A DNA stretch of 64,000 nt from Lobosporangium transversale (Eukaryota): the NCBI RefSeq assembly GCF_002105155.1, contig NW_019029019.1, positions 310,001 through 374,000 of the forward strand, given 5' to 3'. Positions 1 through 64,000 of the stretch are shown piece by piece. The notes under the pieces are model-generated. The model saw only the letters and a program-made list of their open reading frames with translations. It had not been told where the DNA came from and did no database searches. The first letter of the stretch is position 1. The number at the start of each line of letters is the position of its first letter. A program made the position numbers and the translations under genes.

Positions 1-2611
1 ACATCTTTTGAACGATCACAACCACATTGAAGCTATGCCCTTTATGAGATCTAGACCCACTATGATCCTTGGAGGTGGGGGTACTGGCAAGACGGAGTGT
101 ATGCTGGATATGATTGAGCAGCAACTGGGTATGGATGCAGACTATGACAACATGCAGCTCTATTTAGGAGCAACAGATTCGTTAGCCAACTGGTCATCGA
201 TGAGACTGTTAAAACGGGAGAGCATAACGGAAGAGAGCTTTAGGTTGGTATCGTTCACCAGTCTTCCATCTCTACTTGCAAAGCTCTACATGTCGAATAG
301 CGCCATACGCGGAAAGCTCTTTGTGGACCGGTACATCTTTAGGTCCGAATACATGGATGCCATGCCTGCAATGGTCCGCAGCATTGGCGCCGATGAGCTC
401 TACGATGCCATCCACGCGCGCATCGATATAGAGGCACAAAACAGAACTAGGTTCCTTAGGTCAGAGCACAAGACAGCGCACAAGGTGTACAAATCGATCA
501 AAGCATTGCATGGCCATATCGATGCTTACGATCTTCACGCACTCGTCAAACGAGACCCGCAACGATTAGTGGCTATGGCGTCGAAGATAGCACGCATCTA
601 CTTAGATGAGGTCCAAGATATATCATGGACAATGTGGTCCGTAATCGAGATAATGCTGTCTGCACGCACCTCGAGCGTGGTGTGTGCTGGTGATTTCACA
701 CAGCGACTTACACCAGGGATCTCGATCAATGGCATAAAGACGCTTATCTATAAGCACCTCCCCAAGAGTATGGAGATTGTTAGATATAAGATCAATTATC
801 GATCGGACCCCAGCATTATATCGCTCGCAAACCGTATCCAATCGTACACCCACATGAGAGAACACGCAATGGAACCGTCTCCCTATACTCAGGAAACTAG
901 CAACTCCGTGACACTGGTAGAGATACAGGACATCGAGCATGAAAATGTAGCCGATGTGTTGCGCTATATCGGAGTACCATCCAACAACTACAGAGCTGCG
1001 ATCGTCACATCGTCGTCATGGGCACACCGGCTTCGTGAGTCTTTGGGTAAATCTCACAATGTCTTTAGTGCTTACGAGTGTAAGGGTCTCGAGTTCGACC
1101 TTGTTGTGTGTTGGGATCTCTTCAACCCAAGCATGGGTGTAAAAACATCGACTCTAAGGCATAACATGGGAGCTGCCACCTTAGATAAGGGTAATATTGA
1201 GGAAGACGAGAACTTTGAGATATACTTAAACCATCTCTACGTAACCGTTACAAGGGCACGCAAGCATCTTATAATGGTCGTTCCACCGTGCGAGAGATCC
1301 AGCATTATCATCAAGGCGCTCGGAATAAGCGATATCATTCATTACAATGAGCTTCAGGAGTGTGGACCTCTGCCTGAAATCACCCTTCTAGTTGACGAGC
1401 TCAGTGTGTCTGACGAACTAAGAATGGCGATCGTGATGAGAGAGAGGGGATTGCTCCATCAGGCCCTCAACGTCTTTGAACAGTACGGCGACGCTGCACA
1501 AGCAGGGTTTACAAGAGCTCTAATTCACCGAAAAGAGCACAGGCTTCGCGGGGAAGATCACGAGATCCAGCTTTGTATTGCTGAGTGTTACGGAGTGATC
1601 GAGGAATTGCACCAGTCGACAGAGAGTGTTCTCAAAATCGAGGATGTAAAGCTATTCCTTGCCCAGGCACTGGTCGCTGATAAGCAGTATGCTGAAGCTT
1701 GTTTGCTTTACGAAGACCTGGAGATGGAAGATGAACTGGTCGCGTGTCTAATCGAGGCAGTCGAATCAAAGTCTGGAGATGTAATGCGGATACGATACCT
1801 AATACCCGAAAAAGCTGTAGCTATATGGGAGCATTTCAAGGACAACAATAGATACGCAAGATTCGTTGTTGCATTGATGCTTGCGTTTGAACCTCCATCT
1901 GTAGACCTAGTTCAGTCGATGATCTCGCACATTCCATCCAAGGCAGGGCTTATTATGATGCATAACTCTCTGGTAGAGGCCAATAAAAGTGTATCTCCCA
2001 TATGGGAAGTATTCCGAAGAAGAAAGTCGCTGCAGATTGGGCCCGGGTCAGGAAAGTTGGGGGAACTGACATTTTTAGAATGGAGTTCATTGCGACGCCT
2101 TGATGGCCGGCACGCTAACAAAGACTTGGGTTACATTATGTCTGCTCATTGCTTGCCAAAATATCAGTCGTCAATGGCATGTCTGTTTGTTGGGCCTAGA
2201 AACAGCAAGACCACCGACATCTTGTCACTCCATATCCAATCGGGTGCTATACTAAAGGCGTGTCGATCGCTGGAAGTGCCTTTGAAGCATGTGGCAATGA
2301 AGATGACTGAACTCTCGTGCTCCCTTTCAGATTTTATGGCACTCCATTCCCAAATACCGAGTGAAGAAGAGTCAAGGATGCACCTGCTTGCCGAGGCGTA
2401 CAAGATGCATAAGCTGGAGATGAGGGGTAGCGAGCATCAGCTCGCACTCTTTAGATGGTGTGATAAGATGAGCCGGGGTGCGGACATTATCGGGATTATC
2501 TGTACCATGCTTAGGGAGGATAAACAGATGCTGCTCGGCAGCTACAGACCAGGTAACACTGCAAACGCAACACAGAAAGCACTGCTTCGTGTGTTAAGCG
2601 AGAGGCGCTAG
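1..2611 (+). CDS. Dual-helicase (TRANK1-like) gene copy 1, 5'-truncated by the window edge; UvrD-like SF1A domain plus helical C-terminus visible
   Basis: Frame is open from base 2. Motifs ILGGGGTGKT (Walker A), IYLDEVQD (Walker B), AGDFTQ, NYRS, KGLEFD and LYVTVTRAR. Collinear with the C-terminal half of copies 2-4. Confidence 0.9.
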   Translation, partial: HLLNDHNHIEAMPFMRSRPTMILGGGGTGKTECMLDMIEQQLGMDADYDNMQLYLGATDSLANWSSMRLLKRESITEESFRLVSFTSLPSLLAKLYMSNSAIRGKLFVDRYIFRSEYMDAMPAMVRSIGADELYDAIHARIDIEAQNRTRFLRSEHKTAHKVYKSIKALHGHIDAYDLHALVKRDPQRLVAMASKIARIYLDEVQDISWTMWSVIEIMLSARTSSVVCAGDFTQRLTPGISINGIKTLIYKHLPKSMEIVRYKINYRSDPSIISLANRIQSYTHMREHAMEPSPYTQETSNSVTLVEIQDIEHENVADVLRYIGVPSNNYRAAIVTSSSWAHRLRESLGKSHNVFSAYECKGLEFDLVVCWDLFNPSMGVKTSTLRHNMGAATLDKGNIEEDENFEIYLNHLYVTVTRARKHLIMVVPPCERSSIIIKALGISDIIHYNELQECGPLPEITLLVDELSVSDELRMAIVMRERGLLHQALNVFEQYGDAAQAGFTRALIHRKEHRLRGEDHEIQLCIAECYGVIEELHQSTESVLKIEDVKLFLAQALVADKQYAEACLLYEDLEMEDELVACLIEAVESKSGDVMRIRYLIPEKAVAIWEHFKDNNRYARFVVALMLAFEPPSVDLVQSMISHIPSKAGLIMMHNSLVEANKSVSPIWEVFRRRKSLQIGPGSGKLGELTFLEWSSLRRLDGRHANKDLGYIMSAHCLPKYQSSMACLFVGPRNSKTTDILSLHIQSGAILKACRSLEVPLKHVAMKMTELSCSLSDFMALHSQIPSEEESRMHLLAEAYKMHKLEMRGSEHQLALFRWCDKMSRGADIIGIICTMLREDKQMLLGSYRPGNTANATQKALLRVLSERR

Positions 2612-3434
2612 CTTAGGCAGATCCACAAGCATAAATATCACAAGTGATCCACATCCTCTTAGAATAAAATATTTTGATTCCTTTTCCCCATGGTTTGGTA
2701 CAAATGTAACATTGTGAAGGTTTCGAGTTTTTATCTCAAGTTTCTTTTTTTTTTTTTCAACATGCTGGAGATGTGCTATCTGCTAGAGATTTGGCTATTT
2801 TGAGGTGTAGAATTCTGTTATGTTGCCTTAGAGTATATGCATAGGTTTATTTGTTTGGCCGACACACCATTTGCTATTTGCTCTGTGGTTCGTGCGCAGC
2901 GGTAGCCGAAATGGCGGTATCATCCATTTTTGTTAAAGTTGTAGGGGCTATAAAAGGCTTCAGATCCAGCTGCATAGCTACAAAGTCGTAGCACGAGTCT
3001 AACTATAGGCCTGATAATTTTATTTTTTGCACTTTTATCCTTCCCTTACAAAAATATAATCGCCAAAGATGATTTTATTGAAATATGTGCGCAACAGTGT
3101 GCAGATACTACTGCCGTCTAATTATTTTCTGTGTCATTTTCTACAGTCCTTTTTTTTTTTTTTTTTTTTTTTTTTGATCAAAAAATAACGATCAGAGCTC
3201 AATGGCGGGCTTCCTCAGCCCTTAAATCACCGTGTAACCAGGCCTCAACGGTGAATTCCTTTAGTATTTGACACATGATGTAATCGGTTGGTTCCCCAAA
3301 AAGCTGTTCTAGGCCTCAAACGTATACTCTCCGGAAATAACCAGATCTTAATGGTAGGTTGTTTAAATCATTACTACACGGTATGATTGATGAACTCCTT
3401 CGAATAGTATTCGCGAGCCTACTCTGCCTGTGCA

Positions 3435-3466
<32 letters not shown>

Positions 3467-5616
3467 AAAAGATATGAGTGTGTTCTAAGAAATGAATATA
3501 AGGAATTCGGAGGAGTATGGCTTTCAACTCACCCTTTCGTACACGCATTGTCATACATAACTCAGTCTTATAGCTTTCTTATCACATAAGGCCATTGCCA
3601 TGAAAGACCGACCTTTTGACAAAAAGTTGAGTTCTGAGGGAGGCCCTCTCCATACTTCCTGCCCTCTCCCTACCTGCCCATCTCCGGCTATGAGAGCGGA
3701 AAAAGTAGGTATTTGAGATATTCACTCTGCCTTCGTAAAGGAAGTCAATCAAGGAAAGGATGAAGTTGTTCTGCCATTCCATACTGCCCCCGGGCGACAG
3801 AAACAAGAAGATAACAGTCTTTTCTACGGCTATTTGCTTCTCTTTCAGCTATTTTTGAGTATTCTTCGTCCCCCACCTTCGCTGTTTTTCGAAGCCATCT
3901 GTTCTGCACTTAGGCGCGCATACTGTCAAATCACTTGAGTTGACTTTAGCGTTTGTCTTTTATTAATGAATAGGATCTACGAGGATGCATATTTGATGGT
4001 AATCTTCGCTTGCTGATTAATAGGCACTGGGACTCTTTTTCTTAAGGCCTTGCATTGATTTATGACGAGAAAATCTATCCCTTACTAATTGAATCCTTAA
4101 AAATAGGTGTATGAATGAAGCCTGTTATCCATCTGGTTTCGAATAGAAGGATGCGTTGAATGTTTTCTTCTAGTAGAATACTATGTCTTTGAATAGGACT
4201 GACGTGCTTAAGGATCAGTGGATCAATGCAATATTTGTATAGGACTTTACCACTTAGCTCGTATTGTTGTGTGTACATTTATTGCTTGCAAAGATTCAAT
4301 CTGAGGTGAGTGCCTTTAAGTGTCGGCACCCGACAAGGTGAATAAACTTCACGAGACAAAGCACTAAACTGATGTGATTGTGAACGAAGCCACAGATAGC
4401 CCGTCTAGTTATATTTTATTTTTATTTTCGACACATCTCATCCTGAAGAATGCGGCTTCTGCATTATCATCAACTCGATGCAATAGCAGCTATCCTGTTG
4501 AGAAGAAAGAAGACGTAAAAAAGACAGCTATCTATGTAGACCGACAACGAATGGAGGATAGAAGTAGATAGAAGATTGCAAAAGTCTTTGATGAGAAAAG
4601 ATGTGCCAGGAAATAACACAATAATATTCTGTAGAGCTTCAACAACATCAACTAGCACTCACGATATAACCAAAGCCAGAAGTGATATTTAAAGTACACA
4701 TGTTTAATGCTATTTACTTTACCAACTCCTTGTATAGAGGATGAACCAACCAAAAAATAAGCGGGGTAATGTTGAGTAAACAGTTTCTGGTCAATGCTTT
4801 GAAACATGAACCACACAATAGATACTGTCATGTTTATTCTTCGATCTTTATCAGCTGCTGGGATAAACTATTGTAGAGGGAGAATGGGTACAGAACATCA
4901 TGTAAGACCGTTCCTTGTCCAAATAATCATCGGATCAATCTCCTTGGTGATGAAAGAGGGCTCTTGCTGATTATCCCCCGAAAGGAAAAAAAAACATCAA
5001 GAAGTAGAAAGGATTTCCACAAACAGATTTGATATGGAAAAAATGCTAACGTGTACGTTCCTGCGTTTGCTTGTATTCAGGTGCTATACTTTGAAATGTG
5101 CTATTTTTTTCTTTGAGCCAAGGATATATTCTATTATATCTTTGATGTCTCTATCGCCTCGCTCACTCAGCTTTTCTGTCTTTTTCTCTGTACTTCATAC
5201 GGAATCAGGACAATCATCCCTACACTTGCATCGATTCACATTCTTTTTTCAATTGCTTCCTCCATTACTTCTTCGAACCATCAGTCATTGTGACTGTTTT
5301 TGAAGACGCGTTTATTTTATTTGCGCCACTGAACTTGGAATTAGTTTGACATACGTTAAGGTAATGGTGATAGCAGATAGTCATTTGAGAGCATAGGGGT
5401 TCATCATTCTTACATTCGATATTGTGCGCGATGTGAGCTGACTTGGGCTCTAAACACATTTAAGACCGGCGTACTTTACTGGCGCACGCTTTTTCTTTGC
5501 CGACCTTGTTATAAAAGCGGTGCTCAGCTTTTATTTTGATTTGTGCCACAGAATATGAAGATATTCGATGATATACTGTTATTAACCATTTCTTTCTTTT
5601 TTTTCTTTTCTTTTAG

Positions 5617-8600
5617 ATGACCAAAACTGAAAAGAAAGAGGAGTCTTCCGAGGTCTTACGCGTTTCGATGGATTTACTATACGACACCCAAAAGTTGCAA
5701 GCTTTACTGGAGAAGGACCAGAAAATCAACTTGGGGAAAGGCAAGGTGGACACCTTTAAGAGGGATGGATACCAGTCTGTTAGTCTGTACACCAAAAGAC
5801 TTATAGACATGTATACATACGAATTTCAGATCGAAGCAGCAAAGGCGCTGTTTGGCAAGATTCCAGACGACTGCAAGCTCTGTAACCTCAGTCGCGTTAA
5901 AAATAACGCCTTTCGAGCCTTCACTGATGTCGAACTGAATGAAGACGATGGTGAGTTATATGGAGACGATGGCGAACTAAGTGGAGGCAATGGTGAATTA
6001 AATGGAGGCAGTGGTGGTGCTGACATACCCGGCGCAGAGGAGTGGGTCCTTATCGGAGAGCCAGAAATGTACAATTACAACGACGTAGTCGCAGCTGTTG
6101 GCACTAAGAGCTTTGGCGATGAAGCAGGCTCCAAGCGATACATCGGCTGCTTGAGCCACATTTCCAGAATCCCGCAAAGCAACTTGCGGCAATACATTTT
6201 TACATTCAACGCGCAAATATCTTCTTTACGAAACATTAAGGTACTGATGTGGGCGATTGATAATCTCACGTCCTATAAGCGCGTCGTGGGAAGCCTTTCC
6301 AATGAGGATGCGATGAAGTCAATACCGGAACTGTTCATGAAAGGCCCTGTGACAGACACTAGACCCTTTACGGAGAATACTGTAGACATCCAGGATGACG
6401 TGCTCGAGTCGATGAACCAATCGCAAAGAGTTGCGATATCAAGAGCAATTCAGGAAGATGGGGGCAAGGTGGTGTTGATTCAGGGCCCTCCTGGATGTGG
6501 TAAATCGACGGTGATCGCCGAAATTGTGCGTTTACTTATCCCCCATGGCCAAGATAGCGCGAGAACACAGGTCCTGGCGTGTGCACAGTCGAATGTTGCT
6601 GTGGTAGATCTTGCATATAAGTATGTTACCATTAAAAAACCTAAGGACAATTTTGAGTGTGTCATGGATATGAGGCCATCCAAGATCACCGATAGCCACA
6701 AGAGAGCTGTGCTCGAGCCATTTACAATTACCACCCGATATCATCAAGTTGTCAATGCTGTGTTGCATACCATCATACGCGTCTTTGGGCGTACCCCCAC
6801 CGCGTGTCACGGGAGCACGACAAAGGATGGAGTTAAGAATATTGTGGCCGCCGATTTCAATGCATGTGTGGAAAGTGGCTTAATTGAACTACTTCCTCCG
6901 AGAGCCCACACTCTCCTTATGTTTACGGAGGTCACGCTCAGCGATTCTGAGCTGCCGTCTACCGATTTGGCCCAGGTGAAGTCCCTTGTTTTAGGAATGC
7001 GCAACGAACTAGAGCTCTTTTTTGAGCCCGTTGACCTCAAGTCGTTGCTCGAACTTTGCAGCGTTAATCAGCATACCGGCACATCGCCACGCTCTAAACC
7101 CATATCTATTTATGGGTGGGTGAAGCAAGCTCTCCTTAACACAGCGTCTGTTGTATTTTGCACGATTAATATCGGGATATCGTTGACTTATAATAGACGC
7201 TTGGACAGTCTAGCGTATATCGTTGTCGATGAGGCAGGACAGGCACTAGAGCCAGATGTGGCTGCACTAATGTGTGTTGATTCGTACTTTCGTCGCCTTA
7301 TCTTGGTTGGAGACCCAAAGCAGCTCCCAGGATATTGCGCATCCAACCGAGGCAAGCGCGAGATGATGGACCGCAGTCTTATGGAGCGTCTCCAGACATA
7401 CCGACTGTGCCATTTTACACTTCTCAATGTACAATACCGCATGCATCAAGACATCTGTGCATTCATATCTCAAACCTTCTACGATAACGAGTTGACCTCC
7501 GACGAATCAATCCACAACAGGAGCCCTGTTACAACACTACCAGCAATTATGCCCGTTATGTTTCTGGGGTCCCGGACGAGCCAGTCGAAAATCACGAAAA
7601 CGAGTGTGGTGAATATCGACGAGGCTAGGTACATTGTTGCCCATGTATTCAACGTGCTGCTGTTGAACAGAAAGAAGCCAACCCCTTCGGGCAATCCTGC
7701 GTCTGAATCAGTATCTTATGCTGACATGGCGAAACTCCCACAAAAGACAAGGGTGCGACAACCCGCAGTGGCTGCCACGCTATCCATTGGAATTATATGT
7801 ATCTACAAGGCACAGGCCAGCGTTATACGTTATCTAATCGACAAGATGCTACCCCAAAAAAGATCTGGATTCAATATAATCGTTAACACCATAGATTCGT
7901 TCCAGGGACAGGAGTGTGACGTTATCTATGTGGCACTTACAAGAACTACACAGATTAACGATTTTATGCGCGATCCTAACCGTGTTAACGTCGCAATTTC
8001 GAGAGCTCGACACCACCTAATTGTAGTGGGGGATGCAAATCTTTCGCTGACAGGCGAACAAGACGTCTCGCCATCCTACTGGCATAGCCTGTGTGTGGAC
8101 AGGGAACCCGTGATTATTGGTCCAGACTACATGAGGAACGTACCGCTGTATGATGGGCCGGAACTCATAGCTAGTGCCAAAGCTAAGGAAATACCAGCAA
8201 CACCGGCCATAATTAAAAAGCTCATAGCTAAAGGCCTGGCTACTACAACCCCCATTTGGACCATCCGCTACGAGAGGCTCATGATAGGCCCGAAAATCCC
8301 GCAAGGAAGCCATATACTCGAATATGTCGTGCAAACACTAGCTTGTGGAGACTTTGACGCGGGAGATGGCGGTAGAACAACTAGACCTTTATTCCGCAAA
8401 CAAAAAGGAGCATCCCTGCTCTTCGTTACCTCGGTGTGTGATACAGTGTGTCTTGCGTGGACCGTGGTGGTGCACGGGCACCGCCAGGCCATTGAGCTTC
8501 TTGGCATCGGAGACAAAACATTCATCGAGAAGAAGGTCTGGCCGCTGCTCCGCCACGACATCAAAGAGCAACCAGAATGGAAGCTCTCTGCGTCTATGAG

Positions 8601-11340
8601 TCTGTGGTCGTCTGGTATAAGCGTAGACCTCTCCAAGGATATGCCAAAAAGTACGTCGTTGCTCTATGTACCCGTAGATGTAGATGTTCCTGCCGCTGAC
8701 TTATTGGCGGATGTACCAGAGAATGGACACCTTTTGACCGATCACAGCCACGTTAAAGCCATGTCCTTTATGAGGTCCAGACCCATTATGATCCTTGGAG
8801 GTGGGGGTACTGGCAAGACGGAGTGCATGTTGGATATGATCGAGCAGCAACTGGATATGGATACAGACTATGACAACATGCAGCTCTATTTGGGAGCGAC
8901 AGATTCGTTAGCCAACTGGTCGTCGGTGAGGCTATTAAAGCGAGAGAGTATAACAGAACAGGGCTTTAAGATGGTATCGTTCACCAGTCTTCCATCTCTA
9001 CTCACAAAGCTATACATGTCAAACAGCAGCATACGCGGGAAGCTCTTTGTAGACCGGTACATCTTTAGATCTGAATATATGGATGCCATGCCTGCAATGG
9101 TCCGCAGTATTGGCGCCGATGAGCTCTACGATGCTATCCTCGCACGCATGGATATAGAGGCACACAACAGTACTAGGTTCCTTAGGTCAGAGCACAAGAC
9201 AGCGCACAAGGTGTACAAATCGATCAAAGCATCGCGTGGCGACATCGACGCTTACGACCTTCACGCACTCGTTAAGCGAGACCCGCAACGAGTAGTGGCT
9301 ATGGCGTCGAAGATAGCACGCATCTACCTAGATGAGGTCCAGGATATATCGTGGACAATGTGGTCTGTAATCGAGATAATGCTGTCTGCAGGCGCCTCAA
9401 GCGTGGTGTGTGCTGGTGATTTCACACAGCGACTTACACCAGGGATTTCGGTTAATGGCATAAAGACGCTTATCTATAAACACCTCCCAAAGAGTATGGA
9501 GACCATAAAGTTTAAGACAAATTATCGATCAGACCCTAGCATTATATCGCTCGCCAATCGTATTCAATCGTACACACGCATGAGGGAACATGCAATGAAA
9601 CCGTCCCTCTACCCTCAGGAAAGCAGCAACTCCGTGGCACTGGTAGAGATACAGGACATCGAGCATGAAAATGTAGCCGATGTGTTGCGCTATATCGGAG
9701 TACCATCCAACAACTACAGAGCCGCGATTGTCACATCGTCGTCATGGGCACATCGGCTTCGTGAGACTTTGGGTAAATCTCACAATGTCTTTAGTGCTTA
9801 CGAATGCAAGGGTCTCGAGTTCGACCTTGTTGTGTGTTGGGATCTATTCAACCCAAGCATGGATGTAAAAACATCGACTCTAAGGCGTAACATGGGAACT
9901 GCCGCGTTGGATAGAGGCAATATTGAGGGAGATGAGAACTTCGAGATATACTTGAACCACCTCTACGTAACCGTTACAAGGGCACGCAAGCATCTTATAA
10001 TGGTCGTCCCACCGTGTGATAGAACCAGTATTATGATCAGGGCACTCGGGATTAACGATGTCGTCCATTACAGCGAGGTCCAGGAGCGTGGACCTCTGCC
10101 TGAAATCACCCTTCTAGTTGACGAGCTCAGTGTGTCTGACGATCTAAGAATGGCGATTGTAATGAGAGAGAGAGGATTGCTCCAGCAGGCCCTCAACGTC
10201 TTTGAGCAGAATGGCGACGCTGCACAAGCAGGGTTTACAAGAGCTCTAATCCATCGAAAAGAGCACAGGCTTCGCGGGGAAGATCACAAGATCCAGCTTT
10301 GTATTTCTGAGTGTTACGGAGTGATCGAGGCATTGCAGCAGTTGGCGGGCAGTGTTCTCAAAATCGAGGATGTAAAGCTATTCCTTGCCCAGGCACTGGT
10401 CGCTGATAAACAGTATACCAGAGCATGTTTTCTCTACAAGGAATTGGAGATGAAAGATGAACTGGTCACATGCCTGATCGAGGCAGTCGAATCAAAGTCT
10501 GAAGATGTAGCGCAGCTACGAGGCCTAGTATCCGATCAAGCTGTAGCTATATGGGAGCATTTCAAGGACAACAATAGATACGCAAGATTTGTTATTGCGT
10601 TAATGCTGATATTCAAATCTTCGCCTGTAGATATAGTCCAGTCGATGCTCTCGCACATTCCATCCAAGACAGGGCTTATTATGATGCATAACTCTTTGGC
10701 AAAGGCCAATATAAGTATATTCCCCGTATGGGAAGTATTCCGAAGAAGGAAGTCGCTGCAGATCTGGTCTGAATCGCAAGAGCCGGAGGAACTGACATTT
10801 TTAGAATGGAGCTCATTACGACGCCTCGATAGCCAACACTCCAACGAAGATTTGGTTTTCATTACGTCTGCTAGCTGCTTCCCAGAATCCCAACCACCAA
10901 TGGCATGCCTGTTCGTTGGGCCTAGAAACAACAAGACTACAAACACCTTGTCGCTTCATATCCAATCGGGTGCTATGCTAAAGGCGTGTCGATCATTGGA
11001 AGTGCCCATGAGGCACGTGGCAACGAGGATGAGAGAGCTCTCGTGCCCTCTGGTAGATTTTATGACACTCCATTCCCAAATACTGAGCGAAGAAGAGTCA
11101 AGGATGCACCTGCTTGCTGAGGCGTATAGGGCACATAAGCACGAGATGAGAGGTAGCGAGCATCAGCTCGCACTCTTTAGATGGTGTGCTAAGATGAGCG
11201 GGGGTACGGACATTATCGAGGTTATCTGCATCATGCTTAGGGAGGACAAACAGATGCTGCTCGGCATCTACAGCCCAGATAACACTATAAACGCAACACA
11301 GAAAGCACTGCTTCGTGTGTTAAGCGAGAGGTGTTTTTAG
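5617..11340 (+). CDS. Dual-helicase gene copy 2 (1907 aa): UPF1/Sen1-like SF1B helicase + UvrD-like SF1A helicase + TPR-like helical tail
   Basis: SF1B motifs MNQSQ, IQGPPGCGKST, CAQSNVAV, VVDEAGQ, LVGDPKQLP, QYRMH, TIDSFQGQE and NVAISRAR. Second helicase GGGGTGKT, YLDEVQD, AGDFTQ, NYRS, KGLEFD and YVTVTRAR. Uninterrupted ORF. Confidence 0.92.
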   Translation: MTKTEKKEESSEVLRVSMDLLYDTQKLQALLEKDQKINLGKGKVDTFKRDGYQSVSLYTKRLIDMYTYEFQIEAAKALFGKIPDDCKLCNLSRVKNNAFRAFTDVELNEDDGELYGDDGELSGGNGELNGGSGGADIPGAEEWVLIGEPEMYNYNDVVAAVGTKSFGDEAGSKRYIGCLSHISRIPQSNLRQYIFTFNAQISSLRNIKVLMWAIDNLTSYKRVVGSLSNEDAMKSIPELFMKGPVTDTRPFTENTVDIQDDVLESMNQSQRVAISRAIQEDGGKVVLIQGPPGCGKSTVIAEIVRLLIPHGQDSARTQVLACAQSNVAVVDLAYKYVTIKKPKDNFECVMDMRPSKITDSHKRAVLEPFTITTRYHQVVNAVLHTIIRVFGRTPTACHGSTTKDGVKNIVAADFNACVESGLIELLPPRAHTLLMFTEVTLSDSELPSTDLAQVKSLVLGMRNELELFFEPVDLKSLLELCSVNQHTGTSPRSKPISIYGWVKQALLNTASVVFCTINIGISLTYNRRLDSLAYIVVDEAGQALEPDVAALMCVDSYFRRLILVGDPKQLPGYCASNRGKREMMDRSLMERLQTYRLCHFTLLNVQYRMHQDICAFISQTFYDNELTSDESIHNRSPVTTLPAIMPVMFLGSRTSQSKITKTSVVNIDEARYIVAHVFNVLLLNRKKPTPSGNPASESVSYADMAKLPQKTRVRQPAVAATLSIGIICIYKAQASVIRYLIDKMLPQKRSGFNIIVNTIDSFQGQECDVIYVALTRTTQINDFMRDPNRVNVAISRARHHLIVVGDANLSLTGEQDVSPSYWHSLCVDREPVIIGPDYMRNVPLYDGPELIASAKAKEIPATPAIIKKLIAKGLATTTPIWTIRYERLMIGPKIPQGSHILEYVVQTLACGDFDAGDGGRTTRPLFRKQKGASLLFVTSVCDTVCLAWTVVVHGHRQAIELLGIGDKTFIEKKVWPLLRHDIKEQPEWKLSASMSLWSSGISVDLSKDMPKSTSLLYVPVDVDVPAADLLADVPENGHLLTDHSHVKAMSFMRSRPIMILGGGGTGKTECMLDMIEQQLDMDTDYDNMQLYLGATDSLANWSSVRLLKRESITEQGFKMVSFTSLPSLLTKLYMSNSSIRGKLFVDRYIFRSEYMDAMPAMVRSIGADELYDAILARMDIEAHNSTRFLRSEHKTAHKVYKSIKASRGDIDAYDLHALVKRDPQRVVAMASKIARIYLDEVQDISWTMWSVIEIMLSAGASSVVCAGDFTQRLTPGISVNGIKTLIYKHLPKSMETIKFKTNYRSDPSIISLANRIQSYTRMREHAMKPSLYPQESSNSVALVEIQDIEHENVADVLRYIGVPSNNYRAAIVTSSSWAHRLRETLGKSHNVFSAYECKGLEFDLVVCWDLFNPSMDVKTSTLRRNMGTAALDRGNIEGDENFEIYLNHLYVTVTRARKHLIMVVPPCDRTSIMIRALGINDVVHYSEVQERGPLPEITLLVDELSVSDDLRMAIVMRERGLLQQALNVFEQNGDAAQAGFTRALIHRKEHRLRGEDHKIQLCISECYGVIEALQQLAGSVLKIEDVKLFLAQALVADKQYTRACFLYKELEMKDELVTCLIEAVESKSEDVAQLRGLVSDQAVAIWEHFKDNNRYARFVIALMLIFKSSPVDIVQSMLSHIPSKTGLIMMHNSLAKANISIFPVWEVFRRRKSLQIWSESQEPEELTFLEWSSLRRLDSQHSNEDLVFITSASCFPESQPPMACLFVGPRNNKTTNTLSLHIQSGAMLKACRSLEVPMRHVATRMRELSCPLVDFMTLHSQILSEEESRMHLLAEAYRAHKHEMRGSEHQLALFRWCAKMSGGTDIIEVICIMLREDKQMLLGIYSPDNTINATQKALLRVLSERCF

Positions 11341-12138
11341 GTACGCTAGCTTAGGCTTGTCCCATCAAGCATAAATATCACGAGTGGTCCACATCCCCTT
11401 AGAATAAAATATCTCGATTTCCTTTTCCCCATGGTTTGGTATAAATGTAGTATTGTGAAGGTTTCGAGTTTATATTTCAACTTTCTTTTTTTTTTTCAAC
11501 ATGTTGGAGATGTGTTATCTGCTAGAGATTCGGTTATTTTAAGGTGTAGAATTCTGTGATGTTGTCTTAGAATATGTGCATAGGTTTATTTGTTTGGCCG
11601 ACACACTATTTGCTATTTGCTCTGTGGTTCGTTCGCAGCGGCAGCCGAAATGGCGGTATCATCCATTTTTGTTAAAGTTGTAGGGGCTATAAAAGGCCTT
11701 AGATCCAGCTGCATAGCTACAAAGTCGTAGCGCGAGTCTCACTATAGGCTTGACAGTTTTATTTTTTGCACTTTTACCCTTCCCTTACAAAAATATAATC
11801 GCCAAAGATGATTTTATTGAAATATGTGCACAACAGTGTGTAGATACCAATGCCCTCTAATTATTTTTTTTGATAAAAAATAACGATTAGAGCTTAATGG
11901 TGGGCTTCCTCAAGCCTTAATTCATTGCATAACCAACCCTCAACGGTGAATTTCTTTAGTATTTGACACATGATGTAATCGGTTGGTTCCCCAAAAAGCT
12001 GTTCTAGGTCTCAAGCGTATACTTTCCGGAAATAACCAGATCTTAATGGTGGGTTGCTTCAGCCATTACTACACAGTATGGTTGATGAACTCCTTCGAAT
12101 AGTATTCACGAGCCTGCTCTGCCTGTGCACTTAAAAAA

Positions 12139-12172
<34 letters not shown>

Positions 12173-13982
12173 TGTGAGTGTATTGTCAGAAATTAATATT
12201 AGGAATTCGGAGGAATATGGCTTTCAACTCACCCCTTTCGCACACGCCTTGTCATATATAACTCAGTCTTCTAGTTTTTATGTTACATAAGGTCATTTCC
12301 ACGAAATGCCGACCTTTTGGCAAAAAGTTGAGCTCTGAGGGGGCCCTCTCCATACCTCCTGCCCTCCCCTACCTGCCCCATCTCCGGTTATGAGAGCGGA
12401 AAAAGTAGGTATATGAAATATTCGCTCCGCCTTCGTAAAGAAAGTCAAGCAAGAAAAGGATGAAGTTGTTCTGCCATTCCATGCTGCCTCCGGGTGACAG
12501 AAAACAAGAAGACAACAGTCTTTTCTACGGTTATTTGCTTCACTTTCAGCTACCTTTGAGTATTCTTCGTTCCCTACCTTCGCTATTCTTTCGAAGCCAT
12601 CCGTTCTGTACTTAGGTGTGCATACTGCCAAATCACTCGATTTGACTTTAGCGTTTGTCTTTTATTAATGAATGAGATCTACGAGGATGTGTATTTGATA
12701 GTAATCTTCGCTTGTAGATTAATAGGCACTAGGTTCTTTTTCTTAAGGCCTTGCGTTGAATTATGATGAGAAAATCTATCCCTTACTAATTGGATTCTCA
12801 ACCTACAGCGTATCTAAGTTGCTCTGCTTAAAAATAAGTATATGAATCAAGCCTTTTATCTATCTGGTTTCGATTAGAAGGATGCGTTGAATGTTGTCTT
12901 CTAGTAGAATATTATGTCTTTGAATAGGAGATAGAAGATTGCAAAGGTCTTTGATGGAAAAGGATATACCAAGAAATAACACAATAATATTCTGTAGCGC
13001 TTCAGCAACACCAATCAGCACTTACCATACAACCGGAATCGATATTTAAAGTACACATGTGTAATGCTATTTACTTTACCAACTCCTTGTACGGAGAATG
13101 AACTGGTTAAGTAACCAAAAAATAAGCGGGGTAATGTTGAGTAAACAGTTTCTGGTCAATGCTTTGAAACATGAACCACACAATAGATACTGTCATGTTT
13201 ATTCTTCGATCTTTATCAGCTGCTGGGATAAACTATTGTAGAGGGAGAATGGGTACAGAACATCATGTAAGACCGTTCCTTGTCCAAATAATCATCGGAT
13301 CAATCTCCTTGGTGATGAAAGAGGGCTCTTGCTGATTATCCCCCGAAAGGAAAAAAAAACATCAAGAAGTAGAAAGGATTTCCACAAACAGATTTGATAT
13401 GGAAAAAATGCTAACGTGTACGTTCCTGCGTTTGCTTGTATTCAGGTGCTATACTTTGAAATGTGCTATTTTTTTCTTTGAGCCAAGGATATATTCTATT
13501 ATATCTTTGATGTCTCTATCGCCTCGCTCACTCAGCTTTTCTGTCTTTTTCTCTGTACTTCATACGGAATCAGGACAATCATCCCTACACTTGCATCGAT
13601 TCACATTCTTTTTTCAATTGCTTCCTCCATTACTTCTTCGAACCCATCAATCATTGTGACTGTTTTTGAAGACGCGTTTATTTTATTTGCGCCACTGAAC
13701 TTGGAATTAGTTTGACATACGTTAAGGTAATGGTGATAGCAGATAGTCATTTGAGAGCATAGGGGTTCATCATTCTTACATTCGATATTGTGCGCGATGT
13801 GAGCTGACTTGGGCTCTAAACACATTTAAGACCGGCGTACTTTACTGGCGCACGCTTTTTCTTTGCCGACCTTGTTATAAAAGCGGTGCTCAGCTTTTAT
13901 TTTGATTTGTGCCACAGAATATGAAGATATTCGATGATATACTGTTATTAACCATTTCTTTCTTTTTTTTCTTTTCTTTTAG

Positions 13983-16900
13983 ATGACCAAAACTGAAAAG
14001 AAAGAGGAGTCTTCCGAGGTCTTACGCGTTTCGATGGATTTACTATACGACACCCAAAAGTTGCAAGCTTTACTGGAGAAGGACCAGAAAATCAACTTGG
14101 GGAAAGGCAAGGTGGACACCTTTAAGAGGGATGGATACCAGTCTGTTAGTCTGTACACCAAAAGACTTATAGACATGTATGAATACGAATTTCAGATCGA
14201 AGCAGCAAAGGCGCTGTTTGGCAAGATTCCAGACGACCGCAAGCACTGCCGTCTCGAACGCGTAAAAAATAAAGCCTATCGAGACTTCACCGATGGCGAA
14301 TTAAATGAAGACGTTGGGGAACTTAATGAAGACAGTGACGTTGGGGAACTTAATGAAGATAGTGGCGATGCTGACAGACCTAACGTAGGGGGCTGGATCC
14401 TTGTTGAAGAGCCAGAGATATACAACCACAACGACATTGTCGTTGCTGTAATCACTAAGAATTTTGGCGATTGGGAAGACTCCGAGCGATACATCGGCTG
14501 CTTGGAGCACATCTATAGGGACTTGCAAACTGGATCGAATGAATATACTTTTACATTTGACGCGCAAATATCATCTTCCAAGGAAATTGACGTGCTGATG
14601 TGGACGATTGGGAACCTTACAGCCTACGAGCGTATTATGAATAGTCTATCTAATGTGGATAAGATGAGCTCGATACCAAAGGTGTTTCTGAGAGGCCCTG
14701 CAACAGGCATTAGCCCCCTTATAGACGATACTCCACACAGACGAGCTGATGTACCCGAGTCGATGAACACAGCGCAGAAGGTTGCGATATCAAGGGCAAC
14801 CCAGGGAGGCCCGGAGGATGTGGTGCTGGTTCAGGGCCCTCCTGGATGTGGTAAATCGACGGTAATCGTCGAAATGGTGCGTTTACTCACCCCCCGTGTC
14901 CAGTATAGTGCGAGAGTGCAGGTCCTGGTGTGTGCACAGACGAATGTTGCTGTGGTGGATCTTGCCTACAAGTATATCACCACTAACAAGCCTAAAAGCA
15001 AGTTTGAGTATGTTATGGTTATGAGGCCACCCAAGATCATCGATAGCCACAAGAGAGCAGTGCTCGAGCCATTTACAGTTACCGCTCGATATCACCAAGT
15101 TGTCAATGCTGTGTTGCACACCATCATACGCGTCTTTGGGTACACCCCCATCGCATGTCATGGGAGCTCGGCAAGAGATAAAGTTAAGAGTATTGTAGCC
15201 ACCGATTTTAAGAGGTTTGTGGAAAGTGGTTTAATCAAGCTACTGCCTATGCGCGCCCGCGAATTCCTTTCTGGGCTGCCGTCTGCCGATTCGGCCCAGA
15301 TGAAGCCTCTGATTTTTGGAATGCGCAACGAACTAGGGCCCTTTTTTAGGCGCGATGACTTCAAATCATTGCTCGAACTGTGCAGTACTGGCCAGGGTAC
15401 TGACATTCCACGCTCTAAACCCTTACCCATTTATGGATGGCTGAAACAAGCTCTTCTTCGTGCAGCTTCGGTCGCGTTTTGCACAATTAATGTTGGGATA
15501 TCGGTGACTTTTTGGGGAGCCATGACCAACCTAACGTATATCATTGTCGATGAGGCAGCGCAGGCACTAGAGCCGGATGTGACTGCATTAATGTGCGTTG
15601 ATTCGAGCTTTCGTCGCCTAATTTTGGTTGGAGATCCAATGCAGCTCCCAGGATATTGTACATCCAACCAAGGCAAGCGTGACATGATGGACCGCAGCCT
15701 CATGGAGCGTCTCCAGACATACCAATTGTGCCATTCGACACTCCTCGATGTACAGTATCGCATGCATCAAGACATCTGTGCTTTCGTGTCCCGAACCTTC
15801 TACGATAACAGATTGACCTCCGACAAATCGATCCACGACAGGAACCCTGTTACAACACTACCAGCAGTTATGCACGTTATGTTCCTGGGATCCCAGGCAA
15901 GCCAGTCGAGAATCACGACAACGAGCGTGGTGAATATCGACGAGGCTAGATACATTGTTGCCCATGTATTCAGTGTGCTGTTGTCGTCCAGGCAAAAGCA
16001 AGCTCCTTTGACTAATCCTGTGACTAAATCAATCACATTCGCTAAGATGGCGGCGACACTTCCGCAAAAGGTAGAGGCGCGACAACCTGCAGAGGCCCCC
16101 ACGACCACCATTGGGATCATATGTATCTACAAGCCGCAAGCCAACGTTATACAGTATCTAGTCGACAGAATGCTGTCCCAAGGAGCCTATAAAGGACTTG
16201 GATTTAACATAGTCGTTAATACTATAGATTCATTCCAGGGGCAGGAGTGCGACATTATCTATGTGGCACTTACAAGAACTAACAAAATCAACGCTTTTAT
16301 GTGCGATCCTAACCGTGTTAACGTCGCAATTTCGAGAGCTCGGCATCATCTAATTATAGTGGGAGACGCGAGTCTTTCGCTAACAGACAAAAAAGACGCA
16401 TCATCATCTTACTGGCATAAGCTGTTTGTGGACAAGAGCTCAATGATTATCGAACAAAAGCACATCAAGAACGTACCTCCGTACGAAGGACCAGAGAGTG
16501 TTACTACTATGAGGACCGCGGCAATGCCAGCAGCGCCGATCACAATCAAAAAGCTCATAGCTAGGGGACTGGATGCCACAACTCCTATTTGGACCATCCA
16601 CTACGAGAGACTTATGATAGACCCGAAAACTCCGCAAGGAATCCATATACTCGAATATGTCGTGCAAACACTGGCTAGTGGAGATTTTGACACGGGCAAT
16701 GGTGGTAGAACAACAAGGCCTTTATTCCGCAAACAAAAGGGGGCAGCTCTATTTTTCGTTACCACAGTGTGTGATAAAGTGTGCCTTGCGTGGACCGTGA
16801 TAGTGCACAAGCAGCGTCAGGCCATTGAACTCCTTGGCATTGGAGACAAAACATTCGTCGAGAAGAAGGTTTGGCCATCGCTCCGTCGCGACAACGAAAG

Positions 16901-19664
16901 GCAACCGGAATGGGTGCTCTCTGCGTCTATGAATTTGTGGTCGTCCGGTATAAGCGTAGACCTCTCCAAGGATATGCCAAAAAGTACGTCGCTGCTCTAT
17001 GTACCCGCAGATATAGATCCTCCTGCCACCGATGTATTGGCAGATGTACCAGAAAATGGTCGTATGATCGATCACGACCATATTAAAGCCATGGCGTTCA
17101 TGAGATCCAGGCCCACTATGATTCTTGGAGGTGGGGGTACTGGCAAGACGGAGTGCATGTTGGGTATGATCGAGCAGCAACTGGACATGGATACAGACTA
17201 TGACAACATGCAGCTCTATTTGGGAGCAACAGATTCGTTAGCCAACTGGTCGTCAATGAGGCTATTAAAATGGGAGAGTATAACGGAACAGGGCTTTAAG
17301 ATGGTATCGTTCACCAGTCTTCCGTCTCTACTTGCAAAGCTCTTCATGTCGAGCAGCACCATACACGGGAAGCTTTTTGTGGATCGAGATGTCTTTAGGT
17401 CCGAATACATGGATGCCATGCCTGCAATGGTCCGCAGTATTGGCGCCGATGAGCTCTATGATGCTATCCTCGCACGCATGGATGTAGAGACACAGAGCAG
17501 TATTAGTTCTCTTAGGCCAGAGTACAAGACAGCGCACAAGGTCTATGAATCGGTCAAAGCGTCGCGTGGCCACATCGACGCTTACGACCTTCACGCACTC
17601 GTTAAGCGAGACCCGCAACGATTAGTGGCTATGGCGTCGAAGATTGCACGCATCTACTTAGATGAGGTCCAGGATATATCGTGGACAATGTGGTCCGTAA
17701 TCGACATAATGCTGTCTGCAGGTACCTCAAGCGTGGTGTGTGCTGGCGATTTTACACAACGACTTACACCAGGGATTTCAGTCAATGGCATAAAGACGCT
17801 TATCTATAAACACCTCCCAAAGAGTATGGAGACCATAAAGTTTAAGACAAATTATCGATCAGACCCTAGCATTATATCGCTCGCCAATCGTATTCAATCG
17901 TACACACGAATGAGGGAACACGCAATGGAACCGTCCCTCTACCCTCAGGAAAGCAGCAACTCCGTGGCACTGGTAGAGATACAGGACATCGAGCATGAAA
18001 ATGTAGCCGATGTGTTGCGCTATATCGGAGTACCATCCAACAACTACAGAGCCGCGATTGTCACATCGTCGTCATGGGCACATCGGCTTCGTGAGACTTT
18101 GGGTAAATCTCACAATGTCTTTAGTGCTTACGAATGCAAGGGTCTCGAGTTCGACCTTGTTGTGTGTTGGGATCTTTTCAACCCAAGCATGGGTGTAAAA
18201 ACATCGATTCTAAGGCATAACATGGGAGCTACCACCTTAGATAAAGGTAATATTGAGGAAGACGAGAACTTCGAGATATACTTAAATCATCTCTACGTAA
18301 CCGTTACAAGGGCACGCAAGCATCTTATAATGGTCGTTCCATCGTGTGAAAGAACCAGTATTATGACCAAGGCACTCGGGATTAGCGATATCATTCATTA
18401 CAGCGATGTCCAGGAGCGTGGACCTCTGCCTGAAATTATCATTCCAATAGATGAGCTCAGCGTGTCTGACGATCTAAGAATGGCGATTGTAATGAGAGAG
18501 AGAGGTTTGCTTCAGCAGGCCCTCAATGTCTTTGAGCAGCACGGCGACGCCGCACAAGCAGGATTTACGAGAGCTCTAATCCATCGAAATGAGCACAGGC
18601 TTCGCGGGGAAGATCGCGAGATCCAGCTTTGTATTGCTGAGTGTTACGATGTAATCGAGGCATTGCAGCAGTCGACGGACAGTGTTCTCAAAATCGAGGA
18701 TGTAAAGCTATTCCTTGCCCAGGCACTGGTCGCTGATAAGCAGTATGCTGAAGCCTGTTTGTTTTACGAAGACCTGGAGATGGAAGATGAACTGGTCGCG
18801 TGCCTAATCGAGGCAGTCGAATCAAAGTCTGAAGATGTAGCGCAGCTACAAGACCTTGTATCCGATCAAGCTGTAGCTATATGGGAGCATTTCAAGGACA
18901 ACAATAGATACGCAAGATTTGTTATTGCGTTAATGCTGATATTCAAATCTTCGCCTGTAGATATAGTCCAGTCGATGCTCTCGCACATTCCATCCAAGAC
19001 AGGGCTTATTATGATGCATAACTCCCTGGTAGAGGCCAATAAAAGTGTATCTCCCATATGGGAAGTATCCCGAAGAAGAAAGTCGCTGCAGATGGAATCT
19101 GGTTTGGAAGAGTCAAAAGAACTGACATTCTTAGAATGGAGCTTATTGCGACGCCTGGATGGCCAACACTCCAACGAAGACTTGGTTTACATTACATCTA
19201 CTGGTTGCTTGTCAGAATCCCAGTCGCCGATGGCGTGTCTATTCGTCGGGGCTAGAAACAACAAGACTACAAAAACCTTGTCGCTTCATATCCAATCGGG
19301 TGCTATGCTAAAGTCGTGTCGATCGCTGGAAGTGCCCTTGAGGCATGCGGCAACGAAGATGAGAGAACTCTCGTGCTTTCTGTCCGATTTTATGGCACTC
19401 CATTCCCAACTAAGAGGAGAAGAGGCAATGTACCTGCTTGTCGAGGCGTACAAGACGCATAAGCTGGAGATGAGGGGTAGCGAGCATCAACTCGCGCTCT
19501 TTAGATGGTGTGCTAAGATGTGTGGAGGTATGAACATCATCGAGATGATCTGCACCACGCTTAGGGAGGATAAAGAGATGCTGACCGCCATCTACAATCC
19601 AGGCAACACTTCAAACGCAACACAGAAAGCACTCCTTCGTGTGTTAGACGAGAGAGATTTATAG
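13983..19664 (+). CDS. Dual-helicase gene copy 3 (1893 aa)
   Basis: Same two sets of helicase motifs. The first ~85 codons are nearly identical to copy 2, then the SF1B half diverges. Confidence 0.92.
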   Translation: MTKTEKKEESSEVLRVSMDLLYDTQKLQALLEKDQKINLGKGKVDTFKRDGYQSVSLYTKRLIDMYEYEFQIEAAKALFGKIPDDRKHCRLERVKNKAYRDFTDGELNEDVGELNEDSDVGELNEDSGDADRPNVGGWILVEEPEIYNHNDIVVAVITKNFGDWEDSERYIGCLEHIYRDLQTGSNEYTFTFDAQISSSKEIDVLMWTIGNLTAYERIMNSLSNVDKMSSIPKVFLRGPATGISPLIDDTPHRRADVPESMNTAQKVAISRATQGGPEDVVLVQGPPGCGKSTVIVEMVRLLTPRVQYSARVQVLVCAQTNVAVVDLAYKYITTNKPKSKFEYVMVMRPPKIIDSHKRAVLEPFTVTARYHQVVNAVLHTIIRVFGYTPIACHGSSARDKVKSIVATDFKRFVESGLIKLLPMRAREFLSGLPSADSAQMKPLIFGMRNELGPFFRRDDFKSLLELCSTGQGTDIPRSKPLPIYGWLKQALLRAASVAFCTINVGISVTFWGAMTNLTYIIVDEAAQALEPDVTALMCVDSSFRRLILVGDPMQLPGYCTSNQGKRDMMDRSLMERLQTYQLCHSTLLDVQYRMHQDICAFVSRTFYDNRLTSDKSIHDRNPVTTLPAVMHVMFLGSQASQSRITTTSVVNIDEARYIVAHVFSVLLSSRQKQAPLTNPVTKSITFAKMAATLPQKVEARQPAEAPTTTIGIICIYKPQANVIQYLVDRMLSQGAYKGLGFNIVVNTIDSFQGQECDIIYVALTRTNKINAFMCDPNRVNVAISRARHHLIIVGDASLSLTDKKDASSSYWHKLFVDKSSMIIEQKHIKNVPPYEGPESVTTMRTAAMPAAPITIKKLIARGLDATTPIWTIHYERLMIDPKTPQGIHILEYVVQTLASGDFDTGNGGRTTRPLFRKQKGAALFFVTTVCDKVCLAWTVIVHKQRQAIELLGIGDKTFVEKKVWPSLRRDNERQPEWVLSASMNLWSSGISVDLSKDMPKSTSLLYVPADIDPPATDVLADVPENGRMIDHDHIKAMAFMRSRPTMILGGGGTGKTECMLGMIEQQLDMDTDYDNMQLYLGATDSLANWSSMRLLKWESITEQGFKMVSFTSLPSLLAKLFMSSSTIHGKLFVDRDVFRSEYMDAMPAMVRSIGADELYDAILARMDVETQSSISSLRPEYKTAHKVYESVKASRGHIDAYDLHALVKRDPQRLVAMASKIARIYLDEVQDISWTMWSVIDIMLSAGTSSVVCAGDFTQRLTPGISVNGIKTLIYKHLPKSMETIKFKTNYRSDPSIISLANRIQSYTRMREHAMEPSLYPQESSNSVALVEIQDIEHENVADVLRYIGVPSNNYRAAIVTSSSWAHRLRETLGKSHNVFSAYECKGLEFDLVVCWDLFNPSMGVKTSILRHNMGATTLDKGNIEEDENFEIYLNHLYVTVTRARKHLIMVVPSCERTSIMTKALGISDIIHYSDVQERGPLPEIIIPIDELSVSDDLRMAIVMRERGLLQQALNVFEQHGDAAQAGFTRALIHRNEHRLRGEDREIQLCIAECYDVIEALQQSTDSVLKIEDVKLFLAQALVADKQYAEACLFYEDLEMEDELVACLIEAVESKSEDVAQLQDLVSDQAVAIWEHFKDNNRYARFVIALMLIFKSSPVDIVQSMLSHIPSKTGLIMMHNSLVEANKSVSPIWEVSRRRKSLQMESGLEESKELTFLEWSLLRRLDGQHSNEDLVYITSTGCLSESQSPMACLFVGARNNKTTKTLSLHIQSGAMLKSCRSLEVPLRHAATKMRELSCFLSDFMALHSQLRGEEAMYLLVEAYKTHKLEMRGSEHQLALFRWCAKMCGGMNIIEMICTTLREDKEMLTAIYNPGNTSNATQKALLRVLDERDL

Positions 19665-20666
19665 GCACGTTAGGCTAGGTTTATCTGATTTCGGATCCAT
19701 CGAGCATTATATATCATAGGTGATCCACATCCTTTTAAAATAAAACACTTTGATTTTATCTTGACCATGGTTTGGTATTTGTTATAAATGTGGCATTGTG
19801 ATCTCGAGTTTTTATTTCAAGTGTCTTTTTTTTTTTTTTTTTTTTTTTCAACATGCTGAAGATGTGTTGTCTGGTAGAGATTTGGTTATTTTGGGTTATT
19901 ACGTTGCCTAAGATCATATGCGTGGGATTTTTTGTTTGGCCGACACACCATTTGCTATTTGCTCTGCGGCTCGTGCATAGTGGTAGCCGAAATAGCGGCA
20001 TCATCTATTTCTATTAAAGTCGCAGGGATTGTAAAGCCTTCAAACCCAGCTTGATAGTTTTTTTATTCTTTTGAATAAATAGGCTTTTATCCTTCCAAAA
20101 ATGACTAGAACTCAACGATGGGTCCCCTCAGCCCTTGATACATAATGTAAAAGACATCAATGAAGGGTTTTCTCAGCCCTTGATGCATAGAATAAGCAGA
20201 GCTTAATGCCAATGACAGATTTCTTCAACCATTCATATATGTACATGATATATTTGATGATACTCAAAGCCGTAATATATCTCTGTAAAATGCCTGGGGG
20301 ACCATCACTTTTGAGGAGCTGTGGGATTTCATTCACATTTGTTTTTTAATTTAGAAACATTACCTGTGTCCCGCGATAGACTTGAGATTTTATACATTTA
20401 TTATTTAGTGCTTTTTTTAGTCTACACTACACTTTTACATTTCTACTAATATCATCGCCATGAAGTGCCAGCACGGATCGAAAATTCATCTGACGAGATA
20501 TCGTAATCTTAAAGAGACCCAAAACCATACTCCTTGAGCCCCATTTCGAACGTCAACAACCCCTCCCTTCTACTTTTACCCTTCCCTTACAAAAACATGA
20601 TGCCGTTCAAGGCCACGGGCATACATCTTCCGGAAATAACCAATCTTGATAGTGGCTTGCTTCAAC

Positions 20667-20784
20667 CATTATCCTCGTAGCCATGGTCCATATGTGTGTG
20701 ACCTCTTTTTATTCCTTCTGACCGAGAAAAAACTAAAAATAAAATAAATAAAATCTAGCGTTCGCTCTGATCTACTCTCTATCT
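20667..20784. repeat. DIRS left inverted terminal repeat
   Basis: 20689-20784 is the exact reverse complement of 24726-24821 (96 bp). 20667-20696 is complementary to the first part of the ICR. Confidence 0.93.
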
Positions 20785-20829
20785 TCTTTTTTCTCGCTCA
20801 GGAACACATCCAGCGTATTGAAGTTCCAA

Positions 20830-21753
20830 ATGAGCGAGTATGACACTTCTGATCCAATTATACACTCTCTCCAGAGCCAGCTGGCTACACTCACCAGCCG
20901 GCTTGAAGCTCTCTCGACTAGCTCTGAATCCAGTCGATCGAACCCCTACTTGGTTCCAAAAGAACCAGCTTACGAAATTACACCTGACGACTCCATTCTC
21001 GTCCACTACCCAGCAATGGACGGGAAAGATTTTTTCAAACATAAATCTGGAAACCGTGCAGACGATCTTGCATATGCAACAGAAATGGCTAAAGAGATGC
21101 AGTCTTTTGCCAAAAACACAACCCAAACCTATTCTGCACCCAAATCGGCACTCATTGACTGGCCCGACTCTTCCTCTCACCACAGTTCCATGGACAAAAC
21201 AATCTCACGCTATCAATCACGATTGGCAAACCTTACAAGACCACTTGATCAATTTGCCACGGAAATGTTTTCCTACGAAGTTGACCCTGCGGTCGCACAA
21301 GCGTGTTTACAGCTCGCACAGACAATGCGTGAACATATTGCACACCTTGCACAGCAAATGTCAAGCGACAGGGAGGACCTTGTTTACCAAGCGCACAAAA
21401 TTTCAGTCACCAAGGACACAGTTGATCCACCAATTGTCTCTACTTCAGACTTCATTGAAGCCAGCAAATTGGCAAAGAGTGTTCGTCAGGCTACTAACCC
21501 GACAAGACAACGGGCGTACAACAGGAGGACTCAAAACCGGAGTTTCTTTAGTGCAAATACTTACAGACCCACTTCTAATTCTAGCCAATCTCATCCATCG
21601 GGTCAAACTCAGACCGCCCACTATCAAAATGACAATGATTCTTTTTTTGGGCGAGGCCAAAATCCAAGGAGAGGGGGACGAGGCCGAGGCCGAGGCTACC
21701 AAACCCCTCAATCCAACCAGACAAGTCAGGCACAGACTGCAGGCCAGCAGTAG
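20830..21753 (+). CDS. DIRS gag-like ORF1
   Basis: First ORF inside the left ITR. Helical N-terminus and basic/RGG-rich C-terminus (RRGGRGRGRG). ATG at 20830. Confidence 0.8.
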   Translation: MSEYDTSDPIIHSLQSQLATLTSRLEALSTSSESSRSNPYLVPKEPAYEITPDDSILVHYPAMDGKDFFKHKSGNRADDLAYATEMAKEMQSFAKNTTQTYSAPKSALIDWPDSSSHHSSMDKTISRYQSRLANLTRPLDQFATEMFSYEVDPAVAQACLQLAQTMREHIAHLAQQMSSDREDLVYQAHKISVTKDTVDPPIVSTSDFIEASKLAKSVRQATNPTRQRAYNRRTQNRSFFSANTYRPTSNSSQSHPSGQTQTAHYQNDNDSFFGRGQNPRRGGRGRGRGYQTPQSNQTSQAQTAGQQ

Positions 21754-24595
21754 GTGGCCGTTTACAGATTTACAGAGAAGCATGGGCTCTCATAACCGAC
21801 AACGAATGGGTCAAGTCGGTCGTCTCCGAGGGATTCAAAATCCCTTTCCACAAACGGCCACCGATATCCAGTTCAACAGCGTACCAAGCTCGAGTAGCAG
21901 CGGAGGAAGAGAAGGCGATCGATCAAGAGGTAATCGCACTCTTAGCCAAAAGAGCAATAGAGGTCGCTTCGGGCCCTGGTTTCAAGAGCCGAATATTCAC
22001 TATCCCCAAGAAAACCGGGGACATTCGTCCAGTCTTAAATCTAAGACCGTTGAATGCCTACGTCTCAGAGCGGCACTTCAAAATGGAGACGATGACGACA
22101 GTATGCGCAATGTTACAGAAGAACGACTTTATGACAAGCATCGACCTATCAGACGCATTTCTTCACGTACTAATCCATCCAGATTATCGTCATTATCTAC
22201 AGTTCCAATGGAAGAACCGGAAATTTCAATTCCGTACACTTCCCTTCGGGCTCTCACTCTCTCCGCTAGTGTTCACCAAAGTTCTCAAGCCTTTCCTCAA
22301 ATGGGCACGACGACGAGGAATTCGCATATCAGCGTACCTAGACGATTTGATAATCCTAGCCAAGAACAAAGAACAATCAATCCAGTTCACTCAACTAGTG
22401 CAAGACAAGTTGGCAGCGCTAGGATTCCTCATCAAGGAAGCCAAGTCTACGTTGATCCCGTCACAGAAAATAGACCATTTAGGTTTCACCATCAACTCCC
22501 GGGATATGACTGTCACAGTTCCGAAATCCAAAGTCAGGGACATACGGCGCGAGGCAGGAAAGCTACTACGAAAAGGCGCCACTTCTTTAAGGGAACTTTC
22601 TTCGTTCGTCGGGAAAGCAATGGCAACATCTATGGCAGTGTTCCCAGCGCGATTCATGACACGGAATCTGCTTCACCTCAAGAACACAGCACTAAAAGCC
22701 AAGGGAGCTTCTTGGTCGGACACGGTCACCCTCACGGAACCAGCCAAGGAGAACCTTCAATGGTGGAAGGAGCAATTGACGTCATGGAATGGTCTGTCAT
22801 GGATTCAACAACAGACACAAATGGACATATACACGGATGCATCGGACACCGGATGGGGGATCGTGATCAACAATCAAACATGGAGTGGCAAATGGACTCC
22901 ACAAGAGAAAGACCACCACATCAACTGGAAGGAACTACAGACAGTTCTTCGAGCTGTTCAACTACCAATAACACAGGGCAAAATGATCAACATCATATGC
23001 GACAACACGACGACGATTGCACACATCAACAGGTTCGGAGGGACGAGGTCTCCGGAACTAATGAGACTAGCGGACACGTTATGGCGTCACTGCCTAGCAA
23101 CGGGGACTCGACTTCGGACGACATACATCCCATCTGCATTCAACCCAGCGGATGCACCGTCACGGCGAATGATATCGCAATTGGAATGGAGGATCAGTCG
23201 CCCATTCTTTCAACAACTGGAACACCAATGGGGGCCACATCAGGTGGACCTATTTGCGTCGGCACAGAACAAACAGCTACCGACATTTGTCTCATGGAAA
23301 TTCCATCCAGATGCTCTGAAGATAGACGCCCTTCAACACAACTGGACAGAGATGGGCAACCTTTACATTTGCCCCCCATGGAATCTTCTATCAATCATCT
23401 TGGAGAGGATACAGACCCAGAAACTGACAGCAACAATAATAACCCCATGGTGGCCGAGTGCAATATGGTTCCCAACCATCAAGGAGATGGCAGTAGCACC
23501 ACCAATCCCGATCCCTCGGGAAGCAGTCCTACCAGCCGTCGGAAGCGCAAGCGATCTCCTCAGCAAGAATCCACTCTGGTCATTGACAGCATGGAGAATA
23601 AGAGGCGACGTAAAGATCTAGATGCAGGACTCTCACCATCCGCTATCACTCTACTAGATTCAGCAGGTGCCAACAGCAAAACACGTCGACAATATCTGCC
23701 AACTCAAGAGGCTTTCGCAGTATGGGCTCAACAAGAAGGCTTCGACCCTAGTACGCCAAATGCAATTGCTGTAGTTAACTATTTATGCCATGCGCGGATT
23801 ATCTATTCTTGGAGTAGGAATACCACTCTTAACAAAAAATCAGCCATCTTAAAGCTTTACGACGACACATCCGTGATCACAGGCAATATCTACTTTCAGC
23901 GGTTCATGGCAGCAATGAAAAGTACTGGCGTATTTCAAATGGAGCACGTATCCGCACTCGACATTTCACCCATCCTTTCATACTTCCGCATGGAGGACAA
24001 TGTGGATCTTGATATGCCTAAGCTCTCTCGCAAGCTCTGCTGGCTCTTAGGCGTTTGTGCGTTTCTCCGGCCAGATGATATCGGTTGCATCGATGTGTCA
24101 AAGTCAGAGACCAATGAAAAGGGTCTTCTCCTTACCATAGTCTTCCCTAAGGAGCGACGCGATGGGCAGCGCATCATAAAGTCGATCTTCGTAGGTAGAC
24201 ACCCTAACGACAAGAAAATTTGCCCAGTCGAGGCCTATACAGAATACACCAGACGGATAGCGGACACACCTCTCGAAATCGAGCACCACAAAGATCAGGA
24301 TTATAAATTCAATCCTCTTATGCGCTTTGTGAAAGACAAGTCTAAAGTCCTTAGGGTCAGTACCATAGGCACTTTTATGAATGAAATCACACGTCGAATT
24401 CCAAATCTTCCGTCGAAACGACCTCCTCCAAAGCCACGCGCTATAGGATCAACCTTGGCAGCCATCGCTGGCGTATCAACCCAAGATATCATGGTTCAAG
24501 GGAATTGGTCGTCTGACAAGGTTTTCAACAAACACTACCGTGTTTCCCGCAAAACCAATTCAAATTTGACGACGTCTGTTTTTGGTTCGCTCTGA
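20840..24595 (+). CDS. DIRS tyrosine recombinase ORF (YR domain in the last ~330 codons; long upstream overlap with gag and pol; true start uncertain)
   Basis: FLRPDDI (catalytic R), ICPVEAY, PKPRAIGST (HxxR position, H replaced) and GNWSS..FNKHY (W and catalytic Y). Confidence 0.85.
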   Translation: MTLLIQLYTLSRASWLHSPAGLKLSRLALNPVDRTPTWFQKNQLTKLHLTTPFSSTTQQWTGKIFSNINLETVQTILHMQQKWLKRCSLLPKTQPKPILHPNRHSLTGPTLPLTTVPWTKQSHAINHDWQTLQDHLINLPRKCFPTKLTLRSHKRVYSSHRQCVNILHTLHSKCQATGRTLFTKRTKFQSPRTQLIHQLSLLQTSLKPANWQRVFVRLLTRQDNGRTTGGLKTGVSLVQILTDPLLILANLIHRVKLRPPTIKMTMILFLGEAKIQGEGDEAEAEATKPLNPTRQVRHRLQASSRWPFTDLQRSMGSHNRQRMGQVGRLRGIQNPFPQTATDIQFNSVPSSSSSGGREGDRSRGNRTLSQKSNRGRFGPWFQEPNIHYPQENRGHSSSLKSKTVECLRLRAALQNGDDDDSMRNVTEERLYDKHRPIRRISSRTNPSRLSSLSTVPMEEPEISIPYTSLRALTLSASVHQSSQAFPQMGTTTRNSHISVPRRFDNPSQEQRTINPVHSTSARQVGSARIPHQGSQVYVDPVTENRPFRFHHQLPGYDCHSSEIQSQGHTARGRKATTKRRHFFKGTFFVRRESNGNIYGSVPSAIHDTESASPQEHSTKSQGSFLVGHGHPHGTSQGEPSMVEGAIDVMEWSVMDSTTDTNGHIHGCIGHRMGDRDQQSNMEWQMDSTRERPPHQLEGTTDSSSSCSTTNNTGQNDQHHMRQHDDDCTHQQVRRDEVSGTNETSGHVMASLPSNGDSTSDDIHPICIQPSGCTVTANDIAIGMEDQSPILSTTGTPMGATSGGPICVGTEQTATDICLMEIPSRCSEDRRPSTQLDRDGQPLHLPPMESSINHLGEDTDPETDSNNNNPMVAECNMVPNHQGDGSSTTNPDPSGSSPTSRRKRKRSPQQESTLVIDSMENKRRRKDLDAGLSPSAITLLDSAGANSKTRRQYLPTQEAFAVWAQQEGFDPSTPNAIAVVNYLCHARIIYSWSRNTTLNKKSAILKLYDDTSVITGNIYFQRFMAAMKSTGVFQMEHVSALDISPILSYFRMEDNVDLDMPKLSRKLCWLLGVCAFLRPDDIGCIDVSKSETNEKGLLLTIVFPKERRDGQRIIKSIFVGRHPNDKKICPVEAYTEYTRRIADTPLEIEHHKDQDYKFNPLMRFVKDKSKVLRVSTIGTFMNEITRRIPNLPSKRPPPKPRAIGSTLAAIAGVSTQDIMVQGNWSSDKVFNKHYRVSRKTNSNLTTSVFGSL
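21639..23621 (+). CDS. DIRS pol ORF: reverse transcriptase + RNase H + DNA N6-adenine methyltransferase-like domain
   Basis: Frame is open from 21639 (after TGA at 21636). Motifs PAVGGRL..W, SIDLSDAF, LPFGL, AYLDD, YTDAS, HINWKEL, CDNTT, NPADAPSR, VDLFAS and YICPPW. Confidence 0.92.
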   Translation, partial: FFFWARPKSKERGTRPRPRLPNPSIQPDKSGTDCRPAVGGRLQIYREAWALITDNEWVKSVVSEGFKIPFHKRPPISSSTAYQARVAAEEEKAIDQEVIALLAKRAIEVASGPGFKSRIFTIPKKTGDIRPVLNLRPLNAYVSERHFKMETMTTVCAMLQKNDFMTSIDLSDAFLHVLIHPDYRHYLQFQWKNRKFQFRTLPFGLSLSPLVFTKVLKPFLKWARRRGIRISAYLDDLIILAKNKEQSIQFTQLVQDKLAALGFLIKEAKSTLIPSQKIDHLGFTINSRDMTVTVPKSKVRDIRREAGKLLRKGATSLRELSSFVGKAMATSMAVFPARFMTRNLLHLKNTALKAKGASWSDTVTLTEPAKENLQWWKEQLTSWNGLSWIQQQTQMDIYTDASDTGWGIVINNQTWSGKWTPQEKDHHINWKELQTVLRAVQLPITQGKMINIICDNTTTIAHINRFGGTRSPELMRLADTLWRHCLATGTRLRTTYIPSAFNPADAPSRRMISQLEWRISRPFFQQLEHQWGPHQVDLFASAQNKQLPTFVSWKFHPDALKIDALQHNWTEMGNLYICPPWNLLSIILERIQTQKLTATIITPWWPSAIWFPTIKEMAVAPPIPIPREAVLPAVGSASDLLSKNPLWSLTAWRIRGDVKI

Positions 24596-24598
24596 AGT

Positions 24599-24689
24599 CA
24601 CATATGGACCATGGCTACGAGGATAATGATCTGGAAGTGCTACAAAGGACGCACTATCCTCATTATCAGAGTAGCCATGGGACATATGT
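24599..24689. repeat. DIRS internal complementary region (ICR)
   Basis: cacatatggaccatggctacgaggat-AATG-atctggaagtgctac...gggacatatgt is the reverse complement of right end + CATT + left end, i.e. the circle-junction sequence. Confidence 0.92.
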
Positions 24690-24725
24690 CCCTCCCACAC
24701 CTCCCTTTTCTTTTCACTCGTTACT

Positions 24726-24879
24726 AGATAGAGAGTAGATCAGAGCGAACGCTAGATTTTATTTATTTTATTTTTAGTTTTTTCTCGGTCAGAAGGAATA
24801 AAAAGAGGTCACACACATATGTCCCATGGCTACTCTGATAATGAGGATAGTGCGTCCTTTGTAGCACTTCCAGATCATT
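24726..24879. repeat. DIRS right inverted terminal repeat with right-hand extension
   Basis: Reverse complement of the left ITR, followed by an extension ending ...cacttccagatcatt that is complementary to the second part of the ICR. Confidence 0.93.
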
Positions 24880-25409
24880 GTTGTAAAATTTAGGGGCAGA
24901 TGCGGTAGGAGATTTAGGTCGTTTTGGTGGATTGTGAAGCCGGTCACTTCCAGCTGCAGATAGATAAAATAATTCTAACACAATAAAAAGAACACACACA
25001 CTACTCAAAGACTGAACGAGAACAGTCAGTACTCAAATGGCTCTTGTGTAAAAGAACAAGGAGCCAGATTTTCCTGAGCTGTTGCTCGTTAAATAGTTGT
25101 TGGCAAACCCTCTCCACGTGACTAAAACTAAAACCAACAATATGGTCGATGGGCTCTTTCGATCATCGTTTATGAGCCTGCTCCGTCTGTGCCCTCCAAA
25201 AAGAGAAAAGAGAAAAAAAGGGGATTTGAAGGAATATGGCTGTTAACTCAACCCTTTCATACATGCCCTATCACAAATAACTCAGTCTTCTGGCTCTCCT
25301 ATTACATAAGACCATTGCCATGAAGGATCGTAATACCGAGATTTTACTAGATCAACATTTTTTTTTTTTAAAGTTGCATAAACTGCAGAGAAAAATTTTT
25401 TTTGTTTCT

Positions 25410-25928
25410 GATGAATGCTTTGATACCGACCGAGGCGGCAGGCATGGGTAGCACGTAACCCGGCGCTTTGAGGCAAGGGTAGATTGCTTACCACCACCAG
25501 AGTTCCAGAGAAGACCTGAGACGATATCAAAGCCTATATCGATATTCAGAGGCGCCGTCGAGTATTCTTAAATGACTTTTTCGGCAATATTCACAGAGAT
25601 GTTGAGAACTGCTGTGACAGTTGTAATCCCGAAACGCATGAGCCTCCACCGCCATTGGAGACCGGAGATGGCTGGCGCAGAATTCAGCAGAGCGACTAAT
25701 CGAGATAGATCCTGGGGGGCGGTGGCCGGAAAACATCATATGGTACAAGAAATTACTGCTTGGAGAAATAGTGCGTTCAAGAACAACTTCAGTGGCCAAT
25801 ACCCATTATTTGACGAAGATATTGTCATGATGGACGGCATAGTTAAGCTTGCTAGCAAGAGCTCTGGTATTTTGACGCCAGAGCCGATTCTCTCTGCTAT
25901 CCGTTGCCAGTTCCCTAAACTTGAATAA
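25410..25928 (+). pseudogene. Degraded RecQ-like helicase C-terminal fragment
   Basis: TEAAGMG at 25429-25449 (RecQ motif V-like); RRRRVFLNDFFGN..ENCCDSCNP (RecQ Zn-binding-like, ~25548-25630); then an HRDC-like ITAWR...DGIVKLAS segment in another frame. Internal deletions and frameshifts. Confidence 0.6.
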
Positions 25929-25986
25929 CCACCAGCTCTGTAAAAATTATAATAGCAACCTTACTTTATCTGTTTGTCGCCTCACT

Positions 25987-27255
25987 ATGTCTCAAGGCCA
26001 TTTTCACCACTATATACCACGCTTCATGTAGGAGAGCTTCTCCCAACTGAAGTCTTCAAGCATTTCCCACCAAATACCTTAGGTGGCTTCACACAAGAGC
26101 CTTTTTAAAAGGCCCAGTGGAGAGCAAGGGAAATAGTGGAGGGGCTAGCGTGGGAAGCAGCAGGAAAGACAGCGGAAGGAAAAGCAGTGGGACCAGCAAA
26201 AGAGATAGCAGAGAAGGCGATAAAGAAGGCGGTCATGAAACCAAGGAGCAAAATCCCATCAGTGATTTCCCTATTTATATGCCCTATTTATGTGTATCGA
26301 GCATTGAAGAAAACAATCGCACAGAGTGGCGTTAGCAGAGTGTATGATCTTCAGAACATATATCGAGATATTGCTGCAGTTGATAGTATGGGGTTTGAGA
26401 GGGAGCTTGCCGAATCCGAGTACACCTCTGCGACGTTCATTCATAAGATCCGACCTGGCGGAGAACTACTGCTGACGCGGACTCAACTAGCAGACTTCAA
26501 GAGGTTCTTAGCCATCATGATGTACAGGAGCGAGTGCCGGAGGAAATAGTATTACGAGTGTCGATTTGATATTATGACACTTCTATCGATTCGAAAACAC
26601 ATGTCCCAAAACAATATTGACAGAGTTCAAGACGTATGGTTCGAGAATCTCAAATGGATCATCAAGACCCCTCACGACGAAATCATTAAGGAGAGCTCAG
26701 CTATCGATCCGAAAGGCGTCAAGACTCCCATGGATACTATGTTTGCTTTGAGCAAATATAAAGGACCTATTCACGTTGCGGAACTTATGGACTATTATAA
26801 CTTAGTGTGGAACTACGTGTGTGTTTGGCAAGTGGAAGAAGACTCTAACTGACAAGTGCTTTGGTGCGTTCGAAGATGAGAATGCTATTCACTTCCACAA
26901 CTTCCATGTTGTGTCTCCGAAATATATGGTCATCCTTGTGAACTGTCTTTACATGTGGGACCTTATGAAGACCGTGGGTCTCCGGAAGCCGTGGTCTGGA
27001 GGCGAGCTCCATGCCAATCCAGTTGTCATCTATACGAAAAAGCCTATGAGAGGCGCGGAAGACTTTACTCCAACAGACGTGTTCAAATACAAAAGGATTG
27101 TCGTCCCAAAAGAGAAGGTATATCTCGGCGGCAGTTTCATTTTGGGTGGAGGTACATAACATACATGTACAGGTCCTTGAGATACTACGATAAGACTAAG
27201 GAATCTTTATATACTCACAAATTTGGTTGCCGTTTCATGAAGCGCGAAGTATTAG
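25987..27255 (+). pseudogene. DUF4238-family pseudogene
   Basis: ATG MSQGHFHHYIPRFM then TAG at codon 15. Collinear with 38083-39423 but carries several frameshifts and stops. Confidence 0.9.
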
Positions 27256-28533
27256 AATATGACGACATTTTATTTTATGTATTTTTATTTCCAATGCATC
27301 TTATCCTGATGGGTGCGGCTCCTACACTATGGCTAGCTCGATGTAATAACAGTTCCTGCTGAGAAGAAAGAACGAAAACATAAAAAGGCAACTATCTGTG
27401 TGGATCAATAATGGATGGAGGATGGAGGAAGAAAGTAGTCTGTGTAAGTCTTTGAGGAAAGGGATGTGCCAGAAGCTAGCACAATAATATTTGTAGGGTT
27501 TTGACAACGTCAACACCATTTACAGTGGACATTGGTGTTAAAGAACACATGTTTAGTGCTATTTTACTATACCAACCCCTGCTTGTGTAGAGGATGTGTT
27601 TGCCAAGTAATCAAAAAATAAGCGGAGCGATGTTTGGTTGCTTTGAGGCATAAACCAAACAATAGATACTGTCATATTTATCCTTCGATCTTTATCCACT
27701 GCTGGGATAAACTATTGTAGAGGGAGAATGGGTACAGAACATCATGAAAGAGTTCTTTGTCCAAATAATCATCGGATCAATCTCCTTGGTGATGAAAGAG
27801 GGCTCTTGCTGATTATCCCCCGAAAGGAAAAAAAAACATCAAGAAGTAGAAAGGATTTCCACAAACAGATTTGATATGGAAAAAATGCTAACGTGTACGT
27901 TCCTGCGTTTGCTTGTATTCAGGTGCTATACTTTGAAATGTGCTATTTTTTTCTTTGAGCCAAGGATATATTCTATTATATCTTTGATGTCTCTATCGCC
28001 TCGCTCACTCAGCTTTTCTGTCTTTTTCTCTGTACTTCATACGGAATCAGGACAATCATCCCTACACTTGCATCGATTCACATTCTTTTTTCAATTGCTT
28101 CCTCCATTACTTCTTCGAACCCATCAATCATTGTGACTGTTTTTGAAGACGCGTTTATTTTATTTGCGCCACTGAACTTGGAATTAGTTTGACATACGTT
28201 AAGGTAATGGTGATAGCAGATAGTCATTTGAGGAGAGAGGCGAGTGTAGAGGTGTTGGCGGCTTGGAGCTCTCCACTCTTACATTTGATATTGTGTGCAA
28301 TGTAAGCTAACCTGGGTTCTAAACACATTTAAGACCGGGCACTTAACTGGCGTGCACTTTCTCTATACCGACCTTGTTATAAAAGCGGTGCTCAGCTTTT
28401 ATTCCGATTTATGGTGCAGAGTATGGAACTACTCGATGGTGTTCTGTTATTAACCATTTCTTTCTTTTTTTTCTTTTCTTTAGAAAATCAAACCAAATAG
28501 AAAAAAGAATCCTCCGAGATCTTGTGCGTTTCG

Positions 28534-31500
28534 ATGAAGTTACTGTACGACACCCAAAAGTTACGAACTTCGCTTAACAAGGACGAGAAGGCTAAACGGG
28601 AAAGAGGCAAGATGGACACGTTTAAGAAAGATGGATATGAGTCTGTTAGCCTATACACCAAAAGGCTAATAGACATGTATAAATACGAATTTGGGATCAA
28701 AGCAGCAAAGGCGCTGTTTGGCAAGATTCCAGACGACTACAAGCTCTGTGATCTCAGACGTGTAAGGAATAAAAACTTTCGAGATTCCGCCGACAAGGGG
28801 TTAAATGAAGACGATAGCGAGCTTAATGAAGACGATAACAAGCTAAATGAAGACGGTGGCGAGCTGAATGAAGGCGATGGCGGATTGAATGGAGAAGATG
28901 ACGAAGTAAATGGGGATAGTGAAGACGTTGACAAATCTAGTGCAGAGGATTGGATTTTTATTGGAGATGCAGAGATGTACAACCGCAACGACATTGTCGT
29001 AGCTGTAATCACTAAGAGCTTTGGCGATGAAACAGGCTCCAAGCGATACATCGGCTGCTTGAGTCACATTTTCAGGATCCCGCAAAGCAGATTGTGTCAA
29101 TACATTCTCACATTCAACGCGCAAATATCCCCTTCCCAGAATATTAAGGTACTGATGTGGACGATTGAAAACCTTACGTCCTACAAGCGTGTTGTGAAAA
29201 GTCTTTCCGATGGGGATGCGATGAGGTCGATACCAGAGCTGTTCTTGAAAGGCCCTATGACAGACGCTAGCCCCCTTACAGACGATACTATAGATATTCA
29301 AGATGGTGTGCCCGAGTCGATGAACCCAATGCAGAAAATCGCGATATCAAGAGCAATCCAGGAGGATGGGGACAAGGTGGTACTGATTCAAGGCCCTCCT
29401 GGATGTGGTAAATCGACGGTGATCGCCGAAATAATCCATTTGCTTACCACCCATGACCGAGGTAACGCGGGGATGCGAGTCCTGGCGTGCGCACAGACGA
29501 ACGTTGCTGTGGTAGATCTTGCATATAAGTATGTTACCACTAAAAAACCTAAGGACAAGTTTGCATGTGTTATGGATATGAAGCTACCCAAGATCACCGA
29601 TAGCCGCAAGAGAGTCGTGCTCGAGCCATTTACAATTATCGCTCGATATCATCAAGTTGTCAATGCTGTGTTGCATACCGTCATACGCGTCTTTGGGCGT
29701 ACCCCCACTGCGTGTCACGGGAGCACGACAAAGGATGGAGTTAAGAATATTGTGGCCGCCGATTTCAATGCGTGTGTGGAAAGTGGTTTAATCGAACTAC
29801 TGCCTCAGAGAGTTCGCACTCTTCTGATGTTTACGCAGGCCGCGATAGGCGGCTCTACGCTGCCGCCTGACGCTTTGGCCCGGATGAAGCGCTTTGTTTC
29901 AGGAATGCGCAACGAACTTAAGCTCTTTTTTGAACCCATCGAGCTCGAGTCGTTGCTCGAACTTTGCAGTGTTAGTCAGCATACAGGCTCGTCGGCACGC
30001 CCTACACCTATACCTATTTACGAATGGGTGAAGCAAGCCCTCCTTGACGCAGCGTCTGTTGTATTTTGCACGATTAATATTGGGATATCGTTGACTTATA
30101 ATAGACGCTTGGACAGTCTAGCGTATATCGTTGTCGATGAGGCAGGACAGGCACTAGAGCCAGATGTGGCTGCACTAATGTGTGTTGATTCATGCTTTCG
30201 TCGCCTTATCTTGGTTGGTGACCCAAAGCAGCTCCCAGGATATTGCGCATCCAACCGAGGCAAGCGCGAGATGATGGACCGCAGCCTCATGGAGCGTCTC
30301 CAGACATACCGACTGTGCCATTCTACACTTCTCGATGTACAATACCGCATGCACCAAGACATCTGTGCTTTTGTGTCCCGAACCTTTTACGATAACAGAT
30401 TGACCTCCGACAAATCTATCCATAACAGGAGCCCTGTTACAGCACTACCAGCAGTTATGCACATTATGTTTAGGGGGTCTCAGGCGAGCCAGTCAAAAAT
30501 CACGAAAACGAGTGTAGTGAATATCGATGAGGCTAGATACATTGTCGCCCATGTAATCAACGTGCTGTTGCCGTCCAGACGGAAGCAAGCCTCTTCAGCC
30601 AAGCCCGTGACTAAACCTGAGTCTGGATCAACATCTTATGCTGACATGGCGGCGAAACTCCCGCAAAAGATAGAGGCGCGACAACCTGCAGAAGCCGCCA
30701 CGGTCTCTATTGGAATCATATGCATTTACAAACCACAAGCCAACGTTATACAATACCTTGTCGACAAGGCACTGCCCCAAAAATTATCTGAGTTCAATAT
30801 AGTCGTTAAAACCATAGATTCATTCCAGGGGCAGGAGTGCGACGTTATCTATGTGGCGCTTACAAGAACTAACAAAATCAACGCTTTTATGGTCAATGCT
30901 AATCGCGTTAACGTGGCAATTTCGAGAGCTCGACACCACCTAATTGTAGTGGGAGATGCAAATCTTTCGCTGACAGGCAAACAAGGCGCCTCCTTATCAT
31001 CCTACTGGCATAAGCTGTGTGTGGGCAGGAGATCCATGGTTATCGAACGAAAGCACATGAAGAACGTACCTCTGTACGAAGGACCTGAACACGTTGCTGC
31101 TATGAAGGCTGTGGCAATGCCAGTAACACCGACCACAGTCAAAGAGATCATAGCTAAGGCATTGGCTGCCACAACTCCTATTTGGGCCATTCATTATGAG
31201 AGGCTCAAGGTAGACCCGGAAATCCCGCAAGGAATCCATATACTCGAATATGTTGTGCAAGCGCTGGCTAGTGGGGACTTTGACGCGGGAGATGGCGGTA
31301 GAACAACTAGACCTTTATTCCGCAAACAAAAAGGAGCATCCCTGTTCTTCGTTACCTCGGTGTGTGATACAGTGTGCCTTGCGTGGACCGTGGTGGTGCA
31401 CGGGCACCGCCAGGCCATTGAGCTTCTTGGCATCGGAGACAAAACATTCATCGAGAAGAAGGTCTGGCCGCTGCTCCGCCACGACATCAAAGAGCAACCA

Positions 31501-34257
31501 GAATGGAAGCTCTCTGCGTCTATGAGTCTGTGGTCGTCTGGTATAAGCGTAGACCTCTCCAAGGATATGCCAAAAAGTACGTCGTTGCTCTATGTGCCTG
31601 CAGATGTAGATGTTCCTGCCGCTGACTTATTGGCGGATGTACCAGAAAATGCACATCTTTTGAACGATCGCGACCATACTAAGCTCATGGCGTCCATGAG
31701 GTCCAGACCCATTATGATTCTTGGAGGTGGGGGTACTGGCAAGACGGAGTGTATGCTGGATATGATCGAGCAGCAACTGGACATGGATACAGACTATGAC
31801 AACATGCAGCTTTATTTGGGAGCAACAGATTCGTTAGCCAACTGGTCGTCGGTGAGGCTACTAAAACGGAAGAGTATAACGGAACAGGGCTTTAGGATGG
31901 TATCGTTCACCAGTCTTCCATCTCTACTCACAAAGCTCTACATGTCGAGTAGCGCCATACGCGGGAGGCTCTTTGTGGATCGTAACGTATTTAGATCTGA
32001 ATATATGGATGCCATGCCTGCAATGGTCCGCAGTATTGGCGCCGATGAGCTCTACGATACTATCCTCGCACGCATGGATATAGAGGCACACAACAGTACT
32101 AGGTTCCTTAGGTCAGAGCACAAGACAGCGCACAAGGTGTACAAATCGATCAAAGCATCGCGTGGCCATATCGATGCTTACGATCTTCACGCACTTGTCA
32201 AACGAGACCCGCAACGATTAGTGGCTATGGCATCGAAGATAGCACGCATCTACTTAGATGAGGTCCAAGATATATCATGGACAATGTGGTCCGTAATCGA
32301 GATAATGCTCTCTGCACGCACCTCGAGCGTGGTGTGTGCTGGTGATTTTACACAGCGACTTACACCAGGGATTTCAGTCAATGGCATAAAGACGCTTATC
32401 TATAAACACCTCCCCAAGAGTATGGAGACCATTAGATTTAAGACAAATTATCGATCGGACCCTAACATTATATCGCTCGCAAACCGTATCCAATCGTACA
32501 CCCACATGAGAGAACACGCAATGGAACCGTCTCTCTATTCTAAGGAAAGCAGCAACTCCGTGACACTGGTAGAGATACAGGACATCGAGCATGAAAATGT
32601 AGCCGATGTGTTGCGCTATATCGGAGTACCATCCAACAACTACAGAGCTGCGATCGTCACATCGTCGTCATGGGCACATCGGCTTCGTGAGACTTTGGGT
32701 AAATCTCACAATGTCTTTAGTGCTTACGAATGCAAGGGTCTCGAGTTCGACCTTGTTGTGTGTTGGGATCTCTTCAACCCAAGCATGGGTGTAAAAACGT
32801 CGACTTTAAGGCATAACATGGGAGCTTCCACCTTAGATAAGGGTAATATTGAGGAAGACGAGAACTTTGAGATATACTTGAACCACCTCTACGTAACCGT
32901 TACAAGGGCACGCAAGCATCTTATAGTGGTCGTCCCACCGTGTGATAGAACCAGTATTATGATCAGGGCACTCGGGATTAACGATGTCGTCCATTACAGC
33001 GAGGTCCAGGAGCGTGGACCTCTGCCTGAAATTATCATTCCAATAGATGAGCTCAGTGTGTCTGACGATCTAAGAATGGCGATTGTAATGAGAGAGAGAG
33101 GCTTGCTTCAGCAGGCCCTCAACGTCTTTGAGCAGAATGGCGACGCTGCACAAGCAGGGTTTACAAGAGCTCTAATCCACCGAAAAGAGCACAGGCTTCG
33201 CGGGGAAGATCACGAGATCCAGCTTTGTATTTCTGAGTGTTACGGAGTGATCGAGGAATTGCACCAGTCGACAGAGAGTGTTCTCAAAATCGAGGATGTA
33301 AAGCTATTCCTTGCCCAGGCACTGGTCGCTGATAAGCAGTATGCTGAAGCCTGTTTGCTTTACGAAGACCTGGAGATGGAAGATGAACTGGTCGCGTGCC
33401 TAATCGAGGCAGTCGAATCAAAGTCTGAAGATGTAGCGCAGCTACAAGACCTTGTATCCGATCAAGCTGTAGCTATATGGGAGCATTTCAAGGACAACAA
33501 TAGATACGCAAGATTTGTTATTGCGTTAATGCTGATATTCAAATCTTCGCCTGTAGATATAGTCCAGTCGATGCTCTCGCACATTCCATCCAAGACAGGG
33601 CTTATTATGATGCATAACTCCCTGGTAGAGGCCAATAAAAGCGTATCTCCCATATGGGAAGTATTCCGAAGAAGAAAGTCGCTGCAGATTGGCCCCGGGT
33701 CAGAAGAGTCGGAGGAACTGACATTTTTAGAATGGAGCTCATTGCGACGCCTCGATGGCCGGCACGCTAACAAAGACTTGGGTTACATTATGTCTGCTCA
33801 TTGCTTGCCAAACTATCAGTCGTTAATGGCATGTCTGTTTGTTGGGCCTAGAAACAACATGACCACCGACATCTTGTCACTCCATATCCAATCGGGTGCT
33901 ATGCTAAAGGTGTGTCGATCGCTGGAAGTGCCTTTGAAGCATGTGGCAATGAAGATGAGCGAACTCTCGTGCCCCCTCCCAGATTTTATGACACTTCATT
34001 CCCAAATAAGCGAAGAAGAGTCAAGGATGCACCTGCTTGCCGAGGCGTACAAGATGCATAAGCTCAAGATGAGGGGTAGCGAGCATCAACTCACGCTCTT
34101 TAGATGGTGTGCAAAGATGAGTGGGGGTACGGATATTATCGAGATGATCTGCGCCGTGCTTAGAGAAGACAAAGAGATGTTGCTCGGCATTTACATTCCA
34201 GGAAACACTGCAAACGCAACACAGAAAGCACTACTTCGTCTGTTACACGAGAGGTGA
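28534..34257 (+). CDS. Dual-helicase gene copy 4 (~1907 aa from the first ATG)
   Basis: Same motifs. The ORF-track start at 28522 is TTG and there is an in-frame TAG at 28498-28500. The first ATG is 28534 (MKLLYDTQK, equivalent to MDLLYDTQK in copies 2 and 3). Confidence 0.88.
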   Translation: MKLLYDTQKLRTSLNKDEKAKRERGKMDTFKKDGYESVSLYTKRLIDMYKYEFGIKAAKALFGKIPDDYKLCDLRRVRNKNFRDSADKGLNEDDSELNEDDNKLNEDGGELNEGDGGLNGEDDEVNGDSEDVDKSSAEDWIFIGDAEMYNRNDIVVAVITKSFGDETGSKRYIGCLSHIFRIPQSRLCQYILTFNAQISPSQNIKVLMWTIENLTSYKRVVKSLSDGDAMRSIPELFLKGPMTDASPLTDDTIDIQDGVPESMNPMQKIAISRAIQEDGDKVVLIQGPPGCGKSTVIAEIIHLLTTHDRGNAGMRVLACAQTNVAVVDLAYKYVTTKKPKDKFACVMDMKLPKITDSRKRVVLEPFTIIARYHQVVNAVLHTVIRVFGRTPTACHGSTTKDGVKNIVAADFNACVESGLIELLPQRVRTLLMFTQAAIGGSTLPPDALARMKRFVSGMRNELKLFFEPIELESLLELCSVSQHTGSSARPTPIPIYEWVKQALLDAASVVFCTINIGISLTYNRRLDSLAYIVVDEAGQALEPDVAALMCVDSCFRRLILVGDPKQLPGYCASNRGKREMMDRSLMERLQTYRLCHSTLLDVQYRMHQDICAFVSRTFYDNRLTSDKSIHNRSPVTALPAVMHIMFRGSQASQSKITKTSVVNIDEARYIVAHVINVLLPSRRKQASSAKPVTKPESGSTSYADMAAKLPQKIEARQPAEAATVSIGIICIYKPQANVIQYLVDKALPQKLSEFNIVVKTIDSFQGQECDVIYVALTRTNKINAFMVNANRVNVAISRARHHLIVVGDANLSLTGKQGASLSSYWHKLCVGRRSMVIERKHMKNVPLYEGPEHVAAMKAVAMPVTPTTVKEIIAKALAATTPIWAIHYERLKVDPEIPQGIHILEYVVQALASGDFDAGDGGRTTRPLFRKQKGASLFFVTSVCDTVCLAWTVVVHGHRQAIELLGIGDKTFIEKKVWPLLRHDIKEQPEWKLSASMSLWSSGISVDLSKDMPKSTSLLYVPADVDVPAADLLADVPENAHLLNDRDHTKLMASMRSRPIMILGGGGTGKTECMLDMIEQQLDMDTDYDNMQLYLGATDSLANWSSVRLLKRKSITEQGFRMVSFTSLPSLLTKLYMSSSAIRGRLFVDRNVFRSEYMDAMPAMVRSIGADELYDTILARMDIEAHNSTRFLRSEHKTAHKVYKSIKASRGHIDAYDLHALVKRDPQRLVAMASKIARIYLDEVQDISWTMWSVIEIMLSARTSSVVCAGDFTQRLTPGISVNGIKTLIYKHLPKSMETIRFKTNYRSDPNIISLANRIQSYTHMREHAMEPSLYSKESSNSVTLVEIQDIEHENVADVLRYIGVPSNNYRAAIVTSSSWAHRLRETLGKSHNVFSAYECKGLEFDLVVCWDLFNPSMGVKTSTLRHNMGASTLDKGNIEEDENFEIYLNHLYVTVTRARKHLIVVVPPCDRTSIMIRALGINDVVHYSEVQERGPLPEIIIPIDELSVSDDLRMAIVMRERGLLQQALNVFEQNGDAAQAGFTRALIHRKEHRLRGEDHEIQLCISECYGVIEELHQSTESVLKIEDVKLFLAQALVADKQYAEACLLYEDLEMEDELVACLIEAVESKSEDVAQLQDLVSDQAVAIWEHFKDNNRYARFVIALMLIFKSSPVDIVQSMLSHIPSKTGLIMMHNSLVEANKSVSPIWEVFRRRKSLQIGPGSEESEELTFLEWSSLRRLDGRHANKDLGYIMSAHCLPNYQSLMACLFVGPRNNMTTDILSLHIQSGAMLKVCRSLEVPLKHVAMKMSELSCPLPDFMTLHSQISEEESRMHLLAEAYKMHKLKMRGSEHQLTLFRWCAKMSGGTDIIEMICAVLREDKEMLLGIYIPGNTANATQKALLRLLHER

Positions 34258-34800
34258 CCACAGGTGCGCTGGGTTAGGCTTATCTGGCCGTAGACCTATC
34301 CAGTATTAAATATCTTAAGTGATTTACATCGTTTTAAAATAAAACACTCTGATTCTCCCTTCTCCCTGGTATATTATGAAATGTGGGCTTACGAATGTTT
34401 CGAGTTCTTTTATTTTTTTTTTTTATTTTTTAATGAAGCCTGCTATCTATCTGGTTTCGAATAGAAGGATGCGTTGAATGTTGTCTTCTAGTGAAATATT
34501 ATGTCTTTGAATAGGAGATAGAAGATTGCGAAAGTCTTTGATGGGAAAGGATGTGCCAGGGAATAACACGATAATATTCTGTAGAGCTTCAACAACATCA
34601 GCCAGCACTTACGATATAACCAGAACCAGAATTGATGTTTAAAGTACACATGTTTAATGCTATTTACTCTACCAACTCCTTGTATATAAGATGAACTGGT
34701 TAAGTAACCAAAAAAAAAAAATAAGCTCTGTCAATTGCTGGGGCTGGGACAAACTGCTGCTGAGGAGATCGTCTCTCGCCCTTATTTCTCATTTTCCATG

Positions 34801-35284
34801 GGGGCTCTAGCTGACTATCTCCCGAAAAAATAAAAATAAATAGTAGAAGGGGTTTCAGTTTGTTATATATGCTTGTAAGCGTTTCATGTTTTGCTTGTGT
34901 GATACTCGAAGCAAGTAGACAGGAGTGGAAAAAAGGCTTAAATACACACTGCTGTGCTTAGAAATGTGGGTATTTATTACTTCGCCAATTTTTTTAAGAG
35001 ACAGCTTTGAGCCTATATAACCTAGGATATTTTTCTCTATACCCTCGCTTCTCCCATTACCCCACCTGCTCATCTCTTCTGGATTGTTTTTTGTTTCTTC
35101 ATACGGAACCAAAATAACCATTCCTGCACTTGCACCAATCCATATCCAACACAAGAAACTTCAGTAGTTACTTCAATTTCAAAAAGTAAACAGCTCATAT
35201 CAAGCATGATCCGGTTCATTGATAAACTCGGTTCTTTTCATACTCACACGCAAAAAAAAATAAAATAAATCCCGCTTTTGTTAG
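34801..35284 (+). promoter_or_regulatory. Conserved promoter/5'UTR block of the 3CxxC genes (also ~40080-40637 and ~42125-42986; derivative upstream of the helicases)
   Basis: Shared GGCTCT..TATC(C/T)CCGAA, AAATGTGGG and GA(G/C/A)CCTATA(T/A)AA TATA-like elements, plus a probable 5'UTR intron (GTAA...TACTCAC-polyA-TTAG|ATG). Confidence 0.6.
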
Positions 35285-36067
35285 ATGGATCCTACACTTT
35301 TACCTGACCCAGCTTCTCGTTCCGGAATTGGGTCATTTTACAGCTGGCTCTTAAACCAAAAAAGATATGACATCAACCGTTTGGCGATGCAAGACTATCC
35401 TACATGGGCAAAACGAGTGGTTCATGCTGAACGCAAGCGATACAAAGACAAAGGAACAGATAGACCAACAAAAGCTGATAAAAAAAAAGTTCTGGATTTC
35501 GGTGAAGGAGTTGGCTCACAATCGCCACAACCAAACGATAATCAGCAAGGGTCAGTTGATAGTAGTCAGCAGCCGCCCACAGAACTGGAAGAGGAAAAGA
35601 AAAAAGAGAAAGGGCCAGGTCAAGGGGAATATGATGCTGAATACCTTCATATGCATGTTGCGGAGAAAGCAACATACGATATCATCTATGATAAAAACCT
35701 TCCCAGGCATACTAGGCCGTACCGTTTACAGAACTTCTGGGGACACTTTGTCTGTAAAACAGAGGAATGCGAGGAAAAAGAATGGATATCAGCCATCATC
35801 GCCAGTCGCCTGGTTTTTTCCAGGTCCGATAATTCCTACAAGGTCATACTTCATGCTCAGAAGTGCAGACAATGCGAACGCTATGCCAAACCTATTGTGG
35901 ATCCGGAGGCCTATGCTCAGCGGGTGGTCTTTGTTTTGGACTTGTGGCTGGGCCTTAGAGAAAGGATAGAGTCCACTGAATCTGGACTCAAAACCAGGGG
36001 TCCTCATGATATCAATCGCTGCCATGGATGCGCGGTAGGCGAGTGTAAAAATGCACTAGAGGAGTGA
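35285..36067 (+). CDS. zf-3CxxC (RTP-family-like) zinc-binding protein, copy 1 (260 aa)
   Basis: GHFVCKTEEC..EWIS, HAQKCRQC...KP and PHDINRCHGCAVGEC give the three-CxxC + His pattern of zf-3CxxC. Confidence 0.88.
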   Translation: MDPTLLPDPASRSGIGSFYSWLLNQKRYDINRLAMQDYPTWAKRVVHAERKRYKDKGTDRPTKADKKKVLDFGEGVGSQSPQPNDNQQGSVDSSQQPPTELEEEKKKEKGPGQGEYDAEYLHMHVAEKATYDIIYDKNLPRHTRPYRLQNFWGHFVCKTEECEEKEWISAIIASRLVFSRSDNSYKVILHAQKCRQCERYAKPIVDPEAYAQRVVFVLDLWLGLRERIESTESGLKTRGPHDINRCHGCAVGECKNALEE

Positions 36068-38082
36068 AGGACTTATCTTTGTCATACAATAGCTCTGGTA
36101 TTAACAGATACGAGAATTAAATAAAATAATAAAAGATGAAAATGAAAACATATTCTAGAACTCTAAGTATCCTCAAGTTGCCTTCAATAGATATTAGACA
36201 CCAATATGTCTCTCCTCAGTTCGTTTGTCACCTCTCCTCTTCATTATAAAGGTAGGTTAAACTGCTTGTAATTGAATTAAAAGTAACCATGAGAGACTGC
36301 TTTATTGTATAACAATCATTGCTTCTTCCTTCTTCCTTCTTCCTTTACTTTATGACATAGAATATGAAGATGTTCGATGATGCACCTGTCATTAACCATT
36401 TTTTTACTTTTTTTTAGAGGATCAGAACCATGGTGAGAAATGCGAATCCCAGGAGCAGTTATTTTCACCAGTACATCAAAGCCCAAAGATCTTTTTTCAC
36501 CTTTGAACTTGATTAATATATGTTTTAGTGATGGAGCATGTATGATTTATACCCTGATACAAAAGATGTTTTTTTTTTGGCAAATACATCGGTTCACATG
36601 GCGAAAACCATTGATCTCAAGAGCCAAAAAGTAAAACCCGAGAACCTGATGCAAGGACAGAATTCTGTGCCGCCTTCTGCCTAAATGAGACTTCATTGGT
36701 TACACCAGCAATTTTGATATCGCTTTTGAAGGCGAGGAATAGTTGGATTCGAGATTTTAAGGGCTGCGGCTCCGATACATGGAGTTCTGCTGCTTCTCGG
36801 GCACCAGTAGTTCCAAGAAGGGCTTTTACCGAGTGGATGGAACAGGTGATTATTGACTATACTCTACCTATTTCAAGTATTTGTAGCAATTTCTTCATTT
36901 ACCATTCCCAATCTTTGCCCCAGCATCCGCAGCTCGCCCCTTCTCATTCTGATGTGCTCTCGTCATCGGTGGTAGAGTCATCAGAAATGCTTACTACTGA
37001 GTCATCATCGCCCAGTACCAATATATCCCGTTGCCAGAATGGTAAGAGCGAGTCATCATACTCTACTCCAAAGAACTTGAACAAGTAGCAGAAGTGACTT
37101 GAAGGCCGGATCAAAGCACAGTGAGTAGAGGGCTCAATCAATCTAAGGTGATAGGATTCAGCGAGGCGTTGTATTTCATTATGTTGAGGCTGTCAATCTT
37201 TATGACGGTTACGACGCCGCTATTGGCGGATCTTAGCCTGAGTCATGCTGCGCCGCAAAGGATGCGCTTATTTTTCGGGTCTACGAGCAGAGTCTGCGCC
37301 TCCAAAATGTATTAAGAGCAACATCTATATCTGAAGAGAGAGCGAACACATACTACTCCAACAACCCAGGATGATCGTAATATCATGTCGATACTTGTTT
37401 TTGGGATTTCTGATGTTCAGAGAACGCATCGAACCTTTGGTCAAAACTTTATACAACCACATTGATGCAGATGATTGTTTGCACGGGTTGTTAGGCTTTT
37501 AGGCATGTTTCATCCTGTCATCCTGCTGTACCACCTTCAAATTATGCGCATATGTGCATACACATTTGACATTTTAAAATTAATCGGATATTCAAGGAAT
37601 TGTTCAAGTATTTACCGAGTAAGGCATTGAAGGAGAAGGATAAATGTATCATATGGTAGTACATCAAGTATAGCAATGCCAACACAAACATAATAAAGAG
37701 TGTTCGTAAGCAGTGCTGTGCTGGATTGCAATAACACTGAATATGTTGTGTGCACCCTGTGATCTTGTGGAACCAAATTGTTCATCTTATTTATGCCATT
37801 AATGCATTTGAAGAGCTGCATTGCCAAGAGTAAGGAAATCACAGAGCCTGAGTTTTGTAGAAATGTATCATGTTGATACTTTGGCAATGGTCTAATGACT
37901 ATTACATTGAAACCTTAAACATCAATGTATAAAGGCAAAGAACAGCTGTGTGAAATATTTATGGGACTCAAAATTGTATAAAGGGCCTATCATTTCTCTC
38001 AACTTCAAAACTAATTACCCATACACCTATTCCATTCGATAATTAAGTAAAAGCCATCTTACTTCATCTGTTTGTCGCCATT

Positions 38083-39423
38083 ATGTCTCAAGATCAGTTC
38101 CATCACTATATACCACGCTTCATATTGAAGAGCTTCTCTGATAACTTCCAACTGAAACCTTCAAGTATTTTCTCACCAAATGCCTCAGGTAACTTCACAG
38201 AAGTGCCTTTTTCAAAAGGGCCAGTGGGGAGCAAGGGAAATAGTGGAGGGGATAGCGTGGGAAGCAACAGGAAAGGTAACAGAAGGAAAAGCAGTGGGAT
38301 CAACAAAAGAGATAGCAGAGAAGGCGATAAAGAAGGCGGTCATGAAGCCAAGGAGCAAAATCCTATTATTGATTTTCCTATTTATGTGTATCGAGCGCTG
38401 GAGAAAACAATCGCACAGAGCGACGTTAGCAGAGTGTATGGTCTTCAGAACATGTACCAGGACATTGCTGAAGTCGATAGTATGAGGTTTGAGAAGGAGC
38501 TCGCCAAGTTGGAATGCACCTCTGCGACGTTCATTCATAAGATCCGATCTGGCGAAGAACTACTGTTGACGCGGACTCAACTAGCAGACTTCAAGAGGTT
38601 CCTAGCCATCATGACATACAGGAGTGAGTGCCGAAGGGAACAGTATTACGAGTGTCGATTTGATATTATGACACTTCTATCGATTCGAAAACACATGTCC
38701 CAAAACAATATTGACAGAGTTCAAGACGTATGGTTCGAGAATCTCAAATGGATCATCAAGACCCCTCACGACGAAATCATTAAGGAGAGCTCAGCTCTCG
38801 ATCCGAAAGGCGTCAAGACTCCCATGGATACTATGTTTGCTTTGAGCAAATATAAAGGACCTATTCACGTTGCAGAACTTATGGACTATTATAACTTAGT
38901 GTGCAACTACGTGTGTGTCTGGCAAGCGGAAGAAGGGTCTGAATTTATCCTAACCGACAAGTGCTTTGGTGCGTTCGAAGGTGACATGGGTGTATGCTTC
39001 CACAACTTCTATGTTGTGTCGCCGAAATATGTCGTCGTTCTTGTGAACCGTCTTTACATGTGGGACCTTATGAAGACCACGGGTCTCCGGAAGTCGTGGT
39101 TTGGGGATGAGCTCCATGCCAATCCAGATGTTATCTATACGAAAAAGCCTATGAGAGGTGCGGAAGACTTTACTCCAACAGACGTGTTCAAATACAAAAG
39201 GATTGTTGTCCCAAAAGAGAAAGTGTATCTCTGTAACAGCATCCTTTTGGATGCTAGTCCCAAGTATATAACATACAAGTCCGATATCTCCATGTACAGA
39301 TCTTTAAGATACTACGACAAAACTAAGGAAGATCTGTTCACCTTCAAATATGGTTACCATGTCCTAAAGCGCGAAGTATTAGCTAATCTCAAGGCAAAGG
39401 TGAATAGAACACATTGCTCCTAG
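38083..39423 (+). CDS. DUF4238-family protein, copy 1 (446 aa)
   Basis: N-terminal QFHHYIPRFILKSF, QNMY, EKELAKLE, EFILTD and VSPKY match the DUF4238 signature (HHYVPxFxL..F / NxY / E..L..LE / FITSD / PxSP). Confidence 0.82.
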   Translation: MSQDQFHHYIPRFILKSFSDNFQLKPSSIFSPNASGNFTEVPFSKGPVGSKGNSGGDSVGSNRKGNRRKSSGINKRDSREGDKEGGHEAKEQNPIIDFPIYVYRALEKTIAQSDVSRVYGLQNMYQDIAEVDSMRFEKELAKLECTSATFIHKIRSGEELLLTRTQLADFKRFLAIMTYRSECRREQYYECRFDIMTLLSIRKHMSQNNIDRVQDVWFENLKWIIKTPHDEIIKESSALDPKGVKTPMDTMFALSKYKGPIHVAELMDYYNLVCNYVCVWQAEEGSEFILTDKCFGAFEGDMGVCFHNFYVVSPKYVVVLVNRLYMWDLMKTTGLRKSWFGDELHANPDVIYTKKPMRGAEDFTPTDVFKYKRIVVPKEKVYLCNSILLDASPKYITYKSDISMYRSLRYYDKTKEDLFTFKYGYHVLKREVLANLKAKVNRTHCS

Positions 39424-40586
39424 GCCCTTCTCGAAGGACTTTTCTAAGACATTACATTTTTTCCTCCTCTCCTCATAAACAAAGGTTGTAGTTGTTGAAA
39501 ACAGCTTGGTGAAAATAAAATAATAGGCCTTTCAGCCATTGCTAAAAAAGAACCAGTACCAAAGTTTAGGAGAGGGTCAATTAAGTTATAGAGTCAGTTT
39601 TTTTTTTTTTTAGTGTTTCTTCCTGAATGGTACAGCTTTGCAGCGTGGGCCAACTTCAGAACAACTTCGAGATCATCAGGTTCCTCTGCATTCCTTTAGT
39701 GAAATTTGGCCTGTCGCCATCAAGCATTCCCTTTGATATTTATCCGAGGTTAACCATTCATTTCTGTAAGTCAGTGACTATGGTGATAAGTATATTAGGC
39801 GCTACAATAGATATTCTCTTAAGAGAGCAAGAAAACGTAAAATATGGTCACATATATGAGCCTACAACTAATAGAGGATAGAAGAAAAGAAAAGACTACA
39901 AGAGTCCCAGATGGGTAGCGCAGTGCCAGACAGTGCCACTTCTCTCGTATTGAGGAACAGTTGATTAAATAAAAAGCGAAACAATGTCAGGTAAACAGTT
40001 GTCGACCATTGCTTAATGTCATACAAAACACCAGTAGATGGAATAAACAAGGTGATTGGCACAAAATAGGAGGAAAGGCCCAGGCTCTACTTTTTATCCC
40101 CCGAAAAAATACAAGCTGCTATCTCACCACATGCATACAGGTTGTGTTCTAATGTCCTTATTTAATAAACACACCAACACTAAGATGGCTCCAAGCAAAA
40201 AATCTAAGCACGGAAATGGGTTTAAATACACACAGATGCTGTGCTTGTTTGTTTGTATATGCCAAAGTAATCAAGGTGCTGTAGCACTTGAAAATGTGGG
40301 CTTTTCTTGCTTCGCCAAATCTTATTTTTTTACAGATGACTTTTGACCCTATAAAAACCTGCTACATGTAACTTGTTATATCCCTGTCGCCCCTTTCATC
40401 TCGCTCCCTTCATTTCTTTAGCTTGTTCTCTATTCTTCATACGGGGTCAGGGGATCATCACCACACTTACATCGATACACATTCAACACAAGGCACGTCA
40501 ACAACTACTTCGATTTCTAAAAGTAAGCAGCCCACATCAAACACAGACCCTGTTCATCGATCAAAGTCAGCTCTTTCAGTACTCAC

Positions 40587-40622
<36 letters not shown>

Positions 40623-40637
40623 ACCCTCTTATATTAG

Positions 40638-41366
40638 ATGAATCCCGCGAATTTGCCAGCCCAAGCTAATCGCACCAGAATTGGTTCGTTTTACAGCAGG
40701 GTCTGGAGGCTAGTTGACTTAGATGACTTATTGGAGCAAGACTATCCAACCTGGGCAGGAAATGTGATCCGAGCAGAACGCAATCGACGCATACATATGG
40801 GAACAGAACCGCCAACAAATTTTGAAAGAGTTTTAATCCTGGATTTCGCTGAAGAGCTCACTAATGATTTATTCGAACCAGGTGATAACCAACCGGAACA
40901 GGCAGAGTTTGATGGTGAATATCTTCATACGCACGTTGCTGCTGTAGCATCATACGACATCGTCTATAATAATACTCTTTGTAGGAATGATAAAAAGCTT
41001 TCCAAAGCAAACAAAAATGTCAAGGGGCGTTTCGTCTGCGGAACTGAGAGATGCGGGAACCGTGAATGGGAGTCATCTGTTATCGCCACCAACCTGAGGT
41101 TTTCTAAGGTTGGCAACTCCTACAAGGCCACGCTTCATGCCCAGCAGTGCAATCGATGCGAAAAATATGCAGAGCCTATTGTTGAGGTGGAAACCTATGT
41201 TGAACGGGTAGTCTACATGTTGGACCTATGGATGGGTGTTAGAGAAAGGGAGAAGCCCTCTGAAACGAATAGAAGAGCCAGACGTCCTCATGATAGGTCT
41301 CGCTGCCATGGCTGTAAAGTAGGCGAGTGCCCAAATGTAACAAGAGGAAGGAGGAGGAGGTCATGA
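40638..41366 (+). CDS. zf-3CxxC protein, copy 2 (242 aa)
   Basis: GRFVCGTERC..EWESS, QQCNRC and PHDRSRCHGCKVGEC; paralog of 35285. Confidence 0.88.
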   Translation: MNPANLPAQANRTRIGSFYSRVWRLVDLDDLLEQDYPTWAGNVIRAERNRRIHMGTEPPTNFERVLILDFAEELTNDLFEPGDNQPEQAEFDGEYLHTHVAAVASYDIVYNNTLCRNDKKLSKANKNVKGRFVCGTERCGNREWESSVIATNLRFSKVGNSYKATLHAQQCNRCEKYAEPIVEVETYVERVVYMLDLWMGVREREKPSETNRRARRPHDRSRCHGCKVGECPNVTRGRRRRS

Positions 41367-41564
41367 TAGACCTTGGTTCCTTAGTTGAGGGGAAAATTTA
41401 AAAAAAAATTCCCTATTGCTACTCCTATGGAGCATAACACGCAGAGGCCAGTAATGAAACAGTTGCAAATCAGCCTCTTATCAAAGTAACATTAGAATGA
41501 GCAGTTGATCCACTATCTTCTGATTGCAAGCCAGGACAAGTCAGAGAGTGTAAATATCAGGCTT

Positions 41565-41636
41565 TATTATCATTATTATCATTATTATCATTATCATTAT
41601 TATCATTATTATCATTATCATTATTATCATTATTAT
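41565..41636. repeat. (ATT/ATC)n microsatellite
   Basis: attatcattattatcatt... run. Confidence 0.9.
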
Positions 41637-42986
41637 TTTTTAACCGCCTCCTTTAACAATGAAATGAAAATAAAGGTTTGTTAGGAGGGCAAAGGACAAT
41701 GCTTTTTTTTTTTTTTTAAGCATCAGCATTGACCTCTGTCAGCCAGCAGTAACGCTGCCTGAAGTTCAGTATTTCCGAGTATGCGCTCCGTTGAAGATAT
41801 ACTCCAACCAGAAAGACACTTGTCAATATGAAAAATCGTAAACAACTGGATAAGATTTTTAAATGATTGCAGCTGAGTTACATGGAGCTTTGCCACTTTC
41901 CGGGCATCAGTTCTTATAAAAAAAATAAATATTACTACTGAGTGGATGCCAAGAGATAATTGACGATTATATTGAATCTGCATTGTAAGTGTCTTATTTG
42001 TTACTAGAAGAAAGAGAAAGGCGAGGGATCATGCTTTATTCGAAGGATTTAGATGGAGTGGCAAAAACGACTTGGAACCACTATAACGCACAATTAGCGA
42101 GCGACTCTGTTTGTCAGAGCAGAATTGGGCTCTTGCTTTATATCCCCGAATAATACAAGATTTATTTTGACAAACAATTTGTCGAACGAATGTTTAGATT
42201 ACTGTCCTTGTTAATACTCATCAAAATTAGAAAGGATCGCAGCAGGCTGTGCTTGTGAAGTTCTGTCCAATTACAGCGCTTTGACTAGGCCTATAAATGA
42301 AGAATCACGTGTTGAATTGTAATCAAGACACAAACCTAAATTTGGGCCACTTAGACTAAGTTCCAACCGGGGACCAAGAAATCGCTGCAGATTGGATTGC
42401 ACAAAGAGTCAACTGTGATGTTCATGTTTGTTATTTAATAATTGTTGCATCTTTGTTTGTGATGCTAACAGGAGCGTGAAAGCCTCGGATAGAATATGGA
42501 ATACTAAGACGACAAAGGACGTCTTTACGTCCATTATCCGAGCCAGCAACCCTCTTGTCCCGCCACACCCACCCTCATCTTCTACGAGCTTTAATAAAAG
42601 ATTGATTACACAGGAGAGGGTTGCTAGCATAGGAAGGATAATGAACATTCAAAGATGCTGTGCTCAAAAATGTGGGCTCCCATTTCCTCGCCATTTTAAT
42701 TTTTGCACGAATGACTTCTGAACCTATAAAAACCGATCGCTTCCTTCATCTTGCTTTCTCTTCTCTTTTGGTTTGTTTTTTATCCTCTATACGAAGTCCA
42801 GAACAACCATCTTCTCCCACACAAACATCAGAACAAATCCAACACAAGGAATCCCCAGTAGCTACGTCGGTTTCAAAAATGTAAATAGCTCATATCAGAC
42901 ATTATCTAGTTCATCGATCAAAACCAGCTTTTTTCGTACTCACACGCAAAAAAAAAAAAAAAAAAAAACACTTTCACTTATATTAG

Positions 42987-44297
42987 ATGAACCCCACGAA
43001 TTTACCTGAGCAAGCCTCCCGTTCCATAATTGGTTCATTTTACAGCAAGGTCTGGAGGGTAAACAGGCATGACTTGAATCATTTGTCGGTGAAGAAATAT
43101 CCGACTTGGGCAAGACGAGTGATCCATGCTGAACGCAGTCGACGCAAGAACAATGAAACAGATGAACCAACAGCCGCTGAAAAGAAAATAGTTCTGGATT
43201 TCGGTGAAGGAATCAGTGTGCAACTGTTCCAACCAAGTGGCAATCAACAAGAGCCAGCCAATATCCAGCAACCTCAGCCAAGCGAGAAGCAACAAGAGCC
43301 AGTCGATATCCAGCAGCCACAGCCAAGTGAAAATCAACAAGGGTCAGTTAATAATCAGCAATCCCAACCAAGTGAGAAGCCAGAAGGACCAGTTAATGAT
43401 CGGCAACCCCTGACAAGTGAGAAGCAACAAGGAGCAGTTAATAATCAGCAAACTCAGCCAAGAAAGAAGAAAAGAGGATCAGTTAAGAAGCAGCAATCCC
43501 AACCAAGTGGGAAGCAACAGGGACCAGACAATAATCAGCAATCTCAACCAAATGAGAAACAACAAGGATCAGTTAAGAACCAGCGACCCCAACCAAGTGG
43601 GAAGCAACAAGGATCAGTTAATAATCAACAATCCCAACCAAGTGAGAAGCAGAAAGGATCGATCAATAATCGGCAACCTCAGCTAGGGAAGCAACAAGGA
43701 TCAGTTAATAAGCAGCAATCCCAACCAAGTGATAATCAACAAGAACCAGTCAATGATCAGCAACTGTCCATCGAACGGGAAAAGGAGGAGTTTGATGGTA
43801 AATATCTTCATACACATGTTGCAAATGAAGCATCATATTATATCGCCTACGACGAAACTCTCTGCAGGGATGATATCAGGATTTTATGCAAAAAAAAAGA
43901 TATAAAAAATATACCCGTGTGGGGACACTTTGTCTGCAAAACAAAGAAGTGCAAGGGACGTGAATGGAAGTCATCTGTTATCGCCACCAACCTGAGGTTT
44001 TCTAAGCTTGGCAAATCCTACAAGGCCACGCTTCATGCCCAGCAGTGCAGTCGATGCGGAAATTATGCAGAGCCTATTGTTGAGGTGGAAAACTATGTTG
44101 AACGGGTAATCTCCAGATTGGACCGGTGGATGGGTGTTAAAAGACATACAGGAGACAAAGAAGAGAGAAAAAAATCCAAACGTCCTCATGATATGTCTCG
44201 ATGTCATGGATGCAAAGTAAGAGAATGTCCATACAATGGGGAAGAGGAGGAAGACGAGCGTCCAGAGATATTTTTCAGATTTTTAAATTCGAAATAA
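42987..44297 (+). CDS. zf-3CxxC protein, copy 3, with an internal 12 x 15-aa Q/N/S/P-rich repeat (436 aa)
   Basis: Same N-terminal domain and zinc finger (FVCKTKKC, QQCSRC, PHDMSRCHGCKVREC) as its paralogs. Confidence 0.88.
   Translation: MNPTNLPEQASRSIIGSFYSKVWRVNRHDLNHLSVKKYPTWARRVIHAERSRRKNNETDEPTAAEKKIVLDFGEGISVQLFQPSGNQQEPANIQQPQPSEKQQEPVDIQQPQPSENQQGSVNNQQSQPSEKPEGPVNDRQPLTSEKQQGAVNNQQTQPRKKKRGSVKKQQSQPSGKQQGPDNNQQSQPNEKQQGSVKNQRPQPSGKQQGSVNNQQSQPSEKQKGSINNRQPQLGKQQGSVNKQQSQPSDNQQEPVNDQQLSIEREKEEFDGKYLHTHVANEASYYIAYDETLCRDDIRILCKKKDIKNIPVWGHFVCKTKKCKGREWKSSVIATNLRFSKLGKSYKATLHAQQCSRCGNYAEPIVEVENYVERVISRLDRWMGVKRHTGDKEERKKSKRPHDMSRCHGCKVRECPYNGEEEEDERPEIFFRFLNSK
43230..43766 (+). repeat. 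45-bp coding minisatellite, 12 units, consensus QPSEKQQGSVNNQQS
   Basis: Units counted in the translation; one unit is 14 aa. Confidence 0.9.
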
Positions 44298-45724
44298 CAT
44301 CCTCCGTTTTGACAGAAAGAAACCTTTACAAATAATTCTTTTCAAATTGAATTTTTAAAAATATGTTAGTCGCGACTTTTAGGCAAAAAAAAAAAAAAAA
44401 TCCAGATGACTCTAATGCACATTAGCCAGCCCGCGATGAAGCAATGGCTGATTGGATGATGCTCAATTATAAAACTAATCACCTGTCAAAACGACAGAAT
44501 GGAATGATCTACGTGCATTTCAATTGTGTACCATGACAGGAATTTTTTTAAAATTTGTTCCTTGAAGAGCACTAACTTGGAAAACAATGATAAATTTAAA
44601 AGCGTTTTGATTAAAATGGTGAAAATCCTCTTCTCTTCACCCATTAAATCTTTACCTTTGTGGTGAGATGAGTATTTGGAGGAGCGTGTTGGTTCAAAGG
44701 ATACTATGGTCATGGTCCAACTCACCAACATCTTCATAAGAGCTGGTACCCAGGAGGTGGCAGAGGTCCATGACAGGTGCCCCTTCTGTCTCATTAAGGC
44801 CCTTACGACGAAGTCAAGTCAAGAGGGTAGCGTTCTGGTTTCAAGTGCTAGATACCACTCTCTCCGGGGCCTTAGTGTTTAACGTAGGACTGTTTTGACA
44901 TCACTCACACTCTGGCTCTGACTGGCTGTGGAGTCCTTTCCCTTTTTCTCTTCTCTCTCTTTTTTTCCTTTTTTTACTCTCACTCTACGTTAACTATTTT
45001 GTATTCTGGCTTAAGCGAAACAAACTGCCTCAAACTGCCTCCCAAACTCCTCAAGTACAATTGTCCCATCAAAAGTAACAGGAACGGGAATGATTACCAA
45101 CAAGAAAAGAATTACCTATTCAATAACAGGACGGTCCTCAGCGGGAGCAGAGTGGAGTCGCCTGATTGATTAGTGATTGAAAGAGATACCTGATCGCTTG
45201 ATTAGAACTTGGTATATGACCCATGTTTGTGGTCTGGCAAAGCAGTGTTGGACACCATGGACGGTCTTTGTCTCTTAAGGCACTATCTATTGTTCAACTC
45301 ACTGCACTCGCTCCAACGTCAAACCTGACCTCCAAGTGTTATATATGGCCGTGCAAAGTATATAACACATGTCTACGCTGATAGACTTGATATCAGTGCT
45401 CCCGCTTTCTAAATCCGCTTAGATAACTAATAGAAATGAAAATGAAAGACTTGGGAGGAGGTAACGGTTAGTACCTTTTTTTTTTTTTTTTCTTTACTTT
45501 GAGCTTTTTATTCGTCTTTTCCTTACTTTCCCTTCCTCGATTTTTGTTTGCTTGTTTTTCAAGCATTGGCATTGACTTCTGTTATCCAGTATTAGTTCCA
45601 TTGTAGGGATGTGTGTTGAAGCTGCTTTTTCTCTATCCCACTTCTTTCTCTTTTTTCTTTTAGAGACAAACGTTTTTTCTTCCCTTGCTTTGTATTTATA
45701 CTATTTTTCTTTAATACCCTATAG

Positions 45725-46763
45725 ACCGATTTCGGCTTTACTCAAGAGGCCAGCCTTGGAGAACTCAAGTATTGATTTTATGGCCCCTGGTCCTCGATCC
45801 TTGGGATTTTATTCACCAAGTCATCAGGTGAAAATGATCTCGTTCCCTGGAATTAATTGGCCCGTAAAGAAAGTAGCTAATCGTGTAAGTAGCTGGCCTG
45901 TTTCTTTGCAAAGAACGCTGTATAGCCAACAGGAGAACAGCAAATAGTCACTAACATTGCTTTACTCCTTTCCCTCTTTTCTCTTTAGCACACTGCCTTT
46001 GTAAGTATACCTCACATATCTCTGCAACCTCCGCCTCTGAATAACGAAGTTTTAACAATCTTCCCTCTTTCTCCCTCCCTCACAAAAGGATGAAGGCGTT
46101 GCAGTCGCAACATATAATACTCCAAGCGCTCCTGTCGAGGTCAATGGTGGCACCTTCAAGTCTACACTGGAAGGCTCTACTCTAGACGGTATATCAGGAC
46201 GTGAAGATGAGTTCTCCAATTTCATCATGAATATAATAACCAAACCCTCGCATACATTGGTCATCAGTGGAAACTCTGATATCTGGCTTGGGGCCCTTGG
46301 CACTTCACGTAGCAGTGAGCCAAGTGGTGCTGATTCCTCCAAGACTATAACTGTCACCCATCACTTTACGAGGCTTGAACAACCTTCCGAACATAGAGCA
46401 TGTGAGCCTAGTGAGCCTCACTAAAGATGCTGACTCGGGTGTCACTACGCTGGTAGCAAAGATCATATTCATAACTCTTCTCAGCTTAATTTGAGATTAG
46501 GAGACTCTGTATTTAATATGCTCAATGATAATGGAGACTTGGTAGGAGTCGCCAAAATCCCAGATCTATATTTGGCTATAGGTGACAGCTTTGTGACAGC
46601 TACCGCCACGTTCGCAGATTCCGATGCCTACAATACCTTGACAACCAAGAGTAATACTTTCACAATTGCAGGTTTTGAGGGTTCCGCGAAGCATTCCTAC
46701 CTGGCCAAAGCGTTGTGTGCTATTAGATCCCCATTTACACTCCCCAAGCTTGAAACTGTCTAA
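45725..46763 (+). pseudogene. DUF3712/Tag1-like gene remnant with two apparent frameshifts (5' boundary uncertain)
   Basis: Segments FSNFIMNIITKPSHTLVISG, TLRGLNNLP, NSSQLNLRLG..F, IPDLYLAIG and TIAGFEGS..YLAKAL..FTLPKL lie in three different frames between 46090 and 46763. Confidence 0.55.
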
Positions 46764-48799
46764 ATCAGAAAAAAACAGCAGAGGCACTCATAGTTGCGAA
46801 GCATCACAGATCAGTTCAATAAATGTGGCAACTATCGGCTATGCATTCATGTCCAATACCAAGCTGACCTAAAAACATTCGTTTTTACTATACATTCTCT
46901 TTTACTATGTGGGTAAACAGAGCTGAAGCTCGATTCCTTCGCAGCTACACCAACTTGAGCAACCATCTCCTCATTTATCCTTTGGAGCTTTTTTTTTTTT
47001 TTTTTTCCAAATGGTAATTATTCCACGGTAATATAAGAACAAGTAGATTACATATCTTCCATTCAGATAAACGACATATGGTCTTTAAGGTATATATCGT
47101 GCAAATAGGTGAGCCAAAAAGCGTTCCATGGCCTCGATCCGCTCGCTGAGCGATAAATCTCAGCTAACTGGATAAGATATGATTAGAATAGAGGGTGGAG
47201 ATGGAGATACGTTAATATATATCTCAAAGCACATTAAAAAAATACCCTCACACATAAAAGTCTGGGTGCATTACGGAAATACTATTGTTGGCTTAAAAAG
47301 CTGTAGTTACACATAGAAGCAAACTACATACTCAAGTGGATATCAAAGGCCTCGACTTTATGAGACCATCGAGAATAAGACCATAGCTTAGTCAAGAAAA
47401 TCCATTAATGCATCAGTGCTACAAAAAAGATTTGGCTGGCAGTCAGTGTCTTGGAAAGAGGGGGATATTTTCTTTAAATCCTTAGTTCAGGATATCCAAG
47501 CTGTTTAGTTCTCGTTACTCTGAGGATCCTTTTCCCCCTGTCTTTCGCTATTTCTTCAAACCGTCTCTTCTTTAATTAGACCTGTATACTACCAAGCCAC
47601 GTATTTGCTTTCTCTGGCAGAACATACCATCAATCTCCGATACTCAGTGTGACATAAGAACTGGCTACCTCGGAGCCTCATGTGATGGCTCATGAGGGCC
47701 CTATTGCCAGGAATGGGCATCTTTTCTCTTTTCTTTCTTTTTTTTTTTATTTTTAACTTATCATCAAGTAATCGAATCCGATCAACGAAGATTCATCTTT
47801 GGCAGTGATAATGGTCTAGGTTTAATTTGTGATGCAATACGGTTTCATCGATTCCACCGTTTACTGGCAGGATTGGCCTATTAAGAGTATTGTCCTTTTT
47901 TTTTGATTTCCTTCTAGCCAATGGATGTTCTGGAGATCAGGTCCTAAACGATTAGAAATTAGCACAGAATTGGACATCGGTAACAAGCACAAATATATCT
48001 ACTCGCAAGGTCCACTAAAACGCTATGTCATTCTTTACTCTCATTACAACTCTATACCTGCCTATAAATATAGAAGCACTGAGTACTTTAGGGATTTCGA
48101 GTATAATATACCCACTCTATCAGAGAAATAACCAGGTTGGTGCCATGTATAGCATAATCGTGGCATTAGTGCTGTGCTCTTATAAAGAACATCTATATAG
48201 TGCATATGCTAGCAACCTTACGTTGATCTTGATCGATGTACATGTACCATGCTGATCTGTAATACGCGGGTAAGAAAGAAGAAGTTGCAAATTTGAGAGC
48301 ATCGTGTACTCAAAAATGTCATGTGCACCACGTCCTCACAATCCACATCGTATCCAAGCTGCTCTGCTGAAAATAGGTAGATGGCTGATGTATGTTTACT
48401 ACATGTGCCTGCTTTACTAGTATGAGACTGTGGCTATTGAGTATCGTCTTGCGGTGGGATGTTTTGAATAGAATTGCTGTGCCTGGGGGCCAAGCTCTAG
48501 AAGCTTTCAACACCCGTGAATCGCTCTAAATTCAGCATCGACCTTCGCAAGAACAAACAGAAGTTGGAGTCGATATCTGGTGAGATTATTTCTAATAAAT
48601 TTTAAATAAAAGAAGGGTTGTCGCGAAAGTGTTCTGGAAACAGATTAGACAGGCTTCGCCGAAACTCCTTCTTCCCTTAACCTCCCTCTTTAGTCTCTTT
48701 CCTTTACTCTTGCTTGTTATCCCTCTCAATCTTTTCTCTTATGCTTCTAAGCATTACTCATATAATGCTACACTCATAAACACTGTATCACTAATAGCT

Positions 48800-49190
48800 A
48801 TGACATCAACTGAGGAAAGACTTCAGACATTTCATTCCGCCAATTTGGATGGGCCACCAGCTCCGACATCAGATATGTAATATATTGAGGCTCGGTTTGA
48901 TGGCCAAACCCAACGGTACACCATCCTCTGGAGCGACATTTGTCTGCGTACAAGCGGTTCATATAAAGAAAGGATAAGTAGTTCTATCCTTCCTCATGGA
49001 CGGCAATTTAAAAACAGTACGGATAACAATATTAACATTAATGACAAGAGACCTCTACGGTTACCCTTGTGACAGCAACCGTCTTGGTGGTATTTATGTA
49101 AATCATTCCAGTATTGCGAAAATAAATGTAGTATAACACCATTCTGGATCCGTGCCTTGCCTGGCATCATACTGGATATATTTATTTCTC
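48800..49190 (+). pseudogene. Remnant of an N-terminal header domain typical of Mortierellaceae repeat/NLR-like proteins
   Basis: MTSTEERLQTF...*YIEARFDGQTQRYTILWSDI, then PFWIRALPGIILDIF after a probable intron. Internal stop; no downstream body. Confidence 0.45.
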
Positions 49191-49596
49191 AGACAGATAA
49201 TGAGTTGTATTCGATTGCCGGCGGTTAGTAAACATATTTATAATATTTATTTATATATTTATTAAACGACAGCGCAATCGTTGGAAGCAAATTTAGGTTT
49301 AAGTTTTTGTTTGGATGTTGTGAAACCTTGTTCATTTTATTTAGTGCCATAGATATTTGAGGGGTAACATTATGAGTAAGAACATCACCAGAGAGCCTGA
49401 GCATTGGTAGAGGGGAGATCACCTTGTGCTCATTGCAAGGAGATGTTTGGGAGATTAATAAAGCTCAAAAGTGTATAAAAGGTAAAAAAAGTCTTTTGTT
49501 TTCTGCCATTTTCCCTTCAGTGCCCATTCCCAAGATCATTCGTCCATATATCTGAGCCATTCGACAATTAAGGGGACACCGTCTTTTTTTCTTTTT

Positions 49597-49639
<43 letters not shown>

Positions 49640-49663
49640 CGTTTTTATCTATTTACCGTCATC

Positions 49664-50986
49664 ATGTCTCAAGATCAGTTTCATCACTATATACCACGTT
49701 TCATACTGAAGAGTTTCTCTGAATATTTCCAGCTGAAACCCTCAAGCATTTTCTCACCGAATGCCTCAGGCGGCTTTACATTAGAGTCCCTTGAAAATGG
49801 CCCTGTGAAGAGCAAGGGAAATAACGGAGGAGGTAGCAGGAAAAGCAACAAGAAAGGCAAAAAAATAGGCAAAAAAAAGAAAAGCAGTGGTAGTAACATA
49901 AGAAGCAGCAGGGAAGACGACAGCAAAGGTAGCCATGGAGAGGAGCAAGATCCGATCATGGAATATCCAATTAATGTTTACCAAGTAATGGAGGAAACAG
50001 TCACACAGAGCGACGTTGGCAGAGTGTATGGTGTTCAGAACATGTACCAGGACATTGCTGAAGTCGATAGTATGTGGTTTGAGAAGGAGCTTGCCAAGTT
50101 GGAGTGCACCTCTGCGACGTTCATTCACAAGATCCGATCTGGCGGAGAGCTACCGCTGACGCGGACTCAACTAGCAGACTTCAAGAGGTTCTTAGCCATC
50201 ATGATGTACAGGGGGGAGCACCGGAGGGAGCAGTATTACGAGTGTAGGTTCGACGTTAGGACGCTACTATCAGTTCGGAAACATATGTTTCAAAACAACA
50301 TTGAAAGAGTTCAAGACGTGTGGTTCGAGAACCTCAAATGGATCATCAAGACCCCTCATGATGAAATCATTAAGGAAGGCACAAAAATCATTCCCTTGAT
50401 TCCAATGAATAAATACAATGGGCCTATCCACATCGCGGAACTTCTGGACTATTATCACATGATGTGCAACTACATGTGTGTTTGGCAAGCAGAAGAAGGG
50501 TCTGAATTTATCCTAACCGACAAGTGCTTTGGTGCGTTCGAAGGCGAGAATGGCATTCACTTCCACAATTTCTATGTTGTGTCTCCGAAATATATGGTCG
50601 TTCTTGTGAACCGTCTTTACATGTGGGACCTTGTGAAGACCATGGGTCTCCGGAAGTCGTGGTTTGGGGATGAGCTCCATGCCAATCCAGATGTTATCTA
50701 TACGAAAAAGGCTATGAGAGGTGCGGAAGACTTTACTCCAACAGACGTGTTCAAATACAAAAGGATTGTTGTCTCAAAAGAGAAGGTGTATCTCTGCAAC
50801 AGTATCTTCTTGGATGCAAACCCCAATTATATAACATACAAATCCGATATCTCCATGTACAAGTCCTTAAGATACTACGACAAAACTAAAGAAGATCTGT
50901 TCACCTTCAAATATGATTACCATGTCCTGAAGCGCAAAGTATTAGCCAATCTCAAGGCAGAGATGAACAGGACACATTGTTTCTGA
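49664..50986 (+). CDS. DUF4238-family protein, copy 2 (440 aa)
   Basis: Close paralog of 38083-39423 with the same HHYIPRFILK start. Confidence 0.82.
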   Translation: MSQDQFHHYIPRFILKSFSEYFQLKPSSIFSPNASGGFTLESLENGPVKSKGNNGGGSRKSNKKGKKIGKKKKSSGSNIRSSREDDSKGSHGEEQDPIMEYPINVYQVMEETVTQSDVGRVYGVQNMYQDIAEVDSMWFEKELAKLECTSATFIHKIRSGGELPLTRTQLADFKRFLAIMMYRGEHRREQYYECRFDVRTLLSVRKHMFQNNIERVQDVWFENLKWIIKTPHDEIIKEGTKIIPLIPMNKYNGPIHIAELLDYYHMMCNYMCVWQAEEGSEFILTDKCFGAFEGENGIHFHNFYVVSPKYMVVLVNRLYMWDLVKTMGLRKSWFGDELHANPDVIYTKKAMRGAEDFTPTDVFKYKRIVVSKEKVYLCNSIFLDANPNYITYKSDISMYKSLRYYDKTKEDLFTFKYDYHVLKRKVLANLKAEMNRTHCF

Positions 50987-51296
50987 ACTATCTTCGAAAG
51001 ACTTCAGAGCATTGCACTTCTTCTTCATTCCTTCACAAAGATAGGCTGTGGTTGTTGAGCGCAACTCGGTAGAAATAAAAGAATGGATCTCATAACCATT
51101 TCGCGATAATAGTTTCTTTATTTATTTGTTTGTTTACTTTTACTTTTATTTGTTTGTTTACTTTTTTATTTTTATTTTTTTATACAACGCCTTTTTGTTA
51201 TTTTTGCTGTTCTTTCCTTTCCTTTCAGGACATCTCCTTTATCCTTAAGTGAAATATGATTCATATTTCCATATTCAAGTCTCATTTATCGACAAC

Positions 51297-51328
<32 letters not shown>

Positions 51329-51722
51329 AGCAAGTGGCCTAGACGAAGTCTTCTATCTGAGAGGCCTCATCACAGCCAATGCGTTACTTTTTTACTTTGA
51401 TCTTTTTGTTTTCATCGACATTCCCAGGTCTGGGGAGGCGTGTATTGGCGTTTTCGTTTTGTGATTGGAGACACTAATATGAAAAAAGCAGGACATTGAC
51501 AACTCATTGCTTTGCAAGCCTTACACATTCAAGCTTGCTGCTCTTTACCCAAGCATGAGGCGGAATAACCCGCTTAGTGTTTCAAAAGTCATTAATTTTT
51601 TTCTGCAAATGCTTTAAGTGGTGATTTCGGATCACCAGAGATGGGGTAGTCTCGCAAGACAAATCATACCCAAAACAACTCGCTCGCTAATTGGAGATGG
51701 AGATATTATTTAATATCTTTTG

Positions 51723-53744
51723 TCATTGGAATGCTGTGATAAAGTCATCGTCAACAAAATCCGCTAACTCCGAGTACCCTAACCAACTACCTGGTAACCT
51801 GATATCTGGATAATAATGTTGAAGCCATTTGATAGCTCTTTCGTCATCTGTATGAGGGCTTAAGCCCGCAATGGTGTGGAGTTGTGGCCAATGCTTGGTC
51901 ATCCATTGGACATCCACTAATCCGATCCGGGTCTCCAAATCTGACACGTCCAGTTCCTTGAGAGACTTCAAGCTGATAAGCCGATCCAATCCACTCTCGA
52001 CAGTCATTTCCAAACATTGAAGTTGATATCCACGATCGTGTTCCTCTGTATGATAGAAATTGTATGTCATAAAGGGATTATGTCCTAGCCACAATGCCTC
52101 TAGATTTACAAATCTTCCAAGACGCTCGTACACTTGACACTGGGGCTTCCTTCCACCAATACCACCATCATCCCCAGTATCAATGCCACTTCCATCTACA
52201 TGCTTTTCAGGGACTATAATGACTTCATCTTCTCTTAGCAGATCTGGCCTTGGTACACCTGTGATCATGAGCTTGAGGACCTTGAGGGTGTTCTCACATG
52301 CCCATGGAATTAATGTATTGGTTTTTGGGTCCAGATCAATAAATATATCCATGTCCATTTTACAAAGCACTACATCTGAATAGCCCTGTATCAGAACTGT
52401 ATCCAATGTATGCAATCTAGGACAATATGAGAGGATAGGTAAAAGACTGTTGCCGTCCAATCGATAATTGGCTGGTATGATCAATGTTTCCAAAGTTGCG
52501 AAATGACTAGTCAAGGACGAGAGCGAATCCCTTAAAAAAGAGATTGTGCCCGTAGCTACGATCGACTTCAAACCTTGAGGGGATCCAGTGATCAATTCTG
52601 AGATGTGATGATCGGTCAAAGTACTCCTGTAACCATCATTGCCTCCCAAGTGAAGCCGCTCGAGAGCAGGCATACAAGTCGGCATGGAGCTGACAAGTGT
52701 TTGAGCAACCAACTGATTGACCTCACCGATCTCTAAACACTCCACATAACGACATTGCTGCCATAACCATAGCCAAAACGGTCTGGATGCTAGATCACTA
52801 TGGCATCCATACAAGTTAATGGTCTTGATATTCAGTTCCGGTCCTGTGTGTTCAGCCTTTATTGCTGTTGTTGTTACTGCTGCTGCTGCTCTTGTTATTG
52901 ATAAGTCTTTATTATTCATCATCGGATTATTTTTCGAGCCAACGGCGATAAATCGAAGATTCAAGACCCTCAATTTGCTTGTACATCTTGTCAAAATATA
53001 TTTGAGTTTCCAAGGCTCTACAGTATTCTCGTGGGGCTTGGACGTGTCAGTTCTTAATACTCGAGCATGTGGGGCTAACATGCCATAGGTCTTTAAGGCG
53101 TCATCTGACATTAGATCATCAATAGATATGGAGAGCTGATCATGATGTTCAATCGCGTGGCATCGACTTAGAAAATGACGATACAGCTGTTGCGGTGTGG
53201 GTTTTTTTTCGATTTGTTGTTGTTGCTGTTGTAGTTCTTTCTCTTGTCCTTGTCCATATGGATTCGTTAGTGCTGTTTTTGAATCGGGCGACGGGGGTTG
53301 AAAGTATCGGAGGAAATCTGCGTGTTTAGGTATCTTTTTGATCATGGAGCCATATTTTGTCAATGGAGGTACGAAAAAGCTGTGAGAGAGTTCTTGTAGA
53401 TCATCATATTGCTCTTGTATATACAGGTCATGGTCTTGGTCTTGGTCTTGTTCTTGGTCTTGTTCTTGTTCTTGTTCTTGTTCTTGTTCTTGTTCTTGGT
53501 CTTGATATTGATATTGATCTTGTTTTAGTTGCCCTTGTCGCTGTTGAGCATAGAGATAATAATCGTTCAACACCAATCTACGAAAGGCCTGCCTGTTGAA
53601 TTCGCCCCAAACGGATCCAATATCATACCAAAGATAAGGGGCAACGATGCTGTGCCATCGTCTGCAGACACAGACACACTGAGCCATATCATGTCGATTC
53701 AGTTGTTGACACACGATATTGTCGAGTTCTGGAATGTTGAACAT
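51723..53744 (-). CDS. F-box / LRR (RNI-like) protein with a QE/QD low-complexity tract
   Basis: N-terminal IPEL..IV..L...D.AQC..VCRRWH F-box; C-terminal VYERLGRFVNLEALWLG...LEMTVESGLDRL..LK.LKEL...W...HWPQL. Confidence 0.85.
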   Translation of the reverse strand: MFNIPELDNIVCQQLNRHDMAQCVCVCRRWHSIVAPYLWYDIGSVWGEFNRQAFRRLVLNDYYLYAQQRQGQLKQDQYQYQDQEQEQEQEQEQEQDQEQDQDQDHDLYIQEQYDDLQELSHSFFVPPLTKYGSMIKKIPKHADFLRYFQPPSPDSKTALTNPYGQGQEKELQQQQQQIEKKPTPQQLYRHFLSRCHAIEHHDQLSISIDDLMSDDALKTYGMLAPHARVLRTDTSKPHENTVEPWKLKYILTRCTSKLRVLNLRFIAVGSKNNPMMNNKDLSITRAAAAVTTTAIKAEHTGPELNIKTINLYGCHSDLASRPFWLWLWQQCRYVECLEIGEVNQLVAQTLVSSMPTCMPALERLHLGGNDGYRSTLTDHHISELITGSPQGLKSIVATGTISFLRDSLSSLTSHFATLETLIIPANYRLDGNSLLPILSYCPRLHTLDTVLIQGYSDVVLCKMDMDIFIDLDPKTNTLIPWACENTLKVLKLMITGVPRPDLLREDEVIIVPEKHVDGSGIDTGDDGGIGGRKPQCQVYERLGRFVNLEALWLGHNPFMTYNFYHTEEHDRGYQLQCLEMTVESGLDRLISLKSLKELDVSDLETRIGLVDVQWMTKHWPQLHTIAGLSPHTDDERAIKWLQHYYPDIRLPGSWLGYSELADFVDDDFITAFQ

Positions 53745-55851
53745 GTCTGCAACTTTTTCAGATGGAAAGAAGCAAATGAGAATGAGAATGAAAAGATGAA
53801 ATGCATCATCAATAAAAAATAAGAAAGAAGTTGTTCAAATCTAATTCTTGTGCTACATGAGATTCCACAATCAATCTGATTTTGTCGTTGCGCATGCACA
53901 TGGATATTTTAGATCTTCCCCGAGGCAAAAGAAAAAAGAAAAAAGAAAAAAAAAAAAAAGCTCTCTTTTTGCCTCGACATTCTGACTTGCTTGCTCAGCC
54001 CCATGTCTTTCCCTAGAATGTACAAGCATAAAAAGCGGAATAGATAGTAGGCTGATCACAAAAAGTATAGCCCTTTGCGGATGTTTGATTGATGTCCAAT
54101 GGGGCGTTAACACATGTCAAATGAAAACTGACAGGTGGCTTTAATCGATGCTAGACCAACTTTTGTGCTTGATTACTGCCTACTGTACGCCGCATCAATT
54201 GCTTAACCAACAAAGTGTCTTTCTTCATCTAAACCATTCAGCTTTCATACCCCCCCCCCCCCACTGTACTTTCTATCGTTCTCATCATCCTCATACTATG
54301 CGCACTTTAGACTCAATTAAAGAATGCGCCCGAGTCATCGGTACATGGATATGATTCACATGCAAAGAGAGCACTAACAAATGCACTATAAAAAAAAAAG
54401 ACAAAAGTTGGTGACACAACCAGTGGCTATTCCAAAGGAGAGGCTGATTCGGACTCGGGCAGAATCCCCAGGTCAAACTTAATGCTAAAAAGAGAGAGCA
54501 GCTGTGGTCAATGCAGAGACAAGGAATAGCAACATCCGGGAAATCCTTTGCCCATGTCTTTTTGTTCTTTTTTTTTTTTTTTTTTTTTTGTTTAATATCT
54601 TAACGGGTACAAAGCTTGTTAAGCTGTTTAAATACTTTTCTTTTTTTTTTTGTACATTCATCCCTCATTTTTCTTGTTATCCCTTACAAGCTGTGTACTA
54701 TTTTTATTATCTATCATCTGAGGCCTAAGGATCGCCATAACAACTATCCATACTCTCGTTGGGCCCCTTCCCTGCTCCTTGTTCGTCTGGTGAGTGGTCT
54801 GGGAGTTATCTCCTTCCACTCACCTCTCGAGGATGTAGTTGTCCTGATTGTGTTTATAAACCCAGCGTCTGTTAGCAAATCCAAAGGTCTTACTCCTTTT
54901 TCTCTCTTTCTCTAATCTTGGCAACCTTACTCATAACGGCCCAATAATCCCTCACTTTGTCACAGCTTTCCCTGTCTCTCGATTTTTTCTACCTCAACCT
55001 CTTTGCTTTCATGCTTCATGAACCCATCAGACCCTGGCCGGTAGGATAATTGAGCTGCTTGTACGACGACGCAAGACGGGCGAGGAAGAAAGGGATCACA
55101 GGTTAAGTTACGGGTAATACTATGGCGAACCCATTATTTGGAGTTGGACAATGGCCCCCAAGCGGCCTTGATCTTCTTCTCTTGCACTGTGGAGCAGAAA
55201 AAATATATACTATCTTATTAACAATGCCATTATAGAGACGAGTGGCTACAGAGAGAAAAGATTTAAAAGAAAAAAAAAAAAAAAAAAACCTCACTAGTCT
55301 ATTTACATCGCATTCAATATTCCTGCTAGTCATCTTGTCAGCCATAGCATAGTAGCATAGCATAGAAATAAAGTATATTTAGAAAGCTGCAAAGGAGAGG
55401 AAGGGAAAAAAGTGAAGAATTTACAGCGAAAATGACCATGATGAATGACCATGTGAGTAAATGCCTCTACTTTTAATGTCGATGGTCTGCTCCCCCTTCC
55501 CCTTCTGTGGTTTGAGGACTTTGGGATTCAGGCGGATATTACCATGTAGTTGGGGGGATAGAAAGCTGCTGTTCTAGGAGGCCAATGGTGAGGATGAAGA
55601 GCGAGGAAAGTTAAGCAGAATTATGGTCTTTTTATATTCGATTTCGCATTCTCCATTCCACAAGGAAACCACGTCTTGGTGTGCAATGTTGTGATAATTT
55701 GTCAAGAAAATGAGCGCTGTGTGGTATTCAGAAGCAAAAGTGGAGGAGCAATATATGCAAATATAAATAAGATGATCGGGTGAACATGATAGGAAATAAA
55801 GAAAAGCAGATCAAAGAGATGATTGATTTAAAGCAGACGCGTCTTCCTTTC

Positions 55852-56010
55852 AAAAATAAAAATAAAAATAAAAATATAAATAAAAATAAAAATATAAATA
55901 AAAATAAAAATAAAAATATAAATAAAAATAAAAATAAAAATAAAAATAAAAATAAAAATAAAAATATAAATAAAAATAAAAATAAAAATAAAATAAAATA
56001 AAATAAAAAA
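55852..56010. repeat. (AAAAAT/AAATAT)n AT-rich simple repeat
   Basis: Directly visible. Confidence 0.95.
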
Positions 56011-56131
56011 AAGTTTCATTAGATGATATGGGATCTATGACAAGTCAAAATGAAGGTCCAGTGTCGACCAAGAGATTTGTAGTGTATTAAATAAGACTCT
56101 GTTTTTATTAATTCTAAAAAATCGTAATGCT

Positions 56132-56581
56132 CTACTTGGGGACAGCTGGGACCTTTCCACAGTCATAGTACACTCTGCTGACTCCAGGCAATGAACGGTT
56201 GGTTCTCTTGACAGCATTGCCATCACAGCCCATTCCTCCCAAGCCACCGTTGCCTCCACTGCCACCGCAGCCATTAGCGTAGACACTCATGCCCTTTGCA
56301 TCCTTGCTTCCAAAGAAGCCCCACTCATAGATCTGGTCCCTCTTGCCTTCACTGAACTGGACAGGGCCTCCAATCTCGAATCCTCCAGTCGACGATCCAT
56401 CGTTGTGGTAGATTGTAATAAAGTGGCAGGGCTGGTAGCTGCAGTTTCCTTGAGGAGTACAGAAGACTGGGTGGCAGTTGTTGTTGGTCATCGCGCGGAT
56501 ACCGACAGCAGGCTTGCAGAGAGCATGGGCAGAAGCAGCGAGTCCGAGCAAGGCAAGGGTCAAAACTTGAATGGAAGGCAT
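56132..56581 (-). CDS. Small secreted cysteine-rich protein (149 aa, 8 Cys)
   Basis: Signal peptide MPSIQVLTLALLGLAASAHA; 8 Cys; Gly-rich loop; TATAAAA about 90 bp upstream on the minus strand. Confidence 0.8.
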   Translation of the reverse strand: MPSIQVLTLALLGLAASAHALCKPAVGIRAMTNNNCHPVFCTPQGNCSYQPCHFITIYHNDGSSTGGFEIGGPVQFSEGKRDQIYEWGFFGSKDAKGMSVYANGCGGSGGNGGLGGMGCDGNAVKRTNRSLPGVSRVYYDCGKVPAVPK

Positions 56582-56674
56582 GATGGTAGTTGTAGTTGTT
56601 CAGAGAAGTTGTGGAATGCTTTGTTTGATGTTGTTGATAATGAGAAAAACGAACGACAATGGTTGCCTTTTATA

Positions 56675-56710
<36 letters not shown>

Positions 56711-57416
56711 GCTTCCCACGAATATCCATCCTTCAAAGCAGCCTGGAGTTCATAAATAACATGTGCTATGTTGTTTCCTATCAAGAGTTTGCTGTAAAGC
56801 TCTTTTTTGCCATCAAGGAGCATGAGACAAATATTCATTGTTCAGGGTCAAGAACAAGGATGAGGCGCAACTTACATAAATTTTAATTAAGCTCTATATG
56901 TGAGAAAAGAGGGTCTAAGGGTTCAAAAGTTCTAGGCGCATCCGCTCTGAAGAAGCTTCAAGTACATGTAGATGGATAAAGTTCGTAAAAGTGTACAGTA
57001 TATATTATACATGTATATAGGGTAAATATATAGCAGCTGGATACATCCATGTTGTGTTTGGAGTTCAATTTCGCATAGAGACGAATGAGGCGCAACGGCA
57101 AGCTATGGATACATGTGGATATATACCGTACAATGATTCATAACCTATCGGAGTCAATCGTGGCACCGGAGGGGCTACATCTTTTCGAAATTTCCCAGTC
57201 CTACCTTTTTACATGAAGATGTCCATTGTGCCTGAATTATAACTTTATTCGTCGACCAATCACACTGAACAGTTTGATGTGGCAGTGAAATTACCATGTG
57301 TGTGGCTTAGATTAGACAAGTATCCCACGCTTACTCGCACTTTTCTAGTTTATTATTATTGTTGTAATTGTAGGCTTCTACGTTTTTTTTCTTTTTTTCT
57401 TTTTTCCCTACCCTTC

Positions 57417-60400
57417 TTATCCTTGCAATTGTGCTTTGAGTTGATTAACTTCGGCCTCCAGCTTCTCTCGACTCTCACGCTCGTCTGAAAGCTCCTTCTT
57501 AACTCGATCTAGCTCTTCTGTCATCCATCGTCGCAGTTTGGCAATCTCGAGTTCCAGTACTGCATTGTTGCCACCCGTTGTAGGAACACCCTGGAACTGA
57601 CCGAATCTTGAGCTGAGTGATTTGACACCGCCAGCTGGTGGTGGGGCCCCCGCAGGTGATCCCGTTGCAGGTGTGGAGCCAGCAGAATCCGTCGCTGCCG
57701 ATGAACTTGCTGATCCAACACTACCCTGAGGGGACTCGTTTCCTGATCCTACGCGGCGACCCGTTGGTCGTAGAGCAACAGAGGATGGTTGTGCTCCTGC
57801 AAATGGGGTAGGAAACTTTTGGAAAATAGGTTTAACAGGCTTGGGTGGAGGTGGAGGCGCTGTCTTCTCTGAAACAGGTGTAGGTGTAGGCTCTGGTTTT
57901 ACTTCTTCAGGGATGGGCGCCTACGTTAACATGTACAAATAAAGTCAGGTCATCCATATACAGTCAGAAAGAAGAATAATCTAAATGCGTTATCTTTTCT
58001 ATAACTTACAGCCTTGACTTCAGCCTCCAACTGTGCGACAAAGCTAGCCTCAGGATTGGGTACAGGTGCTGAGGGAAGTTTACGGCCCTTGGCTGGACGT
58101 GGCCTTGAAGCATGGCTCAAAGCTGGCCCCGAATTCTCAATTTCAGGGAGCTTGGGTTTCTCAACCACAGGCTCCTTTGCTTGTTCTTCAACAACCTGAT
58201 CCTCGCTATCCTCTACTGCATGACGCTCCTTGTTGGTATCGACATCCGGTGTTACTGCAGCGGGTACATCAGTATGAGATGCAGCATCTACAGAAGACGG
58301 TGCATCTGGGGTATGATGCCCTTCAGAATTCTGCTCGGCGACCTCTGTAGCTGACTCCTTTTGGAGTTTATCATGAGCAACGTCCATTTCCGGTTCCTGT
58401 GACTCTGCGCGAATAGTCTCTGGCGACTCAACGTGTACATGTCGCTCCTCCTGATGAGGCTCTACCTCCGGCACTGATTCCTTAGTTGACTCGTGTTCCT
58501 CCTTTTCCTCCTTTTCCTCCTTAGGAACCGCAGGGACTTCTTGCTCTTCTTTTTCCTCTTCAAGAATCGCATGCACTTCATGAGCCTGAGCGAACACTTC
58601 TTCTGGCTCGCTAGGAACAGGAGGCAATGTTGCAGAGTGTGGAAGCACAACTGACTTCCTTTTCTCACCCGCTTGGTGAATTGAAGGCGGTCTTGCTAAA
58701 GGAGGCAGAGACCTGTTTCGCGCCACAGGTGTTGGTAAAATATACGAATTTTGGTTCGATTGAGTGCTAGTAGGGCTAGTGGGCTCAGCATCTTCTTGTG
58801 ACTGAGGCTCATGATGAATTGCCTTTGTTTCTGCCTCAGGTGCCTCAGGAATGGGCTTATGAGGTCGCGGTGCGGTATTGGGTCGAGAATTACCTTGACC
58901 AACACCAGTAGCGCTGACAGCTGCAGCCGTGGGAGACAATGGTTCAGGATTAAGGGCCAAAGGCGCGGAGACTAAGCGTGGTGATACTGGATAATCACGG
59001 CTGCTGGAACGAGACGCCAAAGATGCTCTTCTTGGTGGGGGAGAAGAGGGCAATGGTGGTCCATCGTTCGATAGTGTTGACGAGGCTCCAGGCGATGCAA
59101 TCATAGAAGGAGGTCGTGAAGCACGGGCAACAGGTGGTGGTGTCACTGTGGGCACTTCAGTCCTTGCATGCCCAGATTCTGAAGGGATTGGAGGCAATGC
59201 GACAGGAGCATGAAGGGGTGGACGAGAGTGCACCGGTGACTTTGGTGGCTCTTCATGGTGAACAGTGGCTGTTGGCTCAGGGAGAGTGCTGACAGGGACT
59301 GGAGCTGGGGCGGGAGCTGGAGTTGGGGATATGGGTATGGCGGTAGAGGGCTGGGCTGGTTCTTCCTTGATCTCCTGAACAAAATCCGATGGAAAGTTGC
59401 CACTTTCACCTTGCTCATTCCTGCCACACCACCAGCCTTCGTCTCCCATCTTGTCCGTCACCACTACTGTTGATCCCTTGATCAACGAAATCTCGTCTAA
59501 GTGCAAGGGGTAAGAGAAAATACAAGGTGAATGTAGCTTCAATTAACAATCGAGATTCTTCTTCTGCGTGTGCGATATTTTCTAGTTATTGCCTGTTAAA
59601 TAAATAATATCCTGTTTCAATGATCTCGTACCATCTTCTTGTGCGGTGTATTCATACATAACGAGCGCCTTAATTTGCTTGGCTAAACAAGTCAAAGTAA
59701 ATTAAGTATCAGTCCATCAACCCTTTTTATCGGTTTCCTCATTCCTATATCATTGTCATGCAACGTACCTTTGGGCTTTTTGGCTCGGCTAGGGATACGT
59801 GGCTCGGGGGAAGCAGCAACTTCCTCGACTGGATGAACTGGGGGACCTAGAGGAGCCGAAGGAGCTGGAACTGGAGGGGCTGGAGGAGTAGCACGTATAG
59901 GATTATTGATCAGCGGTGCAAGCACCTCCTCTGCGACTGGTGGGATAAGTTTTGCAGCTGAAGCGTTACGAGCGCTAAAGCCTGGAGAGCGTGGCTCATC
60001 CACTGAAGTCCGTCTGGATGTGCTGCCTGTTCCGGCACCTACACCATGAACAGGGACCGAAGTTGGGGCATGAGCAGGGACATGAGCAGGAGCAGGAGCA
60101 TGAGCAGGAGCATGAGCAGGAGCATGAGCAGGAGCATGAGCAGGAGCATGAGCAGGAGCATGAGCAGGAGCATGAGCAGGAGCATGAGCAGGAGCATGAG
60201 CAGGAGCATGAGCAGGAGCATGAGCAGGAGCATGAGCAGGAGCAGGAACAAGGACAGGGGCAGCCTCAGCTCCAGTAGGATTACCTGGCTCAATGCCACC
60301 CAGCTTTTTCAAATTCCCCGTCTTTTTCAATCCCGGGATGACGCCTCCTGCAAAAAGAGAACCAAGTCCTCCTTGCTTGACGCCGAATGCAGCCAGTTTG

Positions 60401-61585
60401 AATTTTGTCGGTTTATCGCTATCGCCATCCTCTTTGTTTTCGATGAGTTTGACGTACTGTTTTTGTTTTTGTTTTTGTATAGAATCACTACATTAGTTAG
60501 GATACCATGAAGTATTTTCCTTGTCGTACGGAATAATAAAAATAACCGTCAATAATTTCAAATTATCCTGCATAAACCTTACATTGCTTGGGAAAACACC
60601 AATCCTGCCGTTCAGATCACCCTTCCACCATGCAGGATCACTCGAATCAAGAATGGTGACCACGCGGCCCGTCTCCAACGACAGTTCCCCAGACTCCTTT
60701 GCTTCGTAGTCATATTCCACGCGTGCAAGGACAGGTCCTGTGATCCATTATGATCGGGTGGAAAGGGGTTGGGAAGAAGGTTTAAGAGAAAGTTAAAAAA
60801 AGAACAGACGACGGTTAACGCTCTCTGCGCTGCTCATTCTTTTGTTTGGCTCAGGAACAATCATGTCATACATAATATATTCAATGTCATATTACATTAC
60901 CTTCATTTTTAGGTGCTGCTGGTGCTTCCTCTGAGGCAGTAGGATCCTGTGTCTGCGCAGGTGCAGGTGCAGGTGCAGGTGCAGGTGCAGGTGCAGGTGC
61001 GGTTTCGGGTGCGGTTTCTTCCGAAGCTGCAGGAACTGAAGCAACTGGAACCGGAGCTGAGGCTGAGGTTGGGGCTGGGGCTGAAACCTCCTCCTCGTAG
61101 GGCTCTACAAACTGTAATGATCATGTAACGAAAAAAAAAAAAAAAAAAAAAAAAAAACGCATTAAGTTCAAATATTCTTTTTTTTTTTATAAAATGATCT
61201 TCCACCACATGAATTTAATGTAAAAACGCGTCTGTAATCCTTACATTAGATGGAAACCAGCCAGCGCTGCCATCTTTTTCTTTCTCGCCCACCCACCATC
61301 CTTCATCCGTTTGGTCCGAAACGACAACAATGTCTCCAACCTCAAGGGTCAATTCATCGTCTTTTTCGGCGCCATAAGAATGATGCGCAATGTAACGTGG
61401 AGCAGCTGTGTCGTCATTTCATCCAGCAGTACATTGTTCCAGGAATTAGTCATAAAACAGAATGGGAATAATTAATAACGAGTTAGAAATACACGATTTT
61501 CCCTTTACATGTTCTCTCTTTTTTCTCTTTCTCTTTTTTTTTTATATTCTAATAATTCTGTTGCCGGGTGGGGTTATTTACGCAT
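57417..61585 (-). CDS. Multi-exon CD2AP/CIN85(SH3KBP1)-like adaptor: 3 SH3 domains, Pro-rich region, CPI-like motif, C-terminal coiled coil
   Basis: ATGC|GTAAAT micro-exon at 61585. SH3-1 at 61245-61405 (DELTLEVGD..GWW..GWFPSN), SH3-2 at ~60583-60738, SH3-3 at ~59380-59680 (intron-split). LSHASRPRPAKGRKLP at ~58075-58120. Ends EKLEAEVNQLKAQLQG*. Confidence 0.85.
60069..60246 (-). repeat. 12-bp coding tandem repeat (APAH)n within the SH3 gene
   Basis: (catgagcaggag)n directly visible. Confidence 0.95.
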
Positions 61586-61856
61586 GCTATAGTCTTGATT
61601 CTACCGTGGCCTTATTGTGGAAAAAAGATGGTGATGAAAGAGGAAAACCGTTTACAGGACTGTGTTCGTGGGTGTGGATGTGAACGTGAACGTGAATGCG
61701 TGTGCCTTTTATAATAATAAATAAAAAAACGATTAGGTATAGGATAAAGATGGCAGATAATTCATTAAGGGAGAAAAGATGTTCTTGAACCTGAAATTCC
61801 CCCACACTTTGCTCAAAAACTCAGCCCAAAAGATGTCACATGATCCCGTCTCCAGA

Positions 61857-63471
61857 TCATTTCTTTTGGTAGGGCTTTTTGCCTTTGTTGGGATGCTGGC
61901 CTTTTGGATTGCCTTTATGTTTTCCTCCTTCACTTGAACTAGCTACTGGCGTCGGTGGCTTCCATTTCTTGACCTTGTCCAACACACGTTGCACTATATC
62001 CCGTTCATCCGATCGTACAATAACGGCATTCCGCTTGTTTAAAGAGAGAGAAGAGTCATTAGGTCTTTTGAGCAAAGCCCTGTCATCCTGTATTGCGAAG
62101 GTATTTAGAAAATGTAGAATTTAGTAAGTATGCCGATTACACTTGGCTTGGCACTCCTAAGATACATGGTGTTTGTTCTCACAATTGAGATCTACCTTTG
62201 CTGTTGACGGATAAGTAGCCAGCTTGGATTCCAATAACTCTCTTAAACCCTTTTGCACTTCCACGGTGAGTTTTGTATTAGGAATCTTTTTGTTCTTCAC
62301 CACTGTTTCTTTGAATTCGTCCAATGGCATCATCAGGATCTTGGCGCATCCAATTAATTCTTCGGGAATTTCGCCATCTGCCTCTAAAATAAAGTACCTA
62401 AGTACGAGAAGAAAGCGATAGGTAATGAGCATAAAGAAAATTGAATTCAGTCCATTCATAGGATATAACAAAGAAAATACAAAAAAAAAAATAAAAAAAG
62501 CGCAATCCCTTACTCTTCCAACCCATCATACTCCAACAGCCACTCTACTTTCTCATCCTTTCCAGCCTCATCCTGCTGTGTAAATTTGTTTATAACTAAT
62601 TCACCACTAATCTCGGCAATGTTGTGTGGGTTGGGCACATCCACGAAGCCATACTTGCGTAATAGATCCGCATTACAGAGCTCGCCATAAGTATTATAGA
62701 TTTGTTGACCAGCTTGAATATTCGCGATGGCTACCATTCTCAAACATTCTTTTTCATGGAACAGTCGAGCGTTGTTGTGGCCGGTTTTGTGGTTTAACAT
62801 ATCTGCCATTGGAACCATGGATACGTTGATCTTCTCTTCATCTTCGTCATCATCATCCATTTCTTCATCCATATCTCCGCCTTCCTCTTTATCTGTGGAA
62901 GGGGCAGTATCGTGAAAAGCATACGCCATGATCAATGAGCCCATACGATGAAAAATTTGAATAAAAGTCGAGATTGCATTATCTTTCTTCGGATCCAAGT
63001 CCGGCTCACTGTTGTTTCCTGGGGAAGAGGTGAAGAGAGCACCGTTATCACTTATAACGGGCCAAAGTTTCTCGTGGAAGGCAGCTTCTGCCTCTTGTTT
63101 TCCAATTTTGTCTATAGCTCCAGTCCCTTTCAATTCCAACAGCTCTTCTTCACTCCAGAACATTGGCGTAGAAAATTCAGTAGGAAGAATATCTAATACC
63201 AAATGAATCAAAATTGGACCAAAGTTGTTTTTGTTAATATTTCAAAGAAAAAGAAAAAAAAAATGGATTAAATCATTTAGATATATTACCAAAGTATGGC
63301 TTCCAAAGTGAGTCTGATCCACGGCAATACTCATAGATCATGCACAGCATCAAGGGATTCCAGCCTTCCATACTCGACAGATCAATCTTTTTTGAAAGTT
63401 CAGAGGTTAATGGAGAGAGAAGTAGATGCCGTGGAATTGAAAAGAGCTCCTCATTTTTCTGTCAAGAAGTG

Positions 63472-63502
<31 letters not shown>

Positions 63503-63721
63503 TATTGTTATTGACGTTGCAATGAATAGTCATGTCCCGGATAAATAAAAATAAAAAATTTTAATACTATCTCACCCTACTTTAATATCAGAAGAAGCGA
63601 TTACACCACGACCAGCACCCTCTTCAGAGTAGTCCTGTAATGCTATGGAGGCAGAGACTTTGGCTCCATTGTCGTGGAGCCATGTGAGGAATGCAGCGTT
63701 GACTTGATCGAATGCAACCAT
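61857..63721 (-). CDS. Multi-exon SET-domain lysine methyltransferase, SETD6/Rkm4-like
   Basis: FLTWL..NG, GAGRGVIA, SLWKPY, PMFWSEEEL..LKGT, MVPMADMLNH, QIYNTYGE and LLRKYGF; GT-AG introns. Confidence 0.85.
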
Positions 63722-64000
63722 GATGGCGAATGCGAAGAAAAAAAAAAAAAAAAAAAAAGAAAGCTTTTAACTACAACAAGCCACATCCGGACACATGGAA
63801 ACCGATCAAGGTTCAGGTCCAGAATTTGATTTATGCCTGCATTTCATCACTCAGGGTAAGCAAAATATTTGGCTTCCAATACATTCGAGTTTATTCAAAA
63901 AAACATATGGACTACTGACTAAACGGGGTGGGGAGCTACAATGTCAAAGTAAGTTCGATTTGACAAATTGATAGTTCAGGTACGCATTATGGTTTGGTTC

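What the first reader, a model, noticed from the sequence alone, without database searches (positions are those of the whole stretch)
1..50986. Candidate fungal antiviral/innate-immunity island: TRANK1-like dual helicases + RTP-like zf-3CxxC + DUF4238
Seen: about 51 kb in which all intact host genes belong to only three families (4 helicases, 3 zf-3CxxC, 2 DUF4238 plus 1 pseudogene). All are on the + strand, intronless in the CDS, and rapidly diverging. Established: zf-3CxxC is the domain of mammalian RTP4, an interferon-induced RNA-binding antiviral protein. UPF1-like SF1B helicases include the antiviral ZNFX1/MOV10/HELZ2, and TRANK1 is interferon-inducible. A DUF4238 protein is a described single-gene anti-phage system from P4-type satellite hotspots. 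Inference: the three form a clustered sensor/effector defence system against mycoviruses, transposons or endobacteria, resembling a bacterial defence island. I do not know of this combination being described.
Basis: partly seen in the sequence, partly recalled or inferred. Interest (0 to 1): 0.92.

Follow-up and report, generated by a model that had tools for sequence, protein, structure and literature searches.

The report
Fungal helicase–zinc-finger–DUF4238 tandem cluster
A soil fungus carries a run of repeated genes from three families that resemble animal and bacterial antiviral proteins; the helicase and zinc-finger genes share related upstream DNA, so they are likely switched on together as a defence locus, but no antiviral activity has been tested and the three-way grouping has not been seen in other species.

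Summary
The cluster is real. It holds four twin-helicase genes (UPF1-like plus UvrD-like), three zf-3CxxC genes, two DUF4238 genes and one DUF4238 pseudogene, all on the + strand. The 51 kb also holds a 4.2-kb DIRS retrotransposon and two gene relics. Named paralogs suggest the array continues beyond the window (about 7 helicases, 6 DUF4238, 4 zinc fingers).

Two new findings. (1) Helicase and zinc-finger genes have homologous, colinear upstream DNA. Zinc finger 1 sits where the helicase 5'-UTR intron lies, followed by a relic helicase splice acceptor. This points to an ancestral DUF4238–promoter–zinc finger–helicase unit that was amplified and lost genes unevenly. (2) A RelE/ParE-like domain lies between the two helicase motors; the Arg and His that bacterial relatives keep are replaced.

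Against a conserved three-part system: the helicase was found in only four Mortierellaceae species, DUF4238 genes of the other three were not found on the helicase contigs, DUF4238 promoters are unrelated, all dN/dS values are below 1, and bacterial RelE-helicase relatives are not visibly in defence islands. Verdict: likely a lineage-specific defence-like locus with a co-regulated helicase/zinc-finger pair; function untested.

The parts
1..2611 (+). H1: 3' part of twin helicase, cut by the window edge
   Evidence: UvrD hits; identical to C-terminal 869 aa of 1912-aa P0227
4400..5616 (+). H2 upstream cassette: distal element, promoter/non-coding exon, predicted 5'-UTR intron ending just before the ATG
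   Evidence: homologous to upstream DNA of H3, H4, Z1, Z2; intron predicted from sequence, not shown by RNA
5617..11340 (+). H2: 1907-aa twin helicase (UPF1-like SF1B, RelE-like domain, UvrD-like SF1A, helical tail)
8254..8541 (+). RelE/ParE-like domain in H2 (about residues 880-975); bacterial invariant Arg and His align to C945 and K967
   Evidence: profile chain and alignment; predicted strand-helix order; fold not matched on its own
13983..19664 (+). H3: 1893-aa twin helicase
20667..24879 (+). DIRS-type retrotransposon: 118-bp inverted terminal repeats, gag-like ORF, RT/RNase H/Dam ORF, overlapping ORF read as tyrosine recombinase
   Evidence: recombinase label is from recall of DIRS layout, no Pfam hit
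25987..27255 (+). DUF4238 pseudogene, 85% identical in DNA to D1, directly followed by the H4 upstream cassette
27278..28483 (+). H4 upstream cassette with predicted 5'-UTR intron (about 28204-28483)
28534..34257 (+). H4: 1907-aa twin helicase
34433..35146 (+). Z1 upstream DNA, colinear homolog of the helicase upstream cassette
   Evidence: profile built from H2-H4 only: E 9e-64 (34433-34717), 2e-20 (34800-35146)
35186..35284 (+). Z1 5'-UTR intron, 99 nt, GT..AG
   Evidence: joint in one contig of run X5, not in DNA runs X1, X3, X7
35285..36067 (+). Z1: 260-aa zf-3CxxC protein
   Evidence: PF13695 E 8e-10; covered by X5 contigs
36347..36455 (+). relic of a helicase intron end, splice acceptor and first codons, about 280 bp after the Z1 stop
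   Evidence: E 1e-10 to the helicase upstream profile; alignment
38083..39423 (+). D1: 446-aa DUF4238 protein
   Evidence: PF14022 E 1e-22; covered by X5 contigs; model pLDDT 87
39836..40484 (+). Z2 upstream DNA, colinear homolog of the helicase upstream cassette
   Evidence: E 4e-13 for 40270-40484; weaker distal hits
40638..41366 (+). Z2: 242-aa zf-3CxxC protein
   Evidence: PF13695 E 8e-15
42987..44297 (+). Z3: 436-aa zf-3CxxC protein with twelve 15-aa Gln-rich repeats (43229-43764) in its linker
45780..46763 (+). spliced-looking, frameshifted DUF3712-like relic (fourth family)
   Evidence: weak Pfam hit E 0.15; frames
48809..49060 (+). short relic with stops and a frameshift, like a common Mortierellaceae N-terminal domain
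   Evidence: frames; family label recalled, no Pfam hit
49664..50986 (+). D2: 440-aa DUF4238 protein
   Evidence: PF14022 E 6e-22

Best explanation
This is a tandem gene array in which helicase and zinc-finger genes share homologous upstream DNA; it likely grew from one DUF4238–promoter–zinc finger–helicase unit and likely works as a lineage-specific RNA-surveillance defence locus. Shown: the domains, the shared upstream cassette, the relic helicase acceptor behind Z1, repeated duplication with conversion-like tracts and gene loss, a spliced Z1 transcript in one run. Inferred: one promoter type drives both genes; the zinc finger binds foreign (viral or retroelement) RNA as RTP4 does; the UPF1-like motor, the most variable part among paralogs, engages that RNA and the conserved RelE-like+UvrD module strips or stalls it, with the RelE-like domain acting as an RNA or ribosome-binding module rather than a nuclease; DUF4238 is a separately regulated effector that shares the locus and is not an obligatory partner.
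For: Upstream DNA of H2-H4 scores 83 and 105 against Z1 and Z2 (z 15 and 25 against 100 shuffles); 8 control stretches score 22-36 against H2-H4. A profile from helicase upstream DNA alone maps in order onto Z1 and Z2 flanks and resumes after the Z1 stop. Spacers between helicases keep pieces of DUF4238 upstream DNA. Named paralogs on a contig of the same length run D ... Z H D ? H ? H D by accession number, with a zinc finger directly before a helicase. Both motors keep their ATPase motifs. Mean paralog identity is 0.69 in the N-terminal part and 0.71-0.83 in most of the SF1B motor against 0.86 in the RelE-like domain and 0.90 in UvrD. A Dissophora gene model joins the tail of one helicase to the head of the next, so tandem copies arose there too. 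Family precedent: the 3CxxC finger is the antiviral core of RTP4 and binds viral RNA (passages of PMC8172065, PMC10470548); one DUF4238 protein protects E. coli from T7 (PMC9122126 passage); TRANK1 is interferon-induced (review passages PMC8278099).
Against: No functional or induction data. Full-length relatives: 5 of 138 hits, from three species, plus fragments from a fourth, whereas DUF4238 is spread across the family (99 hits). DUF4238 genes of Mortierella sp. AM989, Lunasporangiospora and Dissophora lie on contigs of other lengths than their helicases. Close zinc-finger relatives were found in one species only (2 hits). 0 of 6 metagenome DUF4238 loci (1.8-7.3 kb) carry a helicase or zinc finger. 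DUF4238 promoters are not homologous to the cassette (z -1.3 to 2.0), and Z3 only weakly (z 3.6). All pairwise dN/dS are below 1. Only 6 of 118 neighbours of bacterial RelE-UvrD relatives hit PADLOC, with no background set. The window DUF4238 proteins hit no PADLOC model. 3CxxC proteins also have non-immune roles (receptor transport; ZAR1, recalled).
Confidence: 0.5

Rival explanations
1. Mechanical by-product: three unrelated neighbours were caught in one duplicated segment in a recombination-prone region; only the helicase is selected for dosage, and promoter sharing is an accident of deletion with no joint function.
For: Units shed genes unevenly: DUF4238 beside helicases is broken in the window and apparently in two named copies; the zinc finger is missing from H2-H4 units and the helicase from the Z1 unit; no linkage seen in three other species; DIRS and two relics sit in the same stretch.
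Against: All three families keep several intact, diverged copies under purifying selection side by side; zinc-finger paralogs are old (dS 0.54-0.82), so the neighbourhood has lasted; all three families have independent immunity precedent.
Confidence: 0.3
2. Non-self (allorecognition or anti-endobacterial) locus: variable helicases and zinc fingers sense incompatible cytoplasm or bacteria and trigger local cell death through DUF4238.
For: Patchy distribution, tandem diversification and small sensor-effector clusters are typical of fungal non-self genes (review passages PMC10197012, PMC12881547).
Against: No NLR, HET, gasdermin or amyloid domain among the window proteins; the word helicase does not occur in either review; RNA-type domains fit an RNA target better.
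Confidence: 0.12
3. Housekeeping RNA quality control: the twin helicase is a Sen1/Upf1-like factor for transcription termination or ribosome rescue, amplified for reasons unrelated to infection.
For: The nearest SF1B hits are Sen1, Upf1 and IGHMBP2-type proteins; RelE folds bind the ribosomal A site (PMC11980606 passage).
Against: Absent from most Mortierellaceae searched and present in about seven diverging copies here, unlike single-copy housekeeping helicases.
Confidence: 0.08

Closest known systems
TRANK1/LBA1-type UvrD-like proteins, and eukaryotic twin helicases such as chytrid P0231 (Phlyctochytrium bullatum) and P0323
   Same: RelE-like domain followed by a UvrD-like motor and a helical tail; P0231 and P0323 also have the N-terminal AAA_11/AAA_12 motor
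   Different: No ankyrin or TPR Pfam hit; only about 24% identity to P0231/P0323; window family on a 2.7-long branch outside the group of long eukaryotic proteins in a quick tree. TRANK1 itself was not available; its motif and layout are recalled
Bacterial RelE/ParE-UvrD-TPR/ANK single-gene proteins (P0232-type; loci L007-L086)
   Same: Same order RelE-like, UvrD-like, repeats
   Different: They keep invariant Arg and His in the RelE-like domain and lack the SF1B motor; the window family has Cys/Leu and Lys there
Vertebrate RTP4 and the RTP family (zf-3CxxC, PF13695)
   Same: PF13695 domain above cut-off; expansion in tandem, as reported for Xenopus RTPs
   Different: Finger is C-terminal behind a helical N-domain and a low-complexity linker; no C-terminal membrane anchor seen in the sequences; RNA binding untested
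DUF4238 single-gene anti-T7 system of the E. coli P2 hotspot (Rousset et al. 2022, PMC9122126)
   Same: PF14022 domain
   Different: No PADLOC hit, no tblastn match in plasmids; a family-wide fungal expansion; activity unknown
Fungal immune micro-clusters (gasdermin-protease, het-S/nwd2) and the proposed fungal defence islands
   Same: Clustered, fast-turnover candidate defence genes
   Different: Different protein families; those clusters recur across many genomes, this one is so far seen in one species; fungal defence islands are put as a hypothesis in PMC10197012

Membership tests
UPF1-like SF1B helicase | AAA_11 + AAA_12 domains with intact Walker A/B and motif VI | tested here: met
   invariant columns
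UPF1-like SF1B helicase | Accessory zinc domain of UPF1/ZNFX1/MOV10 in the same chain (recalled) | tested here: inconclusive
   no Pfam hit in H2 residues 1-261; that part was not folded
TRANK1/LBA1 family | UvrD-like SF1A motor | tested here: met
   (Rep, Z 22.2, rmsd 4.5, 407 aligned)
TRANK1/LBA1 family | Ankyrin and TPR repeats | tested here: inconclusive
   no Pfam ANK/TPR hit; helical hairpins predicted after the motor
TRANK1/LBA1 family | Orthology to TRANK1 | tested here: inconclusive
   long branch, placement unresolved in a quick tree of 83 rows; TRANK1 not among the rows
RelE/ParE (BECR) superfamily | Fold and profile similarity | tested here: inconclusive
   window domain to eukaryotic relatives 91% (E 1e-6), those to bacterial domains 97% (E 3e-11), direct comparison not significant; bacterial domains hit ParE_like in 4 of 42 (best E 0.004) and PDB 7xbj (E 0.005); domain not folded alone
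RelE/ParE (BECR) superfamily | Conserved catalytic-type Arg and His | tested here: not met
   invariant in 42 bacterial domains; aligned to C945 and K967 in H2
RTP / zf-3CxxC | PF13695 with Cys/His ligands | tested here: met
RTP / zf-3CxxC | Binds viral RNA and restricts virus | not testable with these tools
   needs experiment
DUF4238 anti-phage system | PF14022 domain | tested here: met
DUF4238 anti-phage system | Match to the defence-system model | tested here: inconclusive
   no PADLOC family hit for 2 window and 3 other fungal proteins; whether that library holds a DUF4238 model was not checked
DUF4238 anti-phage system | Protects against virus | not testable with these tools
   needs experiment
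Multi-gene defence system / defence island | Same families linked in independent genomes | tested here: inconclusive
   no linkage seen in 3 other species or 6 metagenome loci, but contigs are 1-47 kb and searches word-limited
Multi-gene defence system / defence island | Shared regulation | tested here: inconclusive
   homologous upstream DNA for helicase and zinc finger, none for DUF4238; co-expression not measured

The most novel reading that the evidence does not exclude
A fungal defence island built from a homolog of an animal interferon-stimulated RNA binder, a twin helicase with a RelE-like module and a bacterial-type anti-phage effector, in which the ancestral unit makes either the zinc finger or the helicase from one promoter by choice of splice acceptor, so that the zinc finger acts as the missing zinc module of the UPF1-like motor in trans.
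Probability: 0.25. Interest if true: 0.88.

Novelty: new variant of a known kind. Interest (0 to 1): 0.58.

Why it matters
Antiviral immunity in early-diverging fungi beyond RNA interference is almost unmapped, and fungal defence islands are so far a hypothesis. This locus names three testable candidate families in one place and gives a sequence-level reason to test two of them together. The RelE-like domain before the UvrD motor also offers a mechanistic handle on the poorly understood TRANK1-type helicases. If the locus is only a duplication by-product, it remains a clear case of promoter capture between unrelated genes.

Tried and rejected
No whole genome was held, so synteny rests on accession order and contig lengths. 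Complex prediction of the SF1B part of H2 with Z2 gave no answer (score 0.00, alignments not used); it is no evidence either way. DUF4238 model (pLDDT 87): no PDB match by Foldseek or VIA (best Z 3.5), none by sequence, one weak viral-library hit, a phage protein (E 4e-4, TM 0.25). Fold searches with the 714-aa helicase model were filled by helicases, so the RelE-like part was not tested there. Three viral-contig scans (DUF4238 alignment, zinc-finger alignment, L006 DUF4238) found nothing. Run X5 gave no cover of the H4 3' end or Z2, and no listed holder is on record as RNA: uninformative. DNA depth over helicase and DUF4238 bins is several times the flank depth but is not a copy number. A fungal DUF4238 profile found nothing among 1,231 ORFs of 80 bacterial RelE-UvrD loci, at low sensitivity. 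RIP-like mutation: not seen in dinucleotide indices. Endogenous virus: rejected, no capsid or integrase gene and a spliced 5'-UTR intron. A motif found 6 times, once before each of H2-H4 and Z1-Z3 (0.05 expected), was designed from those sites and is not counted as independent. The Atlas tool did not complete. The 2003 Anantharaman and Aravind paper, recalled as describing RelE-helicase fusions, was not held. Exact helicase splice donors were not mapped beyond H4.
Full report
1. What is there. The window is fungal: the closest named relatives of all three families are Mortierellaceae proteins, the best from Lobosporangium transversale. Pfam confirms four helicase ORFs, three zf-3CxxC ORFs and two DUF4238 ORFs on the + strand, and a DUF4238 pseudogene with frame-breaking indels. 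H1 is cut by the window edge; its 869 aa equal the C-terminus of a 1912-aa protein. The interval also holds a DIRS retrotransposon and two decayed genes of other families. The statement about intact host genes therefore holds.

2. The array probably extends beyond the window. By accession number these run ORZ07527 DUF4238, 07532 zinc finger, 07533 helicase, 07534 DUF4238 (partial), 07536 helicase, 07538 helicase, 07539 DUF4238; 07528-31, 07535 and 07537 are unknown. With the window this gives about 7 helicases, 6 DUF4238 and 4 zinc fingers; one more zinc finger lies on another contig. Same contig, accession order as gene order, and the position relative to the window are inferences. The two named DUF4238 copies beside helicases look broken (short models; one ends like the window pseudogene).

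3. Helicase and zinc-finger genes share upstream DNA. Over the 700 bases before each start, H2-H4 score 83 against Z1, 105 against Z2 and 36 against Z3; DUF4238 genes and 8 control stretches score 22-36 against H2-H4. Against 100 shuffles z is 15, 25 and 3.6 for H2 with Z1-Z3, and -1.3 and 2.0 with D1 and D2. A profile built only from helicase upstream DNA maps in order onto 34433-34717 (E 9e-64) and 34800-35146 (E 2e-20), skips the Z1 gene, and resumes at 36347-36455 (E 1e-10) with the intron end, acceptor and first codons of a lost helicase; Z2 flanks match in the same order. Spacers between helicases keep pieces of DUF4238 upstream DNA, and both the pseudogene and D1 are followed by the cassette. 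The simplest history is an ancestral unit DUF4238, promoter and first exon, zinc finger, acceptor, helicase, amplified in tandem; left-hand copies lost the zinc finger and mostly the DUF4238, right-hand copies lost the helicase. The reverse, a zinc finger inserted into a helicase 5' region, fits too. Either way the two genes inherit one promoter type. This explains the interleaving mechanically and predicts co-regulation; it does not prove joint function.

4. Expression. Of 4 runs laid on 32500-41600, X5 (RNA by guess) covers 10 of 30 bins, over Z1 and D1, and holds a GT..AG joint 35185/35285 that the DNA runs lack. So Z1 is spliced and D1 is likely transcribed in one run of unknown condition.

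5. Helicase anatomy. Residues 256-810 are a UPF1-like SF1B motor and 1041-1470 a UvrD-like SF1A motor, both with ATPase motifs kept; the second folds like Rep/PcrA/UvrD. A search of 1.84 billion representatives with residues 848-1907 gave 255 hits, only 3 below 1e-30. The distant hits are long eukaryotic proteins, two of them twin helicases (P0231 from a chytrid, P0323), and many bacterial UvrD+TPR/ANK proteins. All carry a domain of about 100 residues before the motor. The window domain matches the eukaryotic one (91%, E 1e-6), which matches the bacterial one (97%, E 3e-11); the direct comparison is not significant, though the joint alignment is in register. The bacterial domains hit ParE-like, YoeB and Gp49 Pfam models weakly (ParE_like 4 of 42) and PDB 7xbj, whose matched part I recall as RelE-like. 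Their invariant Arg and His are Cys and Lys in H2, so nuclease activity is doubtful. In a quick tree of 83 motor cores the family is on a long unresolved branch (the careful search did not finish, and rows lacking a detectable Walker A or motif VI were left out). It works like the TRANK1-type module, but membership is not shown. An earlier unchecked scan note on a diatom RdRP fused to twin helicases with a RelE-like fold was read after the domain was spotted here and is a lead only.

6. Evolution. Pairwise dN/dS: helicases 0.27-0.39 overall, 0.16-0.30 in the RelE-like and UvrD parts, 0.35-0.59 in the N-terminal and SF1B parts; DUF4238 0.26; zinc fingers 0.51-0.59. Identical tracts of 75-279 bp change partner along the gene, as gene conversion would give. 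Variation among 7 paralogs is highest in the N-terminal half. This is purifying selection with a variable front end, not shown positive selection.

7. Other genomes. Full-length relatives are 5 of 138 hits: L. transversale, Mortierella sp. AM989 (71%), Lunasporangiospora (42%); two Dissophora fragments come, one joining the tail of a copy to the head of the next on a 4.3-kb contig. DUF4238 gives 99 hits across the family, often tandem; those of the three other helicase-bearing species lie on contigs of other lengths. Zinc-finger relatives: 2 hits, one species. 0 of 6 short metagenome DUF4238 loci have either partner. For bacterial relatives I scanned 118 neighbours from 30 of 80 loci; 6 hit PADLOC at 1e-15. 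Power is low, but nothing supports a conserved trio.

8. Literature. I saw passages, not whole texts, of PMC9122126 (DUF4238 from the P2 hotspot, anti-T7), PMC8172065 and PMC10470548 (3CxxC finger, RNA binding, RTP expansions), PMC8278099 (review; TRANK1 and interferon), PMC11980606 (RelE fusions; no helicase), PMC10197012 and PMC12881547 (fungal immune clusters; defence islands as hypothesis). Ten searches listed no paper on this combination, none holding TRANK1 with UvrD or with RelE; most subscription papers are not in the library, and supplements were not read.

9. Verdict. A defence role is the best single reading (0.5) because three families with separate immunity precedent persist as diverged intact copies in a high-turnover array and two share a promoter. 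A duplication by-product is the main rival (0.3). A conserved three-component system is not supported. Novelty: new variant of a known kind; interest 0.58.

Noticed in passing
L006:1-7281: Gene-dense, intronless, virus-like metagenome contig (KilA-N+GIY-YIG, HIRAN, galactosyltransferase-like, Cys-rich protein, GNAT) that carries a fungal-type DUF4238, 34% identical to D1. It may point to exchange of DUF4238 between Mortierellaceae and a large DNA virus; no hallmark gene confirms a virus.
   Followed up: partly
window 20667-24879: DIRS retrotransposon with open reading frames and 96% identical terminal repeats, so probably recent; the matching spacers after H1 and H2 lack it.
   Followed up: partly
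L007-L086: A widespread bacterial single-gene family RelE/ParE-like + UvrD + TPR/ANK with invariant Arg and His; no named NCBIfam family; the word helicase does not occur in a 2025 survey of multidomain RelE toxins (PMC11980606).
   Followed up: partly
L002, L003: Three and two tandem DUF4238 copies in short fungal metagenome contigs; near-consecutive locus tags show the same in several Mortierellaceae.
   Followed up: partly
window 43229-43764: Twelve 45-bp repeats give Z3 a long Gln/Ser/Asn-rich linker absent from Z1 and Z2.
   Followed up: no
window 51723-53744 (-): Intronless F-box protein of a typically expanded Mortierellaceae type closes the cluster on the right.
   Followed up: no
window 56132-56581 (-): 149-aa Cys-containing protein with a signal-peptide-like start and no credible family.
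   Followed up: no
proteins P0037, P0082: SF1B helicase relatives fused to an RdRP domain (PF05183), recalling an earlier scan note on a diatom RdRP-twin-helicase fusion.
   Followed up: no

Follow-up and report, generated by a model that had tools for sequence, protein, structure and literature searches.

A putative 3CxxC promoter relic upstream of helicase genes in a mixed tandem array of Lobosporangium transversale

Introduction

A stretch of 64,000 nucleotides of the Lobosporangium transversale genome (contig NW_019029019.1, positions 310,001 to 374,000), hereafter the window, carries helicase, 3CxxC and DUF4238 genes interleaved on one strand. The question raised by this locus is how genes of three unrelated families came to be arranged and multiplied together. 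The original prediction, made from the sequence of the window, regarded the order DUF4238-3CxxC-helicase as an ancestral module that was duplicated as one unit and lost different members in each copy. It relied on three matches between spacers. Our analysis supports this order as a probable past state, predating the helicase expansion, but does not support the triplet as a repeatedly copied unit.

Organization of the array

The array begins with helicases 1 (partial), 2 and 3, a DIRS-like retroelement, a DUF4238 pseudogene and helicase 4, which are followed on the same strand by 3CxxC-1, DUF4238-1, 3CxxC-2, 3CxxC-3 and DUF4238-2. The window thus contains four helicase genes, three 3CxxC genes, and two intact and one dead DUF4238 genes. 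The gene identities were borne out by Pfam search.

8..2611, + strand: helicase 1, 3′ part only; the whole protein (P0228, 1912 aa) extends beyond the window
5617..11340, + strand: helicase 2; Upf1-like and UvrD-like SF1 domains, both motif sets intact
13983..19664, + strand: helicase 3; its sister is ORZ07536, outside the window
20667..24879, + strand: DIRS-like retroelement in the 3′ spacer of helicase 3; RT, RNase H, Dam-like domain, inverted termini
25987..27255, + strand: DUF4238 pseudogene; frameshifted, truncated about 13 codons before the end
28534..34257, + strand: helicase 4 (Pfam)
35285..36067, + strand: 3CxxC-1 (PF13695)
38083..39423, + strand: DUF4238-1, intact (Pfam)
40638..41366, + strand: 3CxxC-2 (PF13695)
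42987..44297, + strand: 3CxxC-3 (Pfam), with a Gln-rich repeat inside
49664..50986, + strand: DUF4238-2, intact (Pfam)

The helicase coding region is a single long open frame, and Walker A, Walker B and all later motifs are intact in helicases 2, 3 and 4. The start of helicase 2 that is common to its relatives lies at position 5668. PF13695 with three Cys pairs is present in the 3CxxC proteins, and PF14022 scores above the curated cut-off in both DUF4238-1 and DUF4238-2 (E 1e-22). Inside the DUF4238 pseudogene there are at least four frameshifts. A profile search that read through stops found no coding relic of a 3CxxC, DUF4238 or helicase gene in the spacers of the window. In one putative RNA run, whose contigs carry neither strand nor start, depth was seen over the helicases, over 3CxxC-like and DUF4238 DNA and over 27295-28173, and was zero in three spacer bins.

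Further copies are found on the same contig beyond the window: by accession, at least three more helicases, three more DUF4238 genes and one more 3CxxC gene. ORZ07534 bears the same C-terminal lesion as the DUF4238 pseudogene, and ORZ07532 is closest to 3CxxC-1 (70%). The falling accession order ORZ07536-32 repeats the window order helicase 3, pseudogene, helicase and 3CxxC-1. Since the sisters of helicase 3, the pseudogene and 3CxxC-1 stand in the same relative order, the segment is regarded as a block duplicate. A second pseudogene-to-helicase join is present in three DNA runs. The genes ORZ07532 (3CxxC) and ORZ07533 (helicase), which have consecutive accessions, were considered as an intact 3CxxC-to-helicase pair; this candidate was set aside, as three sister pairs line up the opposite way. 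Very probably they are a helicase followed by a 3CxxC gene and a copy of the helicase 4-3CxxC-1 segment, the strand being taken from the order of the sisters only. No intact DUF4238-3CxxC-helicase triplet is present in the window, and accession order outside it carries no strand. A second 3CxxC cluster of the species lies on a 1.35-Mb contig, for which no DUF4238 or helicase match is recorded.

Upstream regions of the helicase genes

The spacers contain the following non-coding features.

4114..4198, + strand: block b; 93% identical to 12845-12929 and 34432-34516
4476..4609, + strand: helicase-2 copy of block a, continuing into p1; homologue of the DUF4238-1/3CxxC-2 spacer
4750..4816, + strand: switch point upstream of helicase 2, from 3CxxC-1-like to helicase-4-like
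5134..5243, + strand: relic of a 3CxxC core promoter and 5′ leader before helicase 2; TATA box deleted just upstream
5509..5517, + strand: helicase-specific TATA-like motif of putative function, also at 13875 and 28377
5528..5616, + strand: block r before helicase 2; pyrimidine tract and AG, a putative intron acceptor
12845..13125, + strand: blocks b and p1 before helicase 3
13115..13181, + strand: switch point upstream of helicase 3
13499-13608: 3CxxC promoter/leader relic before helicase 3
27364..27473, + strand: block a after the pseudogene
27976..28085, + strand: 3CxxC promoter/leader relic before helicase 4
28408..28512, + strand: block r before helicase 4
34432..34718, + strand: blocks b and p1 between helicase 4 and 3CxxC-1
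34950..35284, + strand: 3CxxC-1 promoter (TATA 35012) and 5′ leader, which probably contains an intron; 3CxxC-2 and 3CxxC-3 have homologous equivalents
36336..36418, + strand: block r 3′ of 3CxxC-1, no helicase following
36744..36884, no strand assigned: decayed block, common to the 3CxxC-2/3CxxC-3 spacer (41847-42001)
39800..39930, + strand: block a in the DUF4238-1 to 3CxxC-2 spacer
40277..40637, + strand: 3CxxC-2 promoter (TATA 40348) and 5′ leader

All three spacer matches of the original prediction are real. The strongest joins the region before helicase 3 (12845-13125) to the spacer between helicase 4 and 3CxxC-1 (34432-34718), with 250 of 287 positions identical (87%, z 111). The match between block r before helicase 2 (5528-5604) and the 3′ flank of 3CxxC-1 (36336-36415) is clear, at 65/80 (z 18), and still gives z 13 without the poly-T tract. 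The sequence originally quoted for it does start at 36359, but its final TTAG ends at 36418, not 36430. That no helicase follows this copy was corroborated: neither tblastn nor the spacer profile search found a coding relic. The third match, block a after the pseudogene (27364-27473) against 39821-39930, is weak (71/113, 63%, z 6.5); none of 1000 dinucleotide shuffles reached it, and the pair was absent from the whole-window and all-spacer blastn output. It becomes clear through the helicase-2 copy of the block, where 4476-4609 aligns with 39800-39929 at 98/137 (z 22) and scores 63 bits in the all-spacer blastn against 37 bits for the best reversed-sequence control. A DUF4238 gene lies directly upstream of block a both before 3CxxC-2 and at the pseudogene-helicase 4 site. 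Because block a also precedes helicase 2, with no DUF4238 adjacent, it is better read as far-upstream 3CxxC DNA. Within the window the blocks keep a collinear order and occur with no other genes.

The main block of these spacers was overlooked in the original prediction. The DNA upstream of helicases 2-4 is collinear with 3CxxC upstream DNA across some 700 bp in several blocks, the last of which comprises the core promoter and 5′ leader. The relic before helicase 2 (5134-5243) matches the 3CxxC-2 promoter (40376-40484) at 83/112 with z about 20, and the relic before helicase 4 gives z 21. Further collinear upstream blocks score z 12.9 with 3CxxC-1 and z 5.2 with 3CxxC-2. All three 3CxxC promoters have a TATA motif, and none of the three relics does; the helicase-specific TATA-like motif sits closer to the helicase start than the relic. 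Identity between the relic and the 3CxxC promoters is 66-74%, approximately as low as among these promoters themselves, which argues for an old relic and young helicase copies.

The relic is followed, about 290 bp on, by block r, which helicases 2-4 have in common with the 3′ flank of 3CxxC-1. Blocks from both sides of a 3CxxC gene therefore keep their order before helicases 2, 3 and 4 with no 3CxxC coding sequence between them, and this is best read as the deletion of a 3CxxC gene in front of the helicase. Helicases 2-4 carry one common scar, and this upstream block also encodes the peptide with which the database model of helicase 1 begins. The alignment of the helicase-4 block r to the 3CxxC-1 flank extends about 30 bases beyond the AG; the extension alone is not significant. 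For the 285 bp between relic and block r (5244-5527) no significant homologue was detected. One candidate, 5337-5379 against the first 42 bases past the 3CxxC-1 stop, was reached in 33/1000 shuffles in a chosen range and in 85/500 in an unbiased test, and was rejected.

Elsewhere in the spacers, the unique stretch 4199-4416 and the DNA upstream of the pseudogene matched no DUF4238 flank, and none of the spacers tested contains the DUF4238 3′ untranslated region. In a helicase-helicase spacer, 12554-12649 resembles 47518-47611, far upstream of DUF4238-2 (z 9.5).

Recombination and age of the copies

The upstream regions of helicases 2 and 3 are mosaic. At the sites where the upstream regions of helicase 4 and 3CxxC-1 differ, helicase 2 is 3CxxC-1-like at 39/45 sites left of its switch point and helicase-4-like at 121/123 sites right of it; the corresponding values for helicase 3 are 36/43 and 121/123. 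The best-split p values are 2e-29 and 5e-27, respectively, and none of 200 permutations reached them in either case. This maps the crossover to about 65 bases. Around helicase 4, the relic and the 3CxxC-1 upstream region form direct repeats about 7.1 kb from each other, and unequal crossing-over between these two would be expected to leave such a switch.

The region upstream of helicase 3 and the helicase 4-3CxxC-1 spacer also have in common a join that lacks 4199-4562. Since block a adjoins p1 directly in the helicase-4 and DUF4238-1/3CxxC-2 copies, this join is derived. Given the derived deletion join and the sharp switch, the strongest of the three spacer matches reads as a recombinant join of recent origin.

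The duplication ages of the three families are discordant. Values of dS are 0.62-0.95 for the 3CxxC genes, 0.44 for DUF4238-1/-2 and 0.29-0.34 for the helicases, gene conversion being able to lower the DUF4238 and helicase values. Judged by sequence divergence, the 3CxxC copies appear far older than the helicase copies. Tracts of 98-100% identity stand beside tracts of 64-75% among the paralogs, and this patchwork indicates gene conversion. The dN/dS of the helicases is 0.10-0.53 across all 13 windows of the comparison, with none above 0.53. Together with the intact motifs this indicates that the helicase genes are kept, with no sign of diversifying selection in these windows.

Conservation of the linkage

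Full-length relatives of the helicase were found in three species only among 138 matches, all of them Mortierellaceae: Lobosporangium transversale, Mortierella sp. AM989 (BGX27_002528, 71%) and Lunasporangiospora selenospora (BGW38_004837, 42%). The helicase, the 3CxxC match and both DUF4238 matches of AM989 are on four different contigs, and the helicase and DUF4238 matches of Lunasporangiospora are on different contigs. A DUF4238 gene adjoined a 3CxxC gene in none of 16 other assemblies with named matches to both: in 14 the locus tags are at least 600 apart, and in two the contigs differ in length. This count covers 19 of 348 3CxxC matches, in assemblies of which many are fragmented, so paralogs may be missed. 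An intact triplet, which the original prediction proposed to look for in related species, was found in none of the relatives examined.

None of 35 metagenome DUF4238 loci, most of them short or distant, carries a 3CxxC or helicase gene; two hold tandem DUF4238 genes. Searches found no relative of the helicase in metagenome or viral contigs, and none of the 3CxxC gene in viral contigs. The DUF4238-3CxxC-helicase linkage thus looks lineage-specific in the genomes compared. A literature search at record level, with subscription papers and supplements outside its scope, found no account of this cluster.

Origin of the array

Non-coding blocks link the three genes in order. DNA from either side of a 3CxxC gene is ordered before helicases 2-4, and DUF4238 precedes block a. 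With DUF4238 before block a at two sites and a second pseudogene-to-helicase join, the ancestor of the helicase unit is likely to have been DUF4238, 3CxxC, helicase. It is likely that this order existed at one time and that its 3CxxC gene was lost in a single event. As a whole, we favour a one-time 3CxxC loss followed by helicase multiplication through unequal crossing-over via the relic, and we hold this account to be probable, though far from certain.

From the homologous blocks and their order, the relic without TATA, the mosaic upstream DNA, the patchwork identity and the discordant ages, we infer the following steps. Older duplications would have produced the 3CxxC copies with their flanks. 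The coding region of one 3CxxC copy, located between DUF4238 and a helicase, would then have been deleted. The relic and the 3CxxC-1 upstream region would thereby have formed direct repeats about 7 kb apart around one helicase, and crossing-over between them would give spacers between helicases that resemble 3CxxC-1 on the left and helicase 4 on the right. Later events would have been larger block duplications, gene conversion, the decay of DUF4238 and the insertion of the retroelement.

Several points stand against this account. The triplet is a composite, with DUF4238-3CxxC taken from DUF4238-1/3CxxC-2 and 3CxxC-block r from 3CxxC-1, and no locus shows all of it. The 285 bp from relic to block r are without a demonstrable homologue. 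New helicase copies that arose by unequal crossing-over of the simple kind should sit between helicase 4 and 3CxxC-1, and the position of helicases 1-3 upstream of the pseudogene thus calls for additional events. The apparent sharing of the right-hand part could stem from recent conversion, with identity of 100% at about 5000-5300. The copy of block r at 3CxxC-1 may never have had a helicase after it.

The last point leads to a different explanation, in which the helicase was inserted once, directly behind block r, into a copy of an older DUF4238-3CxxC unit and made the upstream DNA its own; the block r at 3CxxC-1 would then represent the site before insertion, which never had a helicase. The spacers downstream of 3CxxC-1 and 3CxxC-2 share the old decayed block (z 14), which has no Pfam match, and also a marginal r-like match (4/300 shuffles); on these grounds the 3CxxC 3′ flank would be an old unit without a helicase. 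The narrow range of the full-length helicase and the non-significant stretch past the AG agree with this. A clean insertion would, however, let the helicase 3′ flank run into the DNA after block r of 3CxxC-1, which it does not, and the insertion still needs a state in which 3CxxC and helicase are neighbours. We therefore consider it rather unlikely.

Still less probable is the process originally proposed, in which an intact triplet underwent several rounds of duplication, with different members lost from each copy. The order of genes in the window can be parsed in this way, the matches of blocks a and r are real, parts of the helicase-helicase spacers resemble far-upstream DUF4238-2 DNA, and the accessions ORZ07532 and ORZ07533 are consecutive. 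Against this, the paralog ages disagree, helicases 2-4 have a single scar in common, the strongest match is a derived recombinant join, ORZ07532/33 most likely run from helicase to 3CxxC, the spacers tested lack DUF4238 3′ untranslated DNA, and no intact triplet was found.

Lastly, the matches could stem from a dispersed repeat or from promoter sequence common to fungi in general. Depth was summed over contigs in three DNA runs, with reads counted from 80% likeness, and does not give exact copy numbers. It is near single-copy over block r (11.6, 11 and 141, against 10, 9.7 and 124 in the adjoining bin) and about 4-8 times over the helicase upstream region, which approximately fits at least seven helicase copies. 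A bin with a true dispersed repeat at about 25001-25143 reaches 26-33 times. The depth over the matches, although approximate, thus follows the gene family and nowhere in these blocks lies far above it. Block r does include a poly-T tract, but with its z of 13 outside the tract, its near single-copy depth in all three runs and the collinear blocks tied to these genes, the dispersed-repeat reading is highly improbable.

Under the favoured account of 3CxxC loss and crossing-over via the relic, the leftover upstream DNA of a deleted gene is likely to be the repeat that amplified its neighbour, which makes the locus a worked case of mixed-array growth. The growth process is of an already known kind, and the relic promoter as a crossover substrate is likely the most informative result.

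Comparison with known systems

Because each family has antiviral relatives, the cluster might tentatively be viewed, by analogy, as one for RNA-directed defence, although we consider this less probable than the opposite. A more specific form, a fungal defence island of DUF4238, an RTP4-like zinc finger and a double SF1 helicase in which dead upstream DNA was reused to drive and amplify a gene, appears doubtful. If the cluster is antiviral, it would provide a first function for fungal DUF4238 and 3CxxC proteins and for a double helicase that is rare, and it would show defence genes clustered in an early-diverging fungus. Otherwise it records the local genome history of one species.

DUF4238 is reported as a single-gene anti-phage system that confers strong T7 resistance in E. 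coli, with a molecular function given as not known (PMC9122126). The genes described here encode the same domain, PF14022, but the proteins are fungal, multicopy and known from sequence alone. No PADLOC model matched them. The predicted DUF4238 model has a mean pLDDT of 83 and gave no solved-fold match (best E 0.57, best Z 3.4).

RTP zinc fingers such as RTP4 are reported to bind viral RNA and to show lineage-specific expansions (PMC8172065). The 3CxxC proteins resemble them in the zinc-binding domain PF13695 with three Cys pairs. Unlike RTP4, they are fungal and carry the domain at the C-terminus, and RNA binding is putative, by analogy. Their nearest Atlas clusters are fungal 3CxxC proteins lacking names.

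The helicases resemble Upf1/Sen1/IGHMBP2-like SF1B helicases in their N-terminal AAA_11/AAA_12 core with intact motifs, and their best solved-structure matches are of the Sen1 and Upf1 types. They differ in the second, UvrD-like helicase fused behind this core, for which TRANK1-like double helicases are presumably the appropriate comparison. Pfam detected no SEN1 N-terminal, Upf1 zinc or kinase domain. The best PADLOC match is MkoA (E 5e-66), which covers the helicase part of the profile only; any Upf1-like domain might give such a match. MkoA of the Mokosh system has a kinase domain alongside its helicase, unlike the proteins of the array.

Tandem multigene arrays that evolve by birth and death are shaped by unequal crossing-over and gene conversion. 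The cluster contains intact and dead tandem paralogs, and the identity patchwork and the switch reveal exchange or conversion among the copies; it is a lineage-specific array of this type. It resembles such arrays in its tandem paralogs, pseudogenes, conversion tracts, recombinant spacers, block duplication, retroelement insertion and narrow lineage range. It differs from them in that three unrelated families are interleaved, and in that the repeat behind the helicase expansion is likely to be the dead upstream region of another family.

Elements within and at the edge of the array

The helicase, 3CxxC (zinc-finger family PF13695) and DUF4238 (PF14022) genes are accompanied by the following features:

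20667-24879: DIRS-like retroelement with RT, RNase H and Dam-like domains and inverted termini
36744-37125 and 41847-42097: decayed block common to the DNA downstream of 3CxxC-1 and of 3CxxC-2
51723-63211, minus strand: F-box, SH3 and SET-domain genes, forming the right-hand boundary of the array

The retroelement is apparently complete. Its RT domain was identified with an E value of 5e-25, the inverted termini are near-perfect and an internal stretch is complementary to both ends. The C-terminal stretch resembles a tyrosine recombinase by its motif, with no match in Pfam. A short dispersed repeat lies at 25001-25143; the bin that contains it has an approximate contig depth 26-33 times the background and numerous loose ends.

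The decayed block is possibly the remnant of a minus-strand gene, and its Pfam search returned no match. The middle of a helicase-helicase spacer (12554-12649 and 12796-12844) resembles 47518-47611 and 48336-48383, which lie 1.3-2.1 kb upstream of DUF4238-2. In a putative RNA run, which carries neither strand nor start information, a single contig with a depth of 165 covers the relic promoter region (27295-28173), whereas no depth was found in three other spacer bins.

Positions 26500-26830 of the DUF4238 pseudogene share 95-99% identity with 38600-38900 of DUF4238-1, and this stretch is a recent conversion tract. Within 3CxxC-3, a Gln-rich unit is tandemly expanded at 43221-43764, between the two conserved regions of the protein. 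A broken reading frame at 45951-46763 weakly matches DUF3712 (E 0.02).

DUF4238 genes in metagenome contigs

DUF4238 genes also occur in tandem on Mortierellaceae-like metagenome contigs, three on L002:404-5102 and two on L003; neither 3CxxC nor helicase genes were found beside them there. The DUF4238 of another metagenome contig (L006:171-6264) shares 34% identity with the fungal DUF4238 protein. It adjoins KilA-N/GIY-YIG, HIRAN-like and GNAT genes, and this gene mix suggests a large DNA virus.
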